DNA of 64,000 nucleotides. Origin: Micropepsaceae bacterium (GTDB taxonomy: Bacteria; Pseudomonadota; Alphaproteobacteria; Micropepsales; Micropepsaceae). This document shows, in pieces, positions 1 through 64,000 of the stretch; the stretch's first letter is position 1, and every line of letters begins with the position of its first letter. Where the stretch lies: NCBI GenBank assembly GCA_041477875.1, contig JBGOVA010000002.1:71-64070 (forward strand). Direction: 5' to 3'. A program made the position numbers and the translations under genes. The notes under the pieces were generated by a model. That model searched no databases. It had not been told where the DNA came from and worked only from the letters and a program-made list of their open reading frames with translations.

Positions 1-1704
1 GTATTGCTCGTCGTGGCGCTTTGTCTTGACGCGGTACGAACGGTTGTTCGCGCCGGGCTCCGAGACGATGCCGGCGTTGTGGCCGCCCGTCGTGAGCAGG
101 AACGTGACGTCGGTGTCGGTCAACAAATGGATTTTGTAGGTCGAGCGCCACGGCGCGACGTGATCCCACTCCGTCCCGACGGCAAAGATCGGCGCGCGAA
201 TGTCGGTCAGCGCCACGGGCTTGCCGCCGACGCGATAGCGCCCGCCGGCGAAATCGTTGTCGTAGAACAGGTGGCGCAAATACTCCGCGTGCATGCGATA
301 GGGCATGCGCGTCGCATCGGCGTTCCAGACCATCAGATCGCTCATCGCTTGGCGTTCGCCCATCAAATAGTCATGGACCATGCGCGACCATATCAGATCG
401 TTCGAACGTAGCAGCTGAAATGCGCCTGCCATCTGTTTCGTGTCGAGAAAGCCTTGCTCCCACATCATGTCTTCAAGAAACGTGAGCTGGCTGTCGTTGA
501 TGAAAAGGCCGAGCTCACCAGGTTCGCTGAAGTCGGTTTGACCGGCAAGAAGTGTAAGAGACTTGAGCCGGTGATCGCCGTCGCGCGCCATGGCCGCCGC
601 GGCGATCGCGAGCAGCGTGGCGCCCAGGCAATAACCCGTCGCATGAATCCGCTGCCCCGGGACGATCGCCGATATGACGTCGAGCGCCGCCGCGACGCCG
701 AGTTGGCGATAATCTTCCATGCCAAGATCTCGATCGGTCGCGTCGGGATTCTTCCACGAGATCATGAACACCGTGAAGCCGCGGTCGGTCAGGTATTTCA
801 CGAGCGAGTTTTGCGGCGAGAGGTCGAGGATGTAGTATTTCATGATCCAGGCGGGCACGATCAAAACCGGCTCGGCATGCACGCTCTCGGTCGCCGGCGC
901 ATATTGGATGAGTTCGATCAAACGATTGCGAAACACGACCCTGCCCGGTGTGACCGCGATATTGTGGCCGACCTCGAATGCCTCAGCACCGGCGGGTTTC
1001 TTCGCGCCGAGCGCAAGCTCCCAATCCTGCACGAAGTTCATGAAGCCCTTCACGAGATTCATGCCGCCTTGCTCGACGGTGCGTTGCAGGACTTCGGGGT
1101 TGGTGAGCAGGAAGTTCGACGGCGCGAAGACGTCGAGAATCTGGCGCGAGACGAATTCCATGATCTCTTCATGCTGACGCGCGACGCCGCGTACCCCCGT
1201 CGTTGCGTTGTGCCACCATTGCTGGTGCAGCAGGAACCCCTGATAGAACAGGCAGTATGGCCACTGCTGCCAAGCCGGCGCCGAAAAGCGATGGTCTTGC
1301 GGCAACGGCACGATGCATGGCTCCCCGTCGGCTTGCGTGACGGCGCTGTTTACGGCGTGGTTGGAGAAGCGAACGGATTTCCTGGCCGCCTTATCGAGAA
1401 GCTGCATGCGCTTGCCGGGCGAGAAGGCAAGGTGGATCCACCAGTCGAGATAGGCTTGACCGATCGCGGCCGGCGACAGCCCGCGCGTGAACCGCGCGGT
1501 CGCCGCATGGAATGAGCGATCGACGATGTCCGCGAACGCCGTCGATGCGTATGAGTCGCGCTCGGGAATTTCCGGCAGCGGAAGGGGTTGTGTAGGCACA
1601 CTTGCGGCCGGTGCCTGCGCTTCGCCTGCCTTTTCGCGCGCGCGGGGACCTCCTTTACGTGCTTCCGCACGAGCATCGCGAAGACTGATCGGCTCGCTGG
1701 ACAC
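1..1704 (-). CDS. phaC: Class I poly(3-hydroxyalkanoate) synthase PhaC; the C-terminal end runs off the left window edge
   Basis: A minus-strand frame stays open to position 1. It is absent from the ORF track because there is no stop codon in the window. My translation gives GQRIHATGYCLGATLLAIAAAAM, which contains the PhaC lipase-box G-x-C-x-G. It also gives TTGGHNAGIVSEPGANNRSY at the edge. The start is GTG at 1704 or 1599 and is uncertain. Confidence 0.85.
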   Translation of the reverse strand, partial: MSSEPISLRDARAEARKGGPRAREKAGEAQAPAASVPTQPLPLPEIPERDSYASTAFADIVDRSFHAATARFTRGLSPAAIGQAYLDWWIHLAFSPGKRMQLLDKAARKSVRFSNHAVNSAVTQADGEPCIVPLPQDHRFSAPAWQQWPYCLFYQGFLLHQQWWHNATTGVRGVARQHEEIMEFVSRQILDVFAPSNFLLTNPEVLQRTVEQGGMNLVKGFMNFVQDWELALGAKKPAGAEAFEVGHNIAVTPGRVVFRNRLIELIQYAPATESVHAEPVLIVPAWIMKYYILDLSPQNSLVKYLTDRGFTVFMISWKNPDATDRDLGMEDYRQLGVAAALDVISAIVPGQRIHATGYCLGATLLAIAAAAMARDGDHRLKSLTLLAGQTDFSEPGELGLFINDSQLTFLEDMMWEQGFLDTKQMAGAFQLLRSNDLIWSRMVHDYLMGERQAMSDLMVWNADATRMPYRMHAEYLRHLFYDNDFAGGRYRVGGKPVALTDIRAPIFAVGTEWDHVAPWRSTYKIHLLTDTDVTFLLTTGGHNAGIVSEPGANNRSYRVKTKRHDEQY

Positions 1705-1707
1705 GAC

Positions 1708-2064
1708 TCAGTGCGTGCGTGCTGGCCGCTCCGCGCGGCCGTTGCCGGCGGGCTCGGCGTCGTGCAGCGCGTCGGTCATCAGTTCGCTGTATCTGGCCCA
1801 CTCCTCGCTGTAGGCACGCGTCATGTCGGCGAACCACTTCTGTTGCGCGGCGAAGAAATCCGGCAGGCTTCTGCAAGCGCCGAATTGCTCGGCGGCTTTC
1901 ATGTTGTCTTCGAAGCGCCGGGTCATGAACTTGATGCTCTCCTGCTGCAGCGTGTGCACGCCTTTGCCGAAGATCGACGCGCTCTTCTCCAGGGCCCCGC
2001 CCATGGGGCCATTAAAGGCGGCCTCAAAGGGGTTGGCCGACTGCTCGGATTTGTGGGTTTTCAT
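1708..2064 (-). CDS. Phasin-family protein (PHA granule-associated)
   Basis: This uses the internal ATG of ORF 1708..2151 (MKTHKSEQSANPFEAAFNG...). A GGGAGA Shine-Dalgarno (SD) sequence lies upstream. The protein is helical and A/E/Q-rich, and the gene sits directly upstream of phaC. Confidence 0.6.
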   Translation of the reverse strand: MKTHKSEQSANPFEAAFNGPMGGALEKSASIFGKGVHTLQQESIKFMTRRFEDNMKAAEQFGACRSLPDFFAAQQKWFADMTRAYSEEWARYSELMTDALHDAEPAGNGRAERPARTH

Positions 2065-2133
2065 GTGACAATCTCCCAGGTGATCGAAAGCCGAAAAGTA
2101 TTCAAATTCTAAGCGTTCGCCGGCGCAGAGGCC

Positions 2134-2147
2134 TTGCGGTAGGTCAA
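2134..2147. promoter_or_regulatory. FixK/FNR-type box TTGCGGTAGGTCAA upstream of the phasin gene
   Basis: It fits TTG(A/C)-N6-(T/G)CAA. The box centre is about 76 nt upstream of the phasin ATG. A TAGAAT -10-like hexamer (reverse complement of 2106-2111) lies at the spacing expected for a class II promoter. Confidence 0.5.
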
Positions 2148-2178
2148 ACAATAGCGCAGCCGTGTGAACCTTCCGTTC

Positions 2179-2925
2179 TCAGTTCGTCTTCGGCGCAGCG
2201 GCGTCGATTCGGGCCATGAATTCGGCGAACTGGGCCTGCGACATTGTGCTCTCGCCAGCCACGCGGAGCTTGGCGGCCGCCGGCGGCAGGTCGAAAGCCA
2301 GCGACCGAATGTTGATCGTGACCCCCTTGAACTCCGGGGGCAGTTGCTGGGCCAAGTCGATGGCGTGGCGCTTGAAGATGTCGATGCCGACGATTGCATA
2401 AACGGCGTCGCTGACGCTCTGGTACGCGCCTTCAATGCGGCACGGCGGCGCGCTGGCCCCTTGCACGTCGATGGTGATGATCGAGCGCGCCGCGGACAGC
2501 GCAATTCTGGCGGAACAACTGACATCGGCCGGCAATTCCACGGGATATGAACCGGCACAAACGCGCTTCACGTAGTGAAAGCGAAGGTCGTATCTTACGG
2601 TCGTCGCACCGGTCAGCTTTGCGGCGGCGCCGAGAATCTTGACAACGTCGCCGCAGGGGATCGACCGGTCGAGCGCCTTGGCCGACAGTATCTTGATGTT
2701 CGCCAGAACCGATCTGACGTCCATTTCGGCGGTCAGCGCGACGCGATAAGTGCCGTTGGGGTTGGGCGTAGTTTGCCAGCTGACCGTCGAGGGAAGCTGC
2801 AATACGGCCGCGCCGAGCGTCGGGCGCGCAACAAAGTTCCGCGTGCCGTCAGCCCGCGTGCCGGGCGTAGCGACAGCTACCCATATGATGAGGGCGGCGA
2901 TCAAGCCTGCGCTATTCAATTTCAC
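2179..2925 (-). CDS. Hypothetical secreted protein
   Basis: This is ORF 2179..2964 with a probable GTG start at 2925 (VKLNSAGLIAALIIWVAVATPG, a signal peptide). Codon usage is high-GC. I recognise no family. Confidence 0.55.
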   Translation of the reverse strand: MKLNSAGLIAALIIWVAVATPGTRADGTRNFVARPTLGAAVLQLPSTVSWQTTPNPNGTYRVALTAEMDVRSVLANIKILSAKALDRSIPCGDVVKILGAAAKLTGATTVRYDLRFHYVKRVCAGSYPVELPADVSCSARIALSAARSIITIDVQGASAPPCRIEGAYQSVSDAVYAIVGIDIFKRHAIDLAQQLPPEFKGVTINIRSLAFDLPPAAAKLRVAGESTMSQAQFAEFMARIDAAAPKTN

Positions 2926-2939
2926 GTGCGGGGTTCTCT

Positions 2940-3067
2940 CAATTGGCCGACGTAATCGCAGCACACGATCGTGGTTTTTTCGCGGTGCGTCGGCGGGGCG
3001 TGTACGCAGGTGCGAGGTGGGTGTAATGCGATTAGCCGCGCCGGAGTTTGATCCAGCTCAGCGCTGA
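2940..3067 (+). repeat. Intergenic repeat element, copy 1 (about 128 nt)
   Basis: It is about 85-90% identical by eye to 5060..5189 in the same orientation. It contains the palindrome CACGATCGTG. It also has the inverted repeats TAATCGCA(2953)/TGCGATTA(3027) and GCCGACG/CGTCGGC. A FixK-like site, TTGATCCAGCTCAG, lies at 3048-3061. Confidence 0.8.
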
Positions 3068-3095
3068 CGCGCGAGGCGGTCCATGCGCCGCCCTC

Positions 3096-3926
3096 TCAAG
3101 ACGCCATTTTTGGATAGAGGCGTGCAGCGATCGTTATCAGGACCGCGCTCGCACCGGTCAGCACGGCCAGATCGAGCGCGATGCCATAGATGCTCTGCCC
3201 GCCGTTCAGCATCAATGCGCGCAGACCGTCGACCTCGTAGGTTAGCGGATTGGCCGAGGAGATCGTCTTGAGCCAATCCGGCATCAGGTCGAGCGGGTAG
3301 ATCGCGTTGCTGGCGAAGAAGATCGGCATCGTCAACAATTGACCGACGCCCATGAAGCGTTCGCGTGTTTTCACCAAGCACGCGATGATCAACGACAGCG
3401 TCGCGAATAGCGCGGCACCGAGTGCAACCAATACAATGACGCCTAACGTCGCAAGAAATTCGAACTTGATCCCGACGCCCATTGCAAGCGCTATCACGTA
3501 GATGATGGCGGCCTGCAAAACGCCGCGCACGCTTGCCGATACGGCTTTGCCGATCACGAGCGCCGAGCGCGGCGCGGGACTGACGAGATAGCGGTGCAAC
3601 ACGCCCAAGTCGCGCTCCCAAATCGCCGATATGCCGTAGAAGATGGACGCGAACAGCACGCTTTGCGCGAGGATGCCGGCCGACAGAAAATCCAAATATG
3701 GCAGCCCGTGACCCGACAGGCCGCGCGCCCGCGCCATGACGTTCCCAAACAGCACGAGCCACAGGATCGGTTGCACGGCGCGCGTGGCCAAATCGAACGG
3801 GTCATGCCGCAGCTTCTGAAGTTCGGCGGCGACGACGCCGAAGGTCTGTGTCCTGTAGTCGGCCACGCGGTCGACGAAGGTTCGTTCAGCCGTGCTCGCG
3901 GGCGGAGCGTCGTGCTTGCCTGACAT
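3096..3926 (-). CDS. ABC-2 type transporter permease
   Basis: The 276-aa ORF is multi-pass. It has typical ABC-2 (DrrB/NodJ-like) architecture and overlaps the upstream ATPase gene. Confidence 0.85.
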   Translation of the reverse strand: MSGKHDAPPASTAERTFVDRVADYRTQTFGVVAAELQKLRHDPFDLATRAVQPILWLVLFGNVMARARGLSGHGLPYLDFLSAGILAQSVLFASIFYGISAIWERDLGVLHRYLVSPAPRSALVIGKAVSASVRGVLQAAIIYVIALAMGVGIKFEFLATLGVIVLVALGAALFATLSLIIACLVKTRERFMGVGQLLTMPIFFASNAIYPLDLMPDWLKTISSANPLTYEVDGLRALMLNGGQSIYGIALDLAVLTGASAVLITIAARLYPKMAS

Positions 3927-4686
3927 TCCTGTAGCTTCCTTCCGACTCGATTTCGGCGCCGGTCAAATGCGCGAAGACGTCGTCGAGCGTCGCGCCCGGC
4001 CCCAATTCGTCCTTGAGCGCGCCCGGCGTTCCAACCTTCTCGATGCGGCCCTTGTGGATGAGCGCGATGCGGTCGCACAGCTCCTCCACTTCTTCCATGT
4101 AATGCGTGGTCACGAGCATCGTCGTGTTAAACTGCTCGCGCAGATCCTTCACGTGCTTCCACACCGTGTGGCGCGCGACCGGATCGAGCCCGACAGTCGG
4201 CTCGTCCATGAACAGGACGAGCGGGCGGTGAATCATGCTTTGTGCGATCTCGAGCCGCCGGATCATGCCGCCCGAATAGCGTTGGACCAGATGGTGGGCG
4301 ACGTCGGCGAGCCCCATGACGGCCAAGGCTTGCGCGATGCGCGGCTCGCGCTCGGCCTTCGGCACGCAATAGAGCCGGGCCGAAAGCAGGAGATTCTCGT
4401 ACCCCGTGAGCGAGCCGTCGGCGGACAGCTGTTGCGGCACGTAGCCGATATGGCGGCGTACGTCTGCTGCTTGCTTGACGATGTCGAAGCCGGCAACGAG
4501 CGCTCGCCCGGAGCTGGGCGGTAAAAGGGTCGTCAACATCTTGATGAGCGTGCTCTTGCCCGCACCGTTCGGGCCGATGAGGGCGAAGATCTCGCCGGCC
4601 TCGATCGTCAACGATGCCCGATCGACGGCGCGAAAGTCGCCGAAATCGCGGGTCAATTCGAAGGTCTCGACGATCGCAGATGTCAT
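3886..4686 (-). CDS. ABC transporter ATP-binding protein (DrrA-like)
   Basis: It has Walker A GPNGAGKST, signature YSGGMIRRL and Walker B LVLFMDEPT. A strong AAGGAGG SD lies upstream. Confidence 0.9.
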   Translation of the reverse strand: MTSAIVETFELTRDFGDFRAVDRASLTIEAGEIFALIGPNGAGKSTLIKMLTTLLPPSSGRALVAGFDIVKQAADVRRHIGYVPQQLSADGSLTGYENLLLSARLYCVPKAEREPRIAQALAVMGLADVAHHLVQRYSGGMIRRLEIAQSMIHRPLVLFMDEPTVGLDPVARHTVWKHVKDLREQFNTTMLVTTHYMEEVEELCDRIALIHKGRIEKVGTPGALKDELGPGATLDDVFAHLTGAEIESEGSYRNVRQARRSAREHG

Positions 4687-4723
4687 CGGAAGAACCTCCT
4701 TTGCCGGGTTTCCGAGGCGCGGG

Positions 4724-4737
4724 TTGACTTAGCGCAA
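4724..4737. promoter_or_regulatory. FixK/FNR-type box TTGACTTAGCGCAA
   Basis: It lies in the divergent gap between the ABC ATPase gene (start 4686) and the small CDS (start 4815). It fits TTGA-N6-GCAA. It is nearly identical to the boxes at 9703 and 30458. Confidence 0.5.
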
Positions 4738-4814
4738 GGTCTCCCGTCACGCCATTGCTAGGTTGTTTGGTCATGTGCCGACGCCGCTGCGGCCCGATCC
4801 TTGAGGAGCATCCG

Positions 4815-5051
4815 ATGCAAGATTTCAACAAACTGATCGAAGATCTCAAACGCACGCACGACGAAATCAGACTCAAGGCGCACCTTGGCACGAAGGACCT
4901 TCAGGACGAATGGTCGCATCTCGAAAAGCGTTGGCACGGCTTCGAAAGAAAGGCCGAACTCGAGCGCAGCGCAAAGGATGTCAGCAAGGCGCTGAACGCT
5001 TTGGGCTTGGAACTCAAGGCCGCGTTCGCGCGTGTGCGATCGGCGCTCTAA
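4815..5051 (+). CDS. Small helical hypothetical protein (78 aa)
   Basis: This uses the internal ATG of ORF 4755..5051 (MQDFNKLIEDLKRTHDEIRLKAHLG...). It is preceded by a GAGGAG SD. Confidence 0.5.
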   Translation: MQDFNKLIEDLKRTHDEIRLKAHLGTKDLQDEWSHLEKRWHGFERKAELERSAKDVSKALNALGLELKAAFARVRSAL

Positions 5052-5059
5052 GCCATGAG

Positions 5060-5189
5060 CAATTGGCTGACGTAATCGCGGCACACGATCGTGGTTACTT
5101 CGCGGTGTGTCGGCGGGGGGGACGCTCATACGTGCGAGGTGGATGTAATGCGATTACCCGCGCCGAAGTTTGATCTAGCTCAGCGCCGG
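5060..5189 (+). repeat. Intergenic repeat element, copy 2 (about 130 nt)
   Basis: It is a direct repeat of 2940..3067. It carries TTGATCTAGCTCAG at 5170-5183, about 95 nt upstream of the DUF3775 gene. Confidence 0.8.
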
Positions 5190-5272
5190 ACCAAGATCGC
5201 CGTGTGTCTATCGACGGCGAAACGGGGCGTTCCAGTGCGCGTCGTTTGGGCATGGGAACGGGAGCAGCGAAC

Positions 5273-5689
5273 ATGAATGTGACAATCTCGGTGCCGATCG
5301 AGACATTGGCCTACATCATCGAAAAGGCGCGCGAATTCGACGCCGAAGTCGAAGTCGACGATCCGCAATCAGGTTCCAACCCGGCAGATGACCGGGAGCT
5401 GGCAATCCTCCAGGATACGGCCGAGAATCCGACCGAAGACGAGCTGACCGAGGCCTTGCGCAGCATGAACGACGACGAATTGGCGGAACTGTTGGCGCTC
5501 GTTTGGGTCGGCCGCGGCGATTTCGACGAGGAAAGCTGGGACGAAGCTCTGACGAGCGCGCGTGCGGCGCGCGACAAGCGCATCCTTCCTTACCTCATGG
5601 GCACGCCGATGCTCGGCGACTTGGTGGCGGAGGGCCTTGCCGAGCTCGGTTACGCTGTGCCGCCGGTCGCGGAAGAGGCGGCGTCTTAA
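5273..5689 (+). CDS. DUF3775 domain-containing protein
   Basis: This uses the internal ATG (MNVTISVPIETLAYIIEKAREFD...), preceded by a GGGAG SD. The acidic protein matches my recollection of the DUF3775 family pattern. Confidence 0.75.
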   Translation: MNVTISVPIETLAYIIEKAREFDAEVEVDDPQSGSNPADDRELAILQDTAENPTEDELTEALRSMNDDELAELLALVWVGRGDFDEESWDEALTSARAARDKRILPYLMGTPMLGDLVAEGLAELGYAVPPVAEEAAS

Positions 5690-5690
5690 T

Positions 5691-6374
5691 ATGCGCGACC
5701 GTCCGACATACAAGGATCGGGAGGAGGCGGGGCGCCGCTTGGCGCCGCTCCTCTCCGCGTTTCGCGAAAGCGGTGCGATCGTATTCGCCTTGCCGCGTGG
5801 AGGCATACCCGTCGCCATCGAGGTTGCGCGTGCACTGTCCCTGCCGCTCGACCTCCTGTACGTGCGCAAGATCGCGGCGCCCCTGGAACCGGAGCTCGCC
5901 CTTGGCGCGATCGTGGACGGCGCCGACCCGGATATCGTTCTAAACGACGCTCTGGTGAGCCAGTTGGGCATATCGCGCGCTGTTCTGGAAGAGATCGGCG
6001 AACGCGAACTGCAAGAGATCAAACGGCGGAAGGAGCGGTACGGCAATGCGTTGACCACGCCATTGATGCCGACGGGCCGCCCTGCCATCATCGTCGATGA
6101 CGGACTGGCGACGGGTGCTACCGTGCGAGCAGCGGCGCAAGCCCTCCGGCGACGCGGCGCCACGCGGGTCATCGTTGCCGTCCCTGTCGCACCGCCCGAC
6201 GCGGTATCCGCGCTCGAAGAGGTAGGTGCTGAGGTCGTTTGTCCCCACGTGACGGAGCGCTTCATGGGCGTGGGGATGTTCTATCGCGATTTCCGTCAGC
6301 TCTCGGATGATACGGTGATCGCGCAGCTCGCCGCATTTCGGCGTGAATCGGACCGCGTGCACGAAGCTTCGTGA
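5691..6374 (+). CDS. Phosphoribosyltransferase family protein
   Basis: MRDRPTYKDREEAGRRLA... is followed by the PRPP-binding loop AIIVDDGLATGATV. The start codon is 1 nt after the preceding stop. Confidence 0.85.
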   Translation: MRDRPTYKDREEAGRRLAPLLSAFRESGAIVFALPRGGIPVAIEVARALSLPLDLLYVRKIAAPLEPELALGAIVDGADPDIVLNDALVSQLGISRAVLEEIGERELQEIKRRKERYGNALTTPLMPTGRPAIIVDDGLATGATVRAAAQALRRRGATRVIVAVPVAPPDAVSALEEVGAEVVCPHVTERFMGVGMFYRDFRQLSDDTVIAQLAAFRRESDRVHEAS

Positions 6375-6410
6375 GCTGTCTCTCGCTCACCCGTGCCAAG
6401 GAGGAGCACC

Positions 6411-6779
6411 ATGCAAGTGCCTGTTCAGATCGTCCTGAAGAAGGTGCCGCAACCGGCAGCCGCGCGGGCGGAAGTGCTTAAGGCCGCCGGCGTGCTGGAG
6501 CGATTTCACGATCGCATCACGTCGTGCCGGGTTGCCGTGACCAATCCCGATGCCCGCCATCGCCAAGGCGGGATTTTTGACGTGCATATCACGATGCGCG
6601 TGCCCGGCCACGGCGACATCGAAGTCACCAGGCGAGCGCAGGATCGCGCCGAGCGGGAGCACCTCGATGTGGCGTTGCGCAACGCGTTTGCGCAGGCGCG
6701 GCGTCAGCTGCAGGACGTCGCGCGCGAGAAGCGCGGCGATATCAAGGTACGTGCGCGACGTGCGCCGATCGACGGATAA
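6411..6779 (+). CDS. HPF/RaiA-family ribosome-associated (hibernation) protein
   Basis: MQVPVQIVLKKV... and RITSCRVAVT...GGIFDVHITMRVPG give the short HPF fold pattern. An AGGAGG SD lies upstream. Confidence 0.75.
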   Translation: MQVPVQIVLKKVPQPAAARAEVLKAAGVLERFHDRITSCRVAVTNPDARHRQGGIFDVHITMRVPGHGDIEVTRRAQDRAEREHLDVALRNAFAQARRQLQDVAREKRGDIKVRARRAPIDG

Positions 6780-6783
6780 CGCG

Positions 6784-7443
6784 ATGTGTTTTTCGGCCGA
6801 AGCGAGCTTCCTTACGGCCACGGTCACAGGCCTTGTCGGCGTCGCCACCATCACCAGAGCAAGCAACGCGCGCGAGCTTCCGTTGGCTGCGATACCGCTC
6901 CTTTTTGCGATCCAACAGGCGGCGGAGGGTGGGCTGTGGCTCACGCTCCCTGTCGCGCCGCAGGCCGGCCTCTCCTCCTTTCTGACGCACGTCTTTCTTG
7001 TCTTCGCACTGGCTTTCTGGCCGGTCTTCGCCCCGCTCGCGGCGTTTCTGGTCGAGCCCAGCGCGACCCGCCGCCGCGTCATGATGGTCTGTCTGCTGAT
7101 CGGGATCGTCGTGGCCGGATACTTTATCGGTTCCGTGCTCACGATCCCGCACATCGCCAGCATCAATGAAGGGCACATCGTCTACCGGACCGGCGCAAGC
7201 TCACCCTTTTCGGTCGGAGGGCTCTACCTCCTTGCGACGGGCGTCGCCCTCTTGATGTCATCGCACCGCGCGGTGTCGGTGACGGGTTGGATCGTGTTCC
7301 TGGGCTCGATTGCGTCCTACTATTCGTATTGGGAAGCATTCGTCTCGGTGTGGTGTTTCTTCGCCGCCGCGTCCAGTATCGTTCTCCTCGTTCATTTCGA
7401 ACGCGCGCGCGCCGGGCGGCAAGCCAAGGCGGCGGGCGCGTAA
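6784..7443 (+). CDS. Hypothetical multi-pass membrane protein
   Basis: This uses the internal ATG of ORF 6550..7443. There are about six hydrophobic segments. I recognise no family. Confidence 0.6.
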   Translation: MCFSAEASFLTATVTGLVGVATITRASNARELPLAAIPLLFAIQQAAEGGLWLTLPVAPQAGLSSFLTHVFLVFALAFWPVFAPLAAFLVEPSATRRRVMMVCLLIGIVVAGYFIGSVLTIPHIASINEGHIVYRTGASSPFSVGGLYLLATGVALLMSSHRAVSVTGWIVFLGSIASYYSYWEAFVSVWCFFAAASSIVLLVHFERARAGRQAKAAGA

Positions 7444-7445
7444 TC

Positions 7446-7459
7446 TTGAGGGAGATCAA
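7446..7459. promoter_or_regulatory. FNR/FixK-type box TTGAGGGAGATCAA
   Basis: It is a perfect TTGA-N6-TCAA. The centre is 63 nt upstream of the PH-domain gene ATG at 7516. Confidence 0.6.
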
Positions 7460-7515
7460 AGTATTCGGCGCGCGACGGCGTTGGATGGGACCCGCATTCT
7501 CACCGGGGCAGCCAA

Positions 7516-7977
7516 ATGAGCTACGTAAGTCAGACATCCGGCGCGGTCGAGTGCGTCCGCTTTCGTGCCCACTATCATTGGCTCTATTGGCTGGGCGGCA
7601 TCGTGTTGGCGACCGGACCGCTGCTGACATTTGCCGCAGGCCCGATCGACAGCTGGGCCGGTCTTGCCGTCCTGTGTGTAACGGTGGTCGGCGTCCCCTT
7701 CGGACTGGTGATTCTCGTTCGCGCATTCGCAACGGAGATAGCCGTCACGTCCGACCGTTTTATCAAGAAAGGCGGCCTGATTTCCTTTGAGTCCGAAGAT
7801 ATCAGCCTGGACAAGGTGGAAGAGATCAACCTCGAGGAGAGTATTCTCGGCGCACTCTTCGGCTACGGGACTCTGGTAGTTCACGGGAGCGGCACAGGAT
7901 CAATTAGAGTGGAGATGGTACAATCACCCGAACGGCTTCGGCGTGAGATCGAAAGTGCGCGCGAGGCGCTCCGGTGA
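7516..7977 (+). CDS. Membrane-anchored bacterial PH domain (bPH_2/YdbT-like) protein
   Basis: It has two N-terminal transmembrane (TM) helices. These are followed by ITSDRFIKKGGLISFESEDISLDKVEEINLEESILGALFGYGTLVV, which is typical of bPH_2. Confidence 0.7.
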   Translation: MSYVSQTSGAVECVRFRAHYHWLYWLGGIVLATGPLLTFAAGPIDSWAGLAVLCVTVVGVPFGLVILVRAFATEIAVTSDRFIKKGGLISFESEDISLDKVEEINLEESILGALFGYGTLVVHGSGTGSIRVEMVQSPERLRREIESAREALR

Positions 7978-8004
7978 CGGAAGCTCGTTTTGGGGAGAAT
8001 TCGC

Positions 8005-8640
8005 ATGTTCAAGTATGGCGGCGCGCGGTTGGTCGAGATCGCGACCGTCGTGGGCCTCGCATTGGCGATCACGGCGCAAATTGCATTTGCAGACAACGAT
8101 GCGGAGAGATTTGCGCAGGGCGTGATCGATCAGGGATTCGCGATTCTGCGCGACGACAGCGCAAGCGACAATGCAAGGCGGTCCCGGTTTCACGACTTCA
8201 TCTTGGGGCACGTGGAGGCGCGCAAGACCGCGCTCTTCACGCTTGGCGTCTATCGGCGCGGCGCACCGGATGCGGCGCTCGAGGCGTTTGTCGGCGCCTT
8301 CAGGGAATATTCGACGGCGATCTATGAGACGCATCTCGAAGACTACAAGAACGCGACCTTGCGCGTCAGCGGCTCGATCGAAAACAAGCCCGGCGACGTT
8401 ACGGTGAACACATTGGCCGACGATCCAAGCCTGCGCGAGCCCGTCCGCATTGCCTTTCGGCTGATGCGGTTGGGAAGCGACTACAAGATCGTCGACGTGC
8501 AGGCGGCGGGAATTTGGCTTTCGATCGAACAGCGCGATCAGTTCGCCTCGATGCTCGCGAAAAACAACGGCGACATTGCGGCGCTGACGTCGATGCTGAT
8601 CGAACGGACGGCACGAATTCGCGCCGGCGAAACATCGTGA
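8005..8640 (+). CDS. MlaC/Ttg2D-family phospholipid-binding periplasmic protein
   Basis: It has a signal peptide, then FILGHVEARKTALFTLGVYRR...YKIVDVQAAGIWLSIEQRDQF, which matches the Tol-tolerance Ttg2D pattern. Confidence 0.7.
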   Translation: MFKYGGARLVEIATVVGLALAITAQIAFADNDAERFAQGVIDQGFAILRDDSASDNARRSRFHDFILGHVEARKTALFTLGVYRRGAPDAALEAFVGAFREYSTAIYETHLEDYKNATLRVSGSIENKPGDVTVNTLADDPSLREPVRIAFRLMRLGSDYKIVDVQAAGIWLSIEQRDQFASMLAKNNGDIAALTSMLIERTARIRAGETS

Positions 8641-8647
8641 ACGCCGA

Positions 8648-9673
8648 TCACCACATGACGCCATATTCTGCAAAGGTTGCCGCGATGTTGGCGTCAAGCG
8701 CCTCAGCGGCGGCGGCGTCGATTTCTCCGCCGCGGGCGTCGCCCTTGCGTCCCTTCGCCAGACCGCGAACATAGAGGGACGAAGCGGACTTTGGGTTGAG
8801 CTTCAGCGCAGCCGTGTCGTCGGCTATGGCCTTGTCGAATTCGCCGAGACGGAAGTGGACGAAGGCACGGCTGTCCAACGTCTCGCTGCTGTTCGGCCGC
8901 ACGCGCAGCGACTCGCTGCAGTCGAGGAGGGCGGCGCTCAGATCCTTGCCTGCGATGGCCTTCGTCCAGCAACGTGCGTTCAGAGCTGCGGCGTCGTTGG
9001 GTTTCAGATCGAGGACCCGGTCCAGGTCCCGGATCGCGCTTTCGAATTGCATGACCCGCCGATGCGCAAAAGCGCGGTTGAGGAACGCATCGGGATCGTC
9101 CGGCGTTAGCCTGATGTAAGCGTCATAGTCGCGAATTGCTTCTCCGTACTTGCCCTCGGCACTGTAGGTCTGACCACGGTTGAAGAGCGCCGGCGCGAAG
9201 CCGGGCTTTAGGCGGATCGCTTCGCTGTAGTCCGTGAGGGCCTTGTCGTACTGCCTCTTGGCGAAGTACGCGCTTCCCCGATTGTTGAAAGCCTCGGCGT
9301 AGCTGGGCTTCAAACGAATGGCGGTATCCAAGTCTTCGATCGCTTTGTCGAAAAGGCCCTGCTCCATAAAGCTCGTCGCACGCGCGTTGAATTCTTCGGC
9401 GGTTGCATGCCGCGGTCGGACGGCCGGATCGGGCGCGACCCTTGGAAGGTCGCACCGATCTTTCCTCAGGTCGCTTGGACTGCAGGTTTCGACCAGGGCC
9501 GCTTGTCGCGGACTGCGGGAGTGGCGCGCCTCACCCACATAGAGGCCACCGAGCTCGTTCTTGAGGACAACAGACGGCCCGCGGTCGTCGGCGTGGGCAA
9601 ACTGTGCGGAGAAGAGCGCGAGCCCAAGAACGCAGATGTAACGACAATGCGAAAGATCAGAGCGCATGATAGG
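8648..9673 (-). CDS. Secreted tetratricopeptide (TPR) repeat protein
   Basis: There are repeated A..NRG.AY...YD.AI.DY..AI.L.P motifs. The signal peptide is MPIMRSDLSHCRYICVLGLALFSAQFAHA. The start is uncertain (9673, 9664 or 9736). Confidence 0.75.
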   Translation of the reverse strand, partial: PIMRSDLSHCRYICVLGLALFSAQFAHADDRGPSVVLKNELGGLYVGEARHSRSPRQAALVETCSPSDLRKDRCDLPRVAPDPAVRPRHATAEEFNARATSFMEQGLFDKAIEDLDTAIRLKPSYAEAFNNRGSAYFAKRQYDKALTDYSEAIRLKPGFAPALFNRGQTYSAEGKYGEAIRDYDAYIRLTPDDPDAFLNRAFAHRRVMQFESAIRDLDRVLDLKPNDAAALNARCWTKAIAGKDLSAALLDCSESLRVRPNSSETLDSRAFVHFRLGEFDKAIADDTAALKLNPKSASSLYVRGLAKGRKGDARGGEIDAAAAEALDANIAATFAEYGVMW

Positions 9674-9702
9674 CATCATGCGTCGATCGATCAGACGTCG
9701 AT

Positions 9703-9716
9703 TTGATCTAGCGCAA
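9703..9716. promoter_or_regulatory. FixK/FNR-type box TTGATCTAGCGCAA
   Basis: It lies in the gap between the TPR gene and the P-type ATPase gene. The predicted class II transcription start site (TSS) is near 9751. That implies the ATPase start codon is downstream of 9742, for example GTG at 9814. Confidence 0.5.
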
Positions 9717-9741
9717 CCTCGCGCGAACCCGCCCACCCATC

Positions 9742-12390
9742 ATGACCGCCGCTGACGAGGATGAATCAGGTCCTCGTCTGGTCATTCGCAGCTGCCCACA
9801 TCATATTGGCCGCGTGAACGGTTCATGGGAACATCAGTCGGTGCGCGGCCTCTCGTTTGCGGAGGCGGCGCGACGGCTCGCGCAGTTCGGGCCGAATGAA
9901 CTGCCCGGAAGCACGCGGCGCAGTCTGTTGCATGTTGCGATCGGCGTCCTGACCGAGCCGATGTTCCTGCTGCTCGCTGCTGCCGCCGGCATTTACCTGG
10001 TCATTGGAGACATCGGCGAAGGATTGTTCCTCGCGGCCTTCGCAGCGCTGACGATCGCTCTCGTCGTCGTGCAACAAAGGCGAAGCGAGCGCGCGCTCGA
10101 CGCGCTGCGGTCGATGGCGGCGCCGACGGGGCGTGTGTATCGGGAGGGGGCGATCCATGTCGTCGCCGCCCGTGAGGTGGTCCCCGGCGATGTGCTTCTG
10201 TTCGCGGAAGGCGAGCGCATCGCAGCCGACGGCGTGGTGCGGCGCGGGCAGGCGATGCATGTCGACGAATCGCTTCTCACCGGAGAGTCGGCGCCGGTGC
10301 GCAAATCGCCTTACATCCGCGACGGCGCGCCTCCGCCCGCCGACCCCGGAGGCGACGATCAGCCGTTCATCTACGCCGGCACGCTGACGACACGCGGGCA
10401 CGGCTTGGCGGAAGTCGTGACGACAGGCGCCGCGACACGCGCGGGCAAGATCGGAGCCTCGCTGGCGACGATCGAAACATCCGCGACGCCGCTGGAGCGG
10501 TCGGTCGGGCGGCTTGTCCGCGCGTTCGGTTTATTCGCGATCATCGTGAGCGGTGCGATCGCGCTCTATTACGGTCTGGCCAGGCACGACTGGCTGCAGG
10601 GGGCGCTGTCGGCCATCGCCTTGGCGATGGCGATGTTGCCGGAAGAGTTTCCCATGGTGCTGATGGTGTTCGTCGCGATCGGCGCTTGGCGGCTGGCGCA
10701 ATTGAAAGTCTTGGCGCGCCGCCCGGTCGTGGTGGAGACACTGGGTGCCGCGACCGTGCTCTGCGTCGACAAGACCGGCACGTTGACCGAGAACCGGATG
10801 CGCATACGCACGCTGGTTGCGGGCGGCGTAGCGGAAGGCGTTCCACCAGGCACACGAGAACTGCCCGAAAGCCATCATCGGCTGGTGGAGTACGCATTGC
10901 TGGCATCGCATACGTCGGTGTTCGATCCGATGGATCGCGCGGTTTCGGACCTCGCCCGGGCGACGTTGGGCGGCACCGAGCACCTGCATGGAAACTGGAC
11001 GCTCGCGCAGGAATACGAATTGTCGCCGGGATTCCTGGCTATGTCGCAAGCTTGGCGCGCGGAGGATGGCTCGCACGTCGTAGCGGCGAAGGGCGCACCG
11101 GAAGCCGTCGCCGATCTCTGTCATTTAGCCGATGGGGAGACAGCGCGCATTTTGGAGGCGGTGGAACGGTTGGCGAAGGCGGGCGAACGGGTCCTGGCCG
11201 TCGCGGCGGGTCGGTCGAGCGCGACCACATTACCGGATGAGCAACACGACTTCGATTTCGAGTTCTTGGGGCTGATCGGCTTCGTCGATCCCTTGCGCGC
11301 CACGGCGCGCGACGTCGTCGAAGAGGCCCGCCGCGCAGGCATCAGGGTCATCATGCTGACCGGCGACTACCCGGCGACCGCCGGCGCCATCGCCCGCGAT
11401 GCAGGCATCGACCTTGGTGGCGGCGTGCTCTCGGGTGCCGACATAGGCGCCATGGACGACGAGGCGTTGCGCAGGGCGGTGGGCACTACACAGGTGTTTG
11501 CGCGCATCCTGCCCGAACAAAAGCTGCGCTTGGTGCAAGCGCTGAAAGCCAACGGCGAATTCGTCGCGATGACCGGCGACGGCGTCAACGACGCGCCGGC
11601 GCTCAAGGCGGCCGACGTCGGCATCGCCATGGGCGCGCGCGGGACCGACGTCGCGCGAGAGGCGGCGTCGATCGTGCTTCTCGACGAAGACCTCGGGCGC
11701 ATCGTCAGCGCGGTGCGCATGGGGCGCCGGATCTTCGAGAACCTGCGCAAGGTCATGATCTATATCGCGGCGATGCATGTGCCGATTGCCGGCCTCGCCC
11801 TGTTGCCCATCGTCTTCGGACTGCCGCCGTTGTTGCTGCCTGTGCACGTAGCCTTGATCGAGATGGTCATCGATCCTGCATGCTCAGTGGTGTTCGAGCG
11901 AACGCCCGAGGAGCGCGACATCATGCGCCGCCGGCCGCGAAGCGCCTCACAGCCGATCATGGGCCGGGTGCAGCTGCTGTTGGCCCTTGTTCAAGGCGCG
12001 TCCCTATTGGCCGGCACGCTTGCGATCTATTGGGTTGCACTCGTCCAAGACCTACAGGTGGATCAGGCGCGTGCCTTGACGTTCCTCGCGCTGACGGCGG
12101 GCAATTTGGCCCTCGTGCGCGTGAACGCAACGCGCGGCAGCGCGTTTTGGGACCTGTTCCGGCCGGGTCACGCGGCATTCTGGATCATGGTGGCCCTGGC
12201 CGCGATCGGCATGACGCTGGCTCTTGTCGTGCCTGCGCTTCGCGCCCTGCTGCACTTCGATGTACCGCCGGCGCCGTATATCGCGGCTGCCATCGTATCG
12301 GGCGTCGCGTCGGCTGCTTTGTTTGATTTGCTGAAACCGCTGGCAAGCGTTCAGCGCGCCCTTGGGGTTCGCGAAAGCGAGCCCGCGTGA
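9742..12390 (+). CDS. Cation-transporting P-type ATPase (P2/Ca-Mg type)
   Basis: It has the phosphorylation motif CVDKTGTLTENRM, the hinge MTGDGVNDAPALK and the TGES loop LTGESAPV. The 5-prime start is uncertain (9742 or 9814). Confidence 0.9.
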   Translation: MTAADEDESGPRLVIRSCPHHIGRVNGSWEHQSVRGLSFAEAARRLAQFGPNELPGSTRRSLLHVAIGVLTEPMFLLLAAAAGIYLVIGDIGEGLFLAAFAALTIALVVVQQRRSERALDALRSMAAPTGRVYREGAIHVVAAREVVPGDVLLFAEGERIAADGVVRRGQAMHVDESLLTGESAPVRKSPYIRDGAPPPADPGGDDQPFIYAGTLTTRGHGLAEVVTTGAATRAGKIGASLATIETSATPLERSVGRLVRAFGLFAIIVSGAIALYYGLARHDWLQGALSAIALAMAMLPEEFPMVLMVFVAIGAWRLAQLKVLARRPVVVETLGAATVLCVDKTGTLTENRMRIRTLVAGGVAEGVPPGTRELPESHHRLVEYALLASHTSVFDPMDRAVSDLARATLGGTEHLHGNWTLAQEYELSPGFLAMSQAWRAEDGSHVVAAKGAPEAVADLCHLADGETARILEAVERLAKAGERVLAVAAGRSSATTLPDEQHDFDFEFLGLIGFVDPLRATARDVVEEARRAGIRVIMLTGDYPATAGAIARDAGIDLGGGVLSGADIGAMDDEALRRAVGTTQVFARILPEQKLRLVQALKANGEFVAMTGDGVNDAPALKAADVGIAMGARGTDVAREAASIVLLDEDLGRIVSAVRMGRRIFENLRKVMIYIAAMHVPIAGLALLPIVFGLPPLLLPVHVALIEMVIDPACSVVFERTPEERDIMRRRPRSASQPIMGRVQLLLALVQGASLLAGTLAIYWVALVQDLQVDQARALTFLALTAGNLALVRVNATRGSAFWDLFRPGHAAFWIMVALAAIGMTLALVVPALRALLHFDVPPAPYIAAAIVSGVASAALFDLLKPLASVQRALGVRESEPA

Positions 12391-12391
12391 C

Positions 12392-13252
12392 TCAGACCGC
12401 GTTCAAAGGCACTTTCAAATAGGCGATGCCGTTCGACTCGGGTGTGGGGAGTTTGCCCGCCCGAATGTTGACCTGGATCGACGGCAGGATCAGCACCGGC
12501 ATGGCGAGCGTTTTGTCGCGCGCCGTGCGCAGCGCCACGAACTCGTCTTCGCCGACGCCGTCCTTGACGTGGACGTTCGCCGCACGCTCCGTGGCGACGG
12601 TCGTCTGCCAGGCATAATTGTCACGTTCGGGCGCTTTGTAGTCGTGGCACATGAAGAGGCGCGTCTCAGGCGGCAACGACAGGATACGCCGGATCGAGCG
12701 GTAGAGCGCGCGGGCGTCGCCGCCGGGGAAGTCCGCGCGCGCCGTGCCGTAGTCGGGCATGAACAGCGTGTCACCCACGAATACCGCATCGGCGATCTTG
12801 TAGCTGACACAGGCCGGCGTGTGGCCGGGCGTGTGGATGACATCGATGTCGAGGGAGCCTAGCTTGATGCGCTCTCCGTCCTTGACCAGACGGTCGAAAT
12901 CGGCGCCGTCGGTCGCAAGCGTTTCGAGATTGAAGACCGGGCGGAACGTCTTCTGCACCTTGGTAATGTTCTCCCCGATCACGATCTTGGCTTGCGTCTT
13001 CTCGCGCAAATAGGCGCCCGCCGACAGGTGATCGGCGTGGGCATGGGTTTCGAGAATCCAGTCCAACTTCAAATCGCCGCGTTTGGCGGCGGCCAGCATG
13101 GCGTCCGCCGACTTGGTCGAGGTGCGGCCGGACTTGGGGTCGTAGTCGAGCACGGGGTCGATGATCGCGGCTGTGCGCGTGACGGCATCGGCGACGAGAT
13201 AGCTCACCGTAAACGTCGCTTCGTCGAAAAAGGCCTGGATCTGCGGACGCAT
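12392..13252 (-). CDS. blh: MBL-fold persulfide dioxygenase-like hydrolase (Blh-type)
   Basis: It has the HAHADH metal motif, IHTPGHTPACV and a C-terminal extension typical of Blh/ETHE1-like enzymes. There is a GGAGG SD. It is divergent from an ArsR/BigR gene. Confidence 0.8.
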   Translation of the reverse strand: MRPQIQAFFDEATFTVSYLVADAVTRTAAIIDPVLDYDPKSGRTSTKSADAMLAAAKRGDLKLDWILETHAHADHLSAGAYLREKTQAKIVIGENITKVQKTFRPVFNLETLATDGADFDRLVKDGERIKLGSLDIDVIHTPGHTPACVSYKIADAVFVGDTLFMPDYGTARADFPGGDARALYRSIRRILSLPPETRLFMCHDYKAPERDNYAWQTTVATERAANVHVKDGVGEDEFVALRTARDKTLAMPVLILPSIQVNIRAGKLPTPESNGIAYLKVPLNAV

Positions 13253-13273
13253 GGGCAAATTCCTCCGTTGGCA

Positions 13274-13306
13274 TTGACACATATATTAGCATGTACTAAA
13301 TTAGCA
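13274..13306 (+). promoter_or_regulatory. Sigma70-like promoter TTGACA-17-TAAATT with overlapping AT-rich ATTAGCA-N8-ATTAGCA repeat (candidate BigR operator)
   Basis: TTGACA is at 13274-13279. TAAATT is at 13297-13302. ATTAGCA occurs at 13285 and again at 13300. This is the only AT-rich tract in the blh/bigR divergent gap. Confidence 0.45.
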
Positions 13307-13323
13307 AGTGCGAAAGTATAAGG

Positions 13324-13662
13324 GTGAGCACGACCGTGTTGAACGCGAGCGAGTTGAAGGCGATGCAGGACAACGCCGGCGAGGCGGCGGAGATGCTGCG
13401 CCTGCTGTCGAACGAGGCGCGGCTCATGGTGCTGTGCCAGCTGGGCTCGGGCGAGAAATCGGTCGGCGAACTCAACGACCTGGTGGGGTTGAGCCAGTCG
13501 GCCTTGTCGCAGCATCTGGCAAAGCTGCGCGCGGAAGGGCTGGTCGCTACGCGACGCGAGGCGCAGACGATCTACTACCGGATGGCTGATCGGCGGGTGT
13601 CGCGGCTCGTCACCGCGCTCTACGACATTTTCTGCAAAACTGGGAAAGGACCAAAGAAATGA
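13324..13662 (+). CDS. bigR: ArsR/SmtB-family repressor, BigR/SqrR-like persulfide sensor
   Basis: The helix-turn-helix (HTH) is GLSQSALSQHLAKLRAEGLV. Cys residues occur in MVLCQL and the C-terminal DIFC, which are the positions expected for BigR/SqrR. The start is GTG at 13324 or ATG at 13363. Confidence 0.8.
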   Translation: MSTTVLNASELKAMQDNAGEAAEMLRLLSNEARLMVLCQLGSGEKSVGELNDLVGLSQSALSQHLAKLRAEGLVATRREAQTIYYRMADRRVSRLVTALYDIFCKTGKGPKK

Positions 13663-14210
13663 CCAATGCTTGCGGCTTTGCGACGGTTTCGCCGAAAGAG
13701 GCGAAGCGCCGGCTTGATGAGGGGAGCGCGATCCTGGTGGATATACGGGATCCCAGTGAATTTGCGCGCGAACACATTCTGGGCGCGCGGCTGGTGCCGT
13801 TGTCGGGACTCGATACGCACGACTTCGATCGCGAGCGAGCAAGCGGGAAGGGCGTGATCTTCCACTGCCAAAGCGGGCGGCGCACCGTGGCGAATGCCGC
13901 ACAGCTGATCGCGACCGGTTTCAAGGATGTCTATGTTCTCGAAGGCGGGCTGAACGCGTGGCGCGGGGCCGGCTTGCCGTCGCATCTCGACCGCTCGAAG
14001 CCGATCGAGTTGCAGCGTCAGGTGCAGATCGCTGCGGGGAGCCTCGTGGTGCTCGGCGTCGTACTGGCTGCGCTGGTGTCGCCGTGGTTCGTGCTGATGA
14101 GTGCGTTTGTCGGCGGCGGGCTTGTCTTTGCCGGCGTGACCGGCACGTGCGGCATGGCGCGGTTGCTGATGCTCATGCCGTGGAACAGGCCTGAAGCAGC
14201 GGCGGCGTGA
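13659..14210 (+). CDS. Rhodanese domain fused to a DUF2892 membrane domain (YgaP-like)
   Basis: The active-site loop is FHCQSGRRT. Two C-terminal TM helices contain the GVTGTCGMA motif. It overlaps bigR by 4 nt. Confidence 0.85.
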   Translation: MTNACGFATVSPKEAKRRLDEGSAILVDIRDPSEFAREHILGARLVPLSGLDTHDFDRERASGKGVIFHCQSGRRTVANAAQLIATGFKDVYVLEGGLNAWRGAGLPSHLDRSKPIELQRQVQIAAGSLVVLGVVLAALVSPWFVLMSAFVGGGLVFAGVTGTCGMARLLMLMPWNRPEAAAA

Positions 14211-14998
14211 TGGCGTTCGATCCCGGCCTCGGCGACATGCTCGCCGTCCTGTCGGGCGGCGTGGTCGGATTGACGCTCGCGGTCGTGGGCGGCGGCGGCT
14301 CGATCTTGGCCGTGCCGCTGTTGCTTTATGTCGTCGGTGTGCAGAACCCGCATGTGGCGATCGGCACCAGCGCATTGGCGGTCTCGGTCAACGCCTTCGC
14401 CAATCTGATCGCGCATTCGCGCGCGGGAAACGTCAAGTGGCCGTGCGCCGTGGTGTTCGGTCTGTCGGGCGTGGCCGGTGCGTTCGCGGGGTCGACCCTG
14501 GGCAAGCTCGTCGACGGGCAGCAGCTGTTGTTTTTGTTCGGCCTCGTGATGGTGGCCGTCGCGCTTGCGATGTTGCGGCCGCGACAGGCGGAAGGCGATC
14601 CGGGCGTGCGGATCAATCCGGCAATCGCCGTCAGGCTTGTGGGCATCGGCTTCGCGACGGGGCTGCTCGCCGGGTTCTTCGGGATCGGCGGCGGGTTCCT
14701 GATCGTGCCCGGCATCATGCTGGGCAGCGGAATGGCGATGCTGAACGCCGTCGGGTCGTCCTTGTTTTCGGTCGGGGCGTTCGGGCTCACGACCGCGGTG
14801 TCCTACGCCTATGACGGACTCGTCGATTGGCGCATCGCCGTCGAATTCATTGCGGGCGGAATCGTCGGGGGCATCGGCGGCCTGGCGCTCGCGCAACGGC
14901 TTTCGCTGCGCAAAGGGCTGTTGAACCGCATCTTCGCGGGCCTCGTTCTCGGCGTTGCGGCCTACGTCCTGTGGCGCAGTTCCGTCGCCTGGCTGTGA
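14207..14998 (+). CDS. TauE/SafE (TSUP) family sulfite/anion exporter
   Basis: The protein is 263 aa with 7-8 TM helices. It has duplicated GGGGS..VPLL and GIGGGFLIVP motifs. It overlaps the rhodanese gene by 4 nt. Confidence 0.85.
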   Translation: MMAFDPGLGDMLAVLSGGVVGLTLAVVGGGGSILAVPLLLYVVGVQNPHVAIGTSALAVSVNAFANLIAHSRAGNVKWPCAVVFGLSGVAGAFAGSTLGKLVDGQQLLFLFGLVMVAVALAMLRPRQAEGDPGVRINPAIAVRLVGIGFATGLLAGFFGIGGGFLIVPGIMLGSGMAMLNAVGSSLFSVGAFGLTTAVSYAYDGLVDWRIAVEFIAGGIVGGIGGLALAQRLSLRKGLLNRIFAGLVLGVAAYVLWRSSVAWL

Positions 14999-15004
14999 GC
15001 CGGG

Positions 15005-16210
15005 TCAGCGCGCGACCACGGCGACGGCGTCGGTTACGCGTTCGCCGGGGTGTGAGATCACTTGGTCGCCGGGCTTGAGGCCGCTCAGGAGCTCGGCCGT
15101 CTCATCGTTCATGTGGCCGATCTTGATCGCCGTCATGCGGGCACGGCCGTCATCGACTCGAAACACGGCCCAGTCGCTGCCCTGTCGGAACAGTGCGCCG
15201 ACGGGCACTTGGAGCGCGCGCCGCGTCTGCCAGCGGATGATCGCGGCGTCGATTTGATAACCGTGACCCAGACGCTGCCAGCGCGAGCGCGGGTCGGTCA
15301 GATCGATGATCACGTTGACGCGTTGCTCTTCGATGCCGAGCGAGGAAATCTTGGTGACGCCGAACGGCTCCACGCGGCGGACTCTTGCGTTCAAGGCGCC
15401 GTCGCCACCCCAGCGCGTGATGAGCACGGCGTCGCCGGGCGCGACCTTCACAGCCTCGGTCGACAGCAGATCGACGACGATTTCGAGGTTGGCAGGGTCG
15501 CCGACCTCGGCCAAAGGCTGGCCGGCTTGGACGACCGCCTCGTTCTCGTGCAGCACGCGCAGGATCTGTCCGCTGATCGGCGCGCGCACGGCGAAACAGC
15601 AGCGTCGATCGCTTTTGTTCCTCGGGTCGTCGGAAGGAACGATCAGCGCGGCTTGGGCCGTTTTCACTTCGAAATCGCGCTGACGCAGCGCGGCCTGCGC
15701 GGTGGTGAGCGCCGCATCAAGCGCATCGACGGAGGCTTCCGCCGTATCGACGCGCGCCTTCGCGACGATACCCTTGGCGAAAAGCTGCCGGGCGCGATCG
15801 CGCTCCTGGCGCGCGAGTCTCAAGTCGGCTTCGCGACCGCGGACGTTCGCCGCCGCGAGATCGCGCGCCGAGCGCGCCGCCGAGACGGTGAATTCCAGTT
15901 GGCGTTGTGCCCGCACGTCCAAGAACGCGGGATCGAGCGGCTCGATGGTCGCGACGACCGTTTTCTGCGCTTCGATCATGTCGCCCGCATGGGATTCGAC
16001 ACGAAGCATCTTTCCGGCGATGGGTGCCGAGAGGATGTAGACCTCCTTCACCCGCGTGACGCCGTCGCCCTCGATCGTCACCGCCATCGGCCCTTCGCGC
16101 AAAGTCGCGATGTCGACGGACACCGGCCGCGGCCAAAGCGCGAAGGCAAGCCCCGCCACCAGAAGAACGCCGAGGACGATGGGCCAGAACCACGGTCTGA
16201 GTTCGGTCAT
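15005..16210 (-). CDS. HlyD-family periplasmic adaptor subunit
   Basis: It has an N-terminal TM helix, a long coiled-coil (AQRQLEF...ALRQRDFEVKTAQAAL) and a beta-barrel C-terminus. It is the last gene of a three-gene exporter operon. Confidence 0.85.
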   Translation of the reverse strand: MTELRPWFWPIVLGVLLVAGLAFALWPRPVSVDIATLREGPMAVTIEGDGVTRVKEVYILSAPIAGKMLRVESHAGDMIEAQKTVVATIEPLDPAFLDVRAQRQLEFTVSAARSARDLAAANVRGREADLRLARQERDRARQLFAKGIVAKARVDTAEASVDALDAALTTAQAALRQRDFEVKTAQAALIVPSDDPRNKSDRRCCFAVRAPISGQILRVLHENEAVVQAGQPLAEVGDPANLEIVVDLLSTEAVKVAPGDAVLITRWGGDGALNARVRRVEPFGVTKISSLGIEEQRVNVIIDLTDPRSRWQRLGHGYQIDAAIIRWQTRRALQVPVGALFRQGSDWAVFRVDDGRARMTAIKIGHMNDETAELLSGLKPGDQVISHPGERVTDAVAVVAR

Positions 16211-16211
16211 T

Positions 16212-18584
16212 TCAATCCCTTGCCTTCAACACGCGGACCAAGTCGAGAGTCTGAATGCGCCATGCGACGATCGCGCTGCTGACGGCCGCGGAGACGAGCA
16301 CGACGATCGACGACCAGCCATAGGTCGCGGGCGCCAATCCAAACGGGATTTGGTAGAGATCGGTGGTGAAGAGTTCGATCATCAATACCGCCATTCCGTA
16401 ACCGATCACACAGCCGACGACCAGCGCCGCCAAAGTCAGCAGAGCCAGTTCGCCCACGAGAATCAGCGCCACCTCGCGTTTGTGGTAGCCGAGAACGCGC
16501 AGAGTCGCGAGTTCGTGCGCGCGCTCGGACAGCGTGATACGGCTCGCGTTGTAGGCGACACCGAATGCAATGATCGCGGCGAAGCCGACATAGAACCAAA
16601 CCATCGTCATCATGTTCTGGTCGAGCAGTTCGCGGAACATCTGATAGGCGCGATGCTGAAGAGCGACCGTGAACACGCCCGGCGTATCCTTCACCCGCGC
16701 GAACAGCGCCCCCTCCTGAGAGCGGTCGATCTTCAGCCAAGCGCTGTCGGCGACTTCGCCGTCGCCGGTGATGCGGTTCAGCGCCGAGCGCTCCATATAG
16801 GCCGCGAGGCCGACATACTCGTCGATCAGCCGCGTCACGCGCACCTGTTTCCGGGCGCGGCGGCCTTCGAGAACATCGACCTGCACGAGATCGCCGGGCT
16901 TGGCGTCGAGGTGTTCGGCCAGGCGTTTGGAGAGCAGCAGACCCGACGGCGGCACGGCGATTGTTCGTCCTTCGGCGTCGACTTGCTGCGACAGTTCGGA
17001 GCCTGCATCCACGCCCAAGATGAAGGCGCGCCGGTTGCGCGGCCCGTGCGTGAGCTTGACGCCGACCCCGCGGTGGAGCTCGGTCTTCATGACACCCGGC
17101 AGCCGCGCGACTTCGGCTCGCACCGGATCCGCGCGCAACTCGACGAAGCGCAAGGTCACGTCCTGGCGCTGGACGCGGAAGAAGAACGAGTCGATCATCA
17201 AGGTGATGGAATCGAAGAACTGCAGCGTTGAGATCAGGAGACCGAGCGACAGCGCGATGCCGATGACCGTCATTCCCGAGCGTGCCGGGAAACGGGTGAT
17301 GTGACGGACGATCATATAGCCCGTCGTGTTGAGTTTGCCGAGCAGACCTATGCGCTCGAATATGCTTTCGCGATAGGTCGCGGGCTGCGGCGGGGCCATG
17401 GCGACGGCAGGCGTCAGCCGCACCGCATGGCGTGTCGCGATGAGCGCGCCGCCGCAGGATGCAGCCACGGCAACGCCCGCCGACATCAGGAAAATGTCCG
17501 GCGCGATGGCGAAGCTCAAAACCGGAAAGCGAAAATAGTCGCGGTAGAGCTCGGTGATCTGATAGCCGAACCAGGCGCCCGCCGACCACCCGAGGGCGAG
17601 GCCGACCACGCTGACGACGAGCGCGAATTTGACGAAGTGCCAGCCGACGGCGGCGTTCGAATAGCCGAACGCCTTCAGAAGTCCCACCTCCTCGCGTTGG
17701 GTTTCGATCTGGCGGGAAATGACGGTGTAGAGAAGGAACGCCGAGACCACGAGGAAGATCGGCGGAATGACGCCAGCCATCGCCGTCAGCTGGCCGAACT
17801 CGCTTTCGAGAAAAGAATGCGACGCCTGCTGATCGCGCCCGTAGGCTCCCGTCGCGCCATAGGGTCCGAGGATGTTGTCGACGGCAGCGATCACGTCGTC
17901 GACGGAGGCGCCGCGCAAAAGGCGCAGAGTCGCGCTGTTGAACGCGCCTTCGTAGTTCTGGATCGCAGCGAGCGCCTTGCGGCCCATCCAAAAGATGCCG
18001 TAGCGCTTGTTGTCGGGCACGATGTCGCCCGGGCCGATGACGTAGATGTGCTCGGGCGACAGGGCGATGCCGGTGACCACGAGCCGCTGCTTGCGCCCGT
18101 TCATGACGGCCGCGAACGACGATCCGGGCAGGAAACCGTTGGCGGTGGCGAAGGCTTCGTGAACCACGACCTCGCTGGCGCGATCGGGATCGGGGAAGCG
18201 CCCGTGCTGCAGGACCAACGCGTTCAAGGCCGTCTCGTTGTGGCGAGGTAGCGAGAGCGCGAGGCCGCGCAAGGGTTCTTTTACGCCTTCGATATCGATG
18301 GTCACGAAGCGGGCGATGCGCGTGTCGACTTGCGCCACGCCCGGAATGGCGCGCAGCCGCGCGGCAACCGACTCGGGCGCGCGCTTCATATCGACGAAAA
18401 CATGCGCGAAGCGATAGCGGTCGTAATAGGCCTCGCGCGCGTCGGACAGCGAGCGCAGAGCGGCCAGCGCCATGACGAGCGTCGCGACCGCCGAAGCAAT
18501 GACGACTGCGATCGCCAGCACCTGCCCTCGCCGGCGCCACATGTCGCGCAGCAGTTTCAGGTCGAGCGCGCTCAAAGCGGTCAC
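16212..18584 (-). CDS. ABC transporter permease with duplicated FtsX domains (790 aa)
   Basis: There are two MacB/FtsX-like halves, each with a periplasmic domain and a four-TM FtsX module (LKAFGYSN..., [11 protein letters not shown]...). Confidence 0.85.
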
Positions 18585-19321
18585 CAGCTGAGCTCCGAGG
18601 CCTTGCGCTTCGTCGTGTTCGTCTCGATCGAGACCACGCGGCCGTTGCCGAAATGGATGACGTGATCGGCCATCGCCGCAATCGTTACGTTGTGCGTGAT
18701 CACCACCGTCGTCGTGCCCAGCGTCTGGTTTATGTCGGCCAAAGCTTCGAGCACGCGTACGCCGGTCGGGCTGTCGAGGGCGCCGGTCGGTTCGTCGCAG
18801 AGCAGCACCTCCGGCCGCTTGGCGACCGCGCGGGCGACCGCCACGCGTTGCTGCTCGCCGCCCGAGAGCTGGGCCGGAAAGTGATCCATGCGATCGGCCA
18901 GGCCGACGATGCGCAGCGCGTCATCCGGCTTCATCGGCTTGTCGACGAGCTCGGTGACGAGCGCCACGTTTTCGCGCGCGGTCAGACTGGGAATAAGGTT
19001 GTAGAATTGAAAAATGAACCCGACGTGGTGCCGGCGATACGTCGTGAGCTCGCGGTCGTTGCACGACGTCAGCTCGCGGTCGCGGAAGTGCAGCGTGCCC
19101 GCCGTCGGTCGATCGAGCCCACCCATGATGTTCAGCAACGTCGACTTGCCGCTTCCCGACGGACCCAGAAGGACGACGAGTTCGCCCTCGTGCAGCTCAA
19201 GATCGACCCCGCGCAGCGCATGAACTTGCGCCGCGCCCATGCCGTAGACCTTGGTCAGTCCTTGCGCGCGGAAGGCTATGCGCTTGCTTTTCGTCTGCGC
19301 CGTGTCCGGGAGATTTCCCAT
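18581..19321 (-). CDS. ABC transporter ATP-binding protein (MacB/LolD-type)
   Basis: It has Walker [12 protein letters not shown], signature [14 protein letters not shown] and Walker [12 protein letters not shown]. Confidence 0.9.
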
Positions 19322-19355
19322 TGCCCACCGTGGGTAAGAAGCGGCGCGGTGCGGC

Positions 19356-19820
19356 TCAGCTCTTGGCGTTGTCGCGGGTCAGCAGCCGCTCGATCTCGTG
19401 AATGGGGTGCTTCGTGAGATCTTTGTCGATCTCGCCGATGATCTTGCCCTTGAGCGAGTCCGAGAACGAATGGCGCAGCTCGGCGAGCGTTTTCGGCGGT
19501 GCCACGACGAGGAGCGCGGAGATGTCGCCGGCGGTGTTGCGGGCGTCGAGCATCGTCGCGACGTGTTGCGCGAAGCGATGCTCGGCAATGTCGTGCCAGT
19601 CGGTTTGCTCGACGCTGCTGTGGCGGCCCGTCAAGTGATCCGTCGTGCGGCCGGGCCGATCCTTGCCGATTTGTGAGGTCGCAGGATTGGCTGCATCTTT
19701 GAATACATCGGACGCTCTGAGATTCGGAAACGCGGCGTCGCCCTCATTGCGCAGCACCAGCGCTTTTCGGCCGTCGCCCACGAGGACCCATGCCTTATGC
19801 GGCAGTGAAATTTTCGTCAT
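19356..19820 (-). CDS. Host-attachment family protein (PF10116/baeRF-like)
   Basis: [14 protein letters not shown]...GKDRPGRT...FAQHVATML...[14 protein letters not shown]...[11 protein letters not shown] matches my recollection of the family pattern. Confidence 0.7.
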
Positions 19821-19895
19821 TCTGAGATCTCCCGGTTTTCTGCGGTGACGGCACGGAAAGGCGGATTTTGATACACCGCCTTCAAATAAGCGAAT

Positions 19896-19909
19896 TTGAG
19901 GTGCCTCGA
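19896..19909. promoter_or_regulatory. Weak FNR/FixK-like site TTGAGGTGCCTCGA (one mismatch)
   Basis: It lies 76-89 nt upstream of the host-attachment gene ATG. A TATCAA -10-like hexamer (reverse complement of 19868-19873) is at class II spacing. Confidence 0.3.
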
Positions 19910-19943
19910 GCTGTTGGACCGGCGCGCGCCGGTTTCGGTCGCC

Positions 19944-20627
19944 TTACCGCTTTCCGGCGGCACTCGCTTGGACGGCGCTTTCGGGCAAGAGATACAGATT
20001 AAACCAATGAGCCGCCGCGTCGGTCATGCGTTCGAGCGTTCCCTCTTCTTCGAACAAGTGGGTCGCATGAGGGATGACTTCCAGATGCTTCAGGCATGTC
20101 AGGTGACGCAGGGCGTCCGTGTTCAATTCGATGACCGCATGGTCGGCGCCGCCGACGATGAGGAGCGTCGGTGCGCGAACGTGGCCTAGGTCGACGCCGG
20201 CCAAGTCGGGCCGTCCGCCGCGCGAGACGACCGCCCTGACGCTTCCCAGAAGCCGCGCGGCGGCGGCCAAAGCGGCGGCGGCGCCCGTGCTGGCGCCGAA
20301 CAGTCCAACGGGCAGGTGCTCGGTTCGTGGATCGTGCCTGATCCAATCCACGGCTTGGATGACACGCGCGGTGAGCAACTCGATGTCGAATACGTTGTGA
20401 CGCGCGCGCGCCTCTTCAACGGTGAGCAGGTCAAGCAGCAGGGTCGCGAAATTTCGCGCGTGCAGTGCAGCTGCGACCTTGGCATTACGGGGGCTGTTTC
20501 TGCTGCTGCCGCTTCCGTGCGCGAAAACAACGACGCCGCGCGCCCTGTCGGGGACGGAAAGAATTCCCGCAAGCGCACCCGGCCCGACGCTCACGTCCTC
20601 GCGACTTGCAAAATAGCCCTCAACCAT
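19944..20627 (-). CDS. Dienelactone hydrolase-family alpha/beta hydrolase
   Basis: This uses the internal ATG (MVEGYFASRED...). VVVFAHGSGSSRNSPRN and the nucleophile elbow GASTGAAAAL are present. Confidence 0.8.
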   Translation of the reverse strand: MVEGYFASREDVSVGPGALAGILSVPDRARGVVVFAHGSGSSRNSPRNAKVAAALHARNFATLLLDLLTVEEARARHNVFDIELLTARVIQAVDWIRHDPRTEHLPVGLFGASTGAAAALAAAARLLGSVRAVVSRGGRPDLAGVDLGHVRAPTLLIVGGADHAVIELNTDALRHLTCLKHLEVIPHATHLFEEEGTLERMTDAAAHWFNLYLLPESAVQASAAGKR

Positions 20628-20679
20628 GTCCGGTTTCCTACATTCTAGCGCAGCATGGGTCGACGAACGCCACCGGCGA

Positions 20680-20693
20680 TTGATCCTGATCAA
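20680..20693. promoter_or_regulatory. Consensus FNR/FixK anaerobox TTGATCCTGATCAA
   Basis: It is a perfect TTGAT-N4-ATCAA palindrome. It lies in the divergent gap between the dienelactone hydrolase gene (ATG 20627) and the USP gene (ATG 20795). Confidence 0.7.
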
Positions 20694-20794
20694 TCCGATC
20701 CAAGATTCTCACTGAATCGCCCGAAACCTTGATTTGGCGCAAATGGCGGTTCGCGTGACGGCGCTAGCGTGAGCGTAATAGAAAGGGGTCCATC

Positions 20795-21667
20795 GTGTCT
20801 TACCGCAAAATTCTCGTGCCTGTCTTCGGTTCAGCTCACGATCGCGCGGCAGTACAAGCCGCATTCAGCCTCGGCAAACAGTTCAACGCGCACGTCGAAG
20901 CGCTGTTCGTCAAACTCGACCCCGTGTCGGCACTGCCTTACGGCTACCTCGATGGCGACATCAGCGGATACTCGGCGCAATATGCGATCGAAGCGGCGAT
21001 CAAAGCGGCCGAGCACGCGCAGAAGGCGGCTCAGGGTACGTTCGACAAGGCGGTCGACAAGAGCGGCATCAAGGTCAGCGCAAAGCCGGGTGCGAGTCCT
21101 AATGCATCGGCGGAGTTCAAGATCGTACAGGGTGACTTCGCGGGCGAAATCGAGCGTAGGAGCCGTATCTGCGACCTGATCGTATTCGGCGCCACATCGA
21201 GCGACGCGGCGTTCGCGAACATACGCGAGGGTTTTGAAGGCGCGCTGCTCAGCGGCTCGCGTCCGGTTCTGTTCGTTCCGAAGGAAACGGCGGACGTCCC
21301 GGGTCGCAACATCGCGATCGCCTACGACGGCAGCGCGACTGCGGCCCATGCCGTCACGGCGGCGTTGCCGTTTCTCGCGCGAGCGAAGGAGCTGCACGCG
21401 TTCGAGATCACCGCCGAAAAGGGGACAGCGCTCGCCGAGTTGCAAGAGTACCTCGCGCTACGCGGACTGACGGCCGTGGAGCATGTTGTCGATCCCGGGC
21501 CCAAGACCACTGCGGAAGCGCTGTTGCTCGCCGTCGGAGCGCACAAGTGCGACCTGCTGGTGCTCGGCGGTTATGGCCACAGCCGAATCCGCGAATTCGT
21601 TTTGGGCGGCGTGACGCGCCACGTGTTGCGCCACGGCGCGCCGCTTGCGGTGCTGATGGCGCACTGA
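20795..21667 (+). CDS. Tandem-domain universal stress protein (UspA family)
   Basis: The 290-aa protein has two Usp domains. The C-terminal motif is LLVLGGYGHSRIREFVLGGVTRHVL. Confidence 0.85.
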   Translation: MSYRKILVPVFGSAHDRAAVQAAFSLGKQFNAHVEALFVKLDPVSALPYGYLDGDISGYSAQYAIEAAIKAAEHAQKAAQGTFDKAVDKSGIKVSAKPGASPNASAEFKIVQGDFAGEIERRSRICDLIVFGATSSDAAFANIREGFEGALLSGSRPVLFVPKETADVPGRNIAIAYDGSATAAHAVTAALPFLARAKELHAFEITAEKGTALAELQEYLALRGLTAVEHVVDPGPKTTAEALLLAVGAHKCDLLVLGGYGHSRIREFVLGGVTRHVLRHGAPLAVLMAH

Positions 21668-21738
21668 GATCGACGGCGCATGAGGTTACGGGTGCAGCAT
21701 CGAGAGGTCCTGACGGGAACGGGAGGCTAGGGACGATC

Positions 21739-23004
21739 ATGTTCACGGCATTGGCTGCAATCCTGCGGCGGATCGTCAAATCGGGGCGGTTGTCGCTGAT
21801 CGATTGCAGGGGACGGCGGATCGAGTTGGGAGATACGAGCGACGCGAGCGCAAAGCCCATCGTCATGCGTTTGAACGATCGGCTGGTAGCGTTCGACCTG
21901 ATCCGGAATCCCCAACTTACACTCGGTGAAGCCTACATGGACGGCCGGTTTACGATCGAAGGCGGCACGATCGCCGACCTTCTCGAGTTGCTCGCGCGCA
22001 ATATCGGCACGGGGTATGGCGGCGGATACATCGACTGGATCGCCAAGGTTCGCTATGCCGGGCGCCGGTTCATGCAACGCAACGGCTACGATCTGTCAAA
22101 GCAAAACGTTGCCCATCATTACGACCTGTCGGGCCAGCTCTACGATCTGTTCTTGGATTCCGACAAACAGTATTCCTGCGCCTTCTATGAAAAACCGTCG
22201 GACACGCTCGAAGCGGCGCAGCTCAACAAGAAGCGGCGCATTGCGGCGAAGCTCGACCTGAAGCCCGGGCACACGGTGCTCGACATCGGTTCCGGTTGGG
22301 GAGGTTTGGGGCTTCATCTCGCGCGCACGTCTGGCGCGGACGTGACGGGAATCACGCTGTCGCACGAGCAACTCAAAATCGCCAACGAACGTGTGAGTGG
22401 GGCGCAACTGTCCGATCGCCTGCGCTTTCGCCTGGAAGACTATCGGCAGACGGGCGGAAAATTCGATCGCATCGTGTCGGTCGGCATGTTCGAGCACGTC
22501 GGGCTTCCGGCGTACGGCGCATTCTTCGAGAAGATCTCGTCGCTGCTGCGCGACGACGGCGTTGCGCTCATTCACTCGATCGGCCGCAGCGACGGGCGCG
22601 GCGTGACCAATCCATGGATCGCCAGATACATCTTTCCGGGTGGATATTCGCCGGCGCTAAGCGAGGTCTTGCCCGCGGTGGAGCGTGCGGGCCTGATCGT
22701 AACCGATATCGAGATATTGCGTCTCCACTACGCGCATACGCTCGCCGAATGGCGCAGACGGTTCGTTGCGAATTGGGGGCGTGCGAAACGACTCTATGAC
22801 GAACGTTTTTGCCGCATGTGGGAATTCTATCTCGCGGGTTCGGAAATGGCGTTCCGCTATCAAGGGCATGTGGTGTTCCAGCTTCAGCTGGCCAAACGGG
22901 CCGATACCTTGCCGCTCACGCGCGATTATATGATGCCCATGCGGGATCGCAAAAGTTCGCGGTCGTTGGAAGCTGCGAGCGCACCGAACCCGGTCGCCGC
23001 ATAG
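21739..23004 (+). CDS. cfa: Cyclopropane-fatty-acyl-phospholipid synthase
   Basis: This uses the internal ATG (MFTALAAILRR...). HYDLSGQLYDLFLDSDKQYSCAFY and the SAM motif VLDIGSGWGGL are present. It is a paralogue of 58053..59324. Confidence 0.9.
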   Translation: MFTALAAILRRIVKSGRLSLIDCRGRRIELGDTSDASAKPIVMRLNDRLVAFDLIRNPQLTLGEAYMDGRFTIEGGTIADLLELLARNIGTGYGGGYIDWIAKVRYAGRRFMQRNGYDLSKQNVAHHYDLSGQLYDLFLDSDKQYSCAFYEKPSDTLEAAQLNKKRRIAAKLDLKPGHTVLDIGSGWGGLGLHLARTSGADVTGITLSHEQLKIANERVSGAQLSDRLRFRLEDYRQTGGKFDRIVSVGMFEHVGLPAYGAFFEKISSLLRDDGVALIHSIGRSDGRGVTNPWIARYIFPGGYSPALSEVLPAVERAGLIVTDIEILRLHYAHTLAEWRRRFVANWGRAKRLYDERFCRMWEFYLAGSEMAFRYQGHVVFQLQLAKRADTLPLTRDYMMPMRDRKSSRSLEAASAPNPVAA

Positions 23005-23076
23005 AGCGAGCGTGCTCCTGCGCGGTGCACGCTCCAACGCTGCACTGATATAGCGCGCGCCGATTTCGCCGCGGTC

Positions 23077-23090
23077 TTGAGGTGGATCAA
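23077..23090. promoter_or_regulatory. FNR/FixK-type box TTGAGGTGGATCAA
   Basis: It is a perfect TTGA-N6-TCAA, 107-120 nt upstream of ATG 23197. A TATTGA -10-like hexamer at 23112-23117 is at class II spacing. Confidence 0.6.
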
Positions 23091-23196
23091 CGACACCAAA
23101 TCTCCCGGTCGTATTGAGCAGACGTGGCTGCGCCTTTTCATGCGCTTTGTGCAGTCCTGCTATCGAAGACAAAACCTGGGTAAAAGGAGCAGCAGA

Positions 23197-24144
23197 ATGA
23201 GACGCATTGCGATTCTTATGATGGCCGCGTCGCTGATCGGCAGCGCGGCCGTAGCGCAACCGGGACCTGGGCCTGGTGGGCCAGGTGGACCAGCCTGCGG
23301 GCAGCCGGGCCAACCGCCGTGTGGTCAACCCGGCCAGCCTCCCGGCGGTCAACGAGGACAAGGGCCTCGCGGTCAGCAGGGTCAACCCCCCGGTGGTCAG
23401 CCTCCCGGCGGTCAGCAAGGTCAACCTCCCGGTGGGCAATATGGTCCACCTCCAGGCGGTCAGGCCGGTCCACCGCCCGGCGGTCCGCGCTGGTCGCGCG
23501 GCGATCGTTTGCCGCCGCAGTATCGTCAGGATCAATTTGCGGTTCCGAATTGGCGACAGAACAATTTGTCTCCCCCGCCGCGCGGTTATCGCTGGATGTG
23601 CTACCAGCGCGGAAACTGCTTTCTCGTCGCGGACAGGACGGGGATCATCCGCCAAACACAGTGGCGCGACGATCGCGACTACAATTGGCGGCAACGCTAT
23701 TCGCGCACTTACACCTATAACGACGATATCTACTATCGCGAGTGCCGCGACCGCGCCGACCCGGCGGGCATCCTGATCGGCGGGTTGATCGGTGGGCTGC
23801 TTGGTCGAGCCGCGGGCGACGATCGCGCCGGCGCGACCTTCGCCGGCATCATCATCGGCGGCGCGATCGGCGCGGCCTTGACGCGCGATATGGATTGCGA
23901 CGATCGCGGCTATGCGTATCACGCCTATTATGACGGACTGAACGGCGGACGTCCGGGCGTGGCGTATCGCTGGCGCAATCCGCGCAACAATCATCGCGGC
24001 GATTTCCGCGTGCGCAGCTATTACTACGACAATTACGGCTTCCACTGCGCGAACTACCGCCACACTGTCTGGCTCAACCGCCAGCGCCAGGCGGACGGAC
24101 GCGCGTGCCGTCAGCCCGACGGCGCGTGGGCATTCTTGAACTGA
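23197..24144 (+). CDS. Secreted fusion protein: Gly/Gln/Pro repeat + RcnB-like domain + glycine zipper + 17-kDa-surface-antigen-like C-terminus
   Basis: The signal peptide is MRRIAILMMAASLIGSAAVA. It is followed by (GQPPGGQ)n repeats. Next comes RGDRLPPQYRQ...RGYRWMCYQRGNCFLV (RcnB-like). Then GILIGGLIGGLLG...IIIGGAIGAAL (a glycine zipper). The C-terminus is ...CRQPDGAWAFLN. Confidence 0.7.
   Translation: MRRIAILMMAASLIGSAAVAQPGPGPGGPGGPACGQPGQPPCGQPGQPPGGQRGQGPRGQQGQPPGGQPPGGQQGQPPGGQYGPPPGGQAGPPPGGPRWSRGDRLPPQYRQDQFAVPNWRQNNLSPPPRGYRWMCYQRGNCFLVADRTGIIRQTQWRDDRDYNWRQRYSRTYTYNDDIYYRECRDRADPAGILIGGLIGGLLGRAAGDDRAGATFAGIIIGGAIGAALTRDMDCDDRGYAYHAYYDGLNGGRPGVAYRWRNPRNNHRGDFRVRSYYYDNYGFHCANYRHTVWLNRQRQADGRACRQPDGAWAFLN
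23258..23490 (+). repeat. In-frame degenerate tandem repeats encoding G-Q-P-P-G-G
   Basis: ggtcaacc(c/t)cccggtgg-type units recur about 10 times inside CDS 23197..24144. Confidence 0.6.
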
Positions 24145-24199
24145 CTATCGTAGCCTTCGGCGCGGCGGCCCTACCGGCTGCCGCGCCGTCGGCCGAGCA

Positions 24200-25300
24200 T
24201 CACCCCTTCCGTCGATAGCTCATGGCGCGCAGAACGCGATCTTTCGCCAGCGCTTCGGCGGCATCGCGCGGCGCGATGCGTTCGGTCTTCGATCTCTCAA
24301 GGGTCTCGGTGGTGTTCGCCTGGACCTTTTCGCGAATTGCGGCGAACGCGCCCGCCTGCGTGCCGCCGTGATATTCGACCGAAGCGCTGATCACGCCACC
24401 GGCGTTGGCAATGAAGTCGGGCACCACGAGAACGCCCTTCTTGTGAAGCACTTGCTCCGCGTCGCGCGTGATCGGAATGTTCGCGCCCTCAAGGACAAGG
24501 CGCGCCTTCAGACGGTCGACGTTCGCCATGCCGATCACGTCGGCGCGCGCCGCCGGAATCCAGATGTCGCAATCGGCATCGACGATAGCTCCGGTGTCGC
24601 TCATCTTGCCCCGGACATGGTCGACGACGCTTTTGCCCGCGCGTTTGAGCGCGATGAGCGCCGCGATATCGAGTCCCGCGGGGTCGATGACGGTCCCCTT
24701 CGAGTCCGACGCCCCGACGAGTATCGCCCCCTTCTCCGCGAGGAAGCGAGCACCGTGCTGGCCGACGGCGCCAAATCCCTGAACGGCGACCCGCGCGCCC
24801 GACAAGCCGACGCCGCAATAGGCTTGCGCCGCCTCCCCGGCAGCGGCAAGCCCATATCCCGTCGCGCCGATTTCATCGAGCGGGATGCCGCCGAGTTCGC
24901 GCGGCAGGCCGACCGCGCGCCCGATCTCGTCGCGAACCCACGCCATCGCCGTTTCGTCCGTGCCCATGTCGGGGCCGGGAATGTAGCTCTCGATCTCCGC
25001 AATGGCGCGCGCGAAGGCGCGAATAAGGCGTTCCTTGTGCTCTGGTTGCATGGCCGGATCGCCGACGATGACGCTCTTGCCGCCGCCGTGGGGAAGGCCG
25101 GCGGCCGCGTTCTTGAACGTCATCGCGCGTGCGAGCCGAAAACACTCTTGCGCGGTCACGTCGGGCGCCATGCGCACGCCGCCGATCGCGGGACCTGCGG
25201 CCGTGTTGTCGACAACGAGAACGGCTTTGAGACCCACGAGCGGATCGTAAAGCTCGATGTGCTTTTCCGGACCAAATCGATCGGCGTTTTCGAAGCTCAA
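24200..25300 (-). CDS. Glu/Leu/Phe/Val dehydrogenase family protein
   Basis: GGVRMAPDVT...FKNAAAGLPHGGGKSVI carries the catalytic Lys motif. The Rossmann motif is VAVQGFGAVGQHGA. Confidence 0.9.
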   Translation of the reverse strand: MSFENADRFGPEKHIELYDPLVGLKAVLVVDNTAAGPAIGGVRMAPDVTAQECFRLARAMTFKNAAAGLPHGGGKSVIVGDPAMQPEHKERLIRAFARAIAEIESYIPGPDMGTDETAMAWVRDEIGRAVGLPRELGGIPLDEIGATGYGLAAAGEAAQAYCGVGLSGARVAVQGFGAVGQHGARFLAEKGAILVGASDSKGTVIDPAGLDIAALIALKRAGKSVVDHVRGKMSDTGAIVDADCDIWIPAARADVIGMANVDRLKARLVLEGANIPITRDAEQVLHKKGVLVVPDFIANAGGVISASVEYHGGTQAGAFAAIREKVQANTTETLERSKTERIAPRDAAEALAKDRVLRAMSYRRKG

Positions 25301-25380
25301 CGGAATCCTCCCGCCCTATGTGCCTGGACAGAAACGCTCGTGGGCGTCAGGTCGTCCCGGGGCGAATATGTCCTTGGGAA

Positions 25381-25394
25381 TTGAGATAGCTCAA
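25381..25394. promoter_or_regulatory. FNR/FixK-type box TTGAGATAGCTCAA (palindromic)
   Basis: It is a perfect TTGA-N6-TCAA. The centre is exactly 41.5 nt upstream of the A of ATG 25429. TATTTT lies at 25416-25421 and there is no SD sequence. The box is also 81-94 nt upstream of the divergent dehydrogenase gene. Confidence 0.7.
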
Positions 25395-25428
25395 TGTGGC
25401 CGGCCGCTGAATTGATATTTTTCCGAAA

Positions 25429-25800
25429 ATGCAAAGGCTGACTGTTGCCACGGTTGCCGTCATCGACGACGATTTCTCGGTTCGAGATTCGTTAAAGGTG
25501 CTTCTTGAGGCGAACGGTTATGCCGTCTTTCCGTTTGCGAACGGCGCGGAGTTCTTCGAGAGCGAGCCTGCGCAGAACTGCGCTTGCCTTGTGTTGGACG
25601 TGGACCTGCCGGGGCAAAACGGTTTTGAGATTCTCTCGCGTCTACGTCGGCAGGGTACTTTGACGCCCGTCATCTTGATTTCGGGGCGCGCGACGGCCGT
25701 GATGCGCGCCAAGGCGAAAACTGCGCAAACCGACCTCTTGGAAAAACCCACGCCATCTCGTGTGCTGTTGGCAAAGATCGCCGATCTCGTGGGGCGATAG
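25429..25800 (+). CDS. Single-domain FixJ-type response-regulator receiver (no output domain)
   Basis: VAVIDDDFSVRDSL...LVLDVDLPGQNGFEIL...VILISGRA...LEKP are the receiver hallmarks. The protein stops after the receiver fold. Confidence 0.8.
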   Translation: MQRLTVATVAVIDDDFSVRDSLKVLLEANGYAVFPFANGAEFFESEPAQNCACLVLDVDLPGQNGFEILSRLRRQGTLTPVILISGRATAVMRAKAKTAQTDLLEKPTPSRVLLAKIADLVGR

Positions 25801-25820
25801 GGGAGAGCTACGGATCGCGG

Positions 25821-26420
25821 TCACCCAACGTCAGCGATTTTGCTCTCTGCGTCCCGGACAAGTTTCTCGGCGAACTGCGCAATATCGAACGCGCACGCCG
25901 CAAGAAGCTTCTTGTCGGGGTGATTTCTCGAACTCTCGATTTCCTCCGCCCACAACCTCGCCAACTCTCGCCAGTCCTCGGCTTTCGCGAGCTGACTTGA
26001 AGTTGGCAGGGCTTCCTGTGCTCGAAGGTTCACCATGAGAGATTCGAAACTCAGCCCCGCCCAAAGGCGGTGTGAGTTTACTATCGTCGTATCGATCAAG
26101 GCGCGCGCGGTCTCGAGCTTCTGAACGGCATCGTCGAGTTCGGTCGCCAATCGGTTCAGCGTCGCGCAAACTTCGGCGTCGCCAAGCAGTCGGCCGACCC
26201 TCCGATAACGATCGGCGCGCGATTGCAGGTTTTGAATTTGCTGGCCGAGCAGTTCGGGGCCCATCGGCTTGGCCGCTCCCGTAAAGCACATCCGAGGATC
26301 ATCTGTTAAGGATGCGCGTTGTTGGCGGCCGACGCAAGGCGAATGTGCGGTATCGTACATTTGGCCGATTTCGTTCAACTGCTGATGACGAATGCGACGC
26401 ATGACCAGTTGGTCATTCAT
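25821..26420 (-). CDS. Hypothetical helical protein
   Basis: This is ORF 25821..26465 with a probable start at the internal ATG (MNDQLVMRRI...). I recognise no family, and codon usage is moderately typical. Confidence 0.4.
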   Translation of the reverse strand: MNDQLVMRRIRHQQLNEIGQMYDTAHSPCVGRQQRASLTDDPRMCFTGAAKPMGPELLGQQIQNLQSRADRYRRVGRLLGDAEVCATLNRLATELDDAVQKLETARALIDTTIVNSHRLWAGLSFESLMVNLRAQEALPTSSQLAKAEDWRELARLWAEEIESSRNHPDKKLLAACAFDIAQFAEKLVRDAESKIADVG

Positions 26421-26474
26421 GCCGGAAGTATGAATTCGCGTCTCGCGGTCGCTAGGCGCGCGCATGCAGTGAAC

Positions 26475-26488
26475 TTGACTTGGGTCAA
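26475..26488. promoter_or_regulatory. FNR/FixK-type box TTGACTTGGGTCAA (palindromic)
   Basis: It is a perfect TTGAC-N4-GTCAA. The centre is exactly 41.5 nt upstream of the A of the macA-like ATG at 26523. A TAAAAT -10 lies at 26511-26516 and there is no SD sequence. Confidence 0.7.
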
Positions 26489-26522
26489 GCGCGCCGGGCG
26501 CGCCGGGTTGTAAAATTCAAGA

Positions 26523-27785
26523 ATGCAGCTTCAACGAAACGACGTACGAACAATTCTCGCGCGCGGCCGCGCGGCGGATTGGACGCGCCTGCTGCCGCCG
26601 GGTTGGGTTTTTGTCGCGCTGTCGGTGTTGGTGGCGGTCGCGGCGTTCTATTGGTTTGCCGTCGGCAGCGGGTCGGCCGAAACGCAATATCTCACAGAAA
26701 CCGTTTCGCGCGGCGATGTGACCGTCACGGTGCGGGCCACCGGCACGATCGAGCCGACGGACGAAGTCGACATCTCAAGCGAATTGTCGGGAACGATGCG
26801 CTCGGTCGACGTCGACTACAACGACAGGGTCCAGAAAGGCCAAGTCCTCGCCCAATTGGACACGGAGAGCCTTGAGGCGCAAATCGCGCGCGCCCGCGCG
26901 ACGTTGGCCCTGAAGCAAGGGAAGGTCAGCGAGATCGAAGCGACAGTTGGCGAAACCAAAGCCACTCACAACAGGGCCGTCGTGTTGTTTCGCCAGCAGG
27001 CTCTGTCGCGGCAAGAATTGGAGTCCGCGCGCGCGACCTATGATCGGGCAACCGCCTCGCTCACCAGTGCGAAGGCGGACGTCGCGACCGCGCGTGCCGA
27101 CCTGAAGGTCTACGAGACGAATCTCGGAAAGGCCAAGATCCGCTCGCCCATCAACGGCATCGTCCTTGATCGCAACGTCGAGCCGGGACAAACGGTGGCG
27201 TCTTCGTTGCAGGCGCCGGTGCTGTTCAAGCTCGCCGAGGACTTGAAGCGCATGCAGCTTGAAGTCGACATCGACGAAGCGGATGTCGGCAAGGTGAACA
27301 CGGGCAACGGCGCGATATTTTGGGTCGAGGCGTTTCAAGACCGCACGTTCCCGGCAAAGATTTCGGAAGTGCGGTATTCGCCCGAAACCGTCGACGGCGT
27401 CGTGACCTACAAGGCCGTTCTGACCATCGACAATTCCGAACTGCTGCTGCGCCCCGGCATGACGGCGACCACCGACATCAAGGTCGAAGAGCTGAAGAAC
27501 GCCGTGCTCGTTCCCAACGCCGCACTGCGCTTCACGCCGCCGGTCGAGACCGGCACGAAAACGAACCGCTCGTGGCTGCGCAGCCTCATGCCGGGGCCGC
27601 CGCGGCGCAGCGCCCAGAGCGCCGCACCCGCAGGCACGGGCAAGTCGGTGTGGGTTTTGGTCGGCGGCCAGCCGGTCGAGCGCCCGATCAAGACGGGTGC
27701 GACGGACGGCATCCACACCGCCGTCGTAAGCGGCGAGCTTGCACCCGGCGACAAGATCATCGTCGACACCGAAACGAGCGGATGA
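26523..27785 (+). CDS. Efflux periplasmic adaptor subunit (MacA-like)
   Basis: It has an N-terminal TM helix, a coiled-coil hairpin and the lipoyl/beta-barrel motifs IRSPINGIVL, GQTVAS and PVLFKLAEDL. Confidence 0.85.
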   Translation: MQLQRNDVRTILARGRAADWTRLLPPGWVFVALSVLVAVAAFYWFAVGSGSAETQYLTETVSRGDVTVTVRATGTIEPTDEVDISSELSGTMRSVDVDYNDRVQKGQVLAQLDTESLEAQIARARATLALKQGKVSEIEATVGETKATHNRAVVLFRQQALSRQELESARATYDRATASLTSAKADVATARADLKVYETNLGKAKIRSPINGIVLDRNVEPGQTVASSLQAPVLFKLAEDLKRMQLEVDIDEADVGKVNTGNGAIFWVEAFQDRTFPAKISEVRYSPETVDGVVTYKAVLTIDNSELLLRPGMTATTDIKVEELKNAVLVPNAALRFTPPVETGTKTNRSWLRSLMPGPPRRSAQSAAPAGTGKSVWVLVGGQPVERPIKTGATDGIHTAVVSGELAPGDKIIVDTETSG

Positions 27786-28522
27786 CGCGCGAGGCGGCGA
27801 TGGATTCGAGCGAACCCACAGAAGACGCGCCGCTGATCGAGCTTCGCGGCGTGACCAAAGTGTTCGGCGAAGGCGAGGGCGCCGTCGCGGCGCTGGCCGG
27901 CATCGACTTGATCATCCGGCGCGGCGAGTTCGTCGCCATCATGGGGCCCAGCGGCTCGGGCAAGTCGACGGCGATGAACATTCTGGGCTGCCTCGATGCG
28001 CCGACGAACGGCGAGTATCTGTTCGACGGCGTCGGCGTGGGCGGGCTCAGCCAAGACGACCGCGCGCTTCTCAGGCGGTTTTTTCTGGGCTTCGTGTTCC
28101 AAGGCTACAACCTTCTTCCGCGCACCTCGGCGCTGGAAAACGTCGAGTTGCCGCTCGTCTATCGCGGCGTGCCGCCCGAAGAACGCCGCAAGATGGCGCT
28201 CGCGGCCCTCGCCAAAGTCGGCCTGCAAGGACGCGAGCATCACGAACCGAGCGCCTTGTCGGGCGGCCAGCAGCAGCGCGTCGCCATCGCGCGCGCCATC
28301 GTCAGCGCGCCCGAGGTCGTGCTCGCCGACGAACCGACCGGCAATCTCGACACTGCGAAAAGCCGCGAGATCATGGATTTGTTGACCGAGCTTCGGCGCG
28401 CCGAAGGCATCACCATCATCATGGTCACGCACGAAGCGGATATGGCGAAATATGCCGACCGCATCATCCGTTTCGTCGACGGGATGATTGCGACCGATGC
28501 GGCGCCGCGCGAGGCGGCATAG
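27782..28522 (+). CDS. MacB-type ABC transporter ATP-binding protein
   Basis: The start overlaps the macA stop in an ATGA overlap. [23 protein letters not shown] and VLADEPTGNLD are present. Confidence 0.9.
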   Translation: MTREAAMDSSEPTEDAPLIELRGVTKVFGEGEGAVAALAGIDLIIRRGEFVAIMGPSGSGKSTAMNILGCLDAPTNGEYLFDGVGVGGLSQDDRALLRRFFLGFVFQGYNLLPRTSALENVELPLVYRGVPPEERRKMALAALAKVGLQGREHHEPSALSGGQQQRVAIARAIVSAPEVVLADEPTGNLDTAKSREIMDLLTELRRAEGITIIMVTHEADMAKYADRIIRFVDGMIATDAAPREAA

Positions 28523-28525
28523 CCC

Positions 28526-29728
28526 ATGTTCCGCGAGGCGTTCAAACTTGCCATCCGCACGATCAGGCGCAACGCGCTGCGCTCGTTCCTCACCGTGCTC
28601 GGCGTCGTCATCGGCGTCGGCGCGGTGATCGGCATGGTCACGACCGGTCAAGGCACGACGGCGCAAGTGACGGCGGACGTCGCCAAGCTCGGCACCAATC
28701 TCCTGATGGTGCGCTCCGGACGCGGCATGGGCCCGTTTGGGGGAGGGGCGAAGAGATTCAGCATCAAGGACGTCGATGCGGTCGAGGCACAGATCTCGGG
28801 CGTCAGGATCACCGGGCCGTCGAGTTCGCAGAACATGACCGCGATCTTCGGCAACGAGAACTACACGACCAGCGTCACAGGCACCGACAACCGCTTCTTC
28901 GACGCCCGCGAATGGAAGCTTGAGAAAGGGCGGCTGTTTCAAGAGGGCGAACTACGGGTCGGCGATTCGGTCTGCGTGATCGGCGCGACGACGCGCAACG
29001 AACTCTTCGGAAAAAGCGACCCGGTCGGTCAAATCATCAGGCTCAAGCAGATTTCCTGCAACGTGATCGGTCTTCTCGCCGCCAAGGGCGTCTCGACGTC
29101 CGGGCCCGATCAGGACGACCTGGTCGTGATGCCGTTACGCACCTTCCAGCGTCGCGTCTCCGGCAATCAGGACATCGAGATGATGTTCGTCTCCGTCAAG
29201 GAAGGGATTTCGACCGCGAAAGTGCAGCGCGACATCGAACGGCTGTTGCGCGAGCGGCGGCGCATTGCGCCGGGCGAGGAAGACGACTTCGGCGTGATGG
29301 ACACCAAGCAGCTCGCGTCCATGATGACGAGCGTCACCAGCATGCTCACCGGCCTCTTGAGTTCGGTCGCGGCAGTCAGCCTGCTGGTCGGCGGCATCGG
29401 CATCATGAACATCATGCTGGTGTCGGTGACCGAGCGCACGCGCGAGATCGGCATCCGCTTGGCGATCGGCGCACAGGCGCGCCAAGTGCTGCTGCAGTTC
29501 CTGGTCGAGGCTGTCGTGCTGTCGCTGTTCGGCGGCCTGGCGGGGATCGCGGCCGGGCTCATCTTCGCGGCCGTCGCCACCTCGATGCTCGGCGTGCCGT
29601 TCATCATCGACATTCCCACGATCGTCGTCGCCTTCGCGTTCTCGGCGATGGTGGGCATCGTGTTCGGCTATTTCCCGGCACAGCGCGCCTCGCGCCTCAA
29701 CCCGATCGAGGCGTTGCGCCACGAATAG
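28526..29728 (+). CDS. MacB-type ABC transporter permease (FtsX family)
   Basis: The architecture is TM1, a periplasmic domain, then three TM helices. REIGIRLAIGA is the FtsX signature. Confidence 0.9.
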   Translation: MFREAFKLAIRTIRRNALRSFLTVLGVVIGVGAVIGMVTTGQGTTAQVTADVAKLGTNLLMVRSGRGMGPFGGGAKRFSIKDVDAVEAQISGVRITGPSSSQNMTAIFGNENYTTSVTGTDNRFFDAREWKLEKGRLFQEGELRVGDSVCVIGATTRNELFGKSDPVGQIIRLKQISCNVIGLLAAKGVSTSGPDQDDLVVMPLRTFQRRVSGNQDIEMMFVSVKEGISTAKVQRDIERLLRERRRIAPGEEDDFGVMDTKQLASMMTSVTSMLTGLLSSVAAVSLLVGGIGIMNIMLVSVTERTREIGIRLAIGAQARQVLLQFLVEAVVLSLFGGLAGIAAGLIFAAVATSMLGVPFIIDIPTIVVAFAFSAMVGIVFGYFPAQRASRLNPIEALRHE

Positions 29729-29740
29729 GCGGCGCGCCGG

Positions 29741-30193
29741 CTAGGGAACAACCATCACGTTGCACGGCGCCAGGGTCACGAGCTTCTGCGATACGCTCCC
29801 CAAGAGCAGGCCCGCCAAGCTGCCGCGGCCGCGCTTGCCCACGACAATCGCGTCCGCGTTCCTTTGCTTCGAGACCTTAAGGATCGCTTCGGTCGGATCG
29901 CCGCTCTCGGTCTGAAGGTGAACGTCGGTCGCACCGGCGCGCGCTGCGCGCTTTCGGGCGCGAAACAAGACGTTCTGTGCGGTGATCTCGGCGACGTCCC
30001 CCTCAGCGACATGCTCGATCGTCTCGAATGCTTCCACCGTGTCGCGCGAAAGGCGGTCCTGCACCGTCAAGATCAGCAGACGGGCGCCGAGTGATTTCGC
30101 CAGTTGGGCGGCGGCATCAATCGCTCGATCACTCCCGGCCGACCCATCCGTTGCCACCAAAATCTGCCGCAGTGCACTTCTCGCCTCTTGCAT
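29741..30193 (-). CDS. Universal stress protein (single domain)
   Basis: This uses the internal ATG (MQEARSALRQILVATDGS...). The C-terminus is VVGKRGRGSLAGLLLGSVSQKLV. It overlaps the chaB stop by 1 nt. Confidence 0.85.
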   Translation of the reverse strand: MQEARSALRQILVATDGSAGSDRAIDAAAQLAKSLGARLLILTVQDRLSRDTVEAFETIEHVAEGDVAEITAQNVLFRARKRAARAGATDVHLQTESGDPTEAILKVSKQRNADAIVVGKRGRGSLAGLLLGSVSQKLVTLAPCNVMVVP

Positions 30194-30408
30194 CAGTCGG
30201 GCTCGCGTTCGATCCAGACGCCATCTTGCTTGACATAGCGCTTCTTCACAGCCGCCCAGGCCACGCGATGGGCGATCTCTTCGCGCCGGCCGCTGGCCTC
30301 GTACGAGTCGAAAGCGTTGTTGAACGCCGCGCGATAGATGTCTTGCGCGTGCGTCGGCAACACGTGGCGGATGCTCTCTGGCAGCGAGGCGTTTGACGCA
30401 TAAGGCAT
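30193..30408 (-). CDS. chaB: ChaB family protein
   Basis: SLPESIRHVLPTHAQDIYRAAFNNA...AHRVAWAAVKKRY is the ChaB pattern. Confidence 0.8.
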   Translation of the reverse strand: MPYASNASLPESIRHVLPTHAQDIYRAAFNNAFDSYEASGRREEIAHRVAWAAVKKRYVKQDGVWIEREPD

Positions 30409-30457
30409 AGCGGCACCTGCGAGGGTGCGAAGTATGAGCGCGCCTTCTTGCCGGTTC

Positions 30458-30471
30458 TTGATCTACCGCAA
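30458..30471. promoter_or_regulatory. FixK/FNR-type box TTGATCTACCGCAA
   Basis: The centre is about 56 nt upstream of the chaB ATG. CATACT (reverse complement of 30431-30436) is at -10 spacing. The coordinate may be off by 1 nt. Confidence 0.5.
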
Positions 30472-30530
30472 AACGGCGATCTCCTTCTCCAGGATATTGC
30501 CGCCATGCCCGGCAACGCCGCCGGCGACCG

Positions 30531-32033
30531 TCAGGCGATCGCGATCGCGCCTTCGTGCGCGGTGACATAGGTCATGGCGTACGCCAACTCGCCGGGCGAC
30601 TCCGCGTGCACCGTGAACAGCGGCTGGCCGGCGTCGACTTGCTCGCCCAAGCGCGCGTGAAGGTCGAGACCGGCGGCCGGCGCGCGCGGCGCACCCGCGA
30701 GCTTTGCGATGCGCGAAAGCCTTCGATTGTCCATTCGCGCGATGCGTCCGGTCCCAGGTGCGACGATCACCTGCCTGTGGGCCGCCGTCCGCGGCTCGCG
30801 CATTCCGCCTTGGGCATCGCAAATCGCCTGAAACTTCCGCCATGCGCGCCCGTCGTCGAGCAGTGCCCTTGCCTGTCGGGCGCCGAGTGCCGGTCCTGCC
30901 TTGCCGCCGAGCTCCAAGATATGACCGGCCAGCGAGACGGCGCGCGCAGCCAAGTCTTGAGGTGCGCCCGGCTCGCCGCGGAGGACGGCCAGCAGGTCGC
31001 GCGCCTCGAGCGCCGGCCCGATGCCGCGACCGACCGGCTGGGCGCCGTCCGTCTCAACGGTCTTGACGGCAATTCCCAGCGCCGCGCCAACGTCGATCAG
31101 GCGTTTCGCCAAAGCCTGTGCGCCGGCCGAGTTGCGCATCTTGGCGGTCGGGCCCACAGGGATATCGATCAAAGCGTGCGTCGAACCCGCGGCAACCTTC
31201 TTCGAAAGCACCGAGGCCGTGAGTTGGCCGTCGCTGTCGAAGTCGAGCGGGCGCTCGACATGGATCAAGATGTCGTCCGCCGGGCTTATTCCCATCGCGC
31301 CGCCCCAAACGACGCAGCCGCCCTCGCGCTCGACCACACGGCGCATCGCGGGAAGACTCAGCATCACGGGCGCGATCGTCTCCATGGTGTCCGCCGTGCC
31401 GGCGGGCGAGGTGATCGCGCGCGAGGAGGTTTTGGGCATCACGAGGCCCGCAGCCGCCACGATCGCCACAATGATGGGCGTCGTGCGATTGCCGGGCAGG
31501 CCGCCGATGCAGTGCTTGTCGACAATCGGATGCGCGGGCCACGTCAAGCGCGAGCCCGCCGACACCATCGCGTGCGTCAGACCGATGGTTTCCTCGAGCG
31601 ACAAATGATCGCCGGCGCAGGCCGTGACGAACGAAGCCATTTCGAGGCCCGAGTATCGGCCGGCGACCACATCCGCGATGATCTCCTGAAAATCGTCCGG
31701 CGCCAGCGTGCGGCCGTAAATCTTGCCGCGTACCTTCGAGAACGACTCGACGGGGTCGGGATGCGAGACATAAACAAGGCTCCCCGCGCGCGCGCCGAGG
31801 GCGACCCAGGCGGCGTCCGAGAGCCCAGCCTCGTGCTTGCCCAGAAGGTTCGAATTCACGACGTTGAGCGTCGCGATGACCTCGCGCCCGTCCAGCGACA
31901 GTCTCACGCGGGCAAGCGCGGCAAACCCCTCCGAGCGGCACACCTCGCAATCGGCGTGCATATAGACGACGGGCTCTTGATAGGTGTCGATGCCGATGCG
32001 CGTGACGCGCAAGCCGTGCGGCGATGCACTCAT
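30531..32033 (-). CDS. Thymidine phosphorylase family protein (putative nucleoside/AMP phosphorylase type)
   Basis: MSASPHGLRVTRIGIDTYQEPVV..., DKHCIGGLPGNRTT and TSSRAITSPAGTADTME are present. The ATG at 32033 was chosen to match the family N-terminus. Confidence 0.9.
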   Translation of the reverse strand: MSASPHGLRVTRIGIDTYQEPVVYMHADCEVCRSEGFAALARVRLSLDGREVIATLNVVNSNLLGKHEAGLSDAAWVALGARAGSLVYVSHPDPVESFSKVRGKIYGRTLAPDDFQEIIADVVAGRYSGLEMASFVTACAGDHLSLEETIGLTHAMVSAGSRLTWPAHPIVDKHCIGGLPGNRTTPIIVAIVAAAGLVMPKTSSRAITSPAGTADTMETIAPVMLSLPAMRRVVEREGGCVVWGGAMGISPADDILIHVERPLDFDSDGQLTASVLSKKVAAGSTHALIDIPVGPTAKMRNSAGAQALAKRLIDVGAALGIAVKTVETDGAQPVGRGIGPALEARDLLAVLRGEPGAPQDLAARAVSLAGHILELGGKAGPALGARQARALLDDGRAWRKFQAICDAQGGMREPRTAAHRQVIVAPGTGRIARMDNRRLSRIAKLAGAPRAPAAGLDLHARLGEQVDAGQPLFTVHAESPGELAYAMTYVTAHEGAIAIA

Positions 32034-32099
32034 GTTTGTCGTCCTCGGTTGACCTGGATCCAAGCGCGCGCGGCGACGAGATCCAAGCGAAGCGTCACA

Positions 32100-32744
32100 T
32101 TAGGGCGGCGCGCGCTTGAAACCGGTGATCATCGCGAGAAGGAGGTTTTCCTTGTGCGCGATGCCGGCGAGGGCGACGCCCGCGACGTGGAAGGCGATCA
32201 GGATCAGCGTCAAATTGGCGAAGAGCTCGTGGATTTCCTGCATGGCGCTTTCTTCACGGCGACGCGGAGCTAAGGTTCGTTCACTCTCGGCAGATGGCGC
32301 GATGTCCTCCGATTGGGACGCGGCCGCCCGTTTCTCGAGAAACAAAGCGAACGGACCTTCGCCATGCGAAAGCGCAAGCTCGGCCATGCCGGTCACAACC
32401 GTGCCGGTCAGCATGAACAGCAGTGCGAAGACCATCATTGCGCCCGCCGGCGAGTGGCCGATGTAGCGGGGCGCGCGCATGCGCACGAGGTCGCGGAGGT
32501 AGGCGAGCGCTTTGAATGGGCTGAAGAGAAAATCGGAAAAGCGCGCGTGCTCCGTCCCCACGAAACCCCAGACGAGGCGAGCGAGGATGTAGGCCGTGAC
32601 CGCATAGCCCGCCCATTCGTGCATTTCGAGCGCGTCGTCCTCGGTCAAATAGGCAACGGCGAACGCGATCACCAGTATCCAGTGGCCCATGCGGACGAGG
32701 CGGTCCCATACCTGGACGGTCGCGACGGGGTTGTCGTTTGGCAT
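32100..32744 (-). CDS. Cytochrome b/b6-domain (b561/Ni-Fe hydrogenase b-type) membrane protein
   Basis: VWDRLVRMGHWILV carries a haem-ligand His pattern. There are four TM helices and a second His pair in IAFHVAGVALAGIAH. Confidence 0.8.
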   Translation of the reverse strand: MPNDNPVATVQVWDRLVRMGHWILVIAFAVAYLTEDDALEMHEWAGYAVTAYILARLVWGFVGTEHARFSDFLFSPFKALAYLRDLVRMRAPRYIGHSPAGAMMVFALLFMLTGTVVTGMAELALSHGEGPFALFLEKRAAASQSEDIAPSAESERTLAPRRREESAMQEIHELFANLTLILIAFHVAGVALAGIAHKENLLLAMITGFKRAPP

Positions 32745-32771
32745 AGGCGGTTTTTCCCGTGCTGGACCGAC

Positions 32772-33959
32772 TCACGTAACATCGCGGCCCTCCGGCACAA
32801 TGTAAACCACATGACCGAATTCGTCTTTGACGGGGGTGAGCGAAATGTCGATCCGGCGCACGTCGCCCTCGGCGCGATGCAGTTCCGCCGTGTAGCGCAC
32901 GGTTTCGCCGCGTGCGGCCTCCGCGATCGCGCTTTTGAGCCGCTGGCGCGCGCTGTCGTCGGGCGCAAGGTCGCTGCCGGCCCAGGGCAGGTCCCATAAC
33001 GGCAAGCCGATGAGCTGCGAGTGACCTTCGGTCATCAGGCGGCCGGCACGATTGATCTCGAGCACCGTGCCGTCCGGCGCGATGAGGCCTATCGCCTCGA
33101 ACGCGTGTTCGAAGATGGCGCGAAAGCGGCGCTCGCTTTCCTTCAGCTTTTGTTCCTGGCGTTTGCGCAGCGTGACGTCGCGCACGTGCGCGGTGAAGGT
33201 GAGCGCGCCGCCGACCGTCACCTTGGTGATCGCCACTTCCACCGGGAATTCCTCGCCGTCCTTGCGCAGGCCCACGATGTGGCCGCGCTCGTTCATCTGG
33301 CGCGACGCCTGTTTGCCGGCGCCGAAGCCGGTGACGTCTTCGCGATGGCGAAAGCGATAGCGTTCGGGCATCAGCAGCGACAGCGGACGCCCCAAGACCT
33401 CCTCGGCGCGATAGCCGAACATGTGCTCGGCCTTTAGATTGAAGAAGGTGATCGTCTGCGCGGCGTCAGCCGAGATGATGCCGTCTTCGGCGACTTGCAG
33501 AATGCGCGAAGCCTTGAGGTGGGCTTCCTTGAACGAGGCTTGCTCCCGGCGGCGCGCGGTGTTGTCGCGAAAGGTGATGAAATAACGCCGCACTCCGTCG
33601 ACCTGGCGTTCGACGACGCGCACGTCGACGGGCATTTGCGCGCCCGCCTTGGTTTGCGCGATCAGGTCGAGAAAGCGCGACTGGGTCTCATCGGATTCGT
33701 GCGCCCAGCGTTCGAGCCACTTCATGGCGTCGGCGCGGCGGTCGGGCTGCTGGGGCACCAGCATCGCGATGTTGCGGCCGACGACGTCGGCTTGCTTGTA
33801 ACCCAGGAGCTTTTCGGACGCCGGATTGAAATAGGTGATCGTGCCATCGGGCGCCGCGACGATGATCGCCTCCGGCACGCCCTCCACAAGCGCGCGGAAG
33901 AAAGCGGGCGAGGCCTGATCCTTCGCCGCTGTCTGCGGGTCGCGCGTCGGTGTCGTCAT
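32772..33959 (-). CDS. Triple-PAS-domain sensor protein without output domain
   Basis: This uses the internal ATG (MTTPTRDPQ...), giving 395 aa. There are three PAS repeats: PDGTITYFNPASEKLLGY, ITFFNLKAEHMFGY and PDGTVLEINRAG. No kinase, GGDEF or HTH follows. Confidence 0.85.
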   Translation of the reverse strand: MTTPTRDPQTAAKDQASPAFFRALVEGVPEAIIVAAPDGTITYFNPASEKLLGYKQADVVGRNIAMLVPQQPDRRADAMKWLERWAHESDETQSRFLDLIAQTKAGAQMPVDVRVVERQVDGVRRYFITFRDNTARRREQASFKEAHLKASRILQVAEDGIISADAAQTITFFNLKAEHMFGYRAEEVLGRPLSLLMPERYRFRHREDVTGFGAGKQASRQMNERGHIVGLRKDGEEFPVEVAITKVTVGGALTFTAHVRDVTLRKRQEQKLKESERRFRAIFEHAFEAIGLIAPDGTVLEINRAGRLMTEGHSQLIGLPLWDLPWAGSDLAPDDSARQRLKSAIAEAARGETVRYTAELHRAEGDVRRIDISLTPVKDEFGHVVYIVPEGRDVT

Positions 33960-33971
33960 GGCCGTCTCACG

Positions 33972-34011
33972 AAAAATGAACCGAGCGCCCGCGGGGGGAA
34001 ATCGCGGGCGC
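33972..34011 (-). terminator. Rho-independent terminator after the diiron oxygenase gene
   Basis: The minus-strand hairpin is GCGCCCGCG-loop-CGCGGGCGC, followed by TTCATTTTTCG. Confidence 0.65.
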
Positions 34012-34030
34012 TGCGGTCCGGTCGAAGCCG

Positions 34031-35143
34031 TTACTCTGCCGCGGCTTCGAGGCTCGGCGCGCCGCCTTCCATCTGGTGAAGGATGCGCATGTCTTCGGAG
34101 ATCTGGATGCCGGCCGCCTCGTACTTCTTGCGCACGCGCGGCGTGATCAGGCCGACGCGCGCAATGGCGGGCAACATCAGATCGTGCAACGAATGGATTT
34201 GGCCCGGTGGAAGCTCTGTCAGGATTCCCATGTCGGCCGCTTCGCTCAGGCCCTTGAAGAAATCCTCCGGATCGATCTGGGAGTTCTTCAGCACTTCCAT
34301 GAAGCCCGGGTCGGCGCGGCTGGCCAAGGTCTGACCGCCGCCGACCTGTGTGCCCTGGACGATCAGATAGATCGCATTGAAGGCGAAGTCGGCGAGTTCC
34401 TCGCGCGAGGCTTCGTCGAGCTTCTTGATCACCGGGCCCAGGAAGACGTGACCGAACGAGACGTGGCGCGATTCGTCGCGCATGACGTTGAAGGTGATCG
34501 CCTTGAGAAGCGGGCAGTTCGTGGCGTGATACATGTTGTTGAAGGCGCCGAGGGCGAGGCCTTCGACGATCATGTTCATGCCGATCATCACTTTTTCGTA
34601 GCGATCGGATTTCAATGTCGCGTCGATCAGCGCCTTGAGCCACGGCGTCATCGGGTAGACCATGGCGATCTTGTCGCAATATTTGGCGTAGACCTCGACG
34701 TGGCGCGCTTCGTCCATCGTCTGCGTCGCGGCGTAAAGCTTCGCGGTCGTGTCGGGCACCGAATGCGTGACGCAGGCCGCCGTCATCAGCGCGCCTTGCT
34801 CGCCGTGCAGGAATTGCGAGAGCAACTGCGCGGTCGAATGCGCGGTGAACGTCTCGCGCTGCGATTTCGACAACTTCGCGAAGAACGGCATTTTGTGGTA
34901 CACGGACGAACGGTCCGCGATCAGCGGGTTCGACGGATCGACCTTCGTGTCCCACGGCAGAAGCTCGTCGGAATCCCATTGATTCTGCTTCGCGCGTTTG
35001 TAGAGATCCTCGACCTTGCCTTTGCCGAACAGGTAGTCGAACGACCACGCGATATCCATCGGGTTGCGATAGAGACCGTCGGGCGTCATGGTCACTTGCC
35101 ATGCGCCTTTTTTCACAACTTTGCCGACCGCTTGCGCCGCCAT
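34031..35143 (-). CDS. Ferritin-like diiron oxygenase (AurF/PF11583-like), substrate unknown
   Basis: The four-helix diiron ligand pattern is present: HGEQGAL, DEARHVE (ExxH), IVEGLALG and RDESRHVS (ExxH). Confidence 0.75.
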   Translation of the reverse strand: MAAQAVGKVVKKGAWQVTMTPDGLYRNPMDIAWSFDYLFGKGKVEDLYKRAKQNQWDSDELLPWDTKVDPSNPLIADRSSVYHKMPFFAKLSKSQRETFTAHSTAQLLSQFLHGEQGALMTAACVTHSVPDTTAKLYAATQTMDEARHVEVYAKYCDKIAMVYPMTPWLKALIDATLKSDRYEKVMIGMNMIVEGLALGAFNNMYHATNCPLLKAITFNVMRDESRHVSFGHVFLGPVIKKLDEASREELADFAFNAIYLIVQGTQVGGGQTLASRADPGFMEVLKNSQIDPEDFFKGLSEAADMGILTELPPGQIHSLHDLMLPAIARVGLITPRVRKKYEAAGIQISEDMRILHQMEGGAPSLEAAAE

Positions 35144-35214
35144 TTCCGTCCTCCGTGTCCGCCAGACCTATGTGGCTTGGTCATGAACACTGACGTAGGC
35201 GTCAGCGTTGCGAT

Positions 35215-35228
35215 TTGATTCAGATCAA
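35215..35228. promoter_or_regulatory. Consensus FNR/FixK anaerobox TTGATTCAGATCAA
   Basis: It is a perfect TTGAT-N4-ATCAA palindrome. It lies 72-85 nt upstream of the diiron oxygenase ATG (35143), inside the ferredoxin/oxygenase gap. Confidence 0.7.
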
Positions 35229-35270
35229 AATTGCCGCGTGGCGTTTCGGCGCGAATGAGAATGAGTGTCG

Positions 35271-35588
35271 TCAGTACTGGCGCGCCGGCGTGCGCACGAC
35301 GAGGCCTTCGAGCGCGGACGAGACTTTGATCTGGCACGAGAGGCGGCTGTTCTCCTTCACGTCGAAGGCGAAGTCGAGCATGTCGCGTTCGAGCTCGTTC
35401 ATCGGCGGCAGTTTTGCCATCCAGCCGTTCTCGACGTAGACGTGGCACGTGGCGCAGGCGCAGGCACCGCCGCAATCGCCGTCGATGCCGGGGACGGTAT
35501 AGCGCACCGCGCCTTCCATCACCGACAGGCCGTCGGGCACGTCCACGACATGCTCGGTGCCCGAGTGCTCGATGTACTTGATCTTGGC
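35271..35588 (-). CDS. [2Fe-2S] ferredoxin (adrenodoxin/putidaredoxin type)
   Basis: [14 protein letters not shown]... and the Cys pattern [12 protein letters not shown]...C are present. Confidence 0.85.
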
Positions 35589-35670
35589 CATGCGTGGTCG
35601 TGCTCGCCCCACGCTTTCGCCTGAAGCCCGAGTAATGCTGTCCGGCTGTTGCTATGTGTTGTGCGGCAAG

Positions 35671-35968
35671 GGCTCATTGATATGGGTCAAGCGGCGTGTG
35701 CGCTGATCGACGTCTGACGCCTCGAAAGGTCTCGAGACCAGGCCACATGGTTGACGGGCAGCAGCTGCGGACTGACCGCAATGGCGACCCCGCGCAGGAT
35801 CGCCCGCGAGCCGCGCTGCGCGACGAAAAGAGGGAAAGGCTCAGCGAGAAGAAGGCGATTGCGTTGAGGCTCGCCCAACTTTCCATGATCAAGCGGCCCG
35901 TGCTCATCGCGGGTGAGCGCTTGGCTTCAAGTGGGAGCAATATGGCGCGGTTTTCGGCGCGGGATTGA
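35671..35968 (+). pseudogene. Degenerate ArsC/YffB-family reductase remnant
   Basis: The C-terminal 45 aa ([32 protein letters not shown]) look like the ArsC/Spx-family tail. The N-terminal part is recognisable only across two frames (MGQAAC...ATWL) and has an in-frame stop. Confidence 0.35.
35677..35690. promoter_or_regulatory. FNR/FixK-type box TTGATATGGGTCAA
   Basis: It is a perfect TTGA-N6-TCAA, about 95 nt upstream of the ferredoxin ATG. It also overlaps the first codons of the ArsC-like remnant, so its function is uncertain. Confidence 0.4.
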
Positions 35969-36461
35969 TGTGGCCGCTGTCGGCTTTTGTCGCGGGACTG
36001 AAGACGGGCGGTTCGAGGCGCTGGCTTTCGGTTAGGCCTCGCGGCAATGCTTCGCCGGCGAGCGTGCCGGCGCCTGCGTATTCCTTCCACGCCGAGCCCG
36101 AGAGATAGCCGCGGATCACGCATTCGATCGGGAACACCTTTGTGCGCCGGCACAACATGGCGCGCCCCGCGATCGCCGTGCGGTGAGGTTTGAGCGCGGG
36201 CAGGGCGGCGACGATCTCGTCGGCCGCTGCGGAAATCAAGTGATGCGCCGCGACATCCTTGAGACGGCCGAACCACCAGGCGCTGATCTGCGTGAGCACG
36301 ACGCCCTTGAACGGGATCGCCTCGGCCATCACCACGTCGAAGGCGCTGATGCGGTCGGTCGCGACGAGCAGCAGGCGGTCGGGATCGACCTCGTAGATGT
36401 CGCGCACCTTGCCGCGCCCGAGGCGCTTCAGCGGTAGATCGCTGGCCGTCATGGGTGTCAT
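35904..36461 (-). pseudogene. purC: 3-prime-truncated SAICAR synthase gene (purC-like)
   Basis: PurC-like sequence (GKVRDIYEV...[15 protein letters not shown]...[18 protein letters not shown]...[11 protein letters not shown]) stops at about 35970. The conserved HDENI motif and the whole C-terminal third are missing. The last 21 codons are the antisense of the ArsC-like tail. Confidence 0.55.
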
Positions 36462-36559
36462 GGGTCGAAGTCCTGGGTCTCGCGGTTCGTTGACTTTAAG
36501 GCGCAAGCCGCACGAAGGTGAGCGCAGTTTGCGCTTAACCAGGAGAAAATCTTCTCGAC

Positions 36560-37012
36560 ATGCACGCATTCGCGGCAGCCGGCGCCGGGTTTCTTGTCGC
36601 CGTGTTGTGGTTCGACCTCATGTTCGACGTCCAGGCGCGCAGGCAACCGGGCGATACGATTTCTCCCGAGGCGTTGGCATCGATCTCGGCCTACTACCGG
36701 CGCGTCACCACCGACGCGCGGCCGATGAACCGGCTGATCGCGCTGGTGATGGGTCTGACCTTGCTGGCCATCGTCGTCGAGATCATCCGGGGCGTGGAGC
36801 CGTGGTGGACCGGATGGGCCTCCCTCGCGATCGCCGCGAGCGCGATTGGATTGGCCCTGGGGCGCACGATTCGAAACGCGGTGCGCCTTGGTGCCGGGAA
36901 GGACTCGCTCGACGCGCGAGCGCGTCTCGCCCGCGCGGTCTACCAGGATCATTTGTACTGTTTCTCGGCCATGGTCTTGGTGGTCGGGCTCCAGCTGGCG
37001 GCGCAGGCATGA
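36560..37012 (+). CDS. Hypothetical four-TM membrane protein
   Basis: This is a 150-aa ORF with typical codon usage and four hydrophobic helices. I recognise no family. Confidence 0.55.
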
Positions 37013-37086
37013 TGCCGCGCATTGTGCCCTTGCCACCTTCAGCGCACAGACGATAGCGTCGCGCGCCAAAGCGCGGGGTAGGGCTG

Positions 37087-38193
37087 ATGTCGGGTTTCTT
37101 TCGGTGGGCGGCGGTCGTTGCCGCCCTTTTGCTTGTCGTTGGCGCGGCTGGCGTGTTTGCGATGCTGAGCGTGCCGTCGCTTCAAGACGCCGTGTTCGAG
37201 CGGGTGGCAACGGCGGCTCTCGGCCAGAACCGCGACGCGCTGATGAAGGACGATGCCCTGCGCGCCGTCGTGTGCGGCTCCTCGTCGCCGTTGACCGATC
37301 CGAGCCGCGCCAAATCCTGCATCGCGGTGATCGCGGGCGGCAAGATCTACTTCGTCGATACCGGGCCGCAATCGTACGGCAAGGTTGCGCAGTTTCGCTT
37401 GCCGGTCGAGCGGATCGGCGCGGTCTTCTTCACCCATTTTCATTCCGATCACGTCGCCGATTTGGGCGAGTTCAATATGAACAGTTGGGGTTTGGGACGC
37501 AGCAAGCCGCTCGACGTCTACGGACCGCCCGGAGTCGAGCGCGTGGTCGCGGGCTTCCAGGAAGCCTATGCGCTGGATGAGGGCTATCGCATCGCCCATC
37601 ACGGCGCGGATTTCATGCCGCCTGATATCTGGAAGATGGTGGCGCATCCGGTTGCGATGCCGGGTGAGCCGACGCCGGCGCCCGACCGCACGGCCGTGGT
37701 CTTCGATGACGGACAGCTCAAAGTGACCGCGATCGAAGTCAACCACGAACCTGTCGAGCCGGCCTACGGCTATCGCTTCGACTACAAGGGCCGGTCGATC
37801 GTGATCAGCGGCGACACGCGCAAGCACGAGCCGCTGGCGAAGGCGGCGGCAGGCGCCGACGTTCTCTTCCACGAAGGCCAGGCGCAGCATATGGTCAAGA
37901 CGCTGCAGGCGATCGCGGCTGCGGGCGGACAGAAGCGGCTCGCAAAAATCCTGGGCGATATCCCGAGCTATCACACGTCGCCAGTTCAGGCGGCGGAGAT
38001 TGCGAACGAGGCGAAGGTGAAACTCCTCGTGCTCACCCACCTGACGCCGCCGATCGTGAACATCGTTGCCGAGCGGATTTACACGCGGGGCCTCAGCGAA
38101 GCGCGCAAAGGCGATTGGGCGATCGCGCACGACGGCACGCTGATCGAATTGCCGATCGGGTCGGGCGAGGTGCGCCAGGATTCCATCAACTGA
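37087..38193 (+). CDS. MBL-fold metallo-hydrolase (RNase Z/BN-like) with N-terminal anchor
   Basis: The metal motif is FFTHFHSDHVADLG, and SGDTRKHE and VLTHL follow later. An N-terminal TM helix is present. Confidence 0.8.
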   Translation: MSGFFRWAAVVAALLLVVGAAGVFAMLSVPSLQDAVFERVATAALGQNRDALMKDDALRAVVCGSSSPLTDPSRAKSCIAVIAGGKIYFVDTGPQSYGKVAQFRLPVERIGAVFFTHFHSDHVADLGEFNMNSWGLGRSKPLDVYGPPGVERVVAGFQEAYALDEGYRIAHHGADFMPPDIWKMVAHPVAMPGEPTPAPDRTAVVFDDGQLKVTAIEVNHEPVEPAYGYRFDYKGRSIVISGDTRKHEPLAKAAAGADVLFHEGQAQHMVKTLQAIAAAGGQKRLAKILGDIPSYHTSPVQAAEIANEAKVKLLVLTHLTPPIVNIVAERIYTRGLSEARKGDWAIAHDGTLIELPIGSGEVRQDSIN

Positions 38194-38228
38194 AGTGGCG
38201 CGCCGGCCGCGCCGGGGTATGATGGCGC

Positions 38229-38504
38229 ATGTCGCCGATTGCTCTCGTCGCGCTTGGGGCGCTTCTTCTCTATCTCGCGTTGCGCGTCGGGCGAATGAAG
38301 CGCTCGCTGCCGTTCGTGTTCGCCTATCCGCTGTTCGTGATCATCCTGCTGGGCGGGAGCGCGGCGATCTTTGTCGGAGCGACGCATAGCGTGGTCCGGC
38401 TCGGCCTTGACGGCGAGGATCCGCGGGCGCTGATCGGGGTTTACGCCGCGACGGCCGTCGGCGCGCTGGTTCTCTGGTTCGTCGCGCGCCGGGCCATTCG
38501 GTAG
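38229..38504 (+). CDS. Small hypothetical membrane protein (91 aa)
   Basis: It has three hydrophobic segments. This is an ORF-only call. Confidence 0.4.
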   Translation: MSPIALVALGALLLYLALRVGRMKRSLPFVFAYPLFVIILLGGSAAIFVGATHSVVRLGLDGEDPRALIGVYAATAVGALVLWFVARRAIR

Positions 38505-38643
38505 GGCATGTTTGGCTTAAGTGGAACGATGTCGCCGCCTTTGCGGCTCCGAATCAGCCTCACCACAAACGCGGAAAGGTCCGCAAAGTTTCACGAAGCC
38601 GGAACCGGCCGTCGACAGCGACCCAAAACGTCAGACGCGCCAC

Positions 38644-39270
38644 TCAACCGGATGCGGCCTGCGTCGGAAGGGTCGCAGCAAATGCCGCAACGTCCTGCAA
38701 AGGGACCCCTGAGACGCAAAGCGGACATTCCGAGGGGACCCAAAGATTGTTGGGCAGAGTTGCGGCACTCAAGAGCGGAACGCCCTTGCTGGATGCGAAC
38801 GCGGAAGCTGCGGCGCCCAAGACGAGCAGAGCGCTGATGGCCACCACGGTTGCTCCGCAGTCCTGCAGGTCATCGAACGTACCCCGCATTGCAGAACCCG
38901 CATTGATTACGTCGTCGACGATGGCGACGCGCTGGTCCCGAAGTTTCTCGCGAAGTGGAGCGGGAACCCTATATCCACCCGGGAATAGGCCGCCCTCGGC
39001 AGGCCGCGCAATGCGCTCGGAATACGTGAATTGGACGTCCAGCAGCAACGCCGCCATCAGTCCCACAAAGGCTCCCTCGACAAGCGGGCCACAGACGGCG
39101 TCCAACTCCAGTTTCGACAGCGGCTCGACGAGGTTGGCGGCAACGCTCTGCACAGATCGGGGACAGCGACAGAGCGATTCAAGATCGAGCCATAGGTCTC
39201 CGTGGTGTCCAGACTCGAGGAGGAAGTGACCCTTTCTCGCCGACAACAGCTCCAGAACCTGCTCCTGCAC
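38644..39270 (-). CDS. Orotate-phosphoribosyltransferase-like PRTase
   Basis: KGHFLLESGHHGDLWLDL and the PRPP loop VAIVDDVINAGSA are present. Local GC is lower than in the surrounding sequence. Confidence 0.75.
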   Translation of the reverse strand: MQEQVLELLSARKGHFLLESGHHGDLWLDLESLCRCPRSVQSVAANLVEPLSKLELDAVCGPLVEGAFVGLMAALLLDVQFTYSERIARPAEGGLFPGGYRVPAPLREKLRDQRVAIVDDVINAGSAMRGTFDDLQDCGATVVAISALLVLGAAASAFASSKGVPLLSAATLPNNLWVPSECPLCVSGVPLQDVAAFAATLPTQAASG

Positions 39271-39365
39271 GACCTTAGCTCCGCGATTGAGCCATGAAGG
39301 GTACCGGCGACTACGGCCTGATGTGACGCCTTTCGACGGCGTCGGATTTCAGACAGAGACACTAC

Positions 39366-39395
39366 CAACAAAAAGGGCCGCTTGACGCGCGGCCC
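39366..39395 (-). terminator. Rho-independent terminator after the OMP gene
   Basis: The minus-strand hairpin is GGGCCGC-7 nt-GCGGCCC, followed by TTTTTG. Confidence 0.7.
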
Positions 39396-39420
39396 AGTGC
39401 ATAGGAGGAGGAATGCGTTG

Positions 39421-39996
39421 CTAGTTCAACAGGAAGTCGAAGCGCAGCGTCACGCTTTGATTTTCCTCTTCGTTCTGAGGAAGCGTGCTCTGCGTGAGGT
39501 AGGCGTTGTTGACCGCTTCCGAGTAGCGATACTCCAGCCCCAACGCCATTGACGGGGTGAACGAATACGTCACGCCAGCCATGCCTTGATAGGCAAAATT
39601 ACCGCGCGGCAGCGCCGCGTTGGCGAGCGGATCCTCGCCCAAATTGAACTTGCCGAAGCCGCCGCCGACATACGTGCCGAGCGCCCAATCGGTCGTGTAG
39701 ACGTAATAGCCGTTGGCGGTGATCGACTGCGCGCCTTCGTCCTGGCTCTCCAAAGGAACCGAAAGACCGGCTGCTTCCGGCGCCAAGCCGCTTTCAGCGC
39801 CAAGGCCCGAATGGACACCGACGAAGAAGCCCTGCTTCCCTTGCGGCACGTCGGCCGCTTTCGCGGACATGCCCAAGTCGGCGTAGACGGTGTTGAGGAT
39901 GCGGTCGGCCAGCGACAGCTCATCGGCGTGCGCGGACGCCGATGCCGTCAAGGCACCCGCCGCTGTCATCGCCAAGATCGTCACTGCACGTTTCAT
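39421..39996 (-). CDS. Small outer-membrane beta-barrel protein
   Basis: This uses the internal ATG (MKRAVTILAMTAAGALTASASAHA, a signal peptide). The C-terminus has alternating aromatic/hydrophobic beta-strands (YQGMAGVTYSF, LGLEYRYSE, VTLRFDF). Confidence 0.7.
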   Translation of the reverse strand: MKRAVTILAMTAAGALTASASAHADELSLADRILNTVYADLGMSAKAADVPQGKQGFFVGVHSGLGAESGLAPEAAGLSVPLESQDEGAQSITANGYYVYTTDWALGTYVGGGFGKFNLGEDPLANAALPRGNFAYQGMAGVTYSFTPSMALGLEYRYSEAVNNAYLTQSTLPQNEEENQSVTLRFDFLLN

Positions 39997-40741
39997 CGTG
40001 CGCCAGCCCCGCTCATCAAGCCTTGCAGAGAGAATCGGTAACCGCCCGCCCCGCAAAGCCCTTTTTCACAAGCCTTACTATGGGCGAGTCTCCCTACGAC
40101 GCAATTGTCGGCGGCAAAGATTGTCGGACCCTTGCAGCCAAGACACATAGTTATTGCCTGTGGCCGGCAGAGCACATCCGGGGGTAGAGCGCGGCGCCAA
40201 GGTCGCGCCCGGGATGGTTGAATCTCTACGGTTAAGCCGTCCGCGCAAGGCAGGTATTCCGCCAAATGCCCAGAGGAATCTACTGCGCGGACGCCGGAGT
40301 TGCACGCCCGCGATGGGCGACGTCCCACGCGAGTCTTGAGGGTGCGGTTTGAGGGGAGTGGAGAGGAAGCGGGTCTTGAGAGGCGGTTGGGGCGGGCTGT
40401 TAGCACCTTCGTAACGATTTTGACCCTGTGCCTGGAGTGTTCGAGGGGGCTTTCGGGGCGAGGTGATTCGGTCTGCCTTTTGCCCAGCAGGAGAAGGCTT
40501 GGCAGCGAAACATCACCACTGCCGCCCCCTATGAGTTGAGGCCATTGAAAGTTCTTTTTGCCGCACCGAGAATTGTGTGCGTGCCCTGGCCCCATTGAGG
40601 CGGCGCCGTGCCCTCGCGTCGCCATAATTGCGCGCGCCTGAAATCTTCTTCATCTGATTGCGGGCCATGGGCAACATGGCTAAGGTCCGCGGTCATTTCA
40701 CCCCAGCGGCAGTTTTCGAGCGCCCTCAACGAAGGCATTGC

Positions 40742-41599
40742 GTGAGCGACGTTTTTCAAGAAGTCGAAGAGGAATATCGCCGCGAACAAATGGCGAAATT
40801 CTGGGCGAAGTACCGTGTCGCCATCGTTGCCGGGGTTGCCGCGCTGATCGTGGGTGTCGCAGGCTATCAGGGCTGGTCCTATTGGCGGGCGCGGCAAATC
40901 GAGGCGTCCTCGCGCGGGCTCGAGAGCGCCGCGCAAATGATGGCGCAGGGGTCGGGACAGGAAAAAGAAGCAGCCGACGCGCTCGCCAAGATCGTTGCGA
41001 CCGGCAGCGGCGGTTATCCGTTGATGGCGCGGTTCCAGGAGGCGGCCCTGCGTGCCGAACTGGGGGACGTGAAATCCGCGGTTGCCATCTATGATTCGAT
41101 TGCAGCCAAGGGCTTGGGCGATGCGGTGATGCGCGACTATGCGCAGCTGCGCGCCGCCATCCTGCTCAGCGAGATCGCGCCGTTCGACGAAATCAAGAGG
41201 CGGCTTGAGCCCTTGGCCAAGGGTGACGGCGCTTGGCATCTGCAAGCGATGGAAATGCTCGCCTATGCGGCATGGCGCGCCGGCAAGAAAGACGATGCGC
41301 TGAAGCTCTACGCCGACATCCAGGCCACGCCCGGCGCTCCCGCTGGGACCAAGCGGCGTGCGTTGGAAATGGCGGCACTGGTCGGCGCGGGCATGAAGCT
41401 GGCGGACATCAAGACGCCCCCGGCGATGCCGACCGCGCCCGGCGGCAGCGAGCCGCTGTTGCTTCCTCCCACGCCGTCTCCCACGCCTGGCGATCCGAGT
41501 TCGCTCCTCGGGCCGAGCCCAACTCCGTCTCCTACCCCTGAGGATCCCAGCTCACTCCTCGGGCCAAACCCCGCGCCGCCGTCGTCCCCCACGCCCTGA
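40742..41599 (+). CDS. YfgM-like membrane-anchored TPR-like protein (DUF2659 type)
   Basis: The GTG start (VSDVFQEVEEEYRREQMAKFWAKYR) is followed by a TM helix. This is the conserved position upstream of bamB-der. The C-terminal tail is Pro-rich and repetitive. Confidence 0.7.
   Translation: MSDVFQEVEEEYRREQMAKFWAKYRVAIVAGVAALIVGVAGYQGWSYWRARQIEASSRGLESAAQMMAQGSGQEKEAADALAKIVATGSGGYPLMARFQEAALRAELGDVKSAVAIYDSIAAKGLGDAVMRDYAQLRAAILLSEIAPFDEIKRRLEPLAKGDGAWHLQAMEMLAYAAWRAGKKDDALKLYADIQATPGAPAGTKRRALEMAALVGAGMKLADIKTPPAMPTAPGGSEPLLLPPTPSPTPGDPSSLLGPSPTPSPTPEDPSSLLGPNPAPPSSPTP
41474..41575 (+). repeat. Tandem 51-nt in-frame duplication (PSPTPxDPSSLLGPxPx, two copies)
   Basis: Unit 41474-41524 and unit 41525-41575 are about 80% identical by eye. 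Confidence 0.7.
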
Positions 41600-41612
41600 C
41601 AACGAGACCCAA

Positions 41613-42965
41613 ATGACCCACCGCCTCAACCGTGCAACGCTGGCGGCCGCGAGCGTTTTGCTCGCGAGCGCCTTGTCGCTCGGCGCCTGTGAAACCTTCG
41701 AGCAGTTCCTCACACCCGGCAAGAAAGTCGACATCCGCGGCGAGCGCGTTTCCGTGCTGCCCAGCGTGCGGACCGTCGAGCCTGACGCGAAACTCGCGGC
41801 CGAGGCGGTGAAGCTGCCCAAGCCCGTGATCAATCCGGATTGGCCGGAGCCGGGCGGCTATGCCGATAACGTCATGCATCACCTGTCGGCGGCGGGTGAG
41901 CTCGATCGCGCCTGGAGCACGAGCATCGGCTCAGGCTCATCGACGTCGTCGCGGCTGACCGCCTCGCCGGTGGTTTCGGGGGGCAAGATTTACGCGCTCG
42001 ACTCGGAAGTTAATGTAACGGCGTATGACGCGAGGAACGGCGACCGGCTGTGGCGCGTCGACCTGACGCCGGAGGACGAGGATTCCGAGGACGGTTTTGG
42101 CGGCGGCGTTGCAGTCGAAGGCGGGCGACTGTTCGTCTCGACCGGGTTCGGCTTCGTCGTGGCGCTTGATGCCAACACCGGCAAAGAGATTTGGCGGCGT
42201 ACCGCGACCGTGCCGTTTCGCGCGGCGCCCGTCGTGAACGGCGGGCGCGTGTTCGTCGCAACGCAGGAAAACCAGCTGCTTGCGCTGGCCGAGGATGACG
42301 GGCGCGTGTTGTGGGATCATCGCGGCATCGCGGAGTCCGCCGGCATTCTGGGATCGAACAGCGTCGCGGTGTCGGGCGATCTTGTGGTCGTGCCGTACAC
42401 GTCGGGCGAGTTGTTCGCGCTCAACGTGCGCAACGGGCGCGCGGCGTGGAGCGACACGCTGGCGCGCACCGGCGGTCTGACGCCGCTGTCGTCGCTGGCC
42501 GATATTTCGGGGCGCCCCGTGATCGACCGCGGCCTCGTTTTCGCCAACAGCCACGCGGGCCGCTTGGTCGCGATCGACATCCGCACGGGCGAGCGCGTGT
42601 GGACTATCGATGTCGGCGGCACGCAACGCCCGTGGGTCGCGGGCGACTATGTCTTCGTGATCACCGACGATGCGAAGGTCATGTGCGTCAGGCGCGCGGA
42701 CGGGCGCATCCGCTGGATCCATCAGCTCGACGCCTACCGCAACGCGGAGACGCGCTCGGGGCCGATTTCGTGGTCGGGACCCGTGCTCGTGTCGGACCGG
42801 CTGCTGGCGCTGTCGTCGGAGGGTTATGCGGTTTCGATTTCGCCTTATACCGGCGAGGTGCTGGGCCAGATCGACATTCCCGACAAGGCGTTCATCGCGC
42901 CGATCGTGGCCGACAACACCGTCTTCATCCTGACCGACGACGCGCGGCTGACGGCGTTGAAGTAG
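41613..42965 (+). CDS. bamB: Outer membrane protein assembly factor BamB (PQQ-like beta-propeller lipoprotein)
   Basis: The lipobox is LSLGAC. Propeller blades repeat (G.L.ALDA.TG...W). It lies between the yfgM-like gene and der. Confidence 0.85.
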   Translation: MTHRLNRATLAAASVLLASALSLGACETFEQFLTPGKKVDIRGERVSVLPSVRTVEPDAKLAAEAVKLPKPVINPDWPEPGGYADNVMHHLSAAGELDRAWSTSIGSGSSTSSRLTASPVVSGGKIYALDSEVNVTAYDARNGDRLWRVDLTPEDEDSEDGFGGGVAVEGGRLFVSTGFGFVVALDANTGKEIWRRTATVPFRAAPVVNGGRVFVATQENQLLALAEDDGRVLWDHRGIAESAGILGSNSVAVSGDLVVVPYTSGELFALNVRNGRAAWSDTLARTGGLTPLSSLADISGRPVIDRGLVFANSHAGRLVAIDIRTGERVWTIDVGGTQRPWVAGDYVFVITDDAKVMCVRRADGRIRWIHQLDAYRNAETRSGPISWSGPVLVSDRLLALSSEGYAVSISPYTGEVLGQIDIPDKAFIAPIVADNTVFILTDDARLTALK

Positions 42966-42987
42966 GCGCCCGAGCCCTGATGCGGAA

Positions 42988-44346
42988 ATGGTCTTTACCG
43001 TCGCGATTGCCGGTCGCCCCAATGTGGGCAAGTCGACGCTGTTCAACCGGCTGACCGGGAAGCGCGCGGCCATCGTCGACGACACGCCGGGCGTTACGCG
43101 CGACTGGCGCGAGGGCGAAGCCCAGATCCTCAATTTGGGGTTTCGCGTGCTCGACACCGCGGGGCTCGACGATGCGAAGGCGACCGACTTGGCCGATCGC
43201 ATCCAAAAACAAACGCGCGCGGCGATCGAACAAGCCGACGCGCTGATCTTCCTCATCGACGGGCGCGAGGGCGTCACGCCGCACGATGCCGACATCGCGC
43301 GCATGCTGCGGCGCGCGGGAAAGCCCATCATTCTGGCCGTCAACAAATGCGACACGCGGGCGTCCGAACGCGGCATCGCGGAAGCCGAGCGTCTTGGCTT
43401 CGGCGAGCCGGTCGAGCTCTCTGCAGCGCACGGTACAGGGATCGACGAACTCTACCGCTCGCTGTTGGCGATCGCGCCGGCCGACGCGATCGACGAAGCG
43501 GAGGACGACGAGGAAGAGGCGAAGGCGCGGCCTCTGTCGATTGCGATCACCGGTCGGCCGAACGCGGGCAAGTCGACGCTCTTGAACAGGTTGCTCGGCA
43601 GCGAGCGCTCGATCACGGGCCCCGAAGCCGGGATCACGCGCGATGCCGTCGTGGCCGAATGGAACTGGGGCGGGCGGAAGATAAAGCTCGTCGACACGGC
43701 GGGTTTGCGGCGCAAGGCGAAGGTCGACGAAGACCTCGAAAAACTGTCGGTCGCGGATGCGCTCGCGTCGATCAAGATGGCCGAGGTTGTGATCCTGGTC
43801 GTCGACGCGGCGATCCCGTTCGAAACGCAAGATTTGCAGATCGCCGATCTTGTCGAGCGCGAAGGACGCGTGATGGTCGTCGCGGTCAACAAGTGGGACC
43901 TGGTCGAAGACAAGGCCACCTTGCTCAAGACGCTGAGGGCCCGCGTCGATCAGTTGCTGCCGCAATGGAAGGGCGTGCCCATCGTCGCGATGTCGGCGGC
44001 GTCGGGCGAGGGCGTCGATCTGCTGATGCCTGCCGTGCTCAAGCAGCACGAAATTTGGAACAAGCGCGTCTCGACGCACCGCTTGAACGAGTGGCTCGAG
44101 ATGATGCTCGAGCGCCACTCGCCGCCCGCGCCGAAGGGGCGGCGCATTCGTATTCGCTACATAACGCAGGCGCGCACTAGGCCGCCGACGTTCGCGATTT
44201 CATCGAGCCAGGCGGGCGAATTGCCGGGCGACTACGCACGCTATCTCGTAAACGGTCTGCGCGAGGACTTCGGCTTCACAGGCGTGCCGATCCGGATGAA
44301 GGTGAAGGTGAGCGAGAACCCGTATGCGAAGGGGAAGCGGGGCTAA
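42988..44346 (+). CDS. der: Ribosome biogenesis GTPase Der (EngA)
   Basis: There are two G domains (GRPNVGKSTLFN and GRPNAGKSTLLN) plus a KH-like C-terminus. Confidence 0.95.
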   Translation: MVFTVAIAGRPNVGKSTLFNRLTGKRAAIVDDTPGVTRDWREGEAQILNLGFRVLDTAGLDDAKATDLADRIQKQTRAAIEQADALIFLIDGREGVTPHDADIARMLRRAGKPIILAVNKCDTRASERGIAEAERLGFGEPVELSAAHGTGIDELYRSLLAIAPADAIDEAEDDEEEAKARPLSIAITGRPNAGKSTLLNRLLGSERSITGPEAGITRDAVVAEWNWGGRKIKLVDTAGLRRKAKVDEDLEKLSVADALASIKMAEVVILVVDAAIPFETQDLQIADLVEREGRVMVVAVNKWDLVEDKATLLKTLRARVDQLLPQWKGVPIVAMSAASGEGVDLLMPAVLKQHEIWNKRVSTHRLNEWLEMMLERHSPPAPKGRRIRIRYITQARTRPPTFAISSSQAGELPGDYARYLVNGLREDFGFTGVPIRMKVKVSENPYAKGKRG

Positions 44347-44363
44347 GCGGGGGGAGGCGTGCG

Positions 44364-44747
44364 TTGGGCAACGTGAAGACATACCAAGGCTCTTGCCATT
44401 GCGGCCGCGTCCGCTTCGAGGTTGATGTCGACCTGGATCATGTCCGATCGTGCGACTGTTCGATTTGTCGAAGGCGGGGGGCGCTCATCCATCGGGTCGA
44501 GGCCGACCGGCTTCGCATTCTCACGCCTCTTGAAGATATGACGCTCTATCAATGGCACACGCGTACCGCCGAAGATTATTTCTGTCCGACGTGCGGTATC
44601 CTCCCTTTCAGGCGGCCGCGCCACCGAACGCCTGCAGAGCACGGCGCTCCCGAGTTCACGGGGTGGGGCGTCAACGTCCGCTGCCTCGACGGCGTGGATC
44701 TCGATGCGATTCCTGTGAAGCGCGTCCACGGGAGCAAGCTTCCCTAG
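44364..44747 (+). CDS. GFA (glutathione-dependent formaldehyde-activating/CENP-V) family protein
   Basis: GSCHCGRVRFEV...CDCSIC...FCPTCG is the zinc-binding Cys pattern. The start is TTG or GTG and is uncertain. Confidence 0.8.
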   Translation: MGNVKTYQGSCHCGRVRFEVDVDLDHVRSCDCSICRRRGALIHRVEADRLRILTPLEDMTLYQWHTRTAEDYFCPTCGILPFRRPRHRTPAEHGAPEFTGWGVNVRCLDGVDLDAIPVKRVHGSKLP

Positions 44748-44753
44748 GTGCCG

Positions 44754-45461
44754 TCAGCGAGCCGTGACGATCTCGCCGTTGCGCGTTTCGGTGCGCAGGG
44801 CCAGTTCGATGATTTGCGGCGCGATGTCTTCGGGCGTGCGCAGTTTCAGCGGGTCTTCGCCGGGGAAGGCTTTGGCGCGCATGCCGGTTCTGATCGGTCC
44901 CGGGTTGAAGAGGTTCGCGCGGACTTTCGTCGAGGCGCATTCGGCGGCGTAGGTTTTGATGAGAGCGTCAAGCGCCGCCTTTGTCGCGCTGTAGGTCGCC
45001 CAGTAGGCGCGGGTGTTTTGCGCGGCGCCTGAGGTGATGAAGACCGCGCGGCCGGCATCCGACGCCTTGAGCAGCGGATCGAGGAATTGGATCAGGCGCA
45101 GGTTCGCGTTGACGTTGACCTCCATCGCCTCGATCCAGTTTTTCGGATCGATGCCGGTCACCGGCGTCAGAGGACCCAGGAAGCCGGCGTTGCCGATCAG
45201 GATGTCGAGCTTGCGCCAGCGATTTGCGATCGCATCGGCGAGGCGCGGCACCGCTTGGCCGTCTTTGAGGTCGAGGGGGACGAGCGTCGCGCTCGATCCC
45301 GCGCGTTTGATTTCGTCGTCGAGCTCTTCGAGGGCGCCGGCCGTACGCGCGACGGCAATAACGTGAGCGCCTTCACGCCCGAGCGCGACGGCGACCGCGC
45401 GACCGATGCCGCGCGACGCACCGGTGACGAGGGCGACGCGGCCTGTGAGGCGCGCGGTCAC
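44754..45461 (-). CDS. SDR-family oxidoreductase
   Basis: The GTG start overlaps the purF stop (GTGA). TGASRGIG, NAG and the catalytic YSATKAA are present. Confidence 0.85.
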   Translation of the reverse strand: MTARLTGRVALVTGASRGIGRAVAVALGREGAHVIAVARTAGALEELDDEIKRAGSSATLVPLDLKDGQAVPRLADAIANRWRKLDILIGNAGFLGPLTPVTGIDPKNWIEAMEVNVNANLRLIQFLDPLLKASDAGRAVFITSGAAQNTRAYWATYSATKAALDALIKTYAAECASTKVRANLFNPGPIRTGMRAKAFPGEDPLKLRTPEDIAPQIIELALRTETRNGEIVTAR

Positions 45462-46915
45462 ACCGCCAAAAGCGACAACTGGCCGTTGTCGGTTTCGCTG
45501 TCGCGGTCGGTGAGGCTTGTGGGGTATTCGCCGGTGAAGCAGGCGTCGCAGTAGCGCGTCGTCGTGCCGTCGCGGCGGTTTTGGCGGAGCGCGCGGTAGA
45601 GGCCGTTGATCGAGATGAAGTGCAGCGAGTCCGCGCCGATGAAGCGGCACATCTCGGCGACCGTATAGTTCGCGGCGAGAAGGTTCTTCTTCTCCGGCGT
45701 GTCGACACCGTAGAAGCAGCTGTCCGTCGTCGGCGGACTGGCGATGCGCATGTGCACTTCGGCGGCGCCCGCGTCGCGCACCATCTTGATGATCTTCTTC
45801 GAAGTGGTGCCGCGCACGATGGAATCGTCGACCAGGATCACGCGTTTGCCTTTGATGCGCGCGCGGTTGGCGTTGTGCTTCAGCTTCACGCCGAGGTGGC
45901 GGATGTGGTCGGACGGCTCGATGAAGGTTCGCCCGACATAGTGGTTGCGGATGATGCCGAATTCGAAGGGGAGGTTCGACGCTTCGGCGTAGCCGAGGGC
46001 GCCGGGCACACCGGAGTCGGGGACCGGCACGACCATGTCGGCATCGACCGGGGCTTCGCGCGCGAGTTCGGCGCCGATCGCCTTGCGCACTTCGTAAACG
46101 CCGAGCCCTTCGATGATGCTGTCGGGCCTGGCGAAATAGACGTATTCGAAGATGCAGAAGCGCTGGCGCTGCGGCGGGAAGGGCTTGAACGACTGCAGGC
46201 CTTCGTCGGAGATGACGACGAGTTCGCCGGGCTCGACGTCGCGCACGTATTCCGCGTCGATGATGTCGAGCGCGCAGGTTTCGGAGGCGAGCACATAGGC
46301 GCCGTCGACTTTGCCGATAACGAGCGGGCGTACGCCCAGAGGATCGCGCACGCCGATCAGCTTCGAGCGCGTGAGCGCCACGAGCGAATAGGCGCCCTCG
46401 ACCTGCTTCAACGCGTCGACCAAACGTTCGACCGTCGGACCCGCGGTCGAGGTCGCGACGAGGTGCACGATACATTCGGTGTCGGAGGTCGAATAGAAGA
46501 TCGAGCCTTGGCGCACGAGGCGTTTGCGCAGTGCATGTGCGTTCGTCAGGTTGCCGTTGTGCGCGACGGCGATGCCGCCCGACGCGACGTCGGCGAAGAA
46601 GGGTTGGATGTTGCGGTTGAGCGAGCCGCCGGTCGTCGAGTAGCGCACGTGGCCGATGGCGTTGGCGCCCTTGAGCTTGGCGATCGGGCCGCCGACCGAG
46701 AACTGATCGCCGACCAGGCCCTCGCGCCGCTCCATGTGGAAGTGCTCGCCGTCGAACGTGGCGATGCCCGCCGCCTCCTGACCCCTATGCTGAAGCGCGT
46801 GCAGCCCCAGGGCCACGAAGGCCGAAGCCTCGGGCCTGCCCCAGATGCCAAAGATCCCGCACTCCTCGTGGAGCTTGTCGTCCGCGAAGGGGTTGGTCGA
46901 TATCTCTGTGCTCAT
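45458..46915 (-). CDS. purF: Amidophosphoribosyltransferase
   Basis: The N-terminal region is ...LHEECGIFGI, the PRPP loop is VILVDDSIVRGTT, and the C-terminal Cys ligands are present. Confidence 0.95.
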   Translation of the reverse strand: MSTEISTNPFADDKLHEECGIFGIWGRPEASAFVALGLHALQHRGQEAAGIATFDGEHFHMERREGLVGDQFSVGGPIAKLKGANAIGHVRYSTTGGSLNRNIQPFFADVASGGIAVAHNGNLTNAHALRKRLVRQGSIFYSTSDTECIVHLVATSTAGPTVERLVDALKQVEGAYSLVALTRSKLIGVRDPLGVRPLVIGKVDGAYVLASETCALDIIDAEYVRDVEPGELVVISDEGLQSFKPFPPQRQRFCIFEYVYFARPDSIIEGLGVYEVRKAIGAELAREAPVDADMVVPVPDSGVPGALGYAEASNLPFEFGIIRNHYVGRTFIEPSDHIRHLGVKLKHNANRARIKGKRVILVDDSIVRGTTSKKIIKMVRDAGAAEVHMRIASPPTTDSCFYGVDTPEKKNLLAANYTVAEMCRFIGADSLHFISINGLYRALRQNRRDGTTTRYCDACFTGEYPTSLTDRDSETDNGQLSLLAV

Positions 46916-47632
46916 TTACGGTTTCGTCGTGGAGCGGACGAGCTGATCCATAGCGCGGCGGTCGCCCGCGTCATAGGACTTACTCTTACCCCCACTGCCT
47001 TCGTTGTCGGTTTTTTCCACAGGTGCGGCCGGTTTTGCTTTTGTTTCCGGCTTCGCGGCGGCGCCGTTTTCGGCGTGTTTGGTTTCGACTGTCGTTTCCT
47101 GGGCAGTGTCCGGCACTTCGGCGGTTTCTTGTTCCGTGTCCGCTTTCTTCTTGTTGCCGCCGAGTGAGCGTATGACGTCGGCGGTTCCTTTGATGACGGG
47201 TAAGAGGCGCGCCTCGCGCAACCACTCGGGGTGGTCCTTGGGCGTGGCGAGCGAGGAGAAGGTCAGGTAGCCGAGGCCCACGACCAGAAGGCCGCGCGCG
47301 ATGCCGAAGACGAAGCCGAGCGAGCGGTCGAGGGGGCCTGCATGCGTGCCGCGGACCAATTCCTGGACGCGGAAGCTGACGAAGGAGATCGGAATCAGCA
47401 GGATCAGGAATATGCCGAGCAGGCCCAGGATGTCGGCCAGCAGCTGCGGTTCGACGAGGGAGCGTGCGAAGGGTTTGGCGACCGGCCAGAAGAATACTGC
47501 ACCGAGCGCCGCGACCAGCCACGACGAGACCGACAACGCCTCTTTCATGAAACCGCGATAGGTCGCGATGAGCCCGGAGATCAACAAAATCCCCAGCAGT
47601 ACGAAATCAACGATCGTCAGCGGGATCTCCAT
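46916..47632 (-). CDS. cvpA: CvpA family membrane protein with K/E/T-rich C-terminal tail
   Basis: The CvpA TM core is present. It occupies the conserved radA-cvpA-purF position. Its stop codon directly abuts the purF start. Confidence 0.85.
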   Translation of the reverse strand: MEIPLTIVDFVLLGILLISGLIATYRGFMKEALSVSSWLVAALGAVFFWPVAKPFARSLVEPQLLADILGLLGIFLILLIPISFVSFRVQELVRGTHAGPLDRSLGFVFGIARGLLVVGLGYLTFSSLATPKDHPEWLREARLLPVIKGTADVIRSLGGNKKKADTEQETAEVPDTAQETTVETKHAENGAAAKPETKAKPAAPVEKTDNEGSGGKSKSYDAGDRRAMDQLVRSTTKP

Positions 47633-47670
47633 GGCGATAACAACGCTACCATAGATGTCGAACCATTGGG

Positions 47671-49032
47671 TTAATGAACCGTTTTCAAGAGTGCAACGAG
47701 TGCGGCCACCGAAGGCACGTGCGTGACTTCTAAGCCCTTCGGAGCGGAAACGCCCGGCGGCACAAACGCACGCCTAAAGCCTAGCTTTTGCGCCTCTTTC
47801 AGACGTGCCTCTGCTTGACCCACTGCGCGCACGGTGCCGGATAAACTGATCTCGCCAAAAAAAACGCAATCGGGCGGAACGACGACGCCGAAGTGCGATG
47901 AAACGAGCGCACCCGCCGCCGCGAGGTCGGCCGCCGGCTCGCCGATGCGTAAGCCGCCGGCGACGTTGAGATAGACGTCCTGCGCCGAAATTCCAATTTC
48001 CGCGCGCGAATCCAGAACGGCGAGGACCATGGCGAGTCGGGACGCGTCCCAGCCGACGACGGCGCGGCGCGGCGCGCCGTAGCTCGCCTGGGCTACCAAG
48101 GCTTGGATCTCAACGAGCAGGGGGCGCGTGCCCTCGACCCCCGCGAAGACGGTGGCGCCGGAGGCGCGCGCTTCCTTCGGCCCCAAAAAAAGCGCCGAGG
48201 GGTTGGCGACCTCCGCAAGGCCGGATTCCAGCATCTCGAAGACGCCGATTTCGTCGGTCGGCCCGAATCGATTCTTAACCGCACGCAGGATGCGAAATTC
48301 GTGGCCGCGCTCGCCTTCGAAATAGAGCACGGCGTCGACCATGTGCTCGACGACGCGAGGGCCGGCGATCTGGCCATCCTTGGTGACGTGGCCGATGAGG
48401 AGGAGGGCGGTGCCGCGGCGCTTGGCATAACGGATCAGCTCCTGCGCGCAGGCCCGCACCTGGCTGACCGTACCGGGCGCGGACTCGATGGCGTCCGACC
48501 ACACGGTCTGGATCGAATCGACGACAAGGGCTGCGGGCGCGTTGCCGGCGTCGAGGGTCGAAAGGATGTCGCGCAGGCTGGTCTCGGCCGCGAGTTGGAC
48601 CTTGGAGTCCTCAAGGCCGAGGCGCTTTGCGCGCAGGCGCGTTTGATCGACGCCTTCCTCGCCGGAGATATAGACGGCCGACTTGCCGGATTTGGCGAGC
48701 GCCGTCAGCGCCTGCAGCAACAACGTCGATTTGCCGATGCCCGGATCGCCGCCGATGAGCAGCGCCGAACCCGGCACGAGGCCGCCCCCCGAGACGCGGT
48801 CGAACTCGGCGATACCGGTCAGAAGGCGAGGCGGCGGCGGCGATGTGCCGGCGACCGACTCAAGCGCGATAACGCGCCCGCCGCGCGCCGAGGTTTTCGC
48901 GCCGGGGATCGCCGCGGCGTCGGCCTCCTCGGCCAGCGAATTCCACGAGCCGCAGTTTTCGCACCGCCCGCTCCATTTCGGATAGGCGGCGGCACAGGAC
49001 TGGCAGACGTAGCGGGGGGCAGGGCGGGCCAT
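47671..49032 (-). CDS. radA: DNA repair protein RadA
   Basis: The zinc finger is CQSCAAAYPKWSGRCENCGSWN, Walker A is GDPGIGKSTLL, the KNRFG motif is present, and there is a Lon-like C-terminus. Confidence 0.95.
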   Translation of the reverse strand: MARPAPRYVCQSCAAAYPKWSGRCENCGSWNSLAEEADAAAIPGAKTSARGGRVIALESVAGTSPPPPRLLTGIAEFDRVSGGGLVPGSALLIGGDPGIGKSTLLLQALTALAKSGKSAVYISGEEGVDQTRLRAKRLGLEDSKVQLAAETSLRDILSTLDAGNAPAALVVDSIQTVWSDAIESAPGTVSQVRACAQELIRYAKRRGTALLLIGHVTKDGQIAGPRVVEHMVDAVLYFEGERGHEFRILRAVKNRFGPTDEIGVFEMLESGLAEVANPSALFLGPKEARASGATVFAGVEGTRPLLVEIQALVAQASYGAPRRAVVGWDASRLAMVLAVLDSRAEIGISAQDVYLNVAGGLRIGEPAADLAAAGALVSSHFGVVVPPDCVFFGEISLSGTVRAVGQAEARLKEAQKLGFRRAFVPPGVSAPKGLEVTHVPSVAALVALLKTVH

Positions 49033-49083
49033 GGGGTGCTCATCGAATGTCGGCGGTGTCTAGCACAAACCAAACCCTTCGGA

Positions 49084-49419
49084 TCAGGGTGCGAATTTCT
49101 TCAGAAGTGCGGTCACGGCCGCGCGATCCTTTGCGGATATCGCCCCGATTCGGCGCTGAATGAGCGACTCAGAAATCGCCGCGAGTCTTGCGACGCGGAT
49201 TGCACATGCAACGGGCAGCCCGGCCTTTCCCGGATCGGTCACGACGATGTCGTCCGTGCGGCCGCCGGCCTCAGCGGATGAAATCATGACGATCCAGTAG
49301 ATCTTGTGGAAGTCATGCAGTCGGGCCGTCGACACGACCAGTCCCGGCCGCCTCTTTGAGTCCATTCCTTCGACAAATGGAAAATCGACGGCGACGACGT
49401 CCCACCGGTTATAGGTCAC
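49084..49419 (-). CDS. mazF: PemK/MazF-family type II toxin
   Basis: WDVVAVDFPF......KRRPGLVV is the MazF N-terminal pattern. It overlaps the antitoxin gene by 11 nt. Confidence 0.8.
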   Translation of the reverse strand: MTYNRWDVVAVDFPFVEGMDSKRRPGLVVSTARLHDFHKIYWIVMISSAEAGGRTDDIVVTDPGKAGLPVACAIRVARLAAISESLIQRRIGAISAKDRAAVTALLKKFAP

Positions 49420-49639
49420 GGAAAGCCTCGTCGTCCTCCTTGCTGTTCCAGTCCGAGAAGGCCTCCTGCGCCAACTTCAGAAACGCTGCATCGAGCCGAT
49501 CGGCCTTGGCCAGCGTGACGCCGCCTTTGCCGACCTTGAATTCGACGAGATCGCCGGATTTAAGGCCCAACCGCCTGCGCACAGACACGGGGATGGTCGT
49601 CTGGCCCTTTGACGTGACCTTGCTCAACAGCTTGTTCAC
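49409..49639 (-). CDS. mazE: AbrB/MazE/SpoVT-family antitoxin
   Basis: SKVTSKGQTTIPVSVRRRLGLKSGDLVEF is the swapped-hairpin AbrB motif. The start is GTG. Confidence 0.8.
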   Translation of the reverse strand: MNKLLSKVTSKGQTTIPVSVRRRLGLKSGDLVEFKVGKGGVTLAKADRLDAAFLKLAQEAFSDWNSKEDDEAFRDL

Positions 49640-49649
49640 GGCTCATACC

Positions 49650-49668
49650 CCTTACGTATTACGTAAGG
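49650..49668. promoter_or_regulatory. Perfect 9-1-9 palindrome CCTTACGTA-T-TACGTAAGG (candidate MazE/MazEF operator)
   Basis: It lies 11-29 nt upstream of the mazE start codon. This is the classical autoregulation position for a type II TA system. Confidence 0.55.
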
Positions 49669-49855
49669 AATGATAAGACGTCGGGCGTTAAAAAACAAGC
49701 GGCGCGGTGGTTCGCGTTGGCGCACGAGGGAGAAAACCCCGGATGCAATGCCGCGACGTGGGCACAGGTCTCCGACAGGCTGAAAATCGTCGCCAAAGGC
49801 AAGCTAAGCCCGCTTCGGATTTACACCATCGAGCAGCAGCGGCCCTTGATTGGTC

Positions 49856-50971
49856 TTAGGCGGGTGCGCGATCCGCCTGCGCTTCCGGGATGAGCGCGCG
49901 CATGCGGTTGGCGAACGAGGCAAGGCATACCTCTTTGGGCGAGAGCGGGCCCTTGGTGTAGCTTGACGAGGCCATGCCGGCTTGGACGCCTTCGACCAGC
50001 GCCGTGTCTTCGGCGTTCACTTGGCGGTTGATGCGCCAGTTGAGATAGCGCGCGGCGGTCAGTTCGCGGCTCGCGTGCGGGTAGACATAGGCGATCTCGC
50101 GGATCAGCGTTTCGGTCGGCGACACCGGAATGAACTGCATGAAATCGACCTGGTCGGGATAGATGTCGAAGGCGACGTTCGGCCAGAGCTTGTAATAGGC
50201 CCACAGGCGGCGGCGGTCGGCCGGCACGTGCGTGAAGCCGGAGAGCAGTTCCTGATACGCGCGCTCGGACCAATTCTCCGATGCGTTCTGCTGCAGCTCG
50301 CCCGACATCTTGTCGACCCATTCGCGCGCTTCGATCTTGTAGGTCGAACCGAAGAGGCGGCTGAGGCCCGGGTGCGCCACGCCGATATGCATGCCGTCGG
50401 AATAATTGTCGGCGATGTTCTTCCAGTTCACCTTGCGCGGGCGGAGCGTCACGCGGCCGTTGGGCACGAGCGTCTCGAGCGCGTAGGGTTCGAGCTCGCG
50501 CGCGTAGGGCGCCATCATCTCGGCAACGCCGGGCAAGCCCTTCTCGAAGCGCACGAAGATGAAGCCTTGGAAGATTTCCTGCTCCACGGGGTGGAGGCCG
50601 TGTTTCGTCTTGTCGAGATCGTCGAAGCCTTGCCATTTCGGGATGCCGGCGAGGCGGCCGTCGAGGCCGTAGCTCCAGGCGTGGTAGGGACAGACAAGGC
50701 GATGGCCGCACGAGCCGCGCGACGCCGGCGCCACCTTCGCCGCGCGATGGCGGCAGACGTTGTGGAAGCTGCGGAGCGTGCCCGCCGCATCGCGCAGCGT
50801 GACGACGCGCTCACCCAGCACGTCGAGCGTGACGTAGTCGCCGGCGTTGGGCGCGTCGCTGACATGGCCCACGATGTGCCACGTCTGGCGGAAGATCTTG
50901 GCCCGCTCCAGTTCGAAGAATTTTGGGTCGGTGTAGATCCAGGCGGGAAGGCTTGTGCCGTGCATCGGCAA
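49856..50971 (-). CDS. Rieske [2Fe-2S] aromatic-ring-hydroxylating oxygenase alpha subunit
   Basis: The Rieske motif is CRHRAAKV...CPYHAWSY. The catalytic domain has DNYSDGMHIGVAH. Confidence 0.85.
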   Translation of the reverse strand: MPMHGTSLPAWIYTDPKFFELERAKIFRQTWHIVGHVSDAPNAGDYVTLDVLGERVVTLRDAAGTLRSFHNVCRHRAAKVAPASRGSCGHRLVCPYHAWSYGLDGRLAGIPKWQGFDDLDKTKHGLHPVEQEIFQGFIFVRFEKGLPGVAEMMAPYARELEPYALETLVPNGRVTLRPRKVNWKNIADNYSDGMHIGVAHPGLSRLFGSTYKIEAREWVDKMSGELQQNASENWSERAYQELLSGFTHVPADRRRLWAYYKLWPNVAFDIYPDQVDFMQFIPVSPTETLIREIAYVYPHASRELTAARYLNWRINRQVNAEDTALVEGVQAGMASSSYTKGPLSPKEVCLASFANRMRALIPEAQADRAPA

Positions 50972-51055
50972 AACCTACGCGATGGGCGCGATGCACGGCA
51001 ACTGAATCATGCTAGCCTGGCCGGAGACCGATCAGCGCGGAGGCTTGCGGGGAAC

Positions 51056-51472
51056 ATGATGAGAGCGTCCATTCGGAACGTGCTCCCGGCCATTTTGATG
51101 ATGTTTGCGCTCGCGGCGCCGGCGCACGCGGCGCAGTGGGTGGCGACGAGCGATTCGTGGTTTTGGATCGATCTCGACAGCCGCACCACACAGGCCGGCG
51201 TGACCTACTACGCCGAGGTTCACAGCGCGCAAGGCGGCGTGTCGCCGGACGTGGGCGGTATCGCCGGCGGCCTCACGCCCGAATTGAATCACGGCATCAA
51301 TTGCACGACGGGCCAAGTCTACAGCCACATCATGACCAACAACGACGAGTGGATGAAATCGCTCGACGACGAAAACAGCACGGTGGAGCCGCAATACGCC
51401 TGGGTCGAGAGGACGGCGGAAACGCGCGCGGAAGCACTGGCGGAGACAAAGCGCATCATTTGCAATCGGTAG
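51056..51472 (+). CDS. Hypothetical secreted protein (138 aa)
   Basis: This uses the internal ATG (MMRASIRNVLPAILMMFALAAPAHA, a signal peptide). I recognise no family. Confidence 0.5.
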   Translation: MMRASIRNVLPAILMMFALAAPAHAAQWVATSDSWFWIDLDSRTTQAGVTYYAEVHSAQGGVSPDVGGIAGGLTPELNHGINCTTGQVYSHIMTNNDEWMKSLDDENSTVEPQYAWVERTAETRAEALAETKRIICNR

Positions 51473-51479
51473 CGCTGCC

Positions 51480-52712
51480 GTGAGTGACGGCCAAACGCGC
51501 AAGAGCGTTCATCCTTCGGTATTTCTCATCCTGTTCCTACCGTTCGGGATTTCGAGCGGCTATGTGATCGTGACGCTCGGTTGGCTGCTCGCACACAACG
51601 GCGTCAGCACGGTCGAGATCGCGGGTCTCGTCGCGGTCAGCTATCTGCCGCATACGTTCAAGGTGTTTTGGGCGCCGGTGATCGACACCACGCTCAGCAA
51701 TCGCACGTGGTATTTGCTTTCGACGGCCGTCACCGGCGTGCTGACGATCGTGTCGGGCCTCGTGCCGATGGACACCGCGCATTTGCCGCTGATGAGCGCG
51801 CTGGTGTTTTCTTTCAACGTGTCCCTGACGTTTCTCGGCATGTCGGTCGAGAGTTTGATGGCGCACGCGACGCCGGAGGAACAGAAGGGGCGCGTCGGCG
51901 GCTGGTTTCAGGCGGGCAATCTCGGCGGGCAGGGCTTGGGCGGCGGGCTCGGCCTGTGGCTTGCGCAATACTTCGACGCGCCGTGGATTGCGGGCGTGGG
52001 CCTCGGCGCGGTCAGCCTTGCGTGCGCGCTGGGGCTTTTCTTCGTGACGCAGCCGCTGCGCGAGCCCCACAAGGTCAACTATCTCTCGACGCTCGGCGAT
52101 CTGTTGCGCGACGTATGGAGCGTGGTGCGCTCGCGTGCAGGCGCGCTCGCCGTACTGATCTTCTTCCTGCCCATCGGATCGGGGTCGGCGCAGAATCTGT
52201 GGTCGGCCGTCGCCAACGACTGGCATGCCTCGGTTGAAGCGGTCGAGCTCGTCAACGGCATTTTCAGCGGGTTGATCTCGGCCGCCGGTTGCCTCGTCGG
52301 CGGCTATGCCTGCGACCGGATGGATCGGCGAACGGCCTATGCCGTGTTCGGCCTTCTGCTCGCGGTTTGCGCGGTGATGATGGCCTTCGCGCCGCGCACC
52401 GAGCTGATGTTCGTGCTGTTCACCAGCCTCTATGCCTTCATCGTCGGTTTGACCTATGCGGGGTTCACGGCGGTCGTGCTCGAGGCGATCGGCAAGGGCG
52501 CGGCGGCTACGAAGTACAATCTCTTCGCCTCGCTCGCGAACATGCCGATCGCGTGGGTGACGACACTCGACGGGTACGCGCGCACGCGCTGGGGCACGGA
52601 AGCCATGCTGCTCGCCGACGCCGGTGCGGGCGTTGTCGGGATCATTCTCTTTGCCGCCATCGCCCTCGCGACGCGGCGGCGCGCCGGCAAACTGCAACAG
52701 GCCGCGCTTTAG
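51480..52712 (+). CDS. MFS transporter, AmpG/PAT-family-like
   Basis: It has 12 TM helices. LPFGISSGYV...LPHTFKVFWAPVID resembles the AmpG N-terminal motif. The start is GTG. Confidence 0.7.
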   Translation: MSDGQTRKSVHPSVFLILFLPFGISSGYVIVTLGWLLAHNGVSTVEIAGLVAVSYLPHTFKVFWAPVIDTTLSNRTWYLLSTAVTGVLTIVSGLVPMDTAHLPLMSALVFSFNVSLTFLGMSVESLMAHATPEEQKGRVGGWFQAGNLGGQGLGGGLGLWLAQYFDAPWIAGVGLGAVSLACALGLFFVTQPLREPHKVNYLSTLGDLLRDVWSVVRSRAGALAVLIFFLPIGSGSAQNLWSAVANDWHASVEAVELVNGIFSGLISAAGCLVGGYACDRMDRRTAYAVFGLLLAVCAVMMAFAPRTELMFVLFTSLYAFIVGLTYAGFTAVVLEAIGKGAAATKYNLFASLANMPIAWVTTLDGYARTRWGTEAMLLADAGAGVVGIILFAAIALATRRRAGKLQQAAL

Positions 52713-53356
52713 GGGCGGTAGAAAATGTGAGAGCCGATCTGGGCGACCTTGACCATGTGCGAGGCCCAAGACGGCGTCACATAGCTGGCGTGATAGTAGG
52801 TGGCGCCGCGGGCGACGGGCCTCACCTTGCCGCGCGTGCGCATCACGGCTGTCGCGACGCGCCGCGCGCGTTTCCAAGCGGCCCGGTCGCGGACGAGATC
52901 CGCCCAGCGATCGCAGGTGAAGGAGAATTGGCAGCCGGTCTTGCGCTGCGACCCTTCGTAGACGACGCCGCAGATCGTCTTGGGACGGCCCGGCGTTCGC
53001 GCGCGCGCCAAGATCACTTCGGCGACCGCCTTCTGTCCCTTCGTGTTTTCGCCGCGCGCCTCGAAATAAATCGCGGTCGTGAGGCAGTTCTTCTCGCCTT
53101 GCGCGCGCTCGCCGGTGGAACCGGGATCGGCGGCCTCAGTCGTGGCGGCAGGCATAGGATCGGGGATCGGCGCCATCATCTCAACGCCCGGCTTGGATGC
53201 GGGCAGATTGGGGGTTGGCACGAGTACATCGGGCGTTGACGCGACTGCGGCAACGCTTGGTGCAGCCGCTGCTGTATCATCGGCAGCTGCCGCGTCGAAC
53301 GACAACGATGCGAACGCGAGAGAGCATAACGCGGCATAAAGTGTCGTCTTGAACAT
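52709..53356 (-). CDS. SleB-family cell wall hydrolase
   Basis: CLTTAIYFEARGE...AVAEVILAR...GCQFSFTCD...ATYYHA is the Hydrolase_2 pattern. A signal peptide follows the internal ATG. Confidence 0.8.
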   Translation of the reverse strand: MFKTTLYAALCSLAFASLSFDAAAADDTAAAAPSVAAVASTPDVLVPTPNLPASKPGVEMMAPIPDPMPAATTEAADPGSTGERAQGEKNCLTTAIYFEARGENTKGQKAVAEVILARARTPGRPKTICGVVYEGSQRKTGCQFSFTCDRWADLVRDRAAWKRARRVATAVMRTRGKVRPVARGATYYHASYVTPSWASHMVKVAQIGSHIFYRP

Positions 53357-53910
53357 ACCGCGATCGTCGCGAACTACCGACATAATCATTCGTTTGAAAA
53401 CCTCTGCCGTTGCATGCCGCCCGTAACAGTCCGGGCGTTGCGCGATCCACTCGCGCTGATGCCAGGCTCTGCCACGGGCAGCTTGCGGACATAGGTTTTC
53501 CGGCGATGGGGGCCAGCGTTATGACCAAGATTTAATCTGATTCAGCGGAACTGTCGGTGCGTTCGCACCAACGCACGATTGCGTGAATGCAATCGCCTGC
53601 ACGAGTAGCAGCGTCCAAACCATATCCGCAACAGACGGTGCGGGATGTGAACTCACTCTTCTTCGCTAAAGCAATCTTCGTCCAGCTTCTTGAATTCCAC
53701 CGTGCGGTTCGTCCGTACACAGACGTTATGCTCGATCATCATTTCGTCAGGTGCCAAAGCGGGGTTTTCTGAGTGCCTTCGCCTTGCCGCAACAATGCAG
53801 GCTGACAGCCGTACTTCACCACTGTTGCGGATTGAGGGTGAGGTGCCATTCTCATTCGCAATCCGCCTTCGCCAAAGCTTCGGCGGACAGGCTGGCGTGC
53901 GTCAGCGCTC

Positions 53911-54681
53911 CTAGCGCGCTACTTCCATCTTGATCGGGCCTTCGGCGCGGCCGTGGATGAATTGCTCGACGTAGGGGTTGCCCGACTTGTCGATGTCTTC
54001 CTTGCGGCCGGCCCAGATGATCTTGCCCTTGTAGATCATCGCGATCTTGTCGGCGATCTTGCGCGCGGAGGCCATGTCGTGGGTGATCGAGAGCGTCGTC
54101 ACGCCCATCTCCTTCACCGTCGTCACGATCAGGTCGTTGATGACGTCGGCCATGATCGGGTCGAGGCCCGTCGTCGGTTCGTCGAAGAAGATGATCTCGG
54201 GCTCGGCCGCGATGGCGCGCGCAAGGCCCACACGTTTTTGCATGCCGCCCGAGAGTTCTGCGGGCGAGAGCTCGCCGACCTCGGCGCCCAAGCCCACCTT
54301 CGCGAGCTTCTTGATCGCGATCTCTTTCGCCTCGCTGCGGCCGAGGCCGTGGCCCTGGATGAGGGCGAAGGCGACGTTCTCCCACACCTTGAGCGAGTCG
54401 AAGAGGGCCGAGTTCTGAAACAGCATTCCGAATTTGCTGTTCACGGTTTCGCGCGCGCGGCCGGTGAGGCGCGTCACCTCCTGGCCGTCGACCTTGATCG
54501 AGCCGCGGTCGGGCGTGATCAGGCCCAGGACGCATTTGATCGTCACCGACTTGCCGGTGCCCGAGCCGCCGATGATGACGAGCGATTCACCGGGCTGAAC
54601 GGAGAGATCGATGCCGTCGAGCACGACCTTGGGGCCGAAGCGCTTGAAGAGGCCTCTGACTTCGATTTTGGGCGTGGTCAT
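53911..54681 (-). CDS. mlaF: MlaF-type ABC transporter ATP-binding protein
   Basis: This uses the internal ATG (MTTPKIEVRGLFKRFG), which overlaps the mlaE stop (ATGA). GGSGTGKSV, LSGGMQKRVGLARA and IIFFDEPTTGLDP are present. Confidence 0.9.
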   Translation of the reverse strand: MTTPKIEVRGLFKRFGPKVVLDGIDLSVQPGESLVIIGGSGTGKSVTIKCVLGLITPDRGSIKVDGQEVTRLTGRARETVNSKFGMLFQNSALFDSLKVWENVAFALIQGHGLGRSEAKEIAIKKLAKVGLGAEVGELSPAELSGGMQKRVGLARAIAAEPEIIFFDEPTTGLDPIMADVINDLIVTTVKEMGVTTLSITHDMASARKIADKIAMIYKGKIIWAGRKEDIDKSGNPYVEQFIHGRAEGPIKMEVAR

Positions 54682-55457
54682 CGGCTGCCCGCACCGAAGA
54701 AGATCGAGGTCATCACATAGTTGGCGGCCAGGATCATGATCGCGGCGGAGACCACTGCGTTCGTCGTCGCCGCGCCCACGCCTTGCGCGCCGCCCTTCGA
54801 GTTGTAGCCGTGGAACGAGCCCATGAGCGCGATGATGAAGCCGAAGACGGCGGCCTTCCAAAGGCCCGAGGTGACGTCGCCGGTCTTGAGGAAGTCGGCC
54901 GTGTTGTTGAGATAGGCCGCGGAGTTGAAGTCGAGCGAATAGACGGCCACCACCCAGCCGCCCATGACGCCGATGATGTCGGCGACCGCGACCAGGAGCG
55001 GCATCGTCAGCACCGCCGCGATGAGGCGCGGGGCGACGAGATACTTGAACGGGTTCGTCGAGAGCGTGACGAGGGCGTCGATCTGTTCGGTCACCCGCAT
55101 GGTGCCCAATTCGGCGGCGATGGCGGCGGAAACGCGGCCAGCGACCATGAGGCCCGCCATCACGGGCCCGAGCTCGCGCGTGATGCCGAGCACGACGATC
55201 TGGGGCACCAGCGTCTCCGCGCCGATGTCGCTGCCCACGAAGATCTGCAAGGCCAAAGCGCCGCCGGTGAAGAAGGCGGTGAGGCCCACGACGGGCAGCG
55301 AAAAGTAACCGATGCGCAACATCTGCTGCACGATCAGGCGGGCGTAGATCGGCGGCATGAACGAGGCCGGGACCGCCTGCGACGCGAAGGCCGCGATACG
55401 GCCGATCTCACGCAGGAAGGCGATGACAAACCGGCCGACGAGGGCGAGGGGGTTCAT
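54678..55457 (-). CDS. mlaE: MlaE-family ABC transporter permease
   Basis: The 259-aa protein shows the typical MlaE pattern (GPVMAGLMVAGRVSAAIAAELGTMRVTEQIDAL). Confidence 0.9.
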   Translation of the reverse strand: MNPLALVGRFVIAFLREIGRIAAFASQAVPASFMPPIYARLIVQQMLRIGYFSLPVVGLTAFFTGGALALQIFVGSDIGAETLVPQIVVLGITRELGPVMAGLMVAGRVSAAIAAELGTMRVTEQIDALVTLSTNPFKYLVAPRLIAAVLTMPLLVAVADIIGVMGGWVVAVYSLDFNSAAYLNNTADFLKTGDVTSGLWKAAVFGFIIALMGSFHGYNSKGGAQGVGAATTNAVVSAAIMILAANYVMTSIFFGAGSR

Positions 55458-56516
55458 CTAGTTCGCCCCGACGTAGCGGCGTTCGATGCGCGGCCCGAGG
55501 CGCGTGTAGATCTCGTAGGGCAAGGTGCCTGCGTCGCGCGCGAGTTCGTCGACGGTTTGACGGGGTCCGATGAATTCGATGGCGGCGCCGGCGCGCGCGG
55601 CGCGCTCGGGAACCGCGGAGACGTCGAGTGTGACCAGGTCCATCGATACGCGCCCGACTATGGGACATTTGACGCCGGCGATCACACCATGCCCCCTGTT
55701 CGAAAGCGAGCGCATGAGACCGTCGGCATACCCCAGGGCCGCAATGCCCAGACGCCGTGGTCCGCTTGCGGAATAGGTGGCTCCGTAACCGACGGTGTCC
55801 CCCCTGTCAATCGAACGGACCTGCAGCAGCGGCGCGGTCAAGGTTACGGTCCCGCGCATCGGGTTGGCGCCTGCTTTTCTGGGGTTTCCGCCGTAGAGCG
55901 CGATGCCGGGGCGCACCAAGTCAAACGCGAAGTCGGGGGCCAGAAAACAACCGCCGGAGGCGGCGAGGCTCAGCGGTGTGCCGGAGAATCGCTTGGCCAA
56001 GGTTTTGAAGCGGGCGAGTTGGGCTTGGTTCTTCTCGTGCTCGGGATCGTCGGAGGAGGCGAGATGGCTCATGACGAGCGCGGGCGTGGCGGCGATAGAG
56101 TCGAGGTCGTGCTCGGAGAGGCCGAGGCGCGACATGCCGGTGTCGAGATGGAGCGCGTAGGCTGCGCGCAGTCCGCTCTTCAGCCAATCGGCGACTTGGG
56201 GCGCGCTCGACAGAACGGGCGCGAGTTTGTGTTCGGCGAAGAGCGATTTGTGCGGGCTCGCGTAGCCATGCAGCACGTAGATCGTCGGCGACGGAATCGC
56301 GCTACGCAGTTCGGCGCCTTCCTCGACATGCGCGACGAAGAAAGTCTTGCACCCGGCGGCCGCCAGCGCCTTCGCGACAGGCTGCGCGCCGAGGCCGTAG
56401 CCATCCGCCTTCACGACAGCGGCGACCTCCGCCGGCTTCACCTGCGCAGTGAGGCGGCGGTAGTTCTCAACGATTGCCGCGAGATCGACGGTGAGGGTTG
56501 GGTAGGTGGAGTGCAT
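55458..56516 (-). CDS. alr: Alanine racemase
   Basis: The PLP Lys motif is AVVKADGYGLG. The C-terminus is VSMDLVTLDVS...YEIYTRLG. The stop abuts the mlaE start. Confidence 0.9.
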   Translation of the reverse strand: MHSTYPTLTVDLAAIVENYRRLTAQVKPAEVAAVVKADGYGLGAQPVAKALAAAGCKTFFVAHVEEGAELRSAIPSPTIYVLHGYASPHKSLFAEHKLAPVLSSAPQVADWLKSGLRAAYALHLDTGMSRLGLSEHDLDSIAATPALVMSHLASSDDPEHEKNQAQLARFKTLAKRFSGTPLSLAASGGCFLAPDFAFDLVRPGIALYGGNPRKAGANPMRGTVTLTAPLLQVRSIDRGDTVGYGATYSASGPRRLGIAALGYADGLMRSLSNRGHGVIAGVKCPIVGRVSMDLVTLDVSAVPERAARAGAAIEFIGPRQTVDELARDAGTLPYEIYTRLGPRIERRYVGAN

Positions 56517-56578
56517 CGAGCCCGCGCGTAGCACAGAAGGTGGAGCGAAACCAAGGTCGCGCGTTACACGTCGGCAAG

Positions 56579-58045
56579 CTAGCGTATCTGGATAGGTAGG
56601 TTGTCTTCCTTCGCCAGGTCGTAGAAGCGTGTGTACTGAGCTTCGAATGCCACCTCAACTTTGGTGGTTGGTCCATGCCTATTTTTTTCCACCAGGATGT
56701 CGGCGATGTGAGCTATCCGGGCCATTTTCTCCTTGTATGCAGCGTATTCTGGCGTCGCGTCAGATGGTGCCTTGGTTTCTAGATAATATGCCTCGCGATA
56801 AACGAAGATGACAATATCAGCGTCCTGCTCGATTGAACCTGATTCTCGAAGATCGGCGAGCACGGGACGTTTGTCGTCACGATTGTCGACGCCACGCGAC
56901 AGTTGCGAGAGGGCGACGATGGGCACGTTCAGCTCTTTGGCCAATGTCTTGAGACCCTTTGTGATCTCCGTGACCTCCTGAACGCGATTTTCATTGCGCT
57001 TGTTTCCAGAGCCTGCGAGCAGCTGCAAGTAGTCGACGACAATTAAGCCCAGGTCGCCAGCACGTTGAAGGCGTCTGGCTCTTCCCGCAATTTGCGCAAT
57101 CGAGAGACCGCCAGTGTCGTCGATGTACAATGGAAGGCGTTCGAGCTCCGTTGTCACTTGAATGAGCGCGTTCATTTCACGCTCGTCGATCTTACCGCGT
57201 CTAATCCTGCTGGCAGATACCTTGGACTGCTCCGCCATGATGCGTGTTGCCAATTGCTCGGCAGCCATTTCGAGCGAGAAGAACGCGACTCGTGCCCCGC
57301 CTTGACCTTCGCTGCGCGCCCATTCTCGCGCCGCATGAAACGCCATGTTGGTTGCAAGAGCCGTCTTGCCCATGCCAGGCCGTCCGGCAACGATGATGAG
57401 GTCGGAACGCTGCAGACCGCCGAGCAGATTGTCCAGATCAGACAGACCAGTCGCAACGCCGGTGATATGGCTTGGCGACTTGTACGCACGTTCCGCGACT
57501 TCGACAGCACCGGTCATAGCTTGCTGGAACGATTTGAATCCTCCGCCGAACCGTCCTTTTTCTGCAATTCTGTAAAGTTGCTTTTCCGCTTCTTCGATTT
57601 GTTCGGCGGGCGACAGGTCGACGGGCGGATCGTAGGCGACGTTGACGATCTCTTCGCCGACGCGGATCAGGTCGCGGCGCTGGGCGAGGTCGAAGATCAT
57701 GCGGCCGTAGTCGGACGCGTTGATGACCGACGGCGAGAAGCGCGCGAGTTCGGAGAGATAGTCGGCGCCGCCGACATCCTTCATCGCGGCGTCGAGCGCG
57801 AAGTACGGGCGCAACGTCACGGGCGAGGCGAGCTGGCCCTTGCGAATGACGCGACCCAGCGCTTCGAACACGCGCTGGTGCATGGGCTCGTGAAAATGCT
57901 CGGGCTCAAGGAAGCCCGAGACGCGCTCGAAGGCGTCGTTGTTGACGAGAATCGCGCCGAGCAACGCTTGTTCCGCTTCGACATCGAAGGGGGTTTGGCG
58001 ATAGTCCGGCGCGGTTTGCTGTTTGGGCGCGACCGCTAAACTCAT
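56579..58045 (-). CDS. dnaB: Replicative DNA helicase DnaB
   Basis: PFDVEAEQALLGAIL, Walker A GRPGMGKTALA and SLEM...LSQLSR..........DLRESGSIEQDAD are present. The start is the internal ATG at 58045. Confidence 0.95.
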   Translation of the reverse strand: MSLAVAPKQQTAPDYRQTPFDVEAEQALLGAILVNNDAFERVSGFLEPEHFHEPMHQRVFEALGRVIRKGQLASPVTLRPYFALDAAMKDVGGADYLSELARFSPSVINASDYGRMIFDLAQRRDLIRVGEEIVNVAYDPPVDLSPAEQIEEAEKQLYRIAEKGRFGGGFKSFQQAMTGAVEVAERAYKSPSHITGVATGLSDLDNLLGGLQRSDLIIVAGRPGMGKTALATNMAFHAAREWARSEGQGGARVAFFSLEMAAEQLATRIMAEQSKVSASRIRRGKIDEREMNALIQVTTELERLPLYIDDTGGLSIAQIAGRARRLQRAGDLGLIVVDYLQLLAGSGNKRNENRVQEVTEITKGLKTLAKELNVPIVALSQLSRGVDNRDDKRPVLADLRESGSIEQDADIVIFVYREAYYLETKAPSDATPEYAAYKEKMARIAHIADILVEKNRHGPTTKVEVAFEAQYTRFYDLAKEDNLPIQIR

Positions 58046-58052
58046 GGAGCGA

Positions 58053-59324
58053 TTAAGAGCGTTCCGGTTGAACCTGCGCAATCGATTGCGATGCTTTATC
58101 CACCGTCCTTGCGCGCAGGACCTCTTGCGCATTCGGAACCATGTAATCGCGTGTCAAGGGCAGCGCATCGATTCGCTTTGAGAATTGTACTTGAAAAACC
58201 ATCAGTCCCTGATGCCGAAATGCCATTTCCTCGGCAGCCATGAAAAATTCCCACATGCGGCAAAAGCGTTCGTCGTAGATTTGCGCGGCACGGTCCCAAT
58301 TGGCGGTGAAACGGCGGCGCCATTCGGCGAGCGTCAAGGCATAATGCAACCGCCAGATTTCGATATCGGTAACGATCAGGCCGTTGCGCTCGATATGGGG
58401 GACCACCTCGCTCAACGCTGGGGTGTAGCCGCCCGGGAAAATATATTTCGAGATCCAGGGATTGGAGACGCCCGGTCCGTCGGCGCGGCCGATCGAGTGG
58501 ATCAAAGCGACGCCGTCGTCGGTCAGGAGCGATGAAATCTTTGCGAAGAAGTCGTTGTAGTGGCTGATGCCGACATGTTCGAACATGCCGATCGAAACGA
58601 TGCGGTCGAATTTGCCGGAGACGTTTCGGTAATCTTCAAGGCGGAAGCGCACGCGGTCGTTCAGGTGGGCATTCGCGACGCGTTCGTTCGCGATTTTGAT
58701 TTGCTCTTGGCTGAGCGTCACGCCGGTGACGTCGACATCCGCGGTCTGCGCGAGCTGCAGCGCCAAGCCGCCCCAGCCCGAACCGACATCGAGCACCGAC
58801 ATGCCGGGCTTCAATGCGAGCTTGGCGGCGATGCGTTGCTTCTTCTGTTTCTGCGCAGTCTCAAGCGAGTCATGCGGCGTTTCGAAGAAGGCGCAGGAGT
58901 ATTGCTTGTCGGTGTCGAGGAATAGGTCGTAGAGCTTGCCCGACAGATCGTAGTGATGCGCGACGTTGTGCCTGGCGCGGCTGCGCGTGTTCCATTGCGC
59001 CCAGCGCCGCAAGAGGTAACGCGCCTTGGTCAGCCACGCGAGAAGGCCGCCGACAGAGTTCATGCCGATATTGCGCAGGGTCAGATCGAGGAAGTCTGCG
59101 ATGGTGGCGCCGCCTTCGACCGTCATGCGGCCGTCCATGTACGCCTCACCGGCCTTGAGGGCGGGGTTCAGAGCAATCTCTCGCGCGACGCGCCGGTCGT
59201 GCAGCTTGATCGTCAGCGGTGGTTTTTCACGTTCGCCGAAATGGTGGGTCTCGCCCTCAGCGTCGATGACGGCGAGATGTCCTTCGCGCACCAAGCGCTT
59301 GAAGAAGATCGATAACAGGTGCAT
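58053..59324 (-). CDS. cfa: Cyclopropane-fatty-acyl-phospholipid synthase, second paralogue
   Basis: HYDLSGKLYDLFLDTDKQYSCAFF and VLDVGSGWGGL are present. It is collinear with CDS 21739..23004 over its full length. Confidence 0.9.
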   Translation of the reverse strand: MHLLSIFFKRLVREGHLAVIDAEGETHHFGEREKPPLTIKLHDRRVAREIALNPALKAGEAYMDGRMTVEGGATIADFLDLTLRNIGMNSVGGLLAWLTKARYLLRRWAQWNTRSRARHNVAHHYDLSGKLYDLFLDTDKQYSCAFFETPHDSLETAQKQKKQRIAAKLALKPGMSVLDVGSGWGGLALQLAQTADVDVTGVTLSQEQIKIANERVANAHLNDRVRFRLEDYRNVSGKFDRIVSIGMFEHVGISHYNDFFAKISSLLTDDGVALIHSIGRADGPGVSNPWISKYIFPGGYTPALSEVVPHIERNGLIVTDIEIWRLHYALTLAEWRRRFTANWDRAAQIYDERFCRMWEFFMAAEEMAFRHQGLMVFQVQFSKRIDALPLTRDYMVPNAQEVLRARTVDKASQSIAQVQPERS

Positions 59325-59397
59325 CGCTCGTGACCCCCTACGTGCGCCAGCGCGGATCGGCGCGCCTTTTGCCTATTCAGGGATATAGAACGCAAAT

Positions 59398-59426
59398 GGC
59401 CGCCGGGAAGTTCCGGCGGCCTTTTG
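59398..59426. terminator. GC-rich hairpin downstream of rplI (possible bidirectional terminator)
   Basis: The hairpin is GGCCGCCGG-loop-CCGGCGGCC. It is followed by TTTTGG on the plus strand and ATTTGCGTTCTATAT on the minus strand. Confidence 0.45.
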
Positions 59427-59454
59427 GTCCTGGACGGTCCTGATCTTCAGGCCG

Positions 59455-60162
59455 CTATTTTTCCTTCTTTTCCTTCTTTTTCCTTTCAGGCTTGACCTCC
59501 GCGGATGCCGCGTTGTCGGCCTTGGCGGCGGCGGGTTTTTCGGCCGCCGCTTTCTTCTTCTTGGGCTTGGCTTCGGCCGGGGCCTCTGCGGTCTCGTCGC
59601 CCGACGCTTCCTTTGCGGCCTCTTCGCTTTCGAAGAGCGCTTCGGCGGCGATGCGCGCTTCGTCCGCGGCGGTCATGGTGGCGATGTTCTCGCCGCGCGC
59701 CTGACGTTCGGCCTCTTCGGCGGTACGCGCGATGTTGAGCACAATGCCCACGCGCACTTCCGGGTGAAGCACGACGCGCACGTCGTGCATGCCCAGCGTT
59801 TTGATTGCCTTGTCGAGCACGACCTGACCGCGATCGACGGAGGTGCCGTTCGCCGTCACGGCGTCGGAGATATCGCGCGTGGAAACCGAGCCGTAGAGCA
59901 TGCCCGTCTCGCCCGCCTGACGCAGGATGACGAAGGTCTGCTTGTCGAGCTTTGTCGCAACGCCCTCAGCCTCTTTCTTCAGCGTGAGGTTGCGGGCTTC
60001 GAGCTGCGCTTTTTCGGTCTCAAAGTGCGCGATGTTGGCCTTCGTCGCGCGCAGCGCCTTTTTGCGGGGCAAGAGGAAGTTGCGGGCGAAGCCGTCCTTC
60101 ACCTTGACCACTTCGCCCATCTGGCCGAGTTTTTCGACGCGTTCGAGCAGGATGACTTGCAT
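59455..60162 (-). CDS. rplI: 50S ribosomal protein L9 with extended Ala/Lys/Glu-rich C-terminal tail (235 aa)
   Basis: The L9 core begins [32 protein letters not shown]. The tail is ...[39 protein letters not shown]. Confidence 0.9.
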
Positions 60163-60180
60163 GATCGTTATCTCCCGCCC

Positions 60181-60609
60181 TTACGACACGACATAGGGCA
60201 GCAACGCCAAGAAGCGCGCGCGCTTGATCGCGGCTGCGAGTTCGCGCTGCTTCTTCGCCGACACCGCCGTGATGCGCGAGGGGACGATCTTGCCGCGCTC
60301 GGAAATGAAGCGCGAAAGAAGCTTGCCGTCCTTGTAGTCGATCTTCGGCGCGTTCGAGCCGGAGAAGGGACAGGTCTTGCGTCGACGGAAGAACGGACGG
60401 CGTCCGCCGCCACCGCCAAATCCGCCAGCACCACCGCCGCCGCCGAAGCCGCCGCGGTCACCGCCGCCGTAGCCGCCGCCTCCGCCAAATCCACCACCGC
60501 CGACACCACGGTCACCGCCGCCGCCGCCGAAACCACCACCACCGCCGCCGCCGTAGGGCGGGCGATCACCACTGCGCGGGGGCGGCCGGTCGCTACGATC
60601 TCCGCTCAT
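60181..60609 (-). CDS. rpsR: 30S ribosomal protein S18 with a roughly 65-aa Gly-rich N-terminal extension
   Basis: The conserved core is [15 protein letters not shown]...[19 protein letters not shown]. The only in-frame start is ATG 60609, which overlaps the rpsF stop (ATGA). I found no ATG, GTG or TTG in frame nearer the core. Confidence 0.85.
60403..60555 (-). repeat. (GGN)n glycine-codon low-complexity tract inside rpsR
   Basis: It encodes [50 protein letters not shown]. Confidence 0.8.
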
Positions 60610-61088
60610 GACTCAACTCCCACGTCTTTTTCGGGTCTCGGTTCTCTGTCGGGTCTGTCGCCGCGATCGGGACGGCCTTCGCGTCCTTCGAAGGTTCTCT
60701 CGGGCCGTCCTTCGAAGCCTTCCTCGTCGCCGCGGCCCCACTTCGCGTCGCGCCGTTCTTTCGCTTGCTTGGCGAGCATGCCCGCGGAGGGACCTTCCTC
60801 AAGTTCTTCCACGCGGATGGTCAACTGACGGATGACGTCTTCGTTGAGCTTCAACTGGCGTTCCATCTCGGCCACGGCCGGCCAGGGCGAGTCCAGATTG
60901 AAGAGCACGTAGTGGCCCTTGCGGTTCTTTTTGATTTTGTAGGTGAGCGAGCGCAGACCCCAATGTTCCTGCTTGGTGACCTTACCGCCGCCCGTTTCGA
61001 TGATGCCTTTCAGGTGCTCGATCAATTGCTCGACCTGCGCCTGCGCCGCATCTTGGCGCGCGATAAACACATGCTCGTATAACGGCAT
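60606..61088 (-). CDS. rpsF: 30S ribosomal protein S6 with charged Arg/Asp/Glu/Pro-rich C-terminal tail
   Basis: This uses the internal ATG ([13 protein letters not shown]...) with an AAGGGAG SD. The tail is [38 protein letters not shown]. Confidence 0.9.
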
Positions 61089-61373
61089 GGGAGCTCCCTT
61101 GGGCCACGGCGCCGTTGCACGGCCCCCATGGCTGTGCACACGACGATGGACCGGCAAGGCATGTCGGGCCCTCTGCCCCGAGGAAATCTTTAGGATTTCC
61201 GCGCCTTGCGGCCGCGACCGCTGTTTGACGAGGCGCGGACTATACGGATTTGCGTTTGCGCGGCAAGGGGCATTCGGCTGCGGGAATCCCAGGGTTCCAC
61301 GGGGCCACGACCTCGAAGTCACCGCAATCCCTGCGCTAGGCTCGTGGCCTGAGCGAATGCAAGGAGAACGGCG

Positions 61374-61994
61374 ATGGCTCGCCTTTTGTCTTGGGGCGCT
61401 TTGAGTATGGCGTTGGCGCTTGCGGCCTGCGATCAGGCGAGTAAGCCACCCGAGCAGTCGAAACCCTCTGAAACGAAATCAAACGCTCAGGCCGAGACAG
61501 CGCCTGCGGCCTCTCCCTCGGTGCCGGCGTGCGCGAGCATCGTCGAGCGCATGATTGCGTTCACCTCGGCGCAGGCGAAGGACAAGCTGATCATAGAGGC
61601 TCTGGGGCCCGACTGCGCGAACCCGGCGATGTTCGCGCGGATCTTCGATGCAAACGGCCGCCTGGTCTTTGCCAACATGACAAGCGGCAAGTGGCTGATG
61701 AACGCGGAGCTGTTTCCGCAAGGATTGGGAACGCCGCAAGGCGTTGCGGAGAACCTCTACGATATCGGTGAACCCAACTCGAAGAATTTACCGGAGTGGA
61801 AGGCGGGCGCGGCGGCGCCTGCGAAAGGAGGCTACGGCGCGTATGAGGAACTCATTCCGCAGCCGGCCTATGAGCGCTTGCGCGCGCTGAACGCGACGAC
61901 GCTGATCAAGCGCGGCGGCGGGGAGAGCGGCACGATCTTCATCTACGATCCGGAACTGGGCGAAGCCGTCGCCGTGGCGATCTTTGCCGTGTAA
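61374..61994 (+). CDS. Hypothetical lipoprotein
   Basis: The lipobox is LALAAC. It is followed by a Ser/Lys/Pro-rich linker. I recognise no family. Confidence 0.55.
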
Positions 61995-62035
61995 GCTGCG
62001 GTTGGGAAGATACACAAGACGGTGAGGAGACGCGC

Positions 62036-62935
62036 ATGAGCGCCCAGGAACTCGAGTTCATCAACCAATTGTTGCGCGCCGCGCCGAAAGGCATCGCGAC
62101 CGACGACTGGGTGCGCCAGCGCGAGAGCATGGAGGCGCGGCTCGCCGAATTTCCGTTGCCCTCCGCCATCGAACGCAAAGAGGTCAAAGCGAACGGCGTT
62201 CCGGCCGAATGGTCGTATGCAGCGCACGCGGCGAAGGACACGGCACTGCTTTATCTCCATGGCGGCGGGTACTGCATCGGATCCGTCAAAACGCATCGGC
62301 CTTTGACGTCGGAGATCGCGAAGAGTTTCGCCGGGCGCGTGCTTTCCGTCGACTACCGCCTCGGCCCCGAGCATATGTTTCCAGCGGCGATCGACGATGC
62401 GGTCGACGCGTATCGGTTCCTCGTGGACAGCGGGATCAAGCCTCCGCGCATTGCGGTGGCAGGCGATTCCGCGGGCGGCGGTCTCGCGCTGGCGACACTG
62501 GTTGCGATACGCGACCGCGGCCTACCGGTGCCGGCGGCCGGATGGGGCCTTTCGCCGTGGACCGATCTCGAAGGGCGCGGCAGTTCGCTGACCACGAAGA
62601 CGGCAAGCGATCTGATTGTGGAACCCGACAAGCTTCACATCTATGCGAAGGCTTATGCCGGGAACCGGCGCGGCGAGCCGCTGGCCTCGCCCCTCAACGC
62701 GGACCTGAAGGGTCTGCCGCCGCTGTTGCTGCATGTGGGATCGGCGGAAGTGTTGCTCGACGATTCCGTGCGGTTCGCGGCGCGAGCGGGAGCGGCGGAT
62801 GTCGAATGCAGGCTCGAAATCTGGCCGCACATGCCGCATGTCTGGCACATCTTCTCGCCGATGCTGTCGGAGGCGCGCGAAGCCGTTGCGGCGGCGACCT
62901 CGTGGCTGAACGGCAAGATAGACGCGCCTAAGTAG
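62036..62935 (+). CDS. Alpha/beta hydrolase, hormone-sensitive-lipase-type esterase
   Basis: The oxyanion motif HGGGY, the nucleophile elbow GDSAGG, and a C-terminal His in PHVWH are present. Confidence 0.85.
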   Translation: MSAQELEFINQLLRAAPKGIATDDWVRQRESMEARLAEFPLPSAIERKEVKANGVPAEWSYAAHAAKDTALLYLHGGGYCIGSVKTHRPLTSEIAKSFAGRVLSVDYRLGPEHMFPAAIDDAVDAYRFLVDSGIKPPRIAVAGDSAGGGLALATLVAIRDRGLPVPAAGWGLSPWTDLEGRGSSLTTKTASDLIVEPDKLHIYAKAYAGNRRGEPLASPLNADLKGLPPLLLHVGSAEVLLDDSVRFAARAGAADVECRLEIWPHMPHVWHIFSPMLSEAREAVAAATSWLNGKIDAPK

Positions 62936-63132
62936 GATTTCGGCTCGAGCGCGAAGATGCGCTCAGGCGCCGCTGCGGTGCCGACCGTCACCGCAAGTTG
63001 TCAACAGTCTTGGGTGGAACTGCGCGCGGCTCCACCCTTGTGTTTGATTTTCCTTTTTGGGCCGTATACTGCACATCTTCTTCCCTAGCGGTCCGGTGCG
63101 GCCGATTCGAGTGGCGGGCCGCCGAGTGAGGC

Positions 63133-63516
63133 ATGCCAATGGCCAAGATACTCGTCGTCGATGACAACGAACTCGTCCGCGCCACGACGCGCACTATTTT
63201 GCAAGGCGCCGGGCACGAGGTTGACGCGGCCGGCGAAGGCGATGCGGCGCTCAGATACGTTGCGAGCACGCCGCCCGATCTCGTGCTGACCGACATCGTG
63301 ATGCCGAACAAGGAAGGGATCGGGCTGATCCTCGAGCTGCGTCGGACAGGCTACAAAGGGGCGATCATCGCCATGTCCGGCGGCGGCAAGATCGGCCCCA
63401 GCGATTTGCTGACCATGGCGCGCAAGCTGGGCGCGGACGACTGCATGCCGAAGCCGTTCCATCGCGCGGACTTGATCGCCAAGGTCGCCGCGTGTTTGGA
63501 GCGAGGCGCCGACTAG
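63133..63516 (+). CDS. Single-domain CheY-like response regulator
   Basis: ILVVDDNELVR...LVLTDIVMPNKEG...IIAMSG...MPKPF are present. There is no output domain. Confidence 0.85.
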   Translation: MPMAKILVVDDNELVRATTRTILQGAGHEVDAAGEGDAALRYVASTPPDLVLTDIVMPNKEGIGLILELRRTGYKGAIIAMSGGGKIGPSDLLTMARKLGADDCMPKPFHRADLIAKVAACLERGAD

Positions 63517-64000
63517 TAGCCGACCGCGGCGCCGTCTTTGCGCATTTCCGAGGCGCCCCAGTATGCGCCGGTTTGGGGGTCGCGCATGATCGCCTGGTAG
63601 CCGCCGAAGCCGCCGTCGCCGGGTTTGAGCTTGTGGCCGCGGCGCGTGAGTTCGGCACGTACGTCGGCGCCGATGCCCGTCTCAAGCTGCAGATCGCCGA
63701 CGCCGCCTGCGTTCGGGCGCATCCAGTCGTCCGAGCCCTCGTGATAGAAGCGCGCGGCGTCGCCCGCTTCCTGAACGTTCAATCCGAAGTCGACGATGTT
63801 GACGACGATCTGGACGTGGCCTTGCGGCTGCATGTCGCCGCCCATCACGCCGAAGCTCATGAACGGTTTGCCGTCCTTCATGATGAAAGACGGGATGATG
63901 GTCTGGAACGGCCGCTTGCCGGGCGCGTAGACGTTGGGGTGCGCGGTGTCGAGCGCGAAGAGTTCGCCGCGATCCTGGAACATGAAGCCCAAACCGTCGG
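63513..64000 (-). CDS. ggt: Gamma-glutamyltransferase, C-terminal part (N-terminus beyond the right window edge)
   Basis: PGKRPFQTIIPSFIMKDGKPFMSFGVMGGDMQPQGHVQ is the small-subunit pattern. The frame is open to the window edge. Confidence 0.85.
   Translation of the reverse strand, partial: DGLGFMFQDRGELFALDTAHPNVYAPGKRPFQTIIPSFIMKDGKPFMSFGVMGGDMQPQGHVQIVVNIVDFGLNVQEAGDAARFYHEGSDDWMRPNAGGVGDLQLETGIGADVRAELTRRGHKLKPGDGGFGGYQAIMRDPQTGAYWGASEMRKDGAAVGY

Follow-up and report, generated by a model that had tools for sequence, protein, structure and literature searches.

The first 36 kb of the window (the entire 64-kb stretch of DNA that was analyzed, from an uncultured Micropepsaceae-like alphaproteobacterium) carries a dense cluster of FNR/FixK-type boxes, an observation that is confirmed here. 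We consider it about 80% probable, from sequence, that these boxes are FNR/FixK/Dnr-class operators of a low-oxygen island. In the proposed mechanism, 16 dyads would be bound as operators by a dimeric activator that belongs to the CRP/FNR family and has FNR/FixK/Dnr-class specificity. Most boxes would act as class II elements centered near −41.5, where binding of the activator brings sigma-70 RNA polymerase to weak promoters in which a −10 element is present and a −35 element absent. The sites would place ~19 transcription units, or ~34 of the 38 genes of the first 36 kb, under a single signal, most likely low oxygen, and a box-driven FixJ-like receiver-only protein may exert negative feedback on FixL. 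Attribution of the motif to the CRP/FNR family, made in an earlier note on this DNA, is supported by the sequence of the boxes, their intergenic placement, −10 spacing, conservation and a regulatory cassette in a related contig (L074); regulator binding, oxygen dependence, regulator identity (FixK versus Fe-S FNR) and operon extents are what we infer.

Census and promoter geometry of the boxes

All seven perfect TTGA-N6-TCAA sites listed previously were verified at their coordinates (Table 1), and all seven fall before 36 kb within intergenic DNA, which makes up 10.4% of the window (P ~1e-7). Across 100 dinucleotide shuffles, perfect sites averaged 0.46 with a maximum of 2, and none of the shuffles reached at least seven. 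The earlier note had put the chance expectation at 0.2 per 64 kb; the enrichment stands but not its size, as ~1 Mb of unrelated loci from real genomes holds 2.3–2.6 perfect sites per 64 kb, making the excess roughly 5-fold rather than the roughly 35-fold implied.

Scanning the window with the relaxed pattern TTGM-N6-KCAA returned 15 matches versus 3.6 expected. These include the four relaxed sites already recognized (2134, 4724, 9703 and 30458) and an overlooked intergenic site at 20729, the second box of the DLH/USP divergent gap, while matches at 21988 and 58068 (both within CDS) and at 53579 probably reflect chance. The four one-mismatch sites previously named are all present. The intergenic DNA before 36 kb amounts to 2,768 nt and holds 16 sites with at most one mismatch. 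Their density of 5.8 per kb is well above that in first-half CDS (0.30 per kb) and second-half intergenic DNA (0.51 per kb). Distances from box center to start codon span 41.5–131.5 nt, apart from the site at 32049 (22.5 nt), which is doubtful, being too near its gene for class II activation and without any phased −10. Sites 3048 and 5170 cannot be counted as independent, since each lies in one copy of a 125-nt direct repeat, copy 1 of which gave no Rfam match and no unusual fold; the flanks of the remaining 14 sites are without mutual similarity.

Table 1 Boxes and other features of the island (distances run from box center to start codon; −10 offsets are counted past the box)
Feature	Position	Strand	Context	Details
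Island	1–35612		~38 genes, ~19 predicted transcription units	left end leaves window
Box TTGCGGTAGGTCAA	2134–2147		upstream of phasin-PhaC (minus)	76.5 nt to ATG 2064; TAGAAT −10 at 23 nt
Repeat copy 1	2940–3064	+	125-nt direct repeat	ends in box 3048
One-mismatch box TTGATCCAGCTCAG	3048–3061		upstream of 248-aa hypothetical gene 2179–2925 (minus)	within repeat copy 1
Box TTGACTTAGCGCAA	4724–4737		between ABC-2 exporter operon (minus) and small CDS (plus)	−10-like TAGGTT phased on plus side only; 44.5 nt to ABC ATPase start, whose SD falls in the −10 zone
Repeat copy 2	5060–5186	+	125-nt direct repeat	ends in box 5170
One-mismatch box TTGATCTAGCTCAG	5170–5183		upstream of DUF3775-PRTase-DUF6629 genes (plus)	within repeat copy 2; 69.5 nt to ATG 5246 (this ATG not confirmed by exact look-up)
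Perfect box	7446–7459		upstream of bPH_2-MlaC (plus)	63.5 nt to ATG 7516
Box TTGATCTAGCGCAA	9703–9716		between TPR gene (minus) and type II P-type cation ATPase (plus, start 9841)	131.5 nt to P-type ATPase start
One-mismatch box	19896–19909		upstream of Host_attach/baeRF12 and, further downstream, ABC-FtsX-HlyD genes (19820 to 15005, minus)	TATCAA at 23 nt
Perfect box	20680–20693		upstream of DLH-like hydrolase (minus)	
Box TTGATTTGGCGCAA	20729–20742		upstream of tandem-USP and CMAS (plus)	box begins 66 nt before tandem-USP start codon; TAGCGT at 23 nt
Perfect box	23077–23090		upstream of RcnB-like secreted protein (plus)	TATTGA at 22 nt
Perfect box	25381–25394		between ELFV amino-acid dehydrogenase (minus) and receiver-only gene (plus)	41.5 nt to receiver ATG 25429
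FixJ-like receiver without output domain	25429–25800	+	perfect box upstream	Pfam Response_reg only
Perfect box	26475–26488		between 199-aa hypothetical gene (minus) and MacA-MacB (plus)	TAAAAT at 23 nt; MacA ATG 26523 coincides with predicted +1, without SD
Box TTGATCTACCGCAA	30458–30471		upstream of ChaB-USP (minus)	56.5 nt to start
One-mismatch site, doubtful	32049–32062		thymidine/AMP-phosphorylase-like gene	22.5 nt to gene start
Stand-alone triple-PAS protein	32772–33959	−	three PAS domains	kinase domain absent
Perfect box	35215–35228		upstream of diiron oxygenase (minus)	78.5 nt to ATG
Perfect box	35677–35690		upstream of 2Fe-2S ferredoxin (minus)	right-hand island edge; TAGCAA at 23 nt

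With regard to promoter geometry, 11 of the 20 oriented cases have a “TA” at offsets 21–24 past the box (six of them at offset 23) against a background TA frequency of 0.026, where the orientation set was picked knowing the gene map and divergent gaps were counted in both orientations. Six or more “TA” at a single offset have a probability of 8.6e-6, which becomes 3e-4 on correction for 37 offsets. Phased examples include TAGAAT (phasin), TAAAAT (MacA), TAGCGT (USP), TATCAA (Host_attach) and TAGCAA (ferredoxin), while a phased −10 is absent in ~9 of the 20 oriented cases (ABC-2 ATPase, DUF3775, bPH_2, P-ATPase, TPR, DLH, ELFV, TP-like and diiron). This −10-like spacing constitutes class II geometry, with the box center near −41.5, and matches FNR/FixK promoters; the fixed box to −10 spacing at these sites is new evidence, first shown here. 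The −10 phasing, the recurrence of boxes before related genes and the L074 cassette together suggest working promoter elements.

Gene content and conservation of the island

Island genes were annotated with Pfam and NCBIfam, and gene starts were checked by exact look-up. The content covers a storage polymer (phasin, PhaC), stress (universal stress proteins, Host_attach/baeRF12, ChaB), nucleotide salvage (a thymidine/AMP-phosphorylase-like enzyme, a phosphoribosyltransferase), transport (a type II P-type cation ATPase and three ABC or MacAB-type exporters) and redox functions (a diiron oxygenase with ferredoxin and cytochrome b561), in addition to a second cyclopropane-fatty-acid synthase copy and an amino-acid dehydrogenase. 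The triple-PAS, cytochrome b561 and TP-like genes probably share the diiron oxygenase transcript (35143 to 30531, minus), given the short gaps that separate these same-strand genes. A BigR/Blh-like module (12392–14998) is the only one in the island without a box, and the hallmark targets fixNOQP/ccoNOQP, fixGHIS and hemN are absent from the window.

Comparable gene sets are known from low-oxygen systems. In B. diazoefficiens, microoxia induces host attachment proteins, USPs, phaC2 and CBS proteins, several of them listed as FixK2 targets (PMC6515984); the predicted core FixK regulon includes HlyD/ABC transporter families and FixLJ (PMC2908626); and the Burkholderia lxa locus comprises 50 low-oxygen-induced genes with 17 intergenic TGA-N6-TCA motifs (PMC3721108). 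The island parallels the lxa locus and matches FixK2 microoxic targets in gene content, and there is good support for counting it among the low-oxygen survival loci previously recognized in Bradyrhizobium and Burkholderia. A low-oxygen response of the island is presumed from gene content and homologous systems.

Furthermore, the boxes recur before related genes in other contigs. Among 10 related metagenome loci with at least 120 nt of upstream DNA (36–81% identity), a box begins 62–70 nt before the tandem-USP start in eight and at −84 in a ninth; L074 shares the window's box position of −66 and also keeps the two-box layout of the USP/DLH gap. In L095, the box upstream of DLH is identical to that at 20680, and MacA has the box spacing seen at 26475, with TAGAAT. 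Host_attach relatives in L084–L087 adjoin boxes, while in L085 a bPH_2 relative is preceded by a perfect box and the ChaB relative has its box at 55.5 nt (56.5 nt in the window). Boxes also lie upstream of the relatives in L096 of the 248-aa (84% identical) and 199-aa hypothetical proteins, and receiver relatives in L074 and L096 have a perfect box immediately upstream.

Candidate regulators

The statement in the earlier note that the window holds no regulator gene holds for the CRP/FNR family: tblastn of E. coli FNR and CRP against the window produced no convincing match, the best being CRP (E=0.024 over 31 aa) within an ABC ATPase gene, and the FixK-like protein of L074 found no match at E<=1e-3. 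L074, which belongs to a different organism and differs from the window in island arrangement, encodes a heme-type FixL, FixJ, a receiver and a CRP-family protein (order fixL-fixJ-receiver-fixK), and this cassette adjoins CMAS, TP-like (81% identical to the window's protein), tandem-USP, DLH and Host_attach genes. The CRP-family protein is without an N-terminal Cys cluster, and among solved structures it matches FixK2 best (4I2O, E=4.5e-26, against 7e-15 for FNR and 2.2e-8 for Dnr). Provided that the family-level reading is right, we lean slightly toward a FixK-type regulator (no Fe-S cluster), under a heme-PAS FixL/FixJ encoded elsewhere in the genome, with low oxygen as the signal.

The sites could instead serve an Fe-S FNR-type direct oxygen sensor (FnrN/FnrL/AadR), or both types could share them, which we judge unlikely though deserving of weight. 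Alphaproteobacterial FNR, FixK and Dnr have virtually identical target sites and overlapping regulons, and the core regulon predicted for FNR includes USP genes (PMC2908626). Seven perfect boxes lie within 21 kb of Hoeflea sp. TYP-13, in the surroundings of genes for USP, ELFV dehydrogenase, CBS and P-ATPase, and the related H. phototrophica is reported to have FNR-group regulators only (PMC2908626), which counts toward such a sensor. On the other hand, the island of the closest available relative, L074, adjoins fixLJ and the Cys-cluster-free FixK-type protein; five sites are half-degenerate, TTG(A/C)...(T/G)CAA, as FixK2 boxes typically are; and the island's FixJ-like, FixT-like receiver has a sensible role only alongside FixL.

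A nitric-oxide-responsive Dnr/NnrR-type regulator, governing a nitrosative-stress or denitrification regulon, appears quite improbable. Several half-sites read GCGCAA, which resembles NnrR boxes, and the target sequence is common to Dnr, but nir, nor, nos, nar and nnrS genes are all missing from the island, the gene content fits microoxic FixK2 targets and lxa-type sets, and the L074 regulator is far closer to FixK2 than to Dnr. Finally, chance, composition or a copied promoter segment without common regulatory function is strongly disfavored: the duplicated pair of sites and a genomic background above shuffle prediction speak for it, but the shuffle counts, intergenic confinement, dissimilar flanks and phased −10 elements speak against it, as do box positions kept in contigs with diverged surrounding sequence.

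Signaling proteins encoded by the island

Two island signaling proteins were overlooked in the earlier note. The receiver-only protein has FixJ as its best solved-structure match (5XSO, E=1.4e-16) and is homologous to the L074 receiver sited between fixJ and fixK, making it a candidate FixT-like feedback inhibitor; Caulobacter FixT offers a model for how it may act negatively on FixL. Among solved structures, the triple-PAS protein matches the FixL heme domain best (1D06, E=1.5e-15), in an alignment that includes the proximal His. It is the second of the three PAS domains that is similar to the heme PAS of FixL, and full-length relatives of 376–396 aa exist.

FNR/FixK-type boxes and gene content of the window

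The first ~36 kb of the window (1..35612) most likely form a low-oxygen/stress regulon island defined by class II promoters of the FNR/FixK type, a family-level explanation to which we attach a probability of about 0.8. This reading, proposed in an earlier note, is supported by the motif, its placement, the phasing of -10 hexamers and conservation in relatives. Exactly seven perfect TTGA-N6-TCAA dyads occur in the 64-kb window, the same seven that the note had reported, compared with a mean of 0.46 and a maximum of 2 in 100 dinucleotide-preserving shuffles of the window. The relaxed FixK2-style pattern, TTG(A/C)-N6-(T/G)CAA, yielded 15 matches (3.6 expected), among which we recovered all four relaxed sites of the note together with an intergenic site that it had left unlisted (20729, TTGATTTGGCGCAA); the matches at 21988 and 58068 (both within genes) and at 53579 are probably due to chance. 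With up to one mismatch to the perfect dyad allowed, 36 sites were found across the window. The 16 island sites (seven perfect, five relaxed and four other one-mismatch sites) have symmetrised half-site counts of 30/32 for T1, 30/32 for T2, 32/32 for G3 and 27/32 for A4, and thereby display the dyad of an FNR/FixK/Dnr-class (CRP/FNR superfamily) site with FixK2-type tolerance at C4/G11.

To place these sites relative to genes, a gene map was assembled from codon statistics, Pfam, NCBIfam and exact look-ups of called proteins. All seven perfect sites are intergenic, in a window of which 10.4% is intergenic DNA (P about 1e-7). Within the first 36 kb, the 16 sites (at most one mismatch) fall in 2,768 nt of intergenic DNA, a density of 5.8 per kb. 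The corresponding figures are 0.30 per kb for first-half coding sequence and 0.51 per kb for second-half intergenic DNA; within the window, sites are therefore concentrated in promoter regions, as had been claimed, rather than spread evenly over coding and non-coding DNA. The site cluster is thus confirmed. Its degree needs correction: the note had expected 0.2 perfect sites by chance, and the enrichment itself stands, but the 35-fold excess that this figure implies shrinks to several-fold, because the perfect dyad turns up 2.3–2.6 times per 64 kb in real genomes. This background comprises ~1 Mb of unrelated loci, namely the 73 returned by a scan anchored on the Glu/Leu/Phe/Val-type (ELFV) dehydrogenase; with none above 75% identity, they offered no direct footprint of the boxes.

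The island's gene content, assigned by Pfam and NCBIfam, comprises ~19 transcription units served by the 16 sites, with three exporters and two USP genes, one of which encodes a tandem-USP. The only module without an FNR/FixK box is a predicted BigR/Blh-type sulfide or sulfite detoxification module, whose Blh-like dioxygenase, BigR-like repressor, rhodanese-YgaP and TauE match NCBIfam models below curated cut-offs; it is presumably under its own separate regulation. The second half of the window is housekeeping in character (BamB, Der, PurF, RadA, DnaB, Alr and ribosomal L9, S18 and S6). Its DnaB helicase has nearest named relatives that are 77–86% identical and annotated as Micropepsaceae, and the gene order DnaB-Alr-MlaE-MlaF is common to the window and a Micropepsaceae MAG. 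That family belongs to the order Micropepsales within the Alphaproteobacteria.

Features of the window and their coordinates
Feature	Coordinates	Strand	Location or remark
PhaC and phasin			first 36 kb
248-aa protein (hyp248), no family match			first 36 kb
ORFs adjoining the 125-nt repeat copies	2575-2955, 4767-5051		first 36 kb
125-nt direct repeat, two copies	2940-3064, 5060-5186		first 36 kb
ABC-2 exporter and small CDS			first 36 kb
DUF3775, phosphoribosyltransferase (PRTase) and DUF6629			first 36 kb
Bacterial PH-domain protein (bPH_2) with MlaC; TPR protein			first 36 kb
Type II P-type cation ATPase			first 36 kb
BigR/Blh-like sulfide module (MBL-fold dioxygenase, ArsR-type repressor, rhodanese, TauE), predicted	12392-14998		first 36 kb
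Host_attach/baeRF12, then ABC-FtsX-HlyD exporter			first 36 kb
Dienelactone-hydrolase-like (DLH) protein			first 36 kb
Tandem-USP, then cyclopropane-fatty-acid synthase (CMAS)	21739-23004 (CMAS)	plus (CMAS)	first 36 kb
RcnB-like protein; ELFV dehydrogenase			first 36 kb
Receiver-only protein	25429-25800		first 36 kb
199-aa protein (hyp199), no family match			first 36 kb
MacA-MacB; ChaB with USP			first 36 kb
TP-like protein (thymidine/AMP-phosphorylase-like), cytochrome b561, AurF/R2-like diiron protein, 2Fe-2S ferredoxin			first 36 kb
Triple-PAS protein	32772-33959	minus	first 36 kb
Two adjoining small genes	49084-49639	minus	housekeeping half
Second CMAS	58053-59324	minus	among housekeeping genes
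Neighbours of S18 (ribosomal L9 and S6)	59455-60162, 60606-61070		housekeeping half
Ribosomal S18	60181-60609	minus	housekeeping half
Tandem repeats within S18	60398-60580		housekeeping half

Some observations concern single genes of this map. The two CMAS paralogues share 71–74% DNA identity, and the island copy lies downstream of the box-controlled tandem-USP. Ribosomal S18 carries a Gly/Arg-rich N-terminal extension of ~70 aa encoded by tandem repeats, L9 has a long Lys/Ala-rich C-terminal tail and S6 a charged one. From visual inspection, the adjoining small genes of the housekeeping half may encode a toxin of the MazF/PemK type and an antitoxin of the AbrB/MazE type.

Promoter architecture, conservation and module boundaries

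Each box was oriented toward its flanking gene(s), giving 20 oriented cases, and dinucleotides were tallied at every offset past the box. "TA" was found at offsets 21–24 in 11 of the 20 cases, with a peak of six at offset 23; at the background TA frequency of the scored segments (0.026), the probability of at least six at a given offset is 8.6e-6, or 3e-4 once corrected for 37 offsets. The phased hexamers include TAGAAT (phasin), TAAAAT (MacA), TAGCGT (tandem-USP), TATCAA (Host_attach), TAGGTT (small CDS), TATTTT (receiver) and TAGCAA (ferredoxin). Because the -10 hexamer begins 22–23 nt past the 14-bp box, the box centre falls at about -41.5. At class II promoters of FNR and FixK2 the site is centred at this position, an established arrangement that the sequence-based scan recovers in silico.

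At two of these promoters, the geometry extends to the start codon. The ATGs of MacA (box-to-ATG segment 26475-26525) and of the receiver (25381-25431) lie 35 nt past the box and 7 nt past the TAAAAT and TATTTT hexamers. Their distance from the box centre, 41.5 nt, is exactly that expected of the transcription start itself, and neither gene has a Shine-Dalgarno sequence. In the close relative L095, the MacA box-to-ATG spacing is kept with a hexamer reading TAGAAT and a different intervening sequence. Given these features, some class II promoters (MacA, receiver) may start transcription at the ATG and produce leaderless mRNAs.

Conservation was assessed by a metagenome scan with the tandem-USP protein, which returned 14 loci, 10 of them with at least 120 nt of upstream DNA. 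A box (at most one mismatch) starts 62–70 nt before the ATG in 8/10 and a ninth lies at -84, so that the site is conserved in 10 loci besides the window when L074, a contig of another genome, and the -84 case are included; the window and L074 both have it at -66, and most boxes are then followed by a TA-initial hexamer at offset 22–23, as read from the sequences. L074 encodes a TP-like protein 81% identical to that of the window as well as CMAS, tandem-USP, DLH-like and Host_attach genes, and in its USP/DLH divergent gap two boxes are laid out as in the window (32 vs 35 nt apart) while the other sequence has diverged. Furthermore, site conservation was found for DLH, Host_attach, ChaB, MacA, the receiver, hyp248, hyp199 and bPH_2: boxes precede the ChaB relative of locus L085 (centre-to-start distance 55.5 nt vs 56.5 in the window) and its bPH_2 relative, the Host_attach relatives in L084-L087, the relatives of hyp248, hyp199 and the receiver in L096, and those of DLH and MacA in L095. 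Among the loci of the ELFV-anchored scan, one comes from a cultured and tractable organism, Hoeflea sp. TYP-13 (NZ_JBFRBB010000001.1:473086-494171), and forms a comparable stress island dense in boxes: seven perfect and 12 relaxed boxes in 21 kb neighbour genes for FtsH, a Lon-like protease, acyl-CoA synthetase, ELFV dehydrogenase, BON, tandem-USP, GroEL, flavodoxin, CBS and P-ATPase proteins.

Box-bearing promoter segments may also mark module boundaries. The two copies of the 125-nt direct repeat are ~92% identical with sharp ends, each terminates in a one-mismatch box, and together they bracket the ABC-2 exporter/small-CDS module. As the adjoining ORFs are unrelated, only the non-coding segment is duplicated, and the repeat is probably a bidirectional promoter/5'-UTR segment whose duplication accompanied insertion of the 2-kb module. 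No support was found for a structured sRNA or riboswitch driven by the box within the repeat, since both strands of both copies fold no better than shuffles (z -0.1 to -0.7) and Rfam returned nothing at E<=1 across the repeats; at gathering thresholds it returned nothing in the whole window. A second junction was found in L095 (1823-1986), where, aligned to 20680-26488 of the window, a 14-mer identical to the DLH box is succeeded first by 23 aa left over from the ELFV 5'-end and next by the MacA promoter, ~5.7 kb of the window segment being missing; the pattern suggests that modules were lost or shuffled between promoters that carry boxes. On the basis of the duplication that brackets the ABC-2 module and of the DLH-box/ELFV-remnant/MacA fusion, box-bearing promoter segments would double as breakpoints for the shuffling of island modules. 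Origin as a mobile genomic island finds no support, the window containing no tRNA genes and having an even G+C of 0.60–0.67, with no integrase-like domains in the Pfam/NCBIfam annotation of the first 36 kb.

Candidate regulators, the FixJ-like receiver and the triple-PAS protein

No CRP/FNR-family gene was detected in the window, as had been stated before: tblastn with E. coli FNR and CRP gave nothing convincing, the best match being one to CRP within an ABC ATPase gene (31 aa, E=0.024), and the FixK-like protein of L074 had no match in the window at E<=1e-3. Neither fixLJ nor fixK was found within the window, whose contig spans only 64,327 nt. The hallmark targets fixNOQP (cbb3 oxidase), fixGHIS and hemN are likewise missing from the window, a result that is uninformative rather than negative because these targets may lie elsewhere in the genome.

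The regulatory input is instead suggested by L074, in which island-type genes adjoin a four-gene cassette encoding FixL, FixJ, a receiver-only protein and a 231-aa CRP-family protein. The L074 FixL carries the heme-PAS motif ...RAEHDGHLARY...IIGIGR..., and the best solved-structure match of the CRP-family protein is B. japonicum FixK2 (4I2O, E=4.5e-26), compared with E about 1e-14 for FNR and about 2e-8 for Dnr. This cassette and its FixK2-like regulator make FixLJ-FixK the likeliest input to the window island. Control by an Fe-S FNR-type regulator would fit the same boxes, as the target sequences of FNR, FixK and Dnr in alphaproteobacteria are all but indistinguishable (PMC2908626), but it appears less likely given that the L074 regulator is nearer FixK2 than FNR and has no N-terminal cysteine cluster. 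Within the family-level explanation we therefore lean, from the relative L074, towards FixK under FixLJ control.

Two island proteins resemble parts of the FixL-FixJ pair. The receiver (123 aa) consists of a receiver domain only, has the FixJ receiver as its best solved-structure match (5XSO, E=1.4e-16) and is homologous to the L074 receiver encoded between fixJ and fixK. A perfect box directly precedes the receiver gene in the window, L074 and L096; the L096 receiver, the closest relative, does not adjoin fixLJ, so the link between receiver and fixLJ comes from L074. In Caulobacter crescentus, FixT is a single-domain receiver whose expression rises together with the microaerobic regulon and which inhibits autophosphorylation of FixL (Stein et al. 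2020, PMC7078487). Set against this description of FixT, the window receiver is likewise single-domain, FixJ-related and box-preceded, and its perfect box predicts co-induction with the regulon, as for fixT; unlike FixT, it has no 4-Cys Fe-S motif, only a C-x-C pair. By analogy, a FixT-like feedback role is plausible. The triple-PAS protein is a stand-alone protein without a kinase or output domain, and the existence of full-length relatives of 376–396 aa indicates a real architecture rather than a truncated kinase. For its second PAS domain, the FixL heme domain is the top match (1D06, E=1.5e-15), and the proximal histidine is aligned; two aligned arginine positions of BjFixL, which we take to be Arg206 and Arg220, are not conserved.

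These elements can be joined into a single picture, which as a whole we consider quite improbable, of a self-tuning island with leaderless transcripts and module shuffling at box-bearing promoter segments. In its self-tuning part, the box-controlled triple-PAS protein and the output-less receiver would be truncated look-alikes of the island's upstream sensor pair, and the triple-PAS protein (possibly heme-binding) and the receiver would serve as decoys or feedback modulators of FixL-FixJ signalling.

Relation to known low-oxygen regulons

The window island is the same kind of object as the FixK2 regulon clusters and the lxa locus, in a different, poorly studied lineage. The microoxia-induced proteome of B. 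diazoefficiens includes the host attachment proteins bll5315 and bll4645, the USPs blr2761, bll4644 and bll6069, phaC2 (bll6073), CBS proteins and Mla/MCE transporters, and several of the induced genes appear in the list of FixK2 targets and lie partly in chromosomal clusters (PMC6515984), such as bll6060-blr6074 and bll4644-blr4659. The predicted core FixK regulon includes FixL, FixJ, HlyD-family and ABC transporter genes (PMC2908626). The window shares with the FixLJ-FixK2 system (B. diazoefficiens; also Rhodopseudomonas palustris FixK) its TTG(A/C)-N6-(T/G)CAA boxes, and with the B. diazoefficiens FixK2 regulon its PhaC, phasin, USPs, host attachment proteins, HlyD/ABC and Mla-type transporters; the overlap with experimentally defined FixK2 target families, seen for PhaC, USP and host attachment, is a family-level match, as is that of the HlyD/ABC transporters with the predicted core FixK regulon. 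It differs in that the organism is a Micropepsaceae-like MAG rather than a member of the Bradyrhizobiaceae, in its high site density over 36 kb, and in genes beyond the published FixK target lists compared (TP-like, PRTase, diiron oxygenase/ferredoxin, triple-PAS and RcnB-like).

The lxa locus of Burkholderia cenocepacia J2315 (BCAM0275a-BCAM0323) contains ~50 contiguous low-oxygen-induced genes with the 4-bp inverted repeat TGA-N6-TCA at 17 intergenic points; they encode six USPs, enzymes of PHA synthesis and nucleotide metabolism, transporters of cations and other substrates, electron-transfer proteins and regulators. Anr/FNR-like control has been proposed, and anoxic persistence depends on the locus (Sass et al. 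2013, PMC3721108). Likened to it by gene content and motif as described, the island is also contiguous and multi-operon, with many intergenic boxes and with USP, PHA, transport and nucleotide-metabolism genes. The lxa locus, in a betaproteobacterium, includes its own candidate regulators and has a measured induction and deletion phenotype, whereas the island is known from the sequence of an uncultured MAG. A similar functional toolkit is found in the DosR regulon of Mycobacterium tuberculosis, a USP-rich hypoxia dormancy regulon with the P-type cation ATPase CtpF and phosphoribosyltransferase/hydrolase proteins. DosR differs in regulator family (NarL/LuxR-type) and DNA motif, and the likeness would represent functional convergence only.

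With these comparisons, the concept of a FixK/FNR-controlled "hypoxic persistence" island reaches the Micropepsales, an order that has been little studied. Such an island does not overturn current understanding and would be expected by specialists in rhizobial or Burkholderia oxygen regulation; what it adds is a promoter-level map, a conserved gene toolkit, two truncated proteins resembling FixL and FixJ, and hints that modules are shuffled at box-bearing segments. The promoter-by-promoter map could make oxygen-dependent expression directly predictable from metagenomes, and the recurring gene set (USPs, Host_attach/baeRF12, ChaB, TP-like with PRTase, P-type ATPase, exporters and PHA genes) hints at a low-oxygen survival toolkit conserved across distant bacteria, several members of which are of unknown function and therefore gain a testable physiological context.

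The TP-like family also occurs in other contexts. Its relatives P0015 and P0017 (67–68% identity) belong to a beta-CASP/TP-like/PRS-like triad adjoining copper or phosphoketolase genes, and a scan of one relative's locus, L077, found no boxes. The three-gene unit of TP-like, beta-CASP MBL-fold and PRPP-synthetase-like genes recurs in distant genomes (L077, L078), in L078 with genes for phosphoketolase and acetate kinase a few kilobases away; the TP-like gene of the window is separate from its beta-CASP and PRPP-synthetase-like partners.
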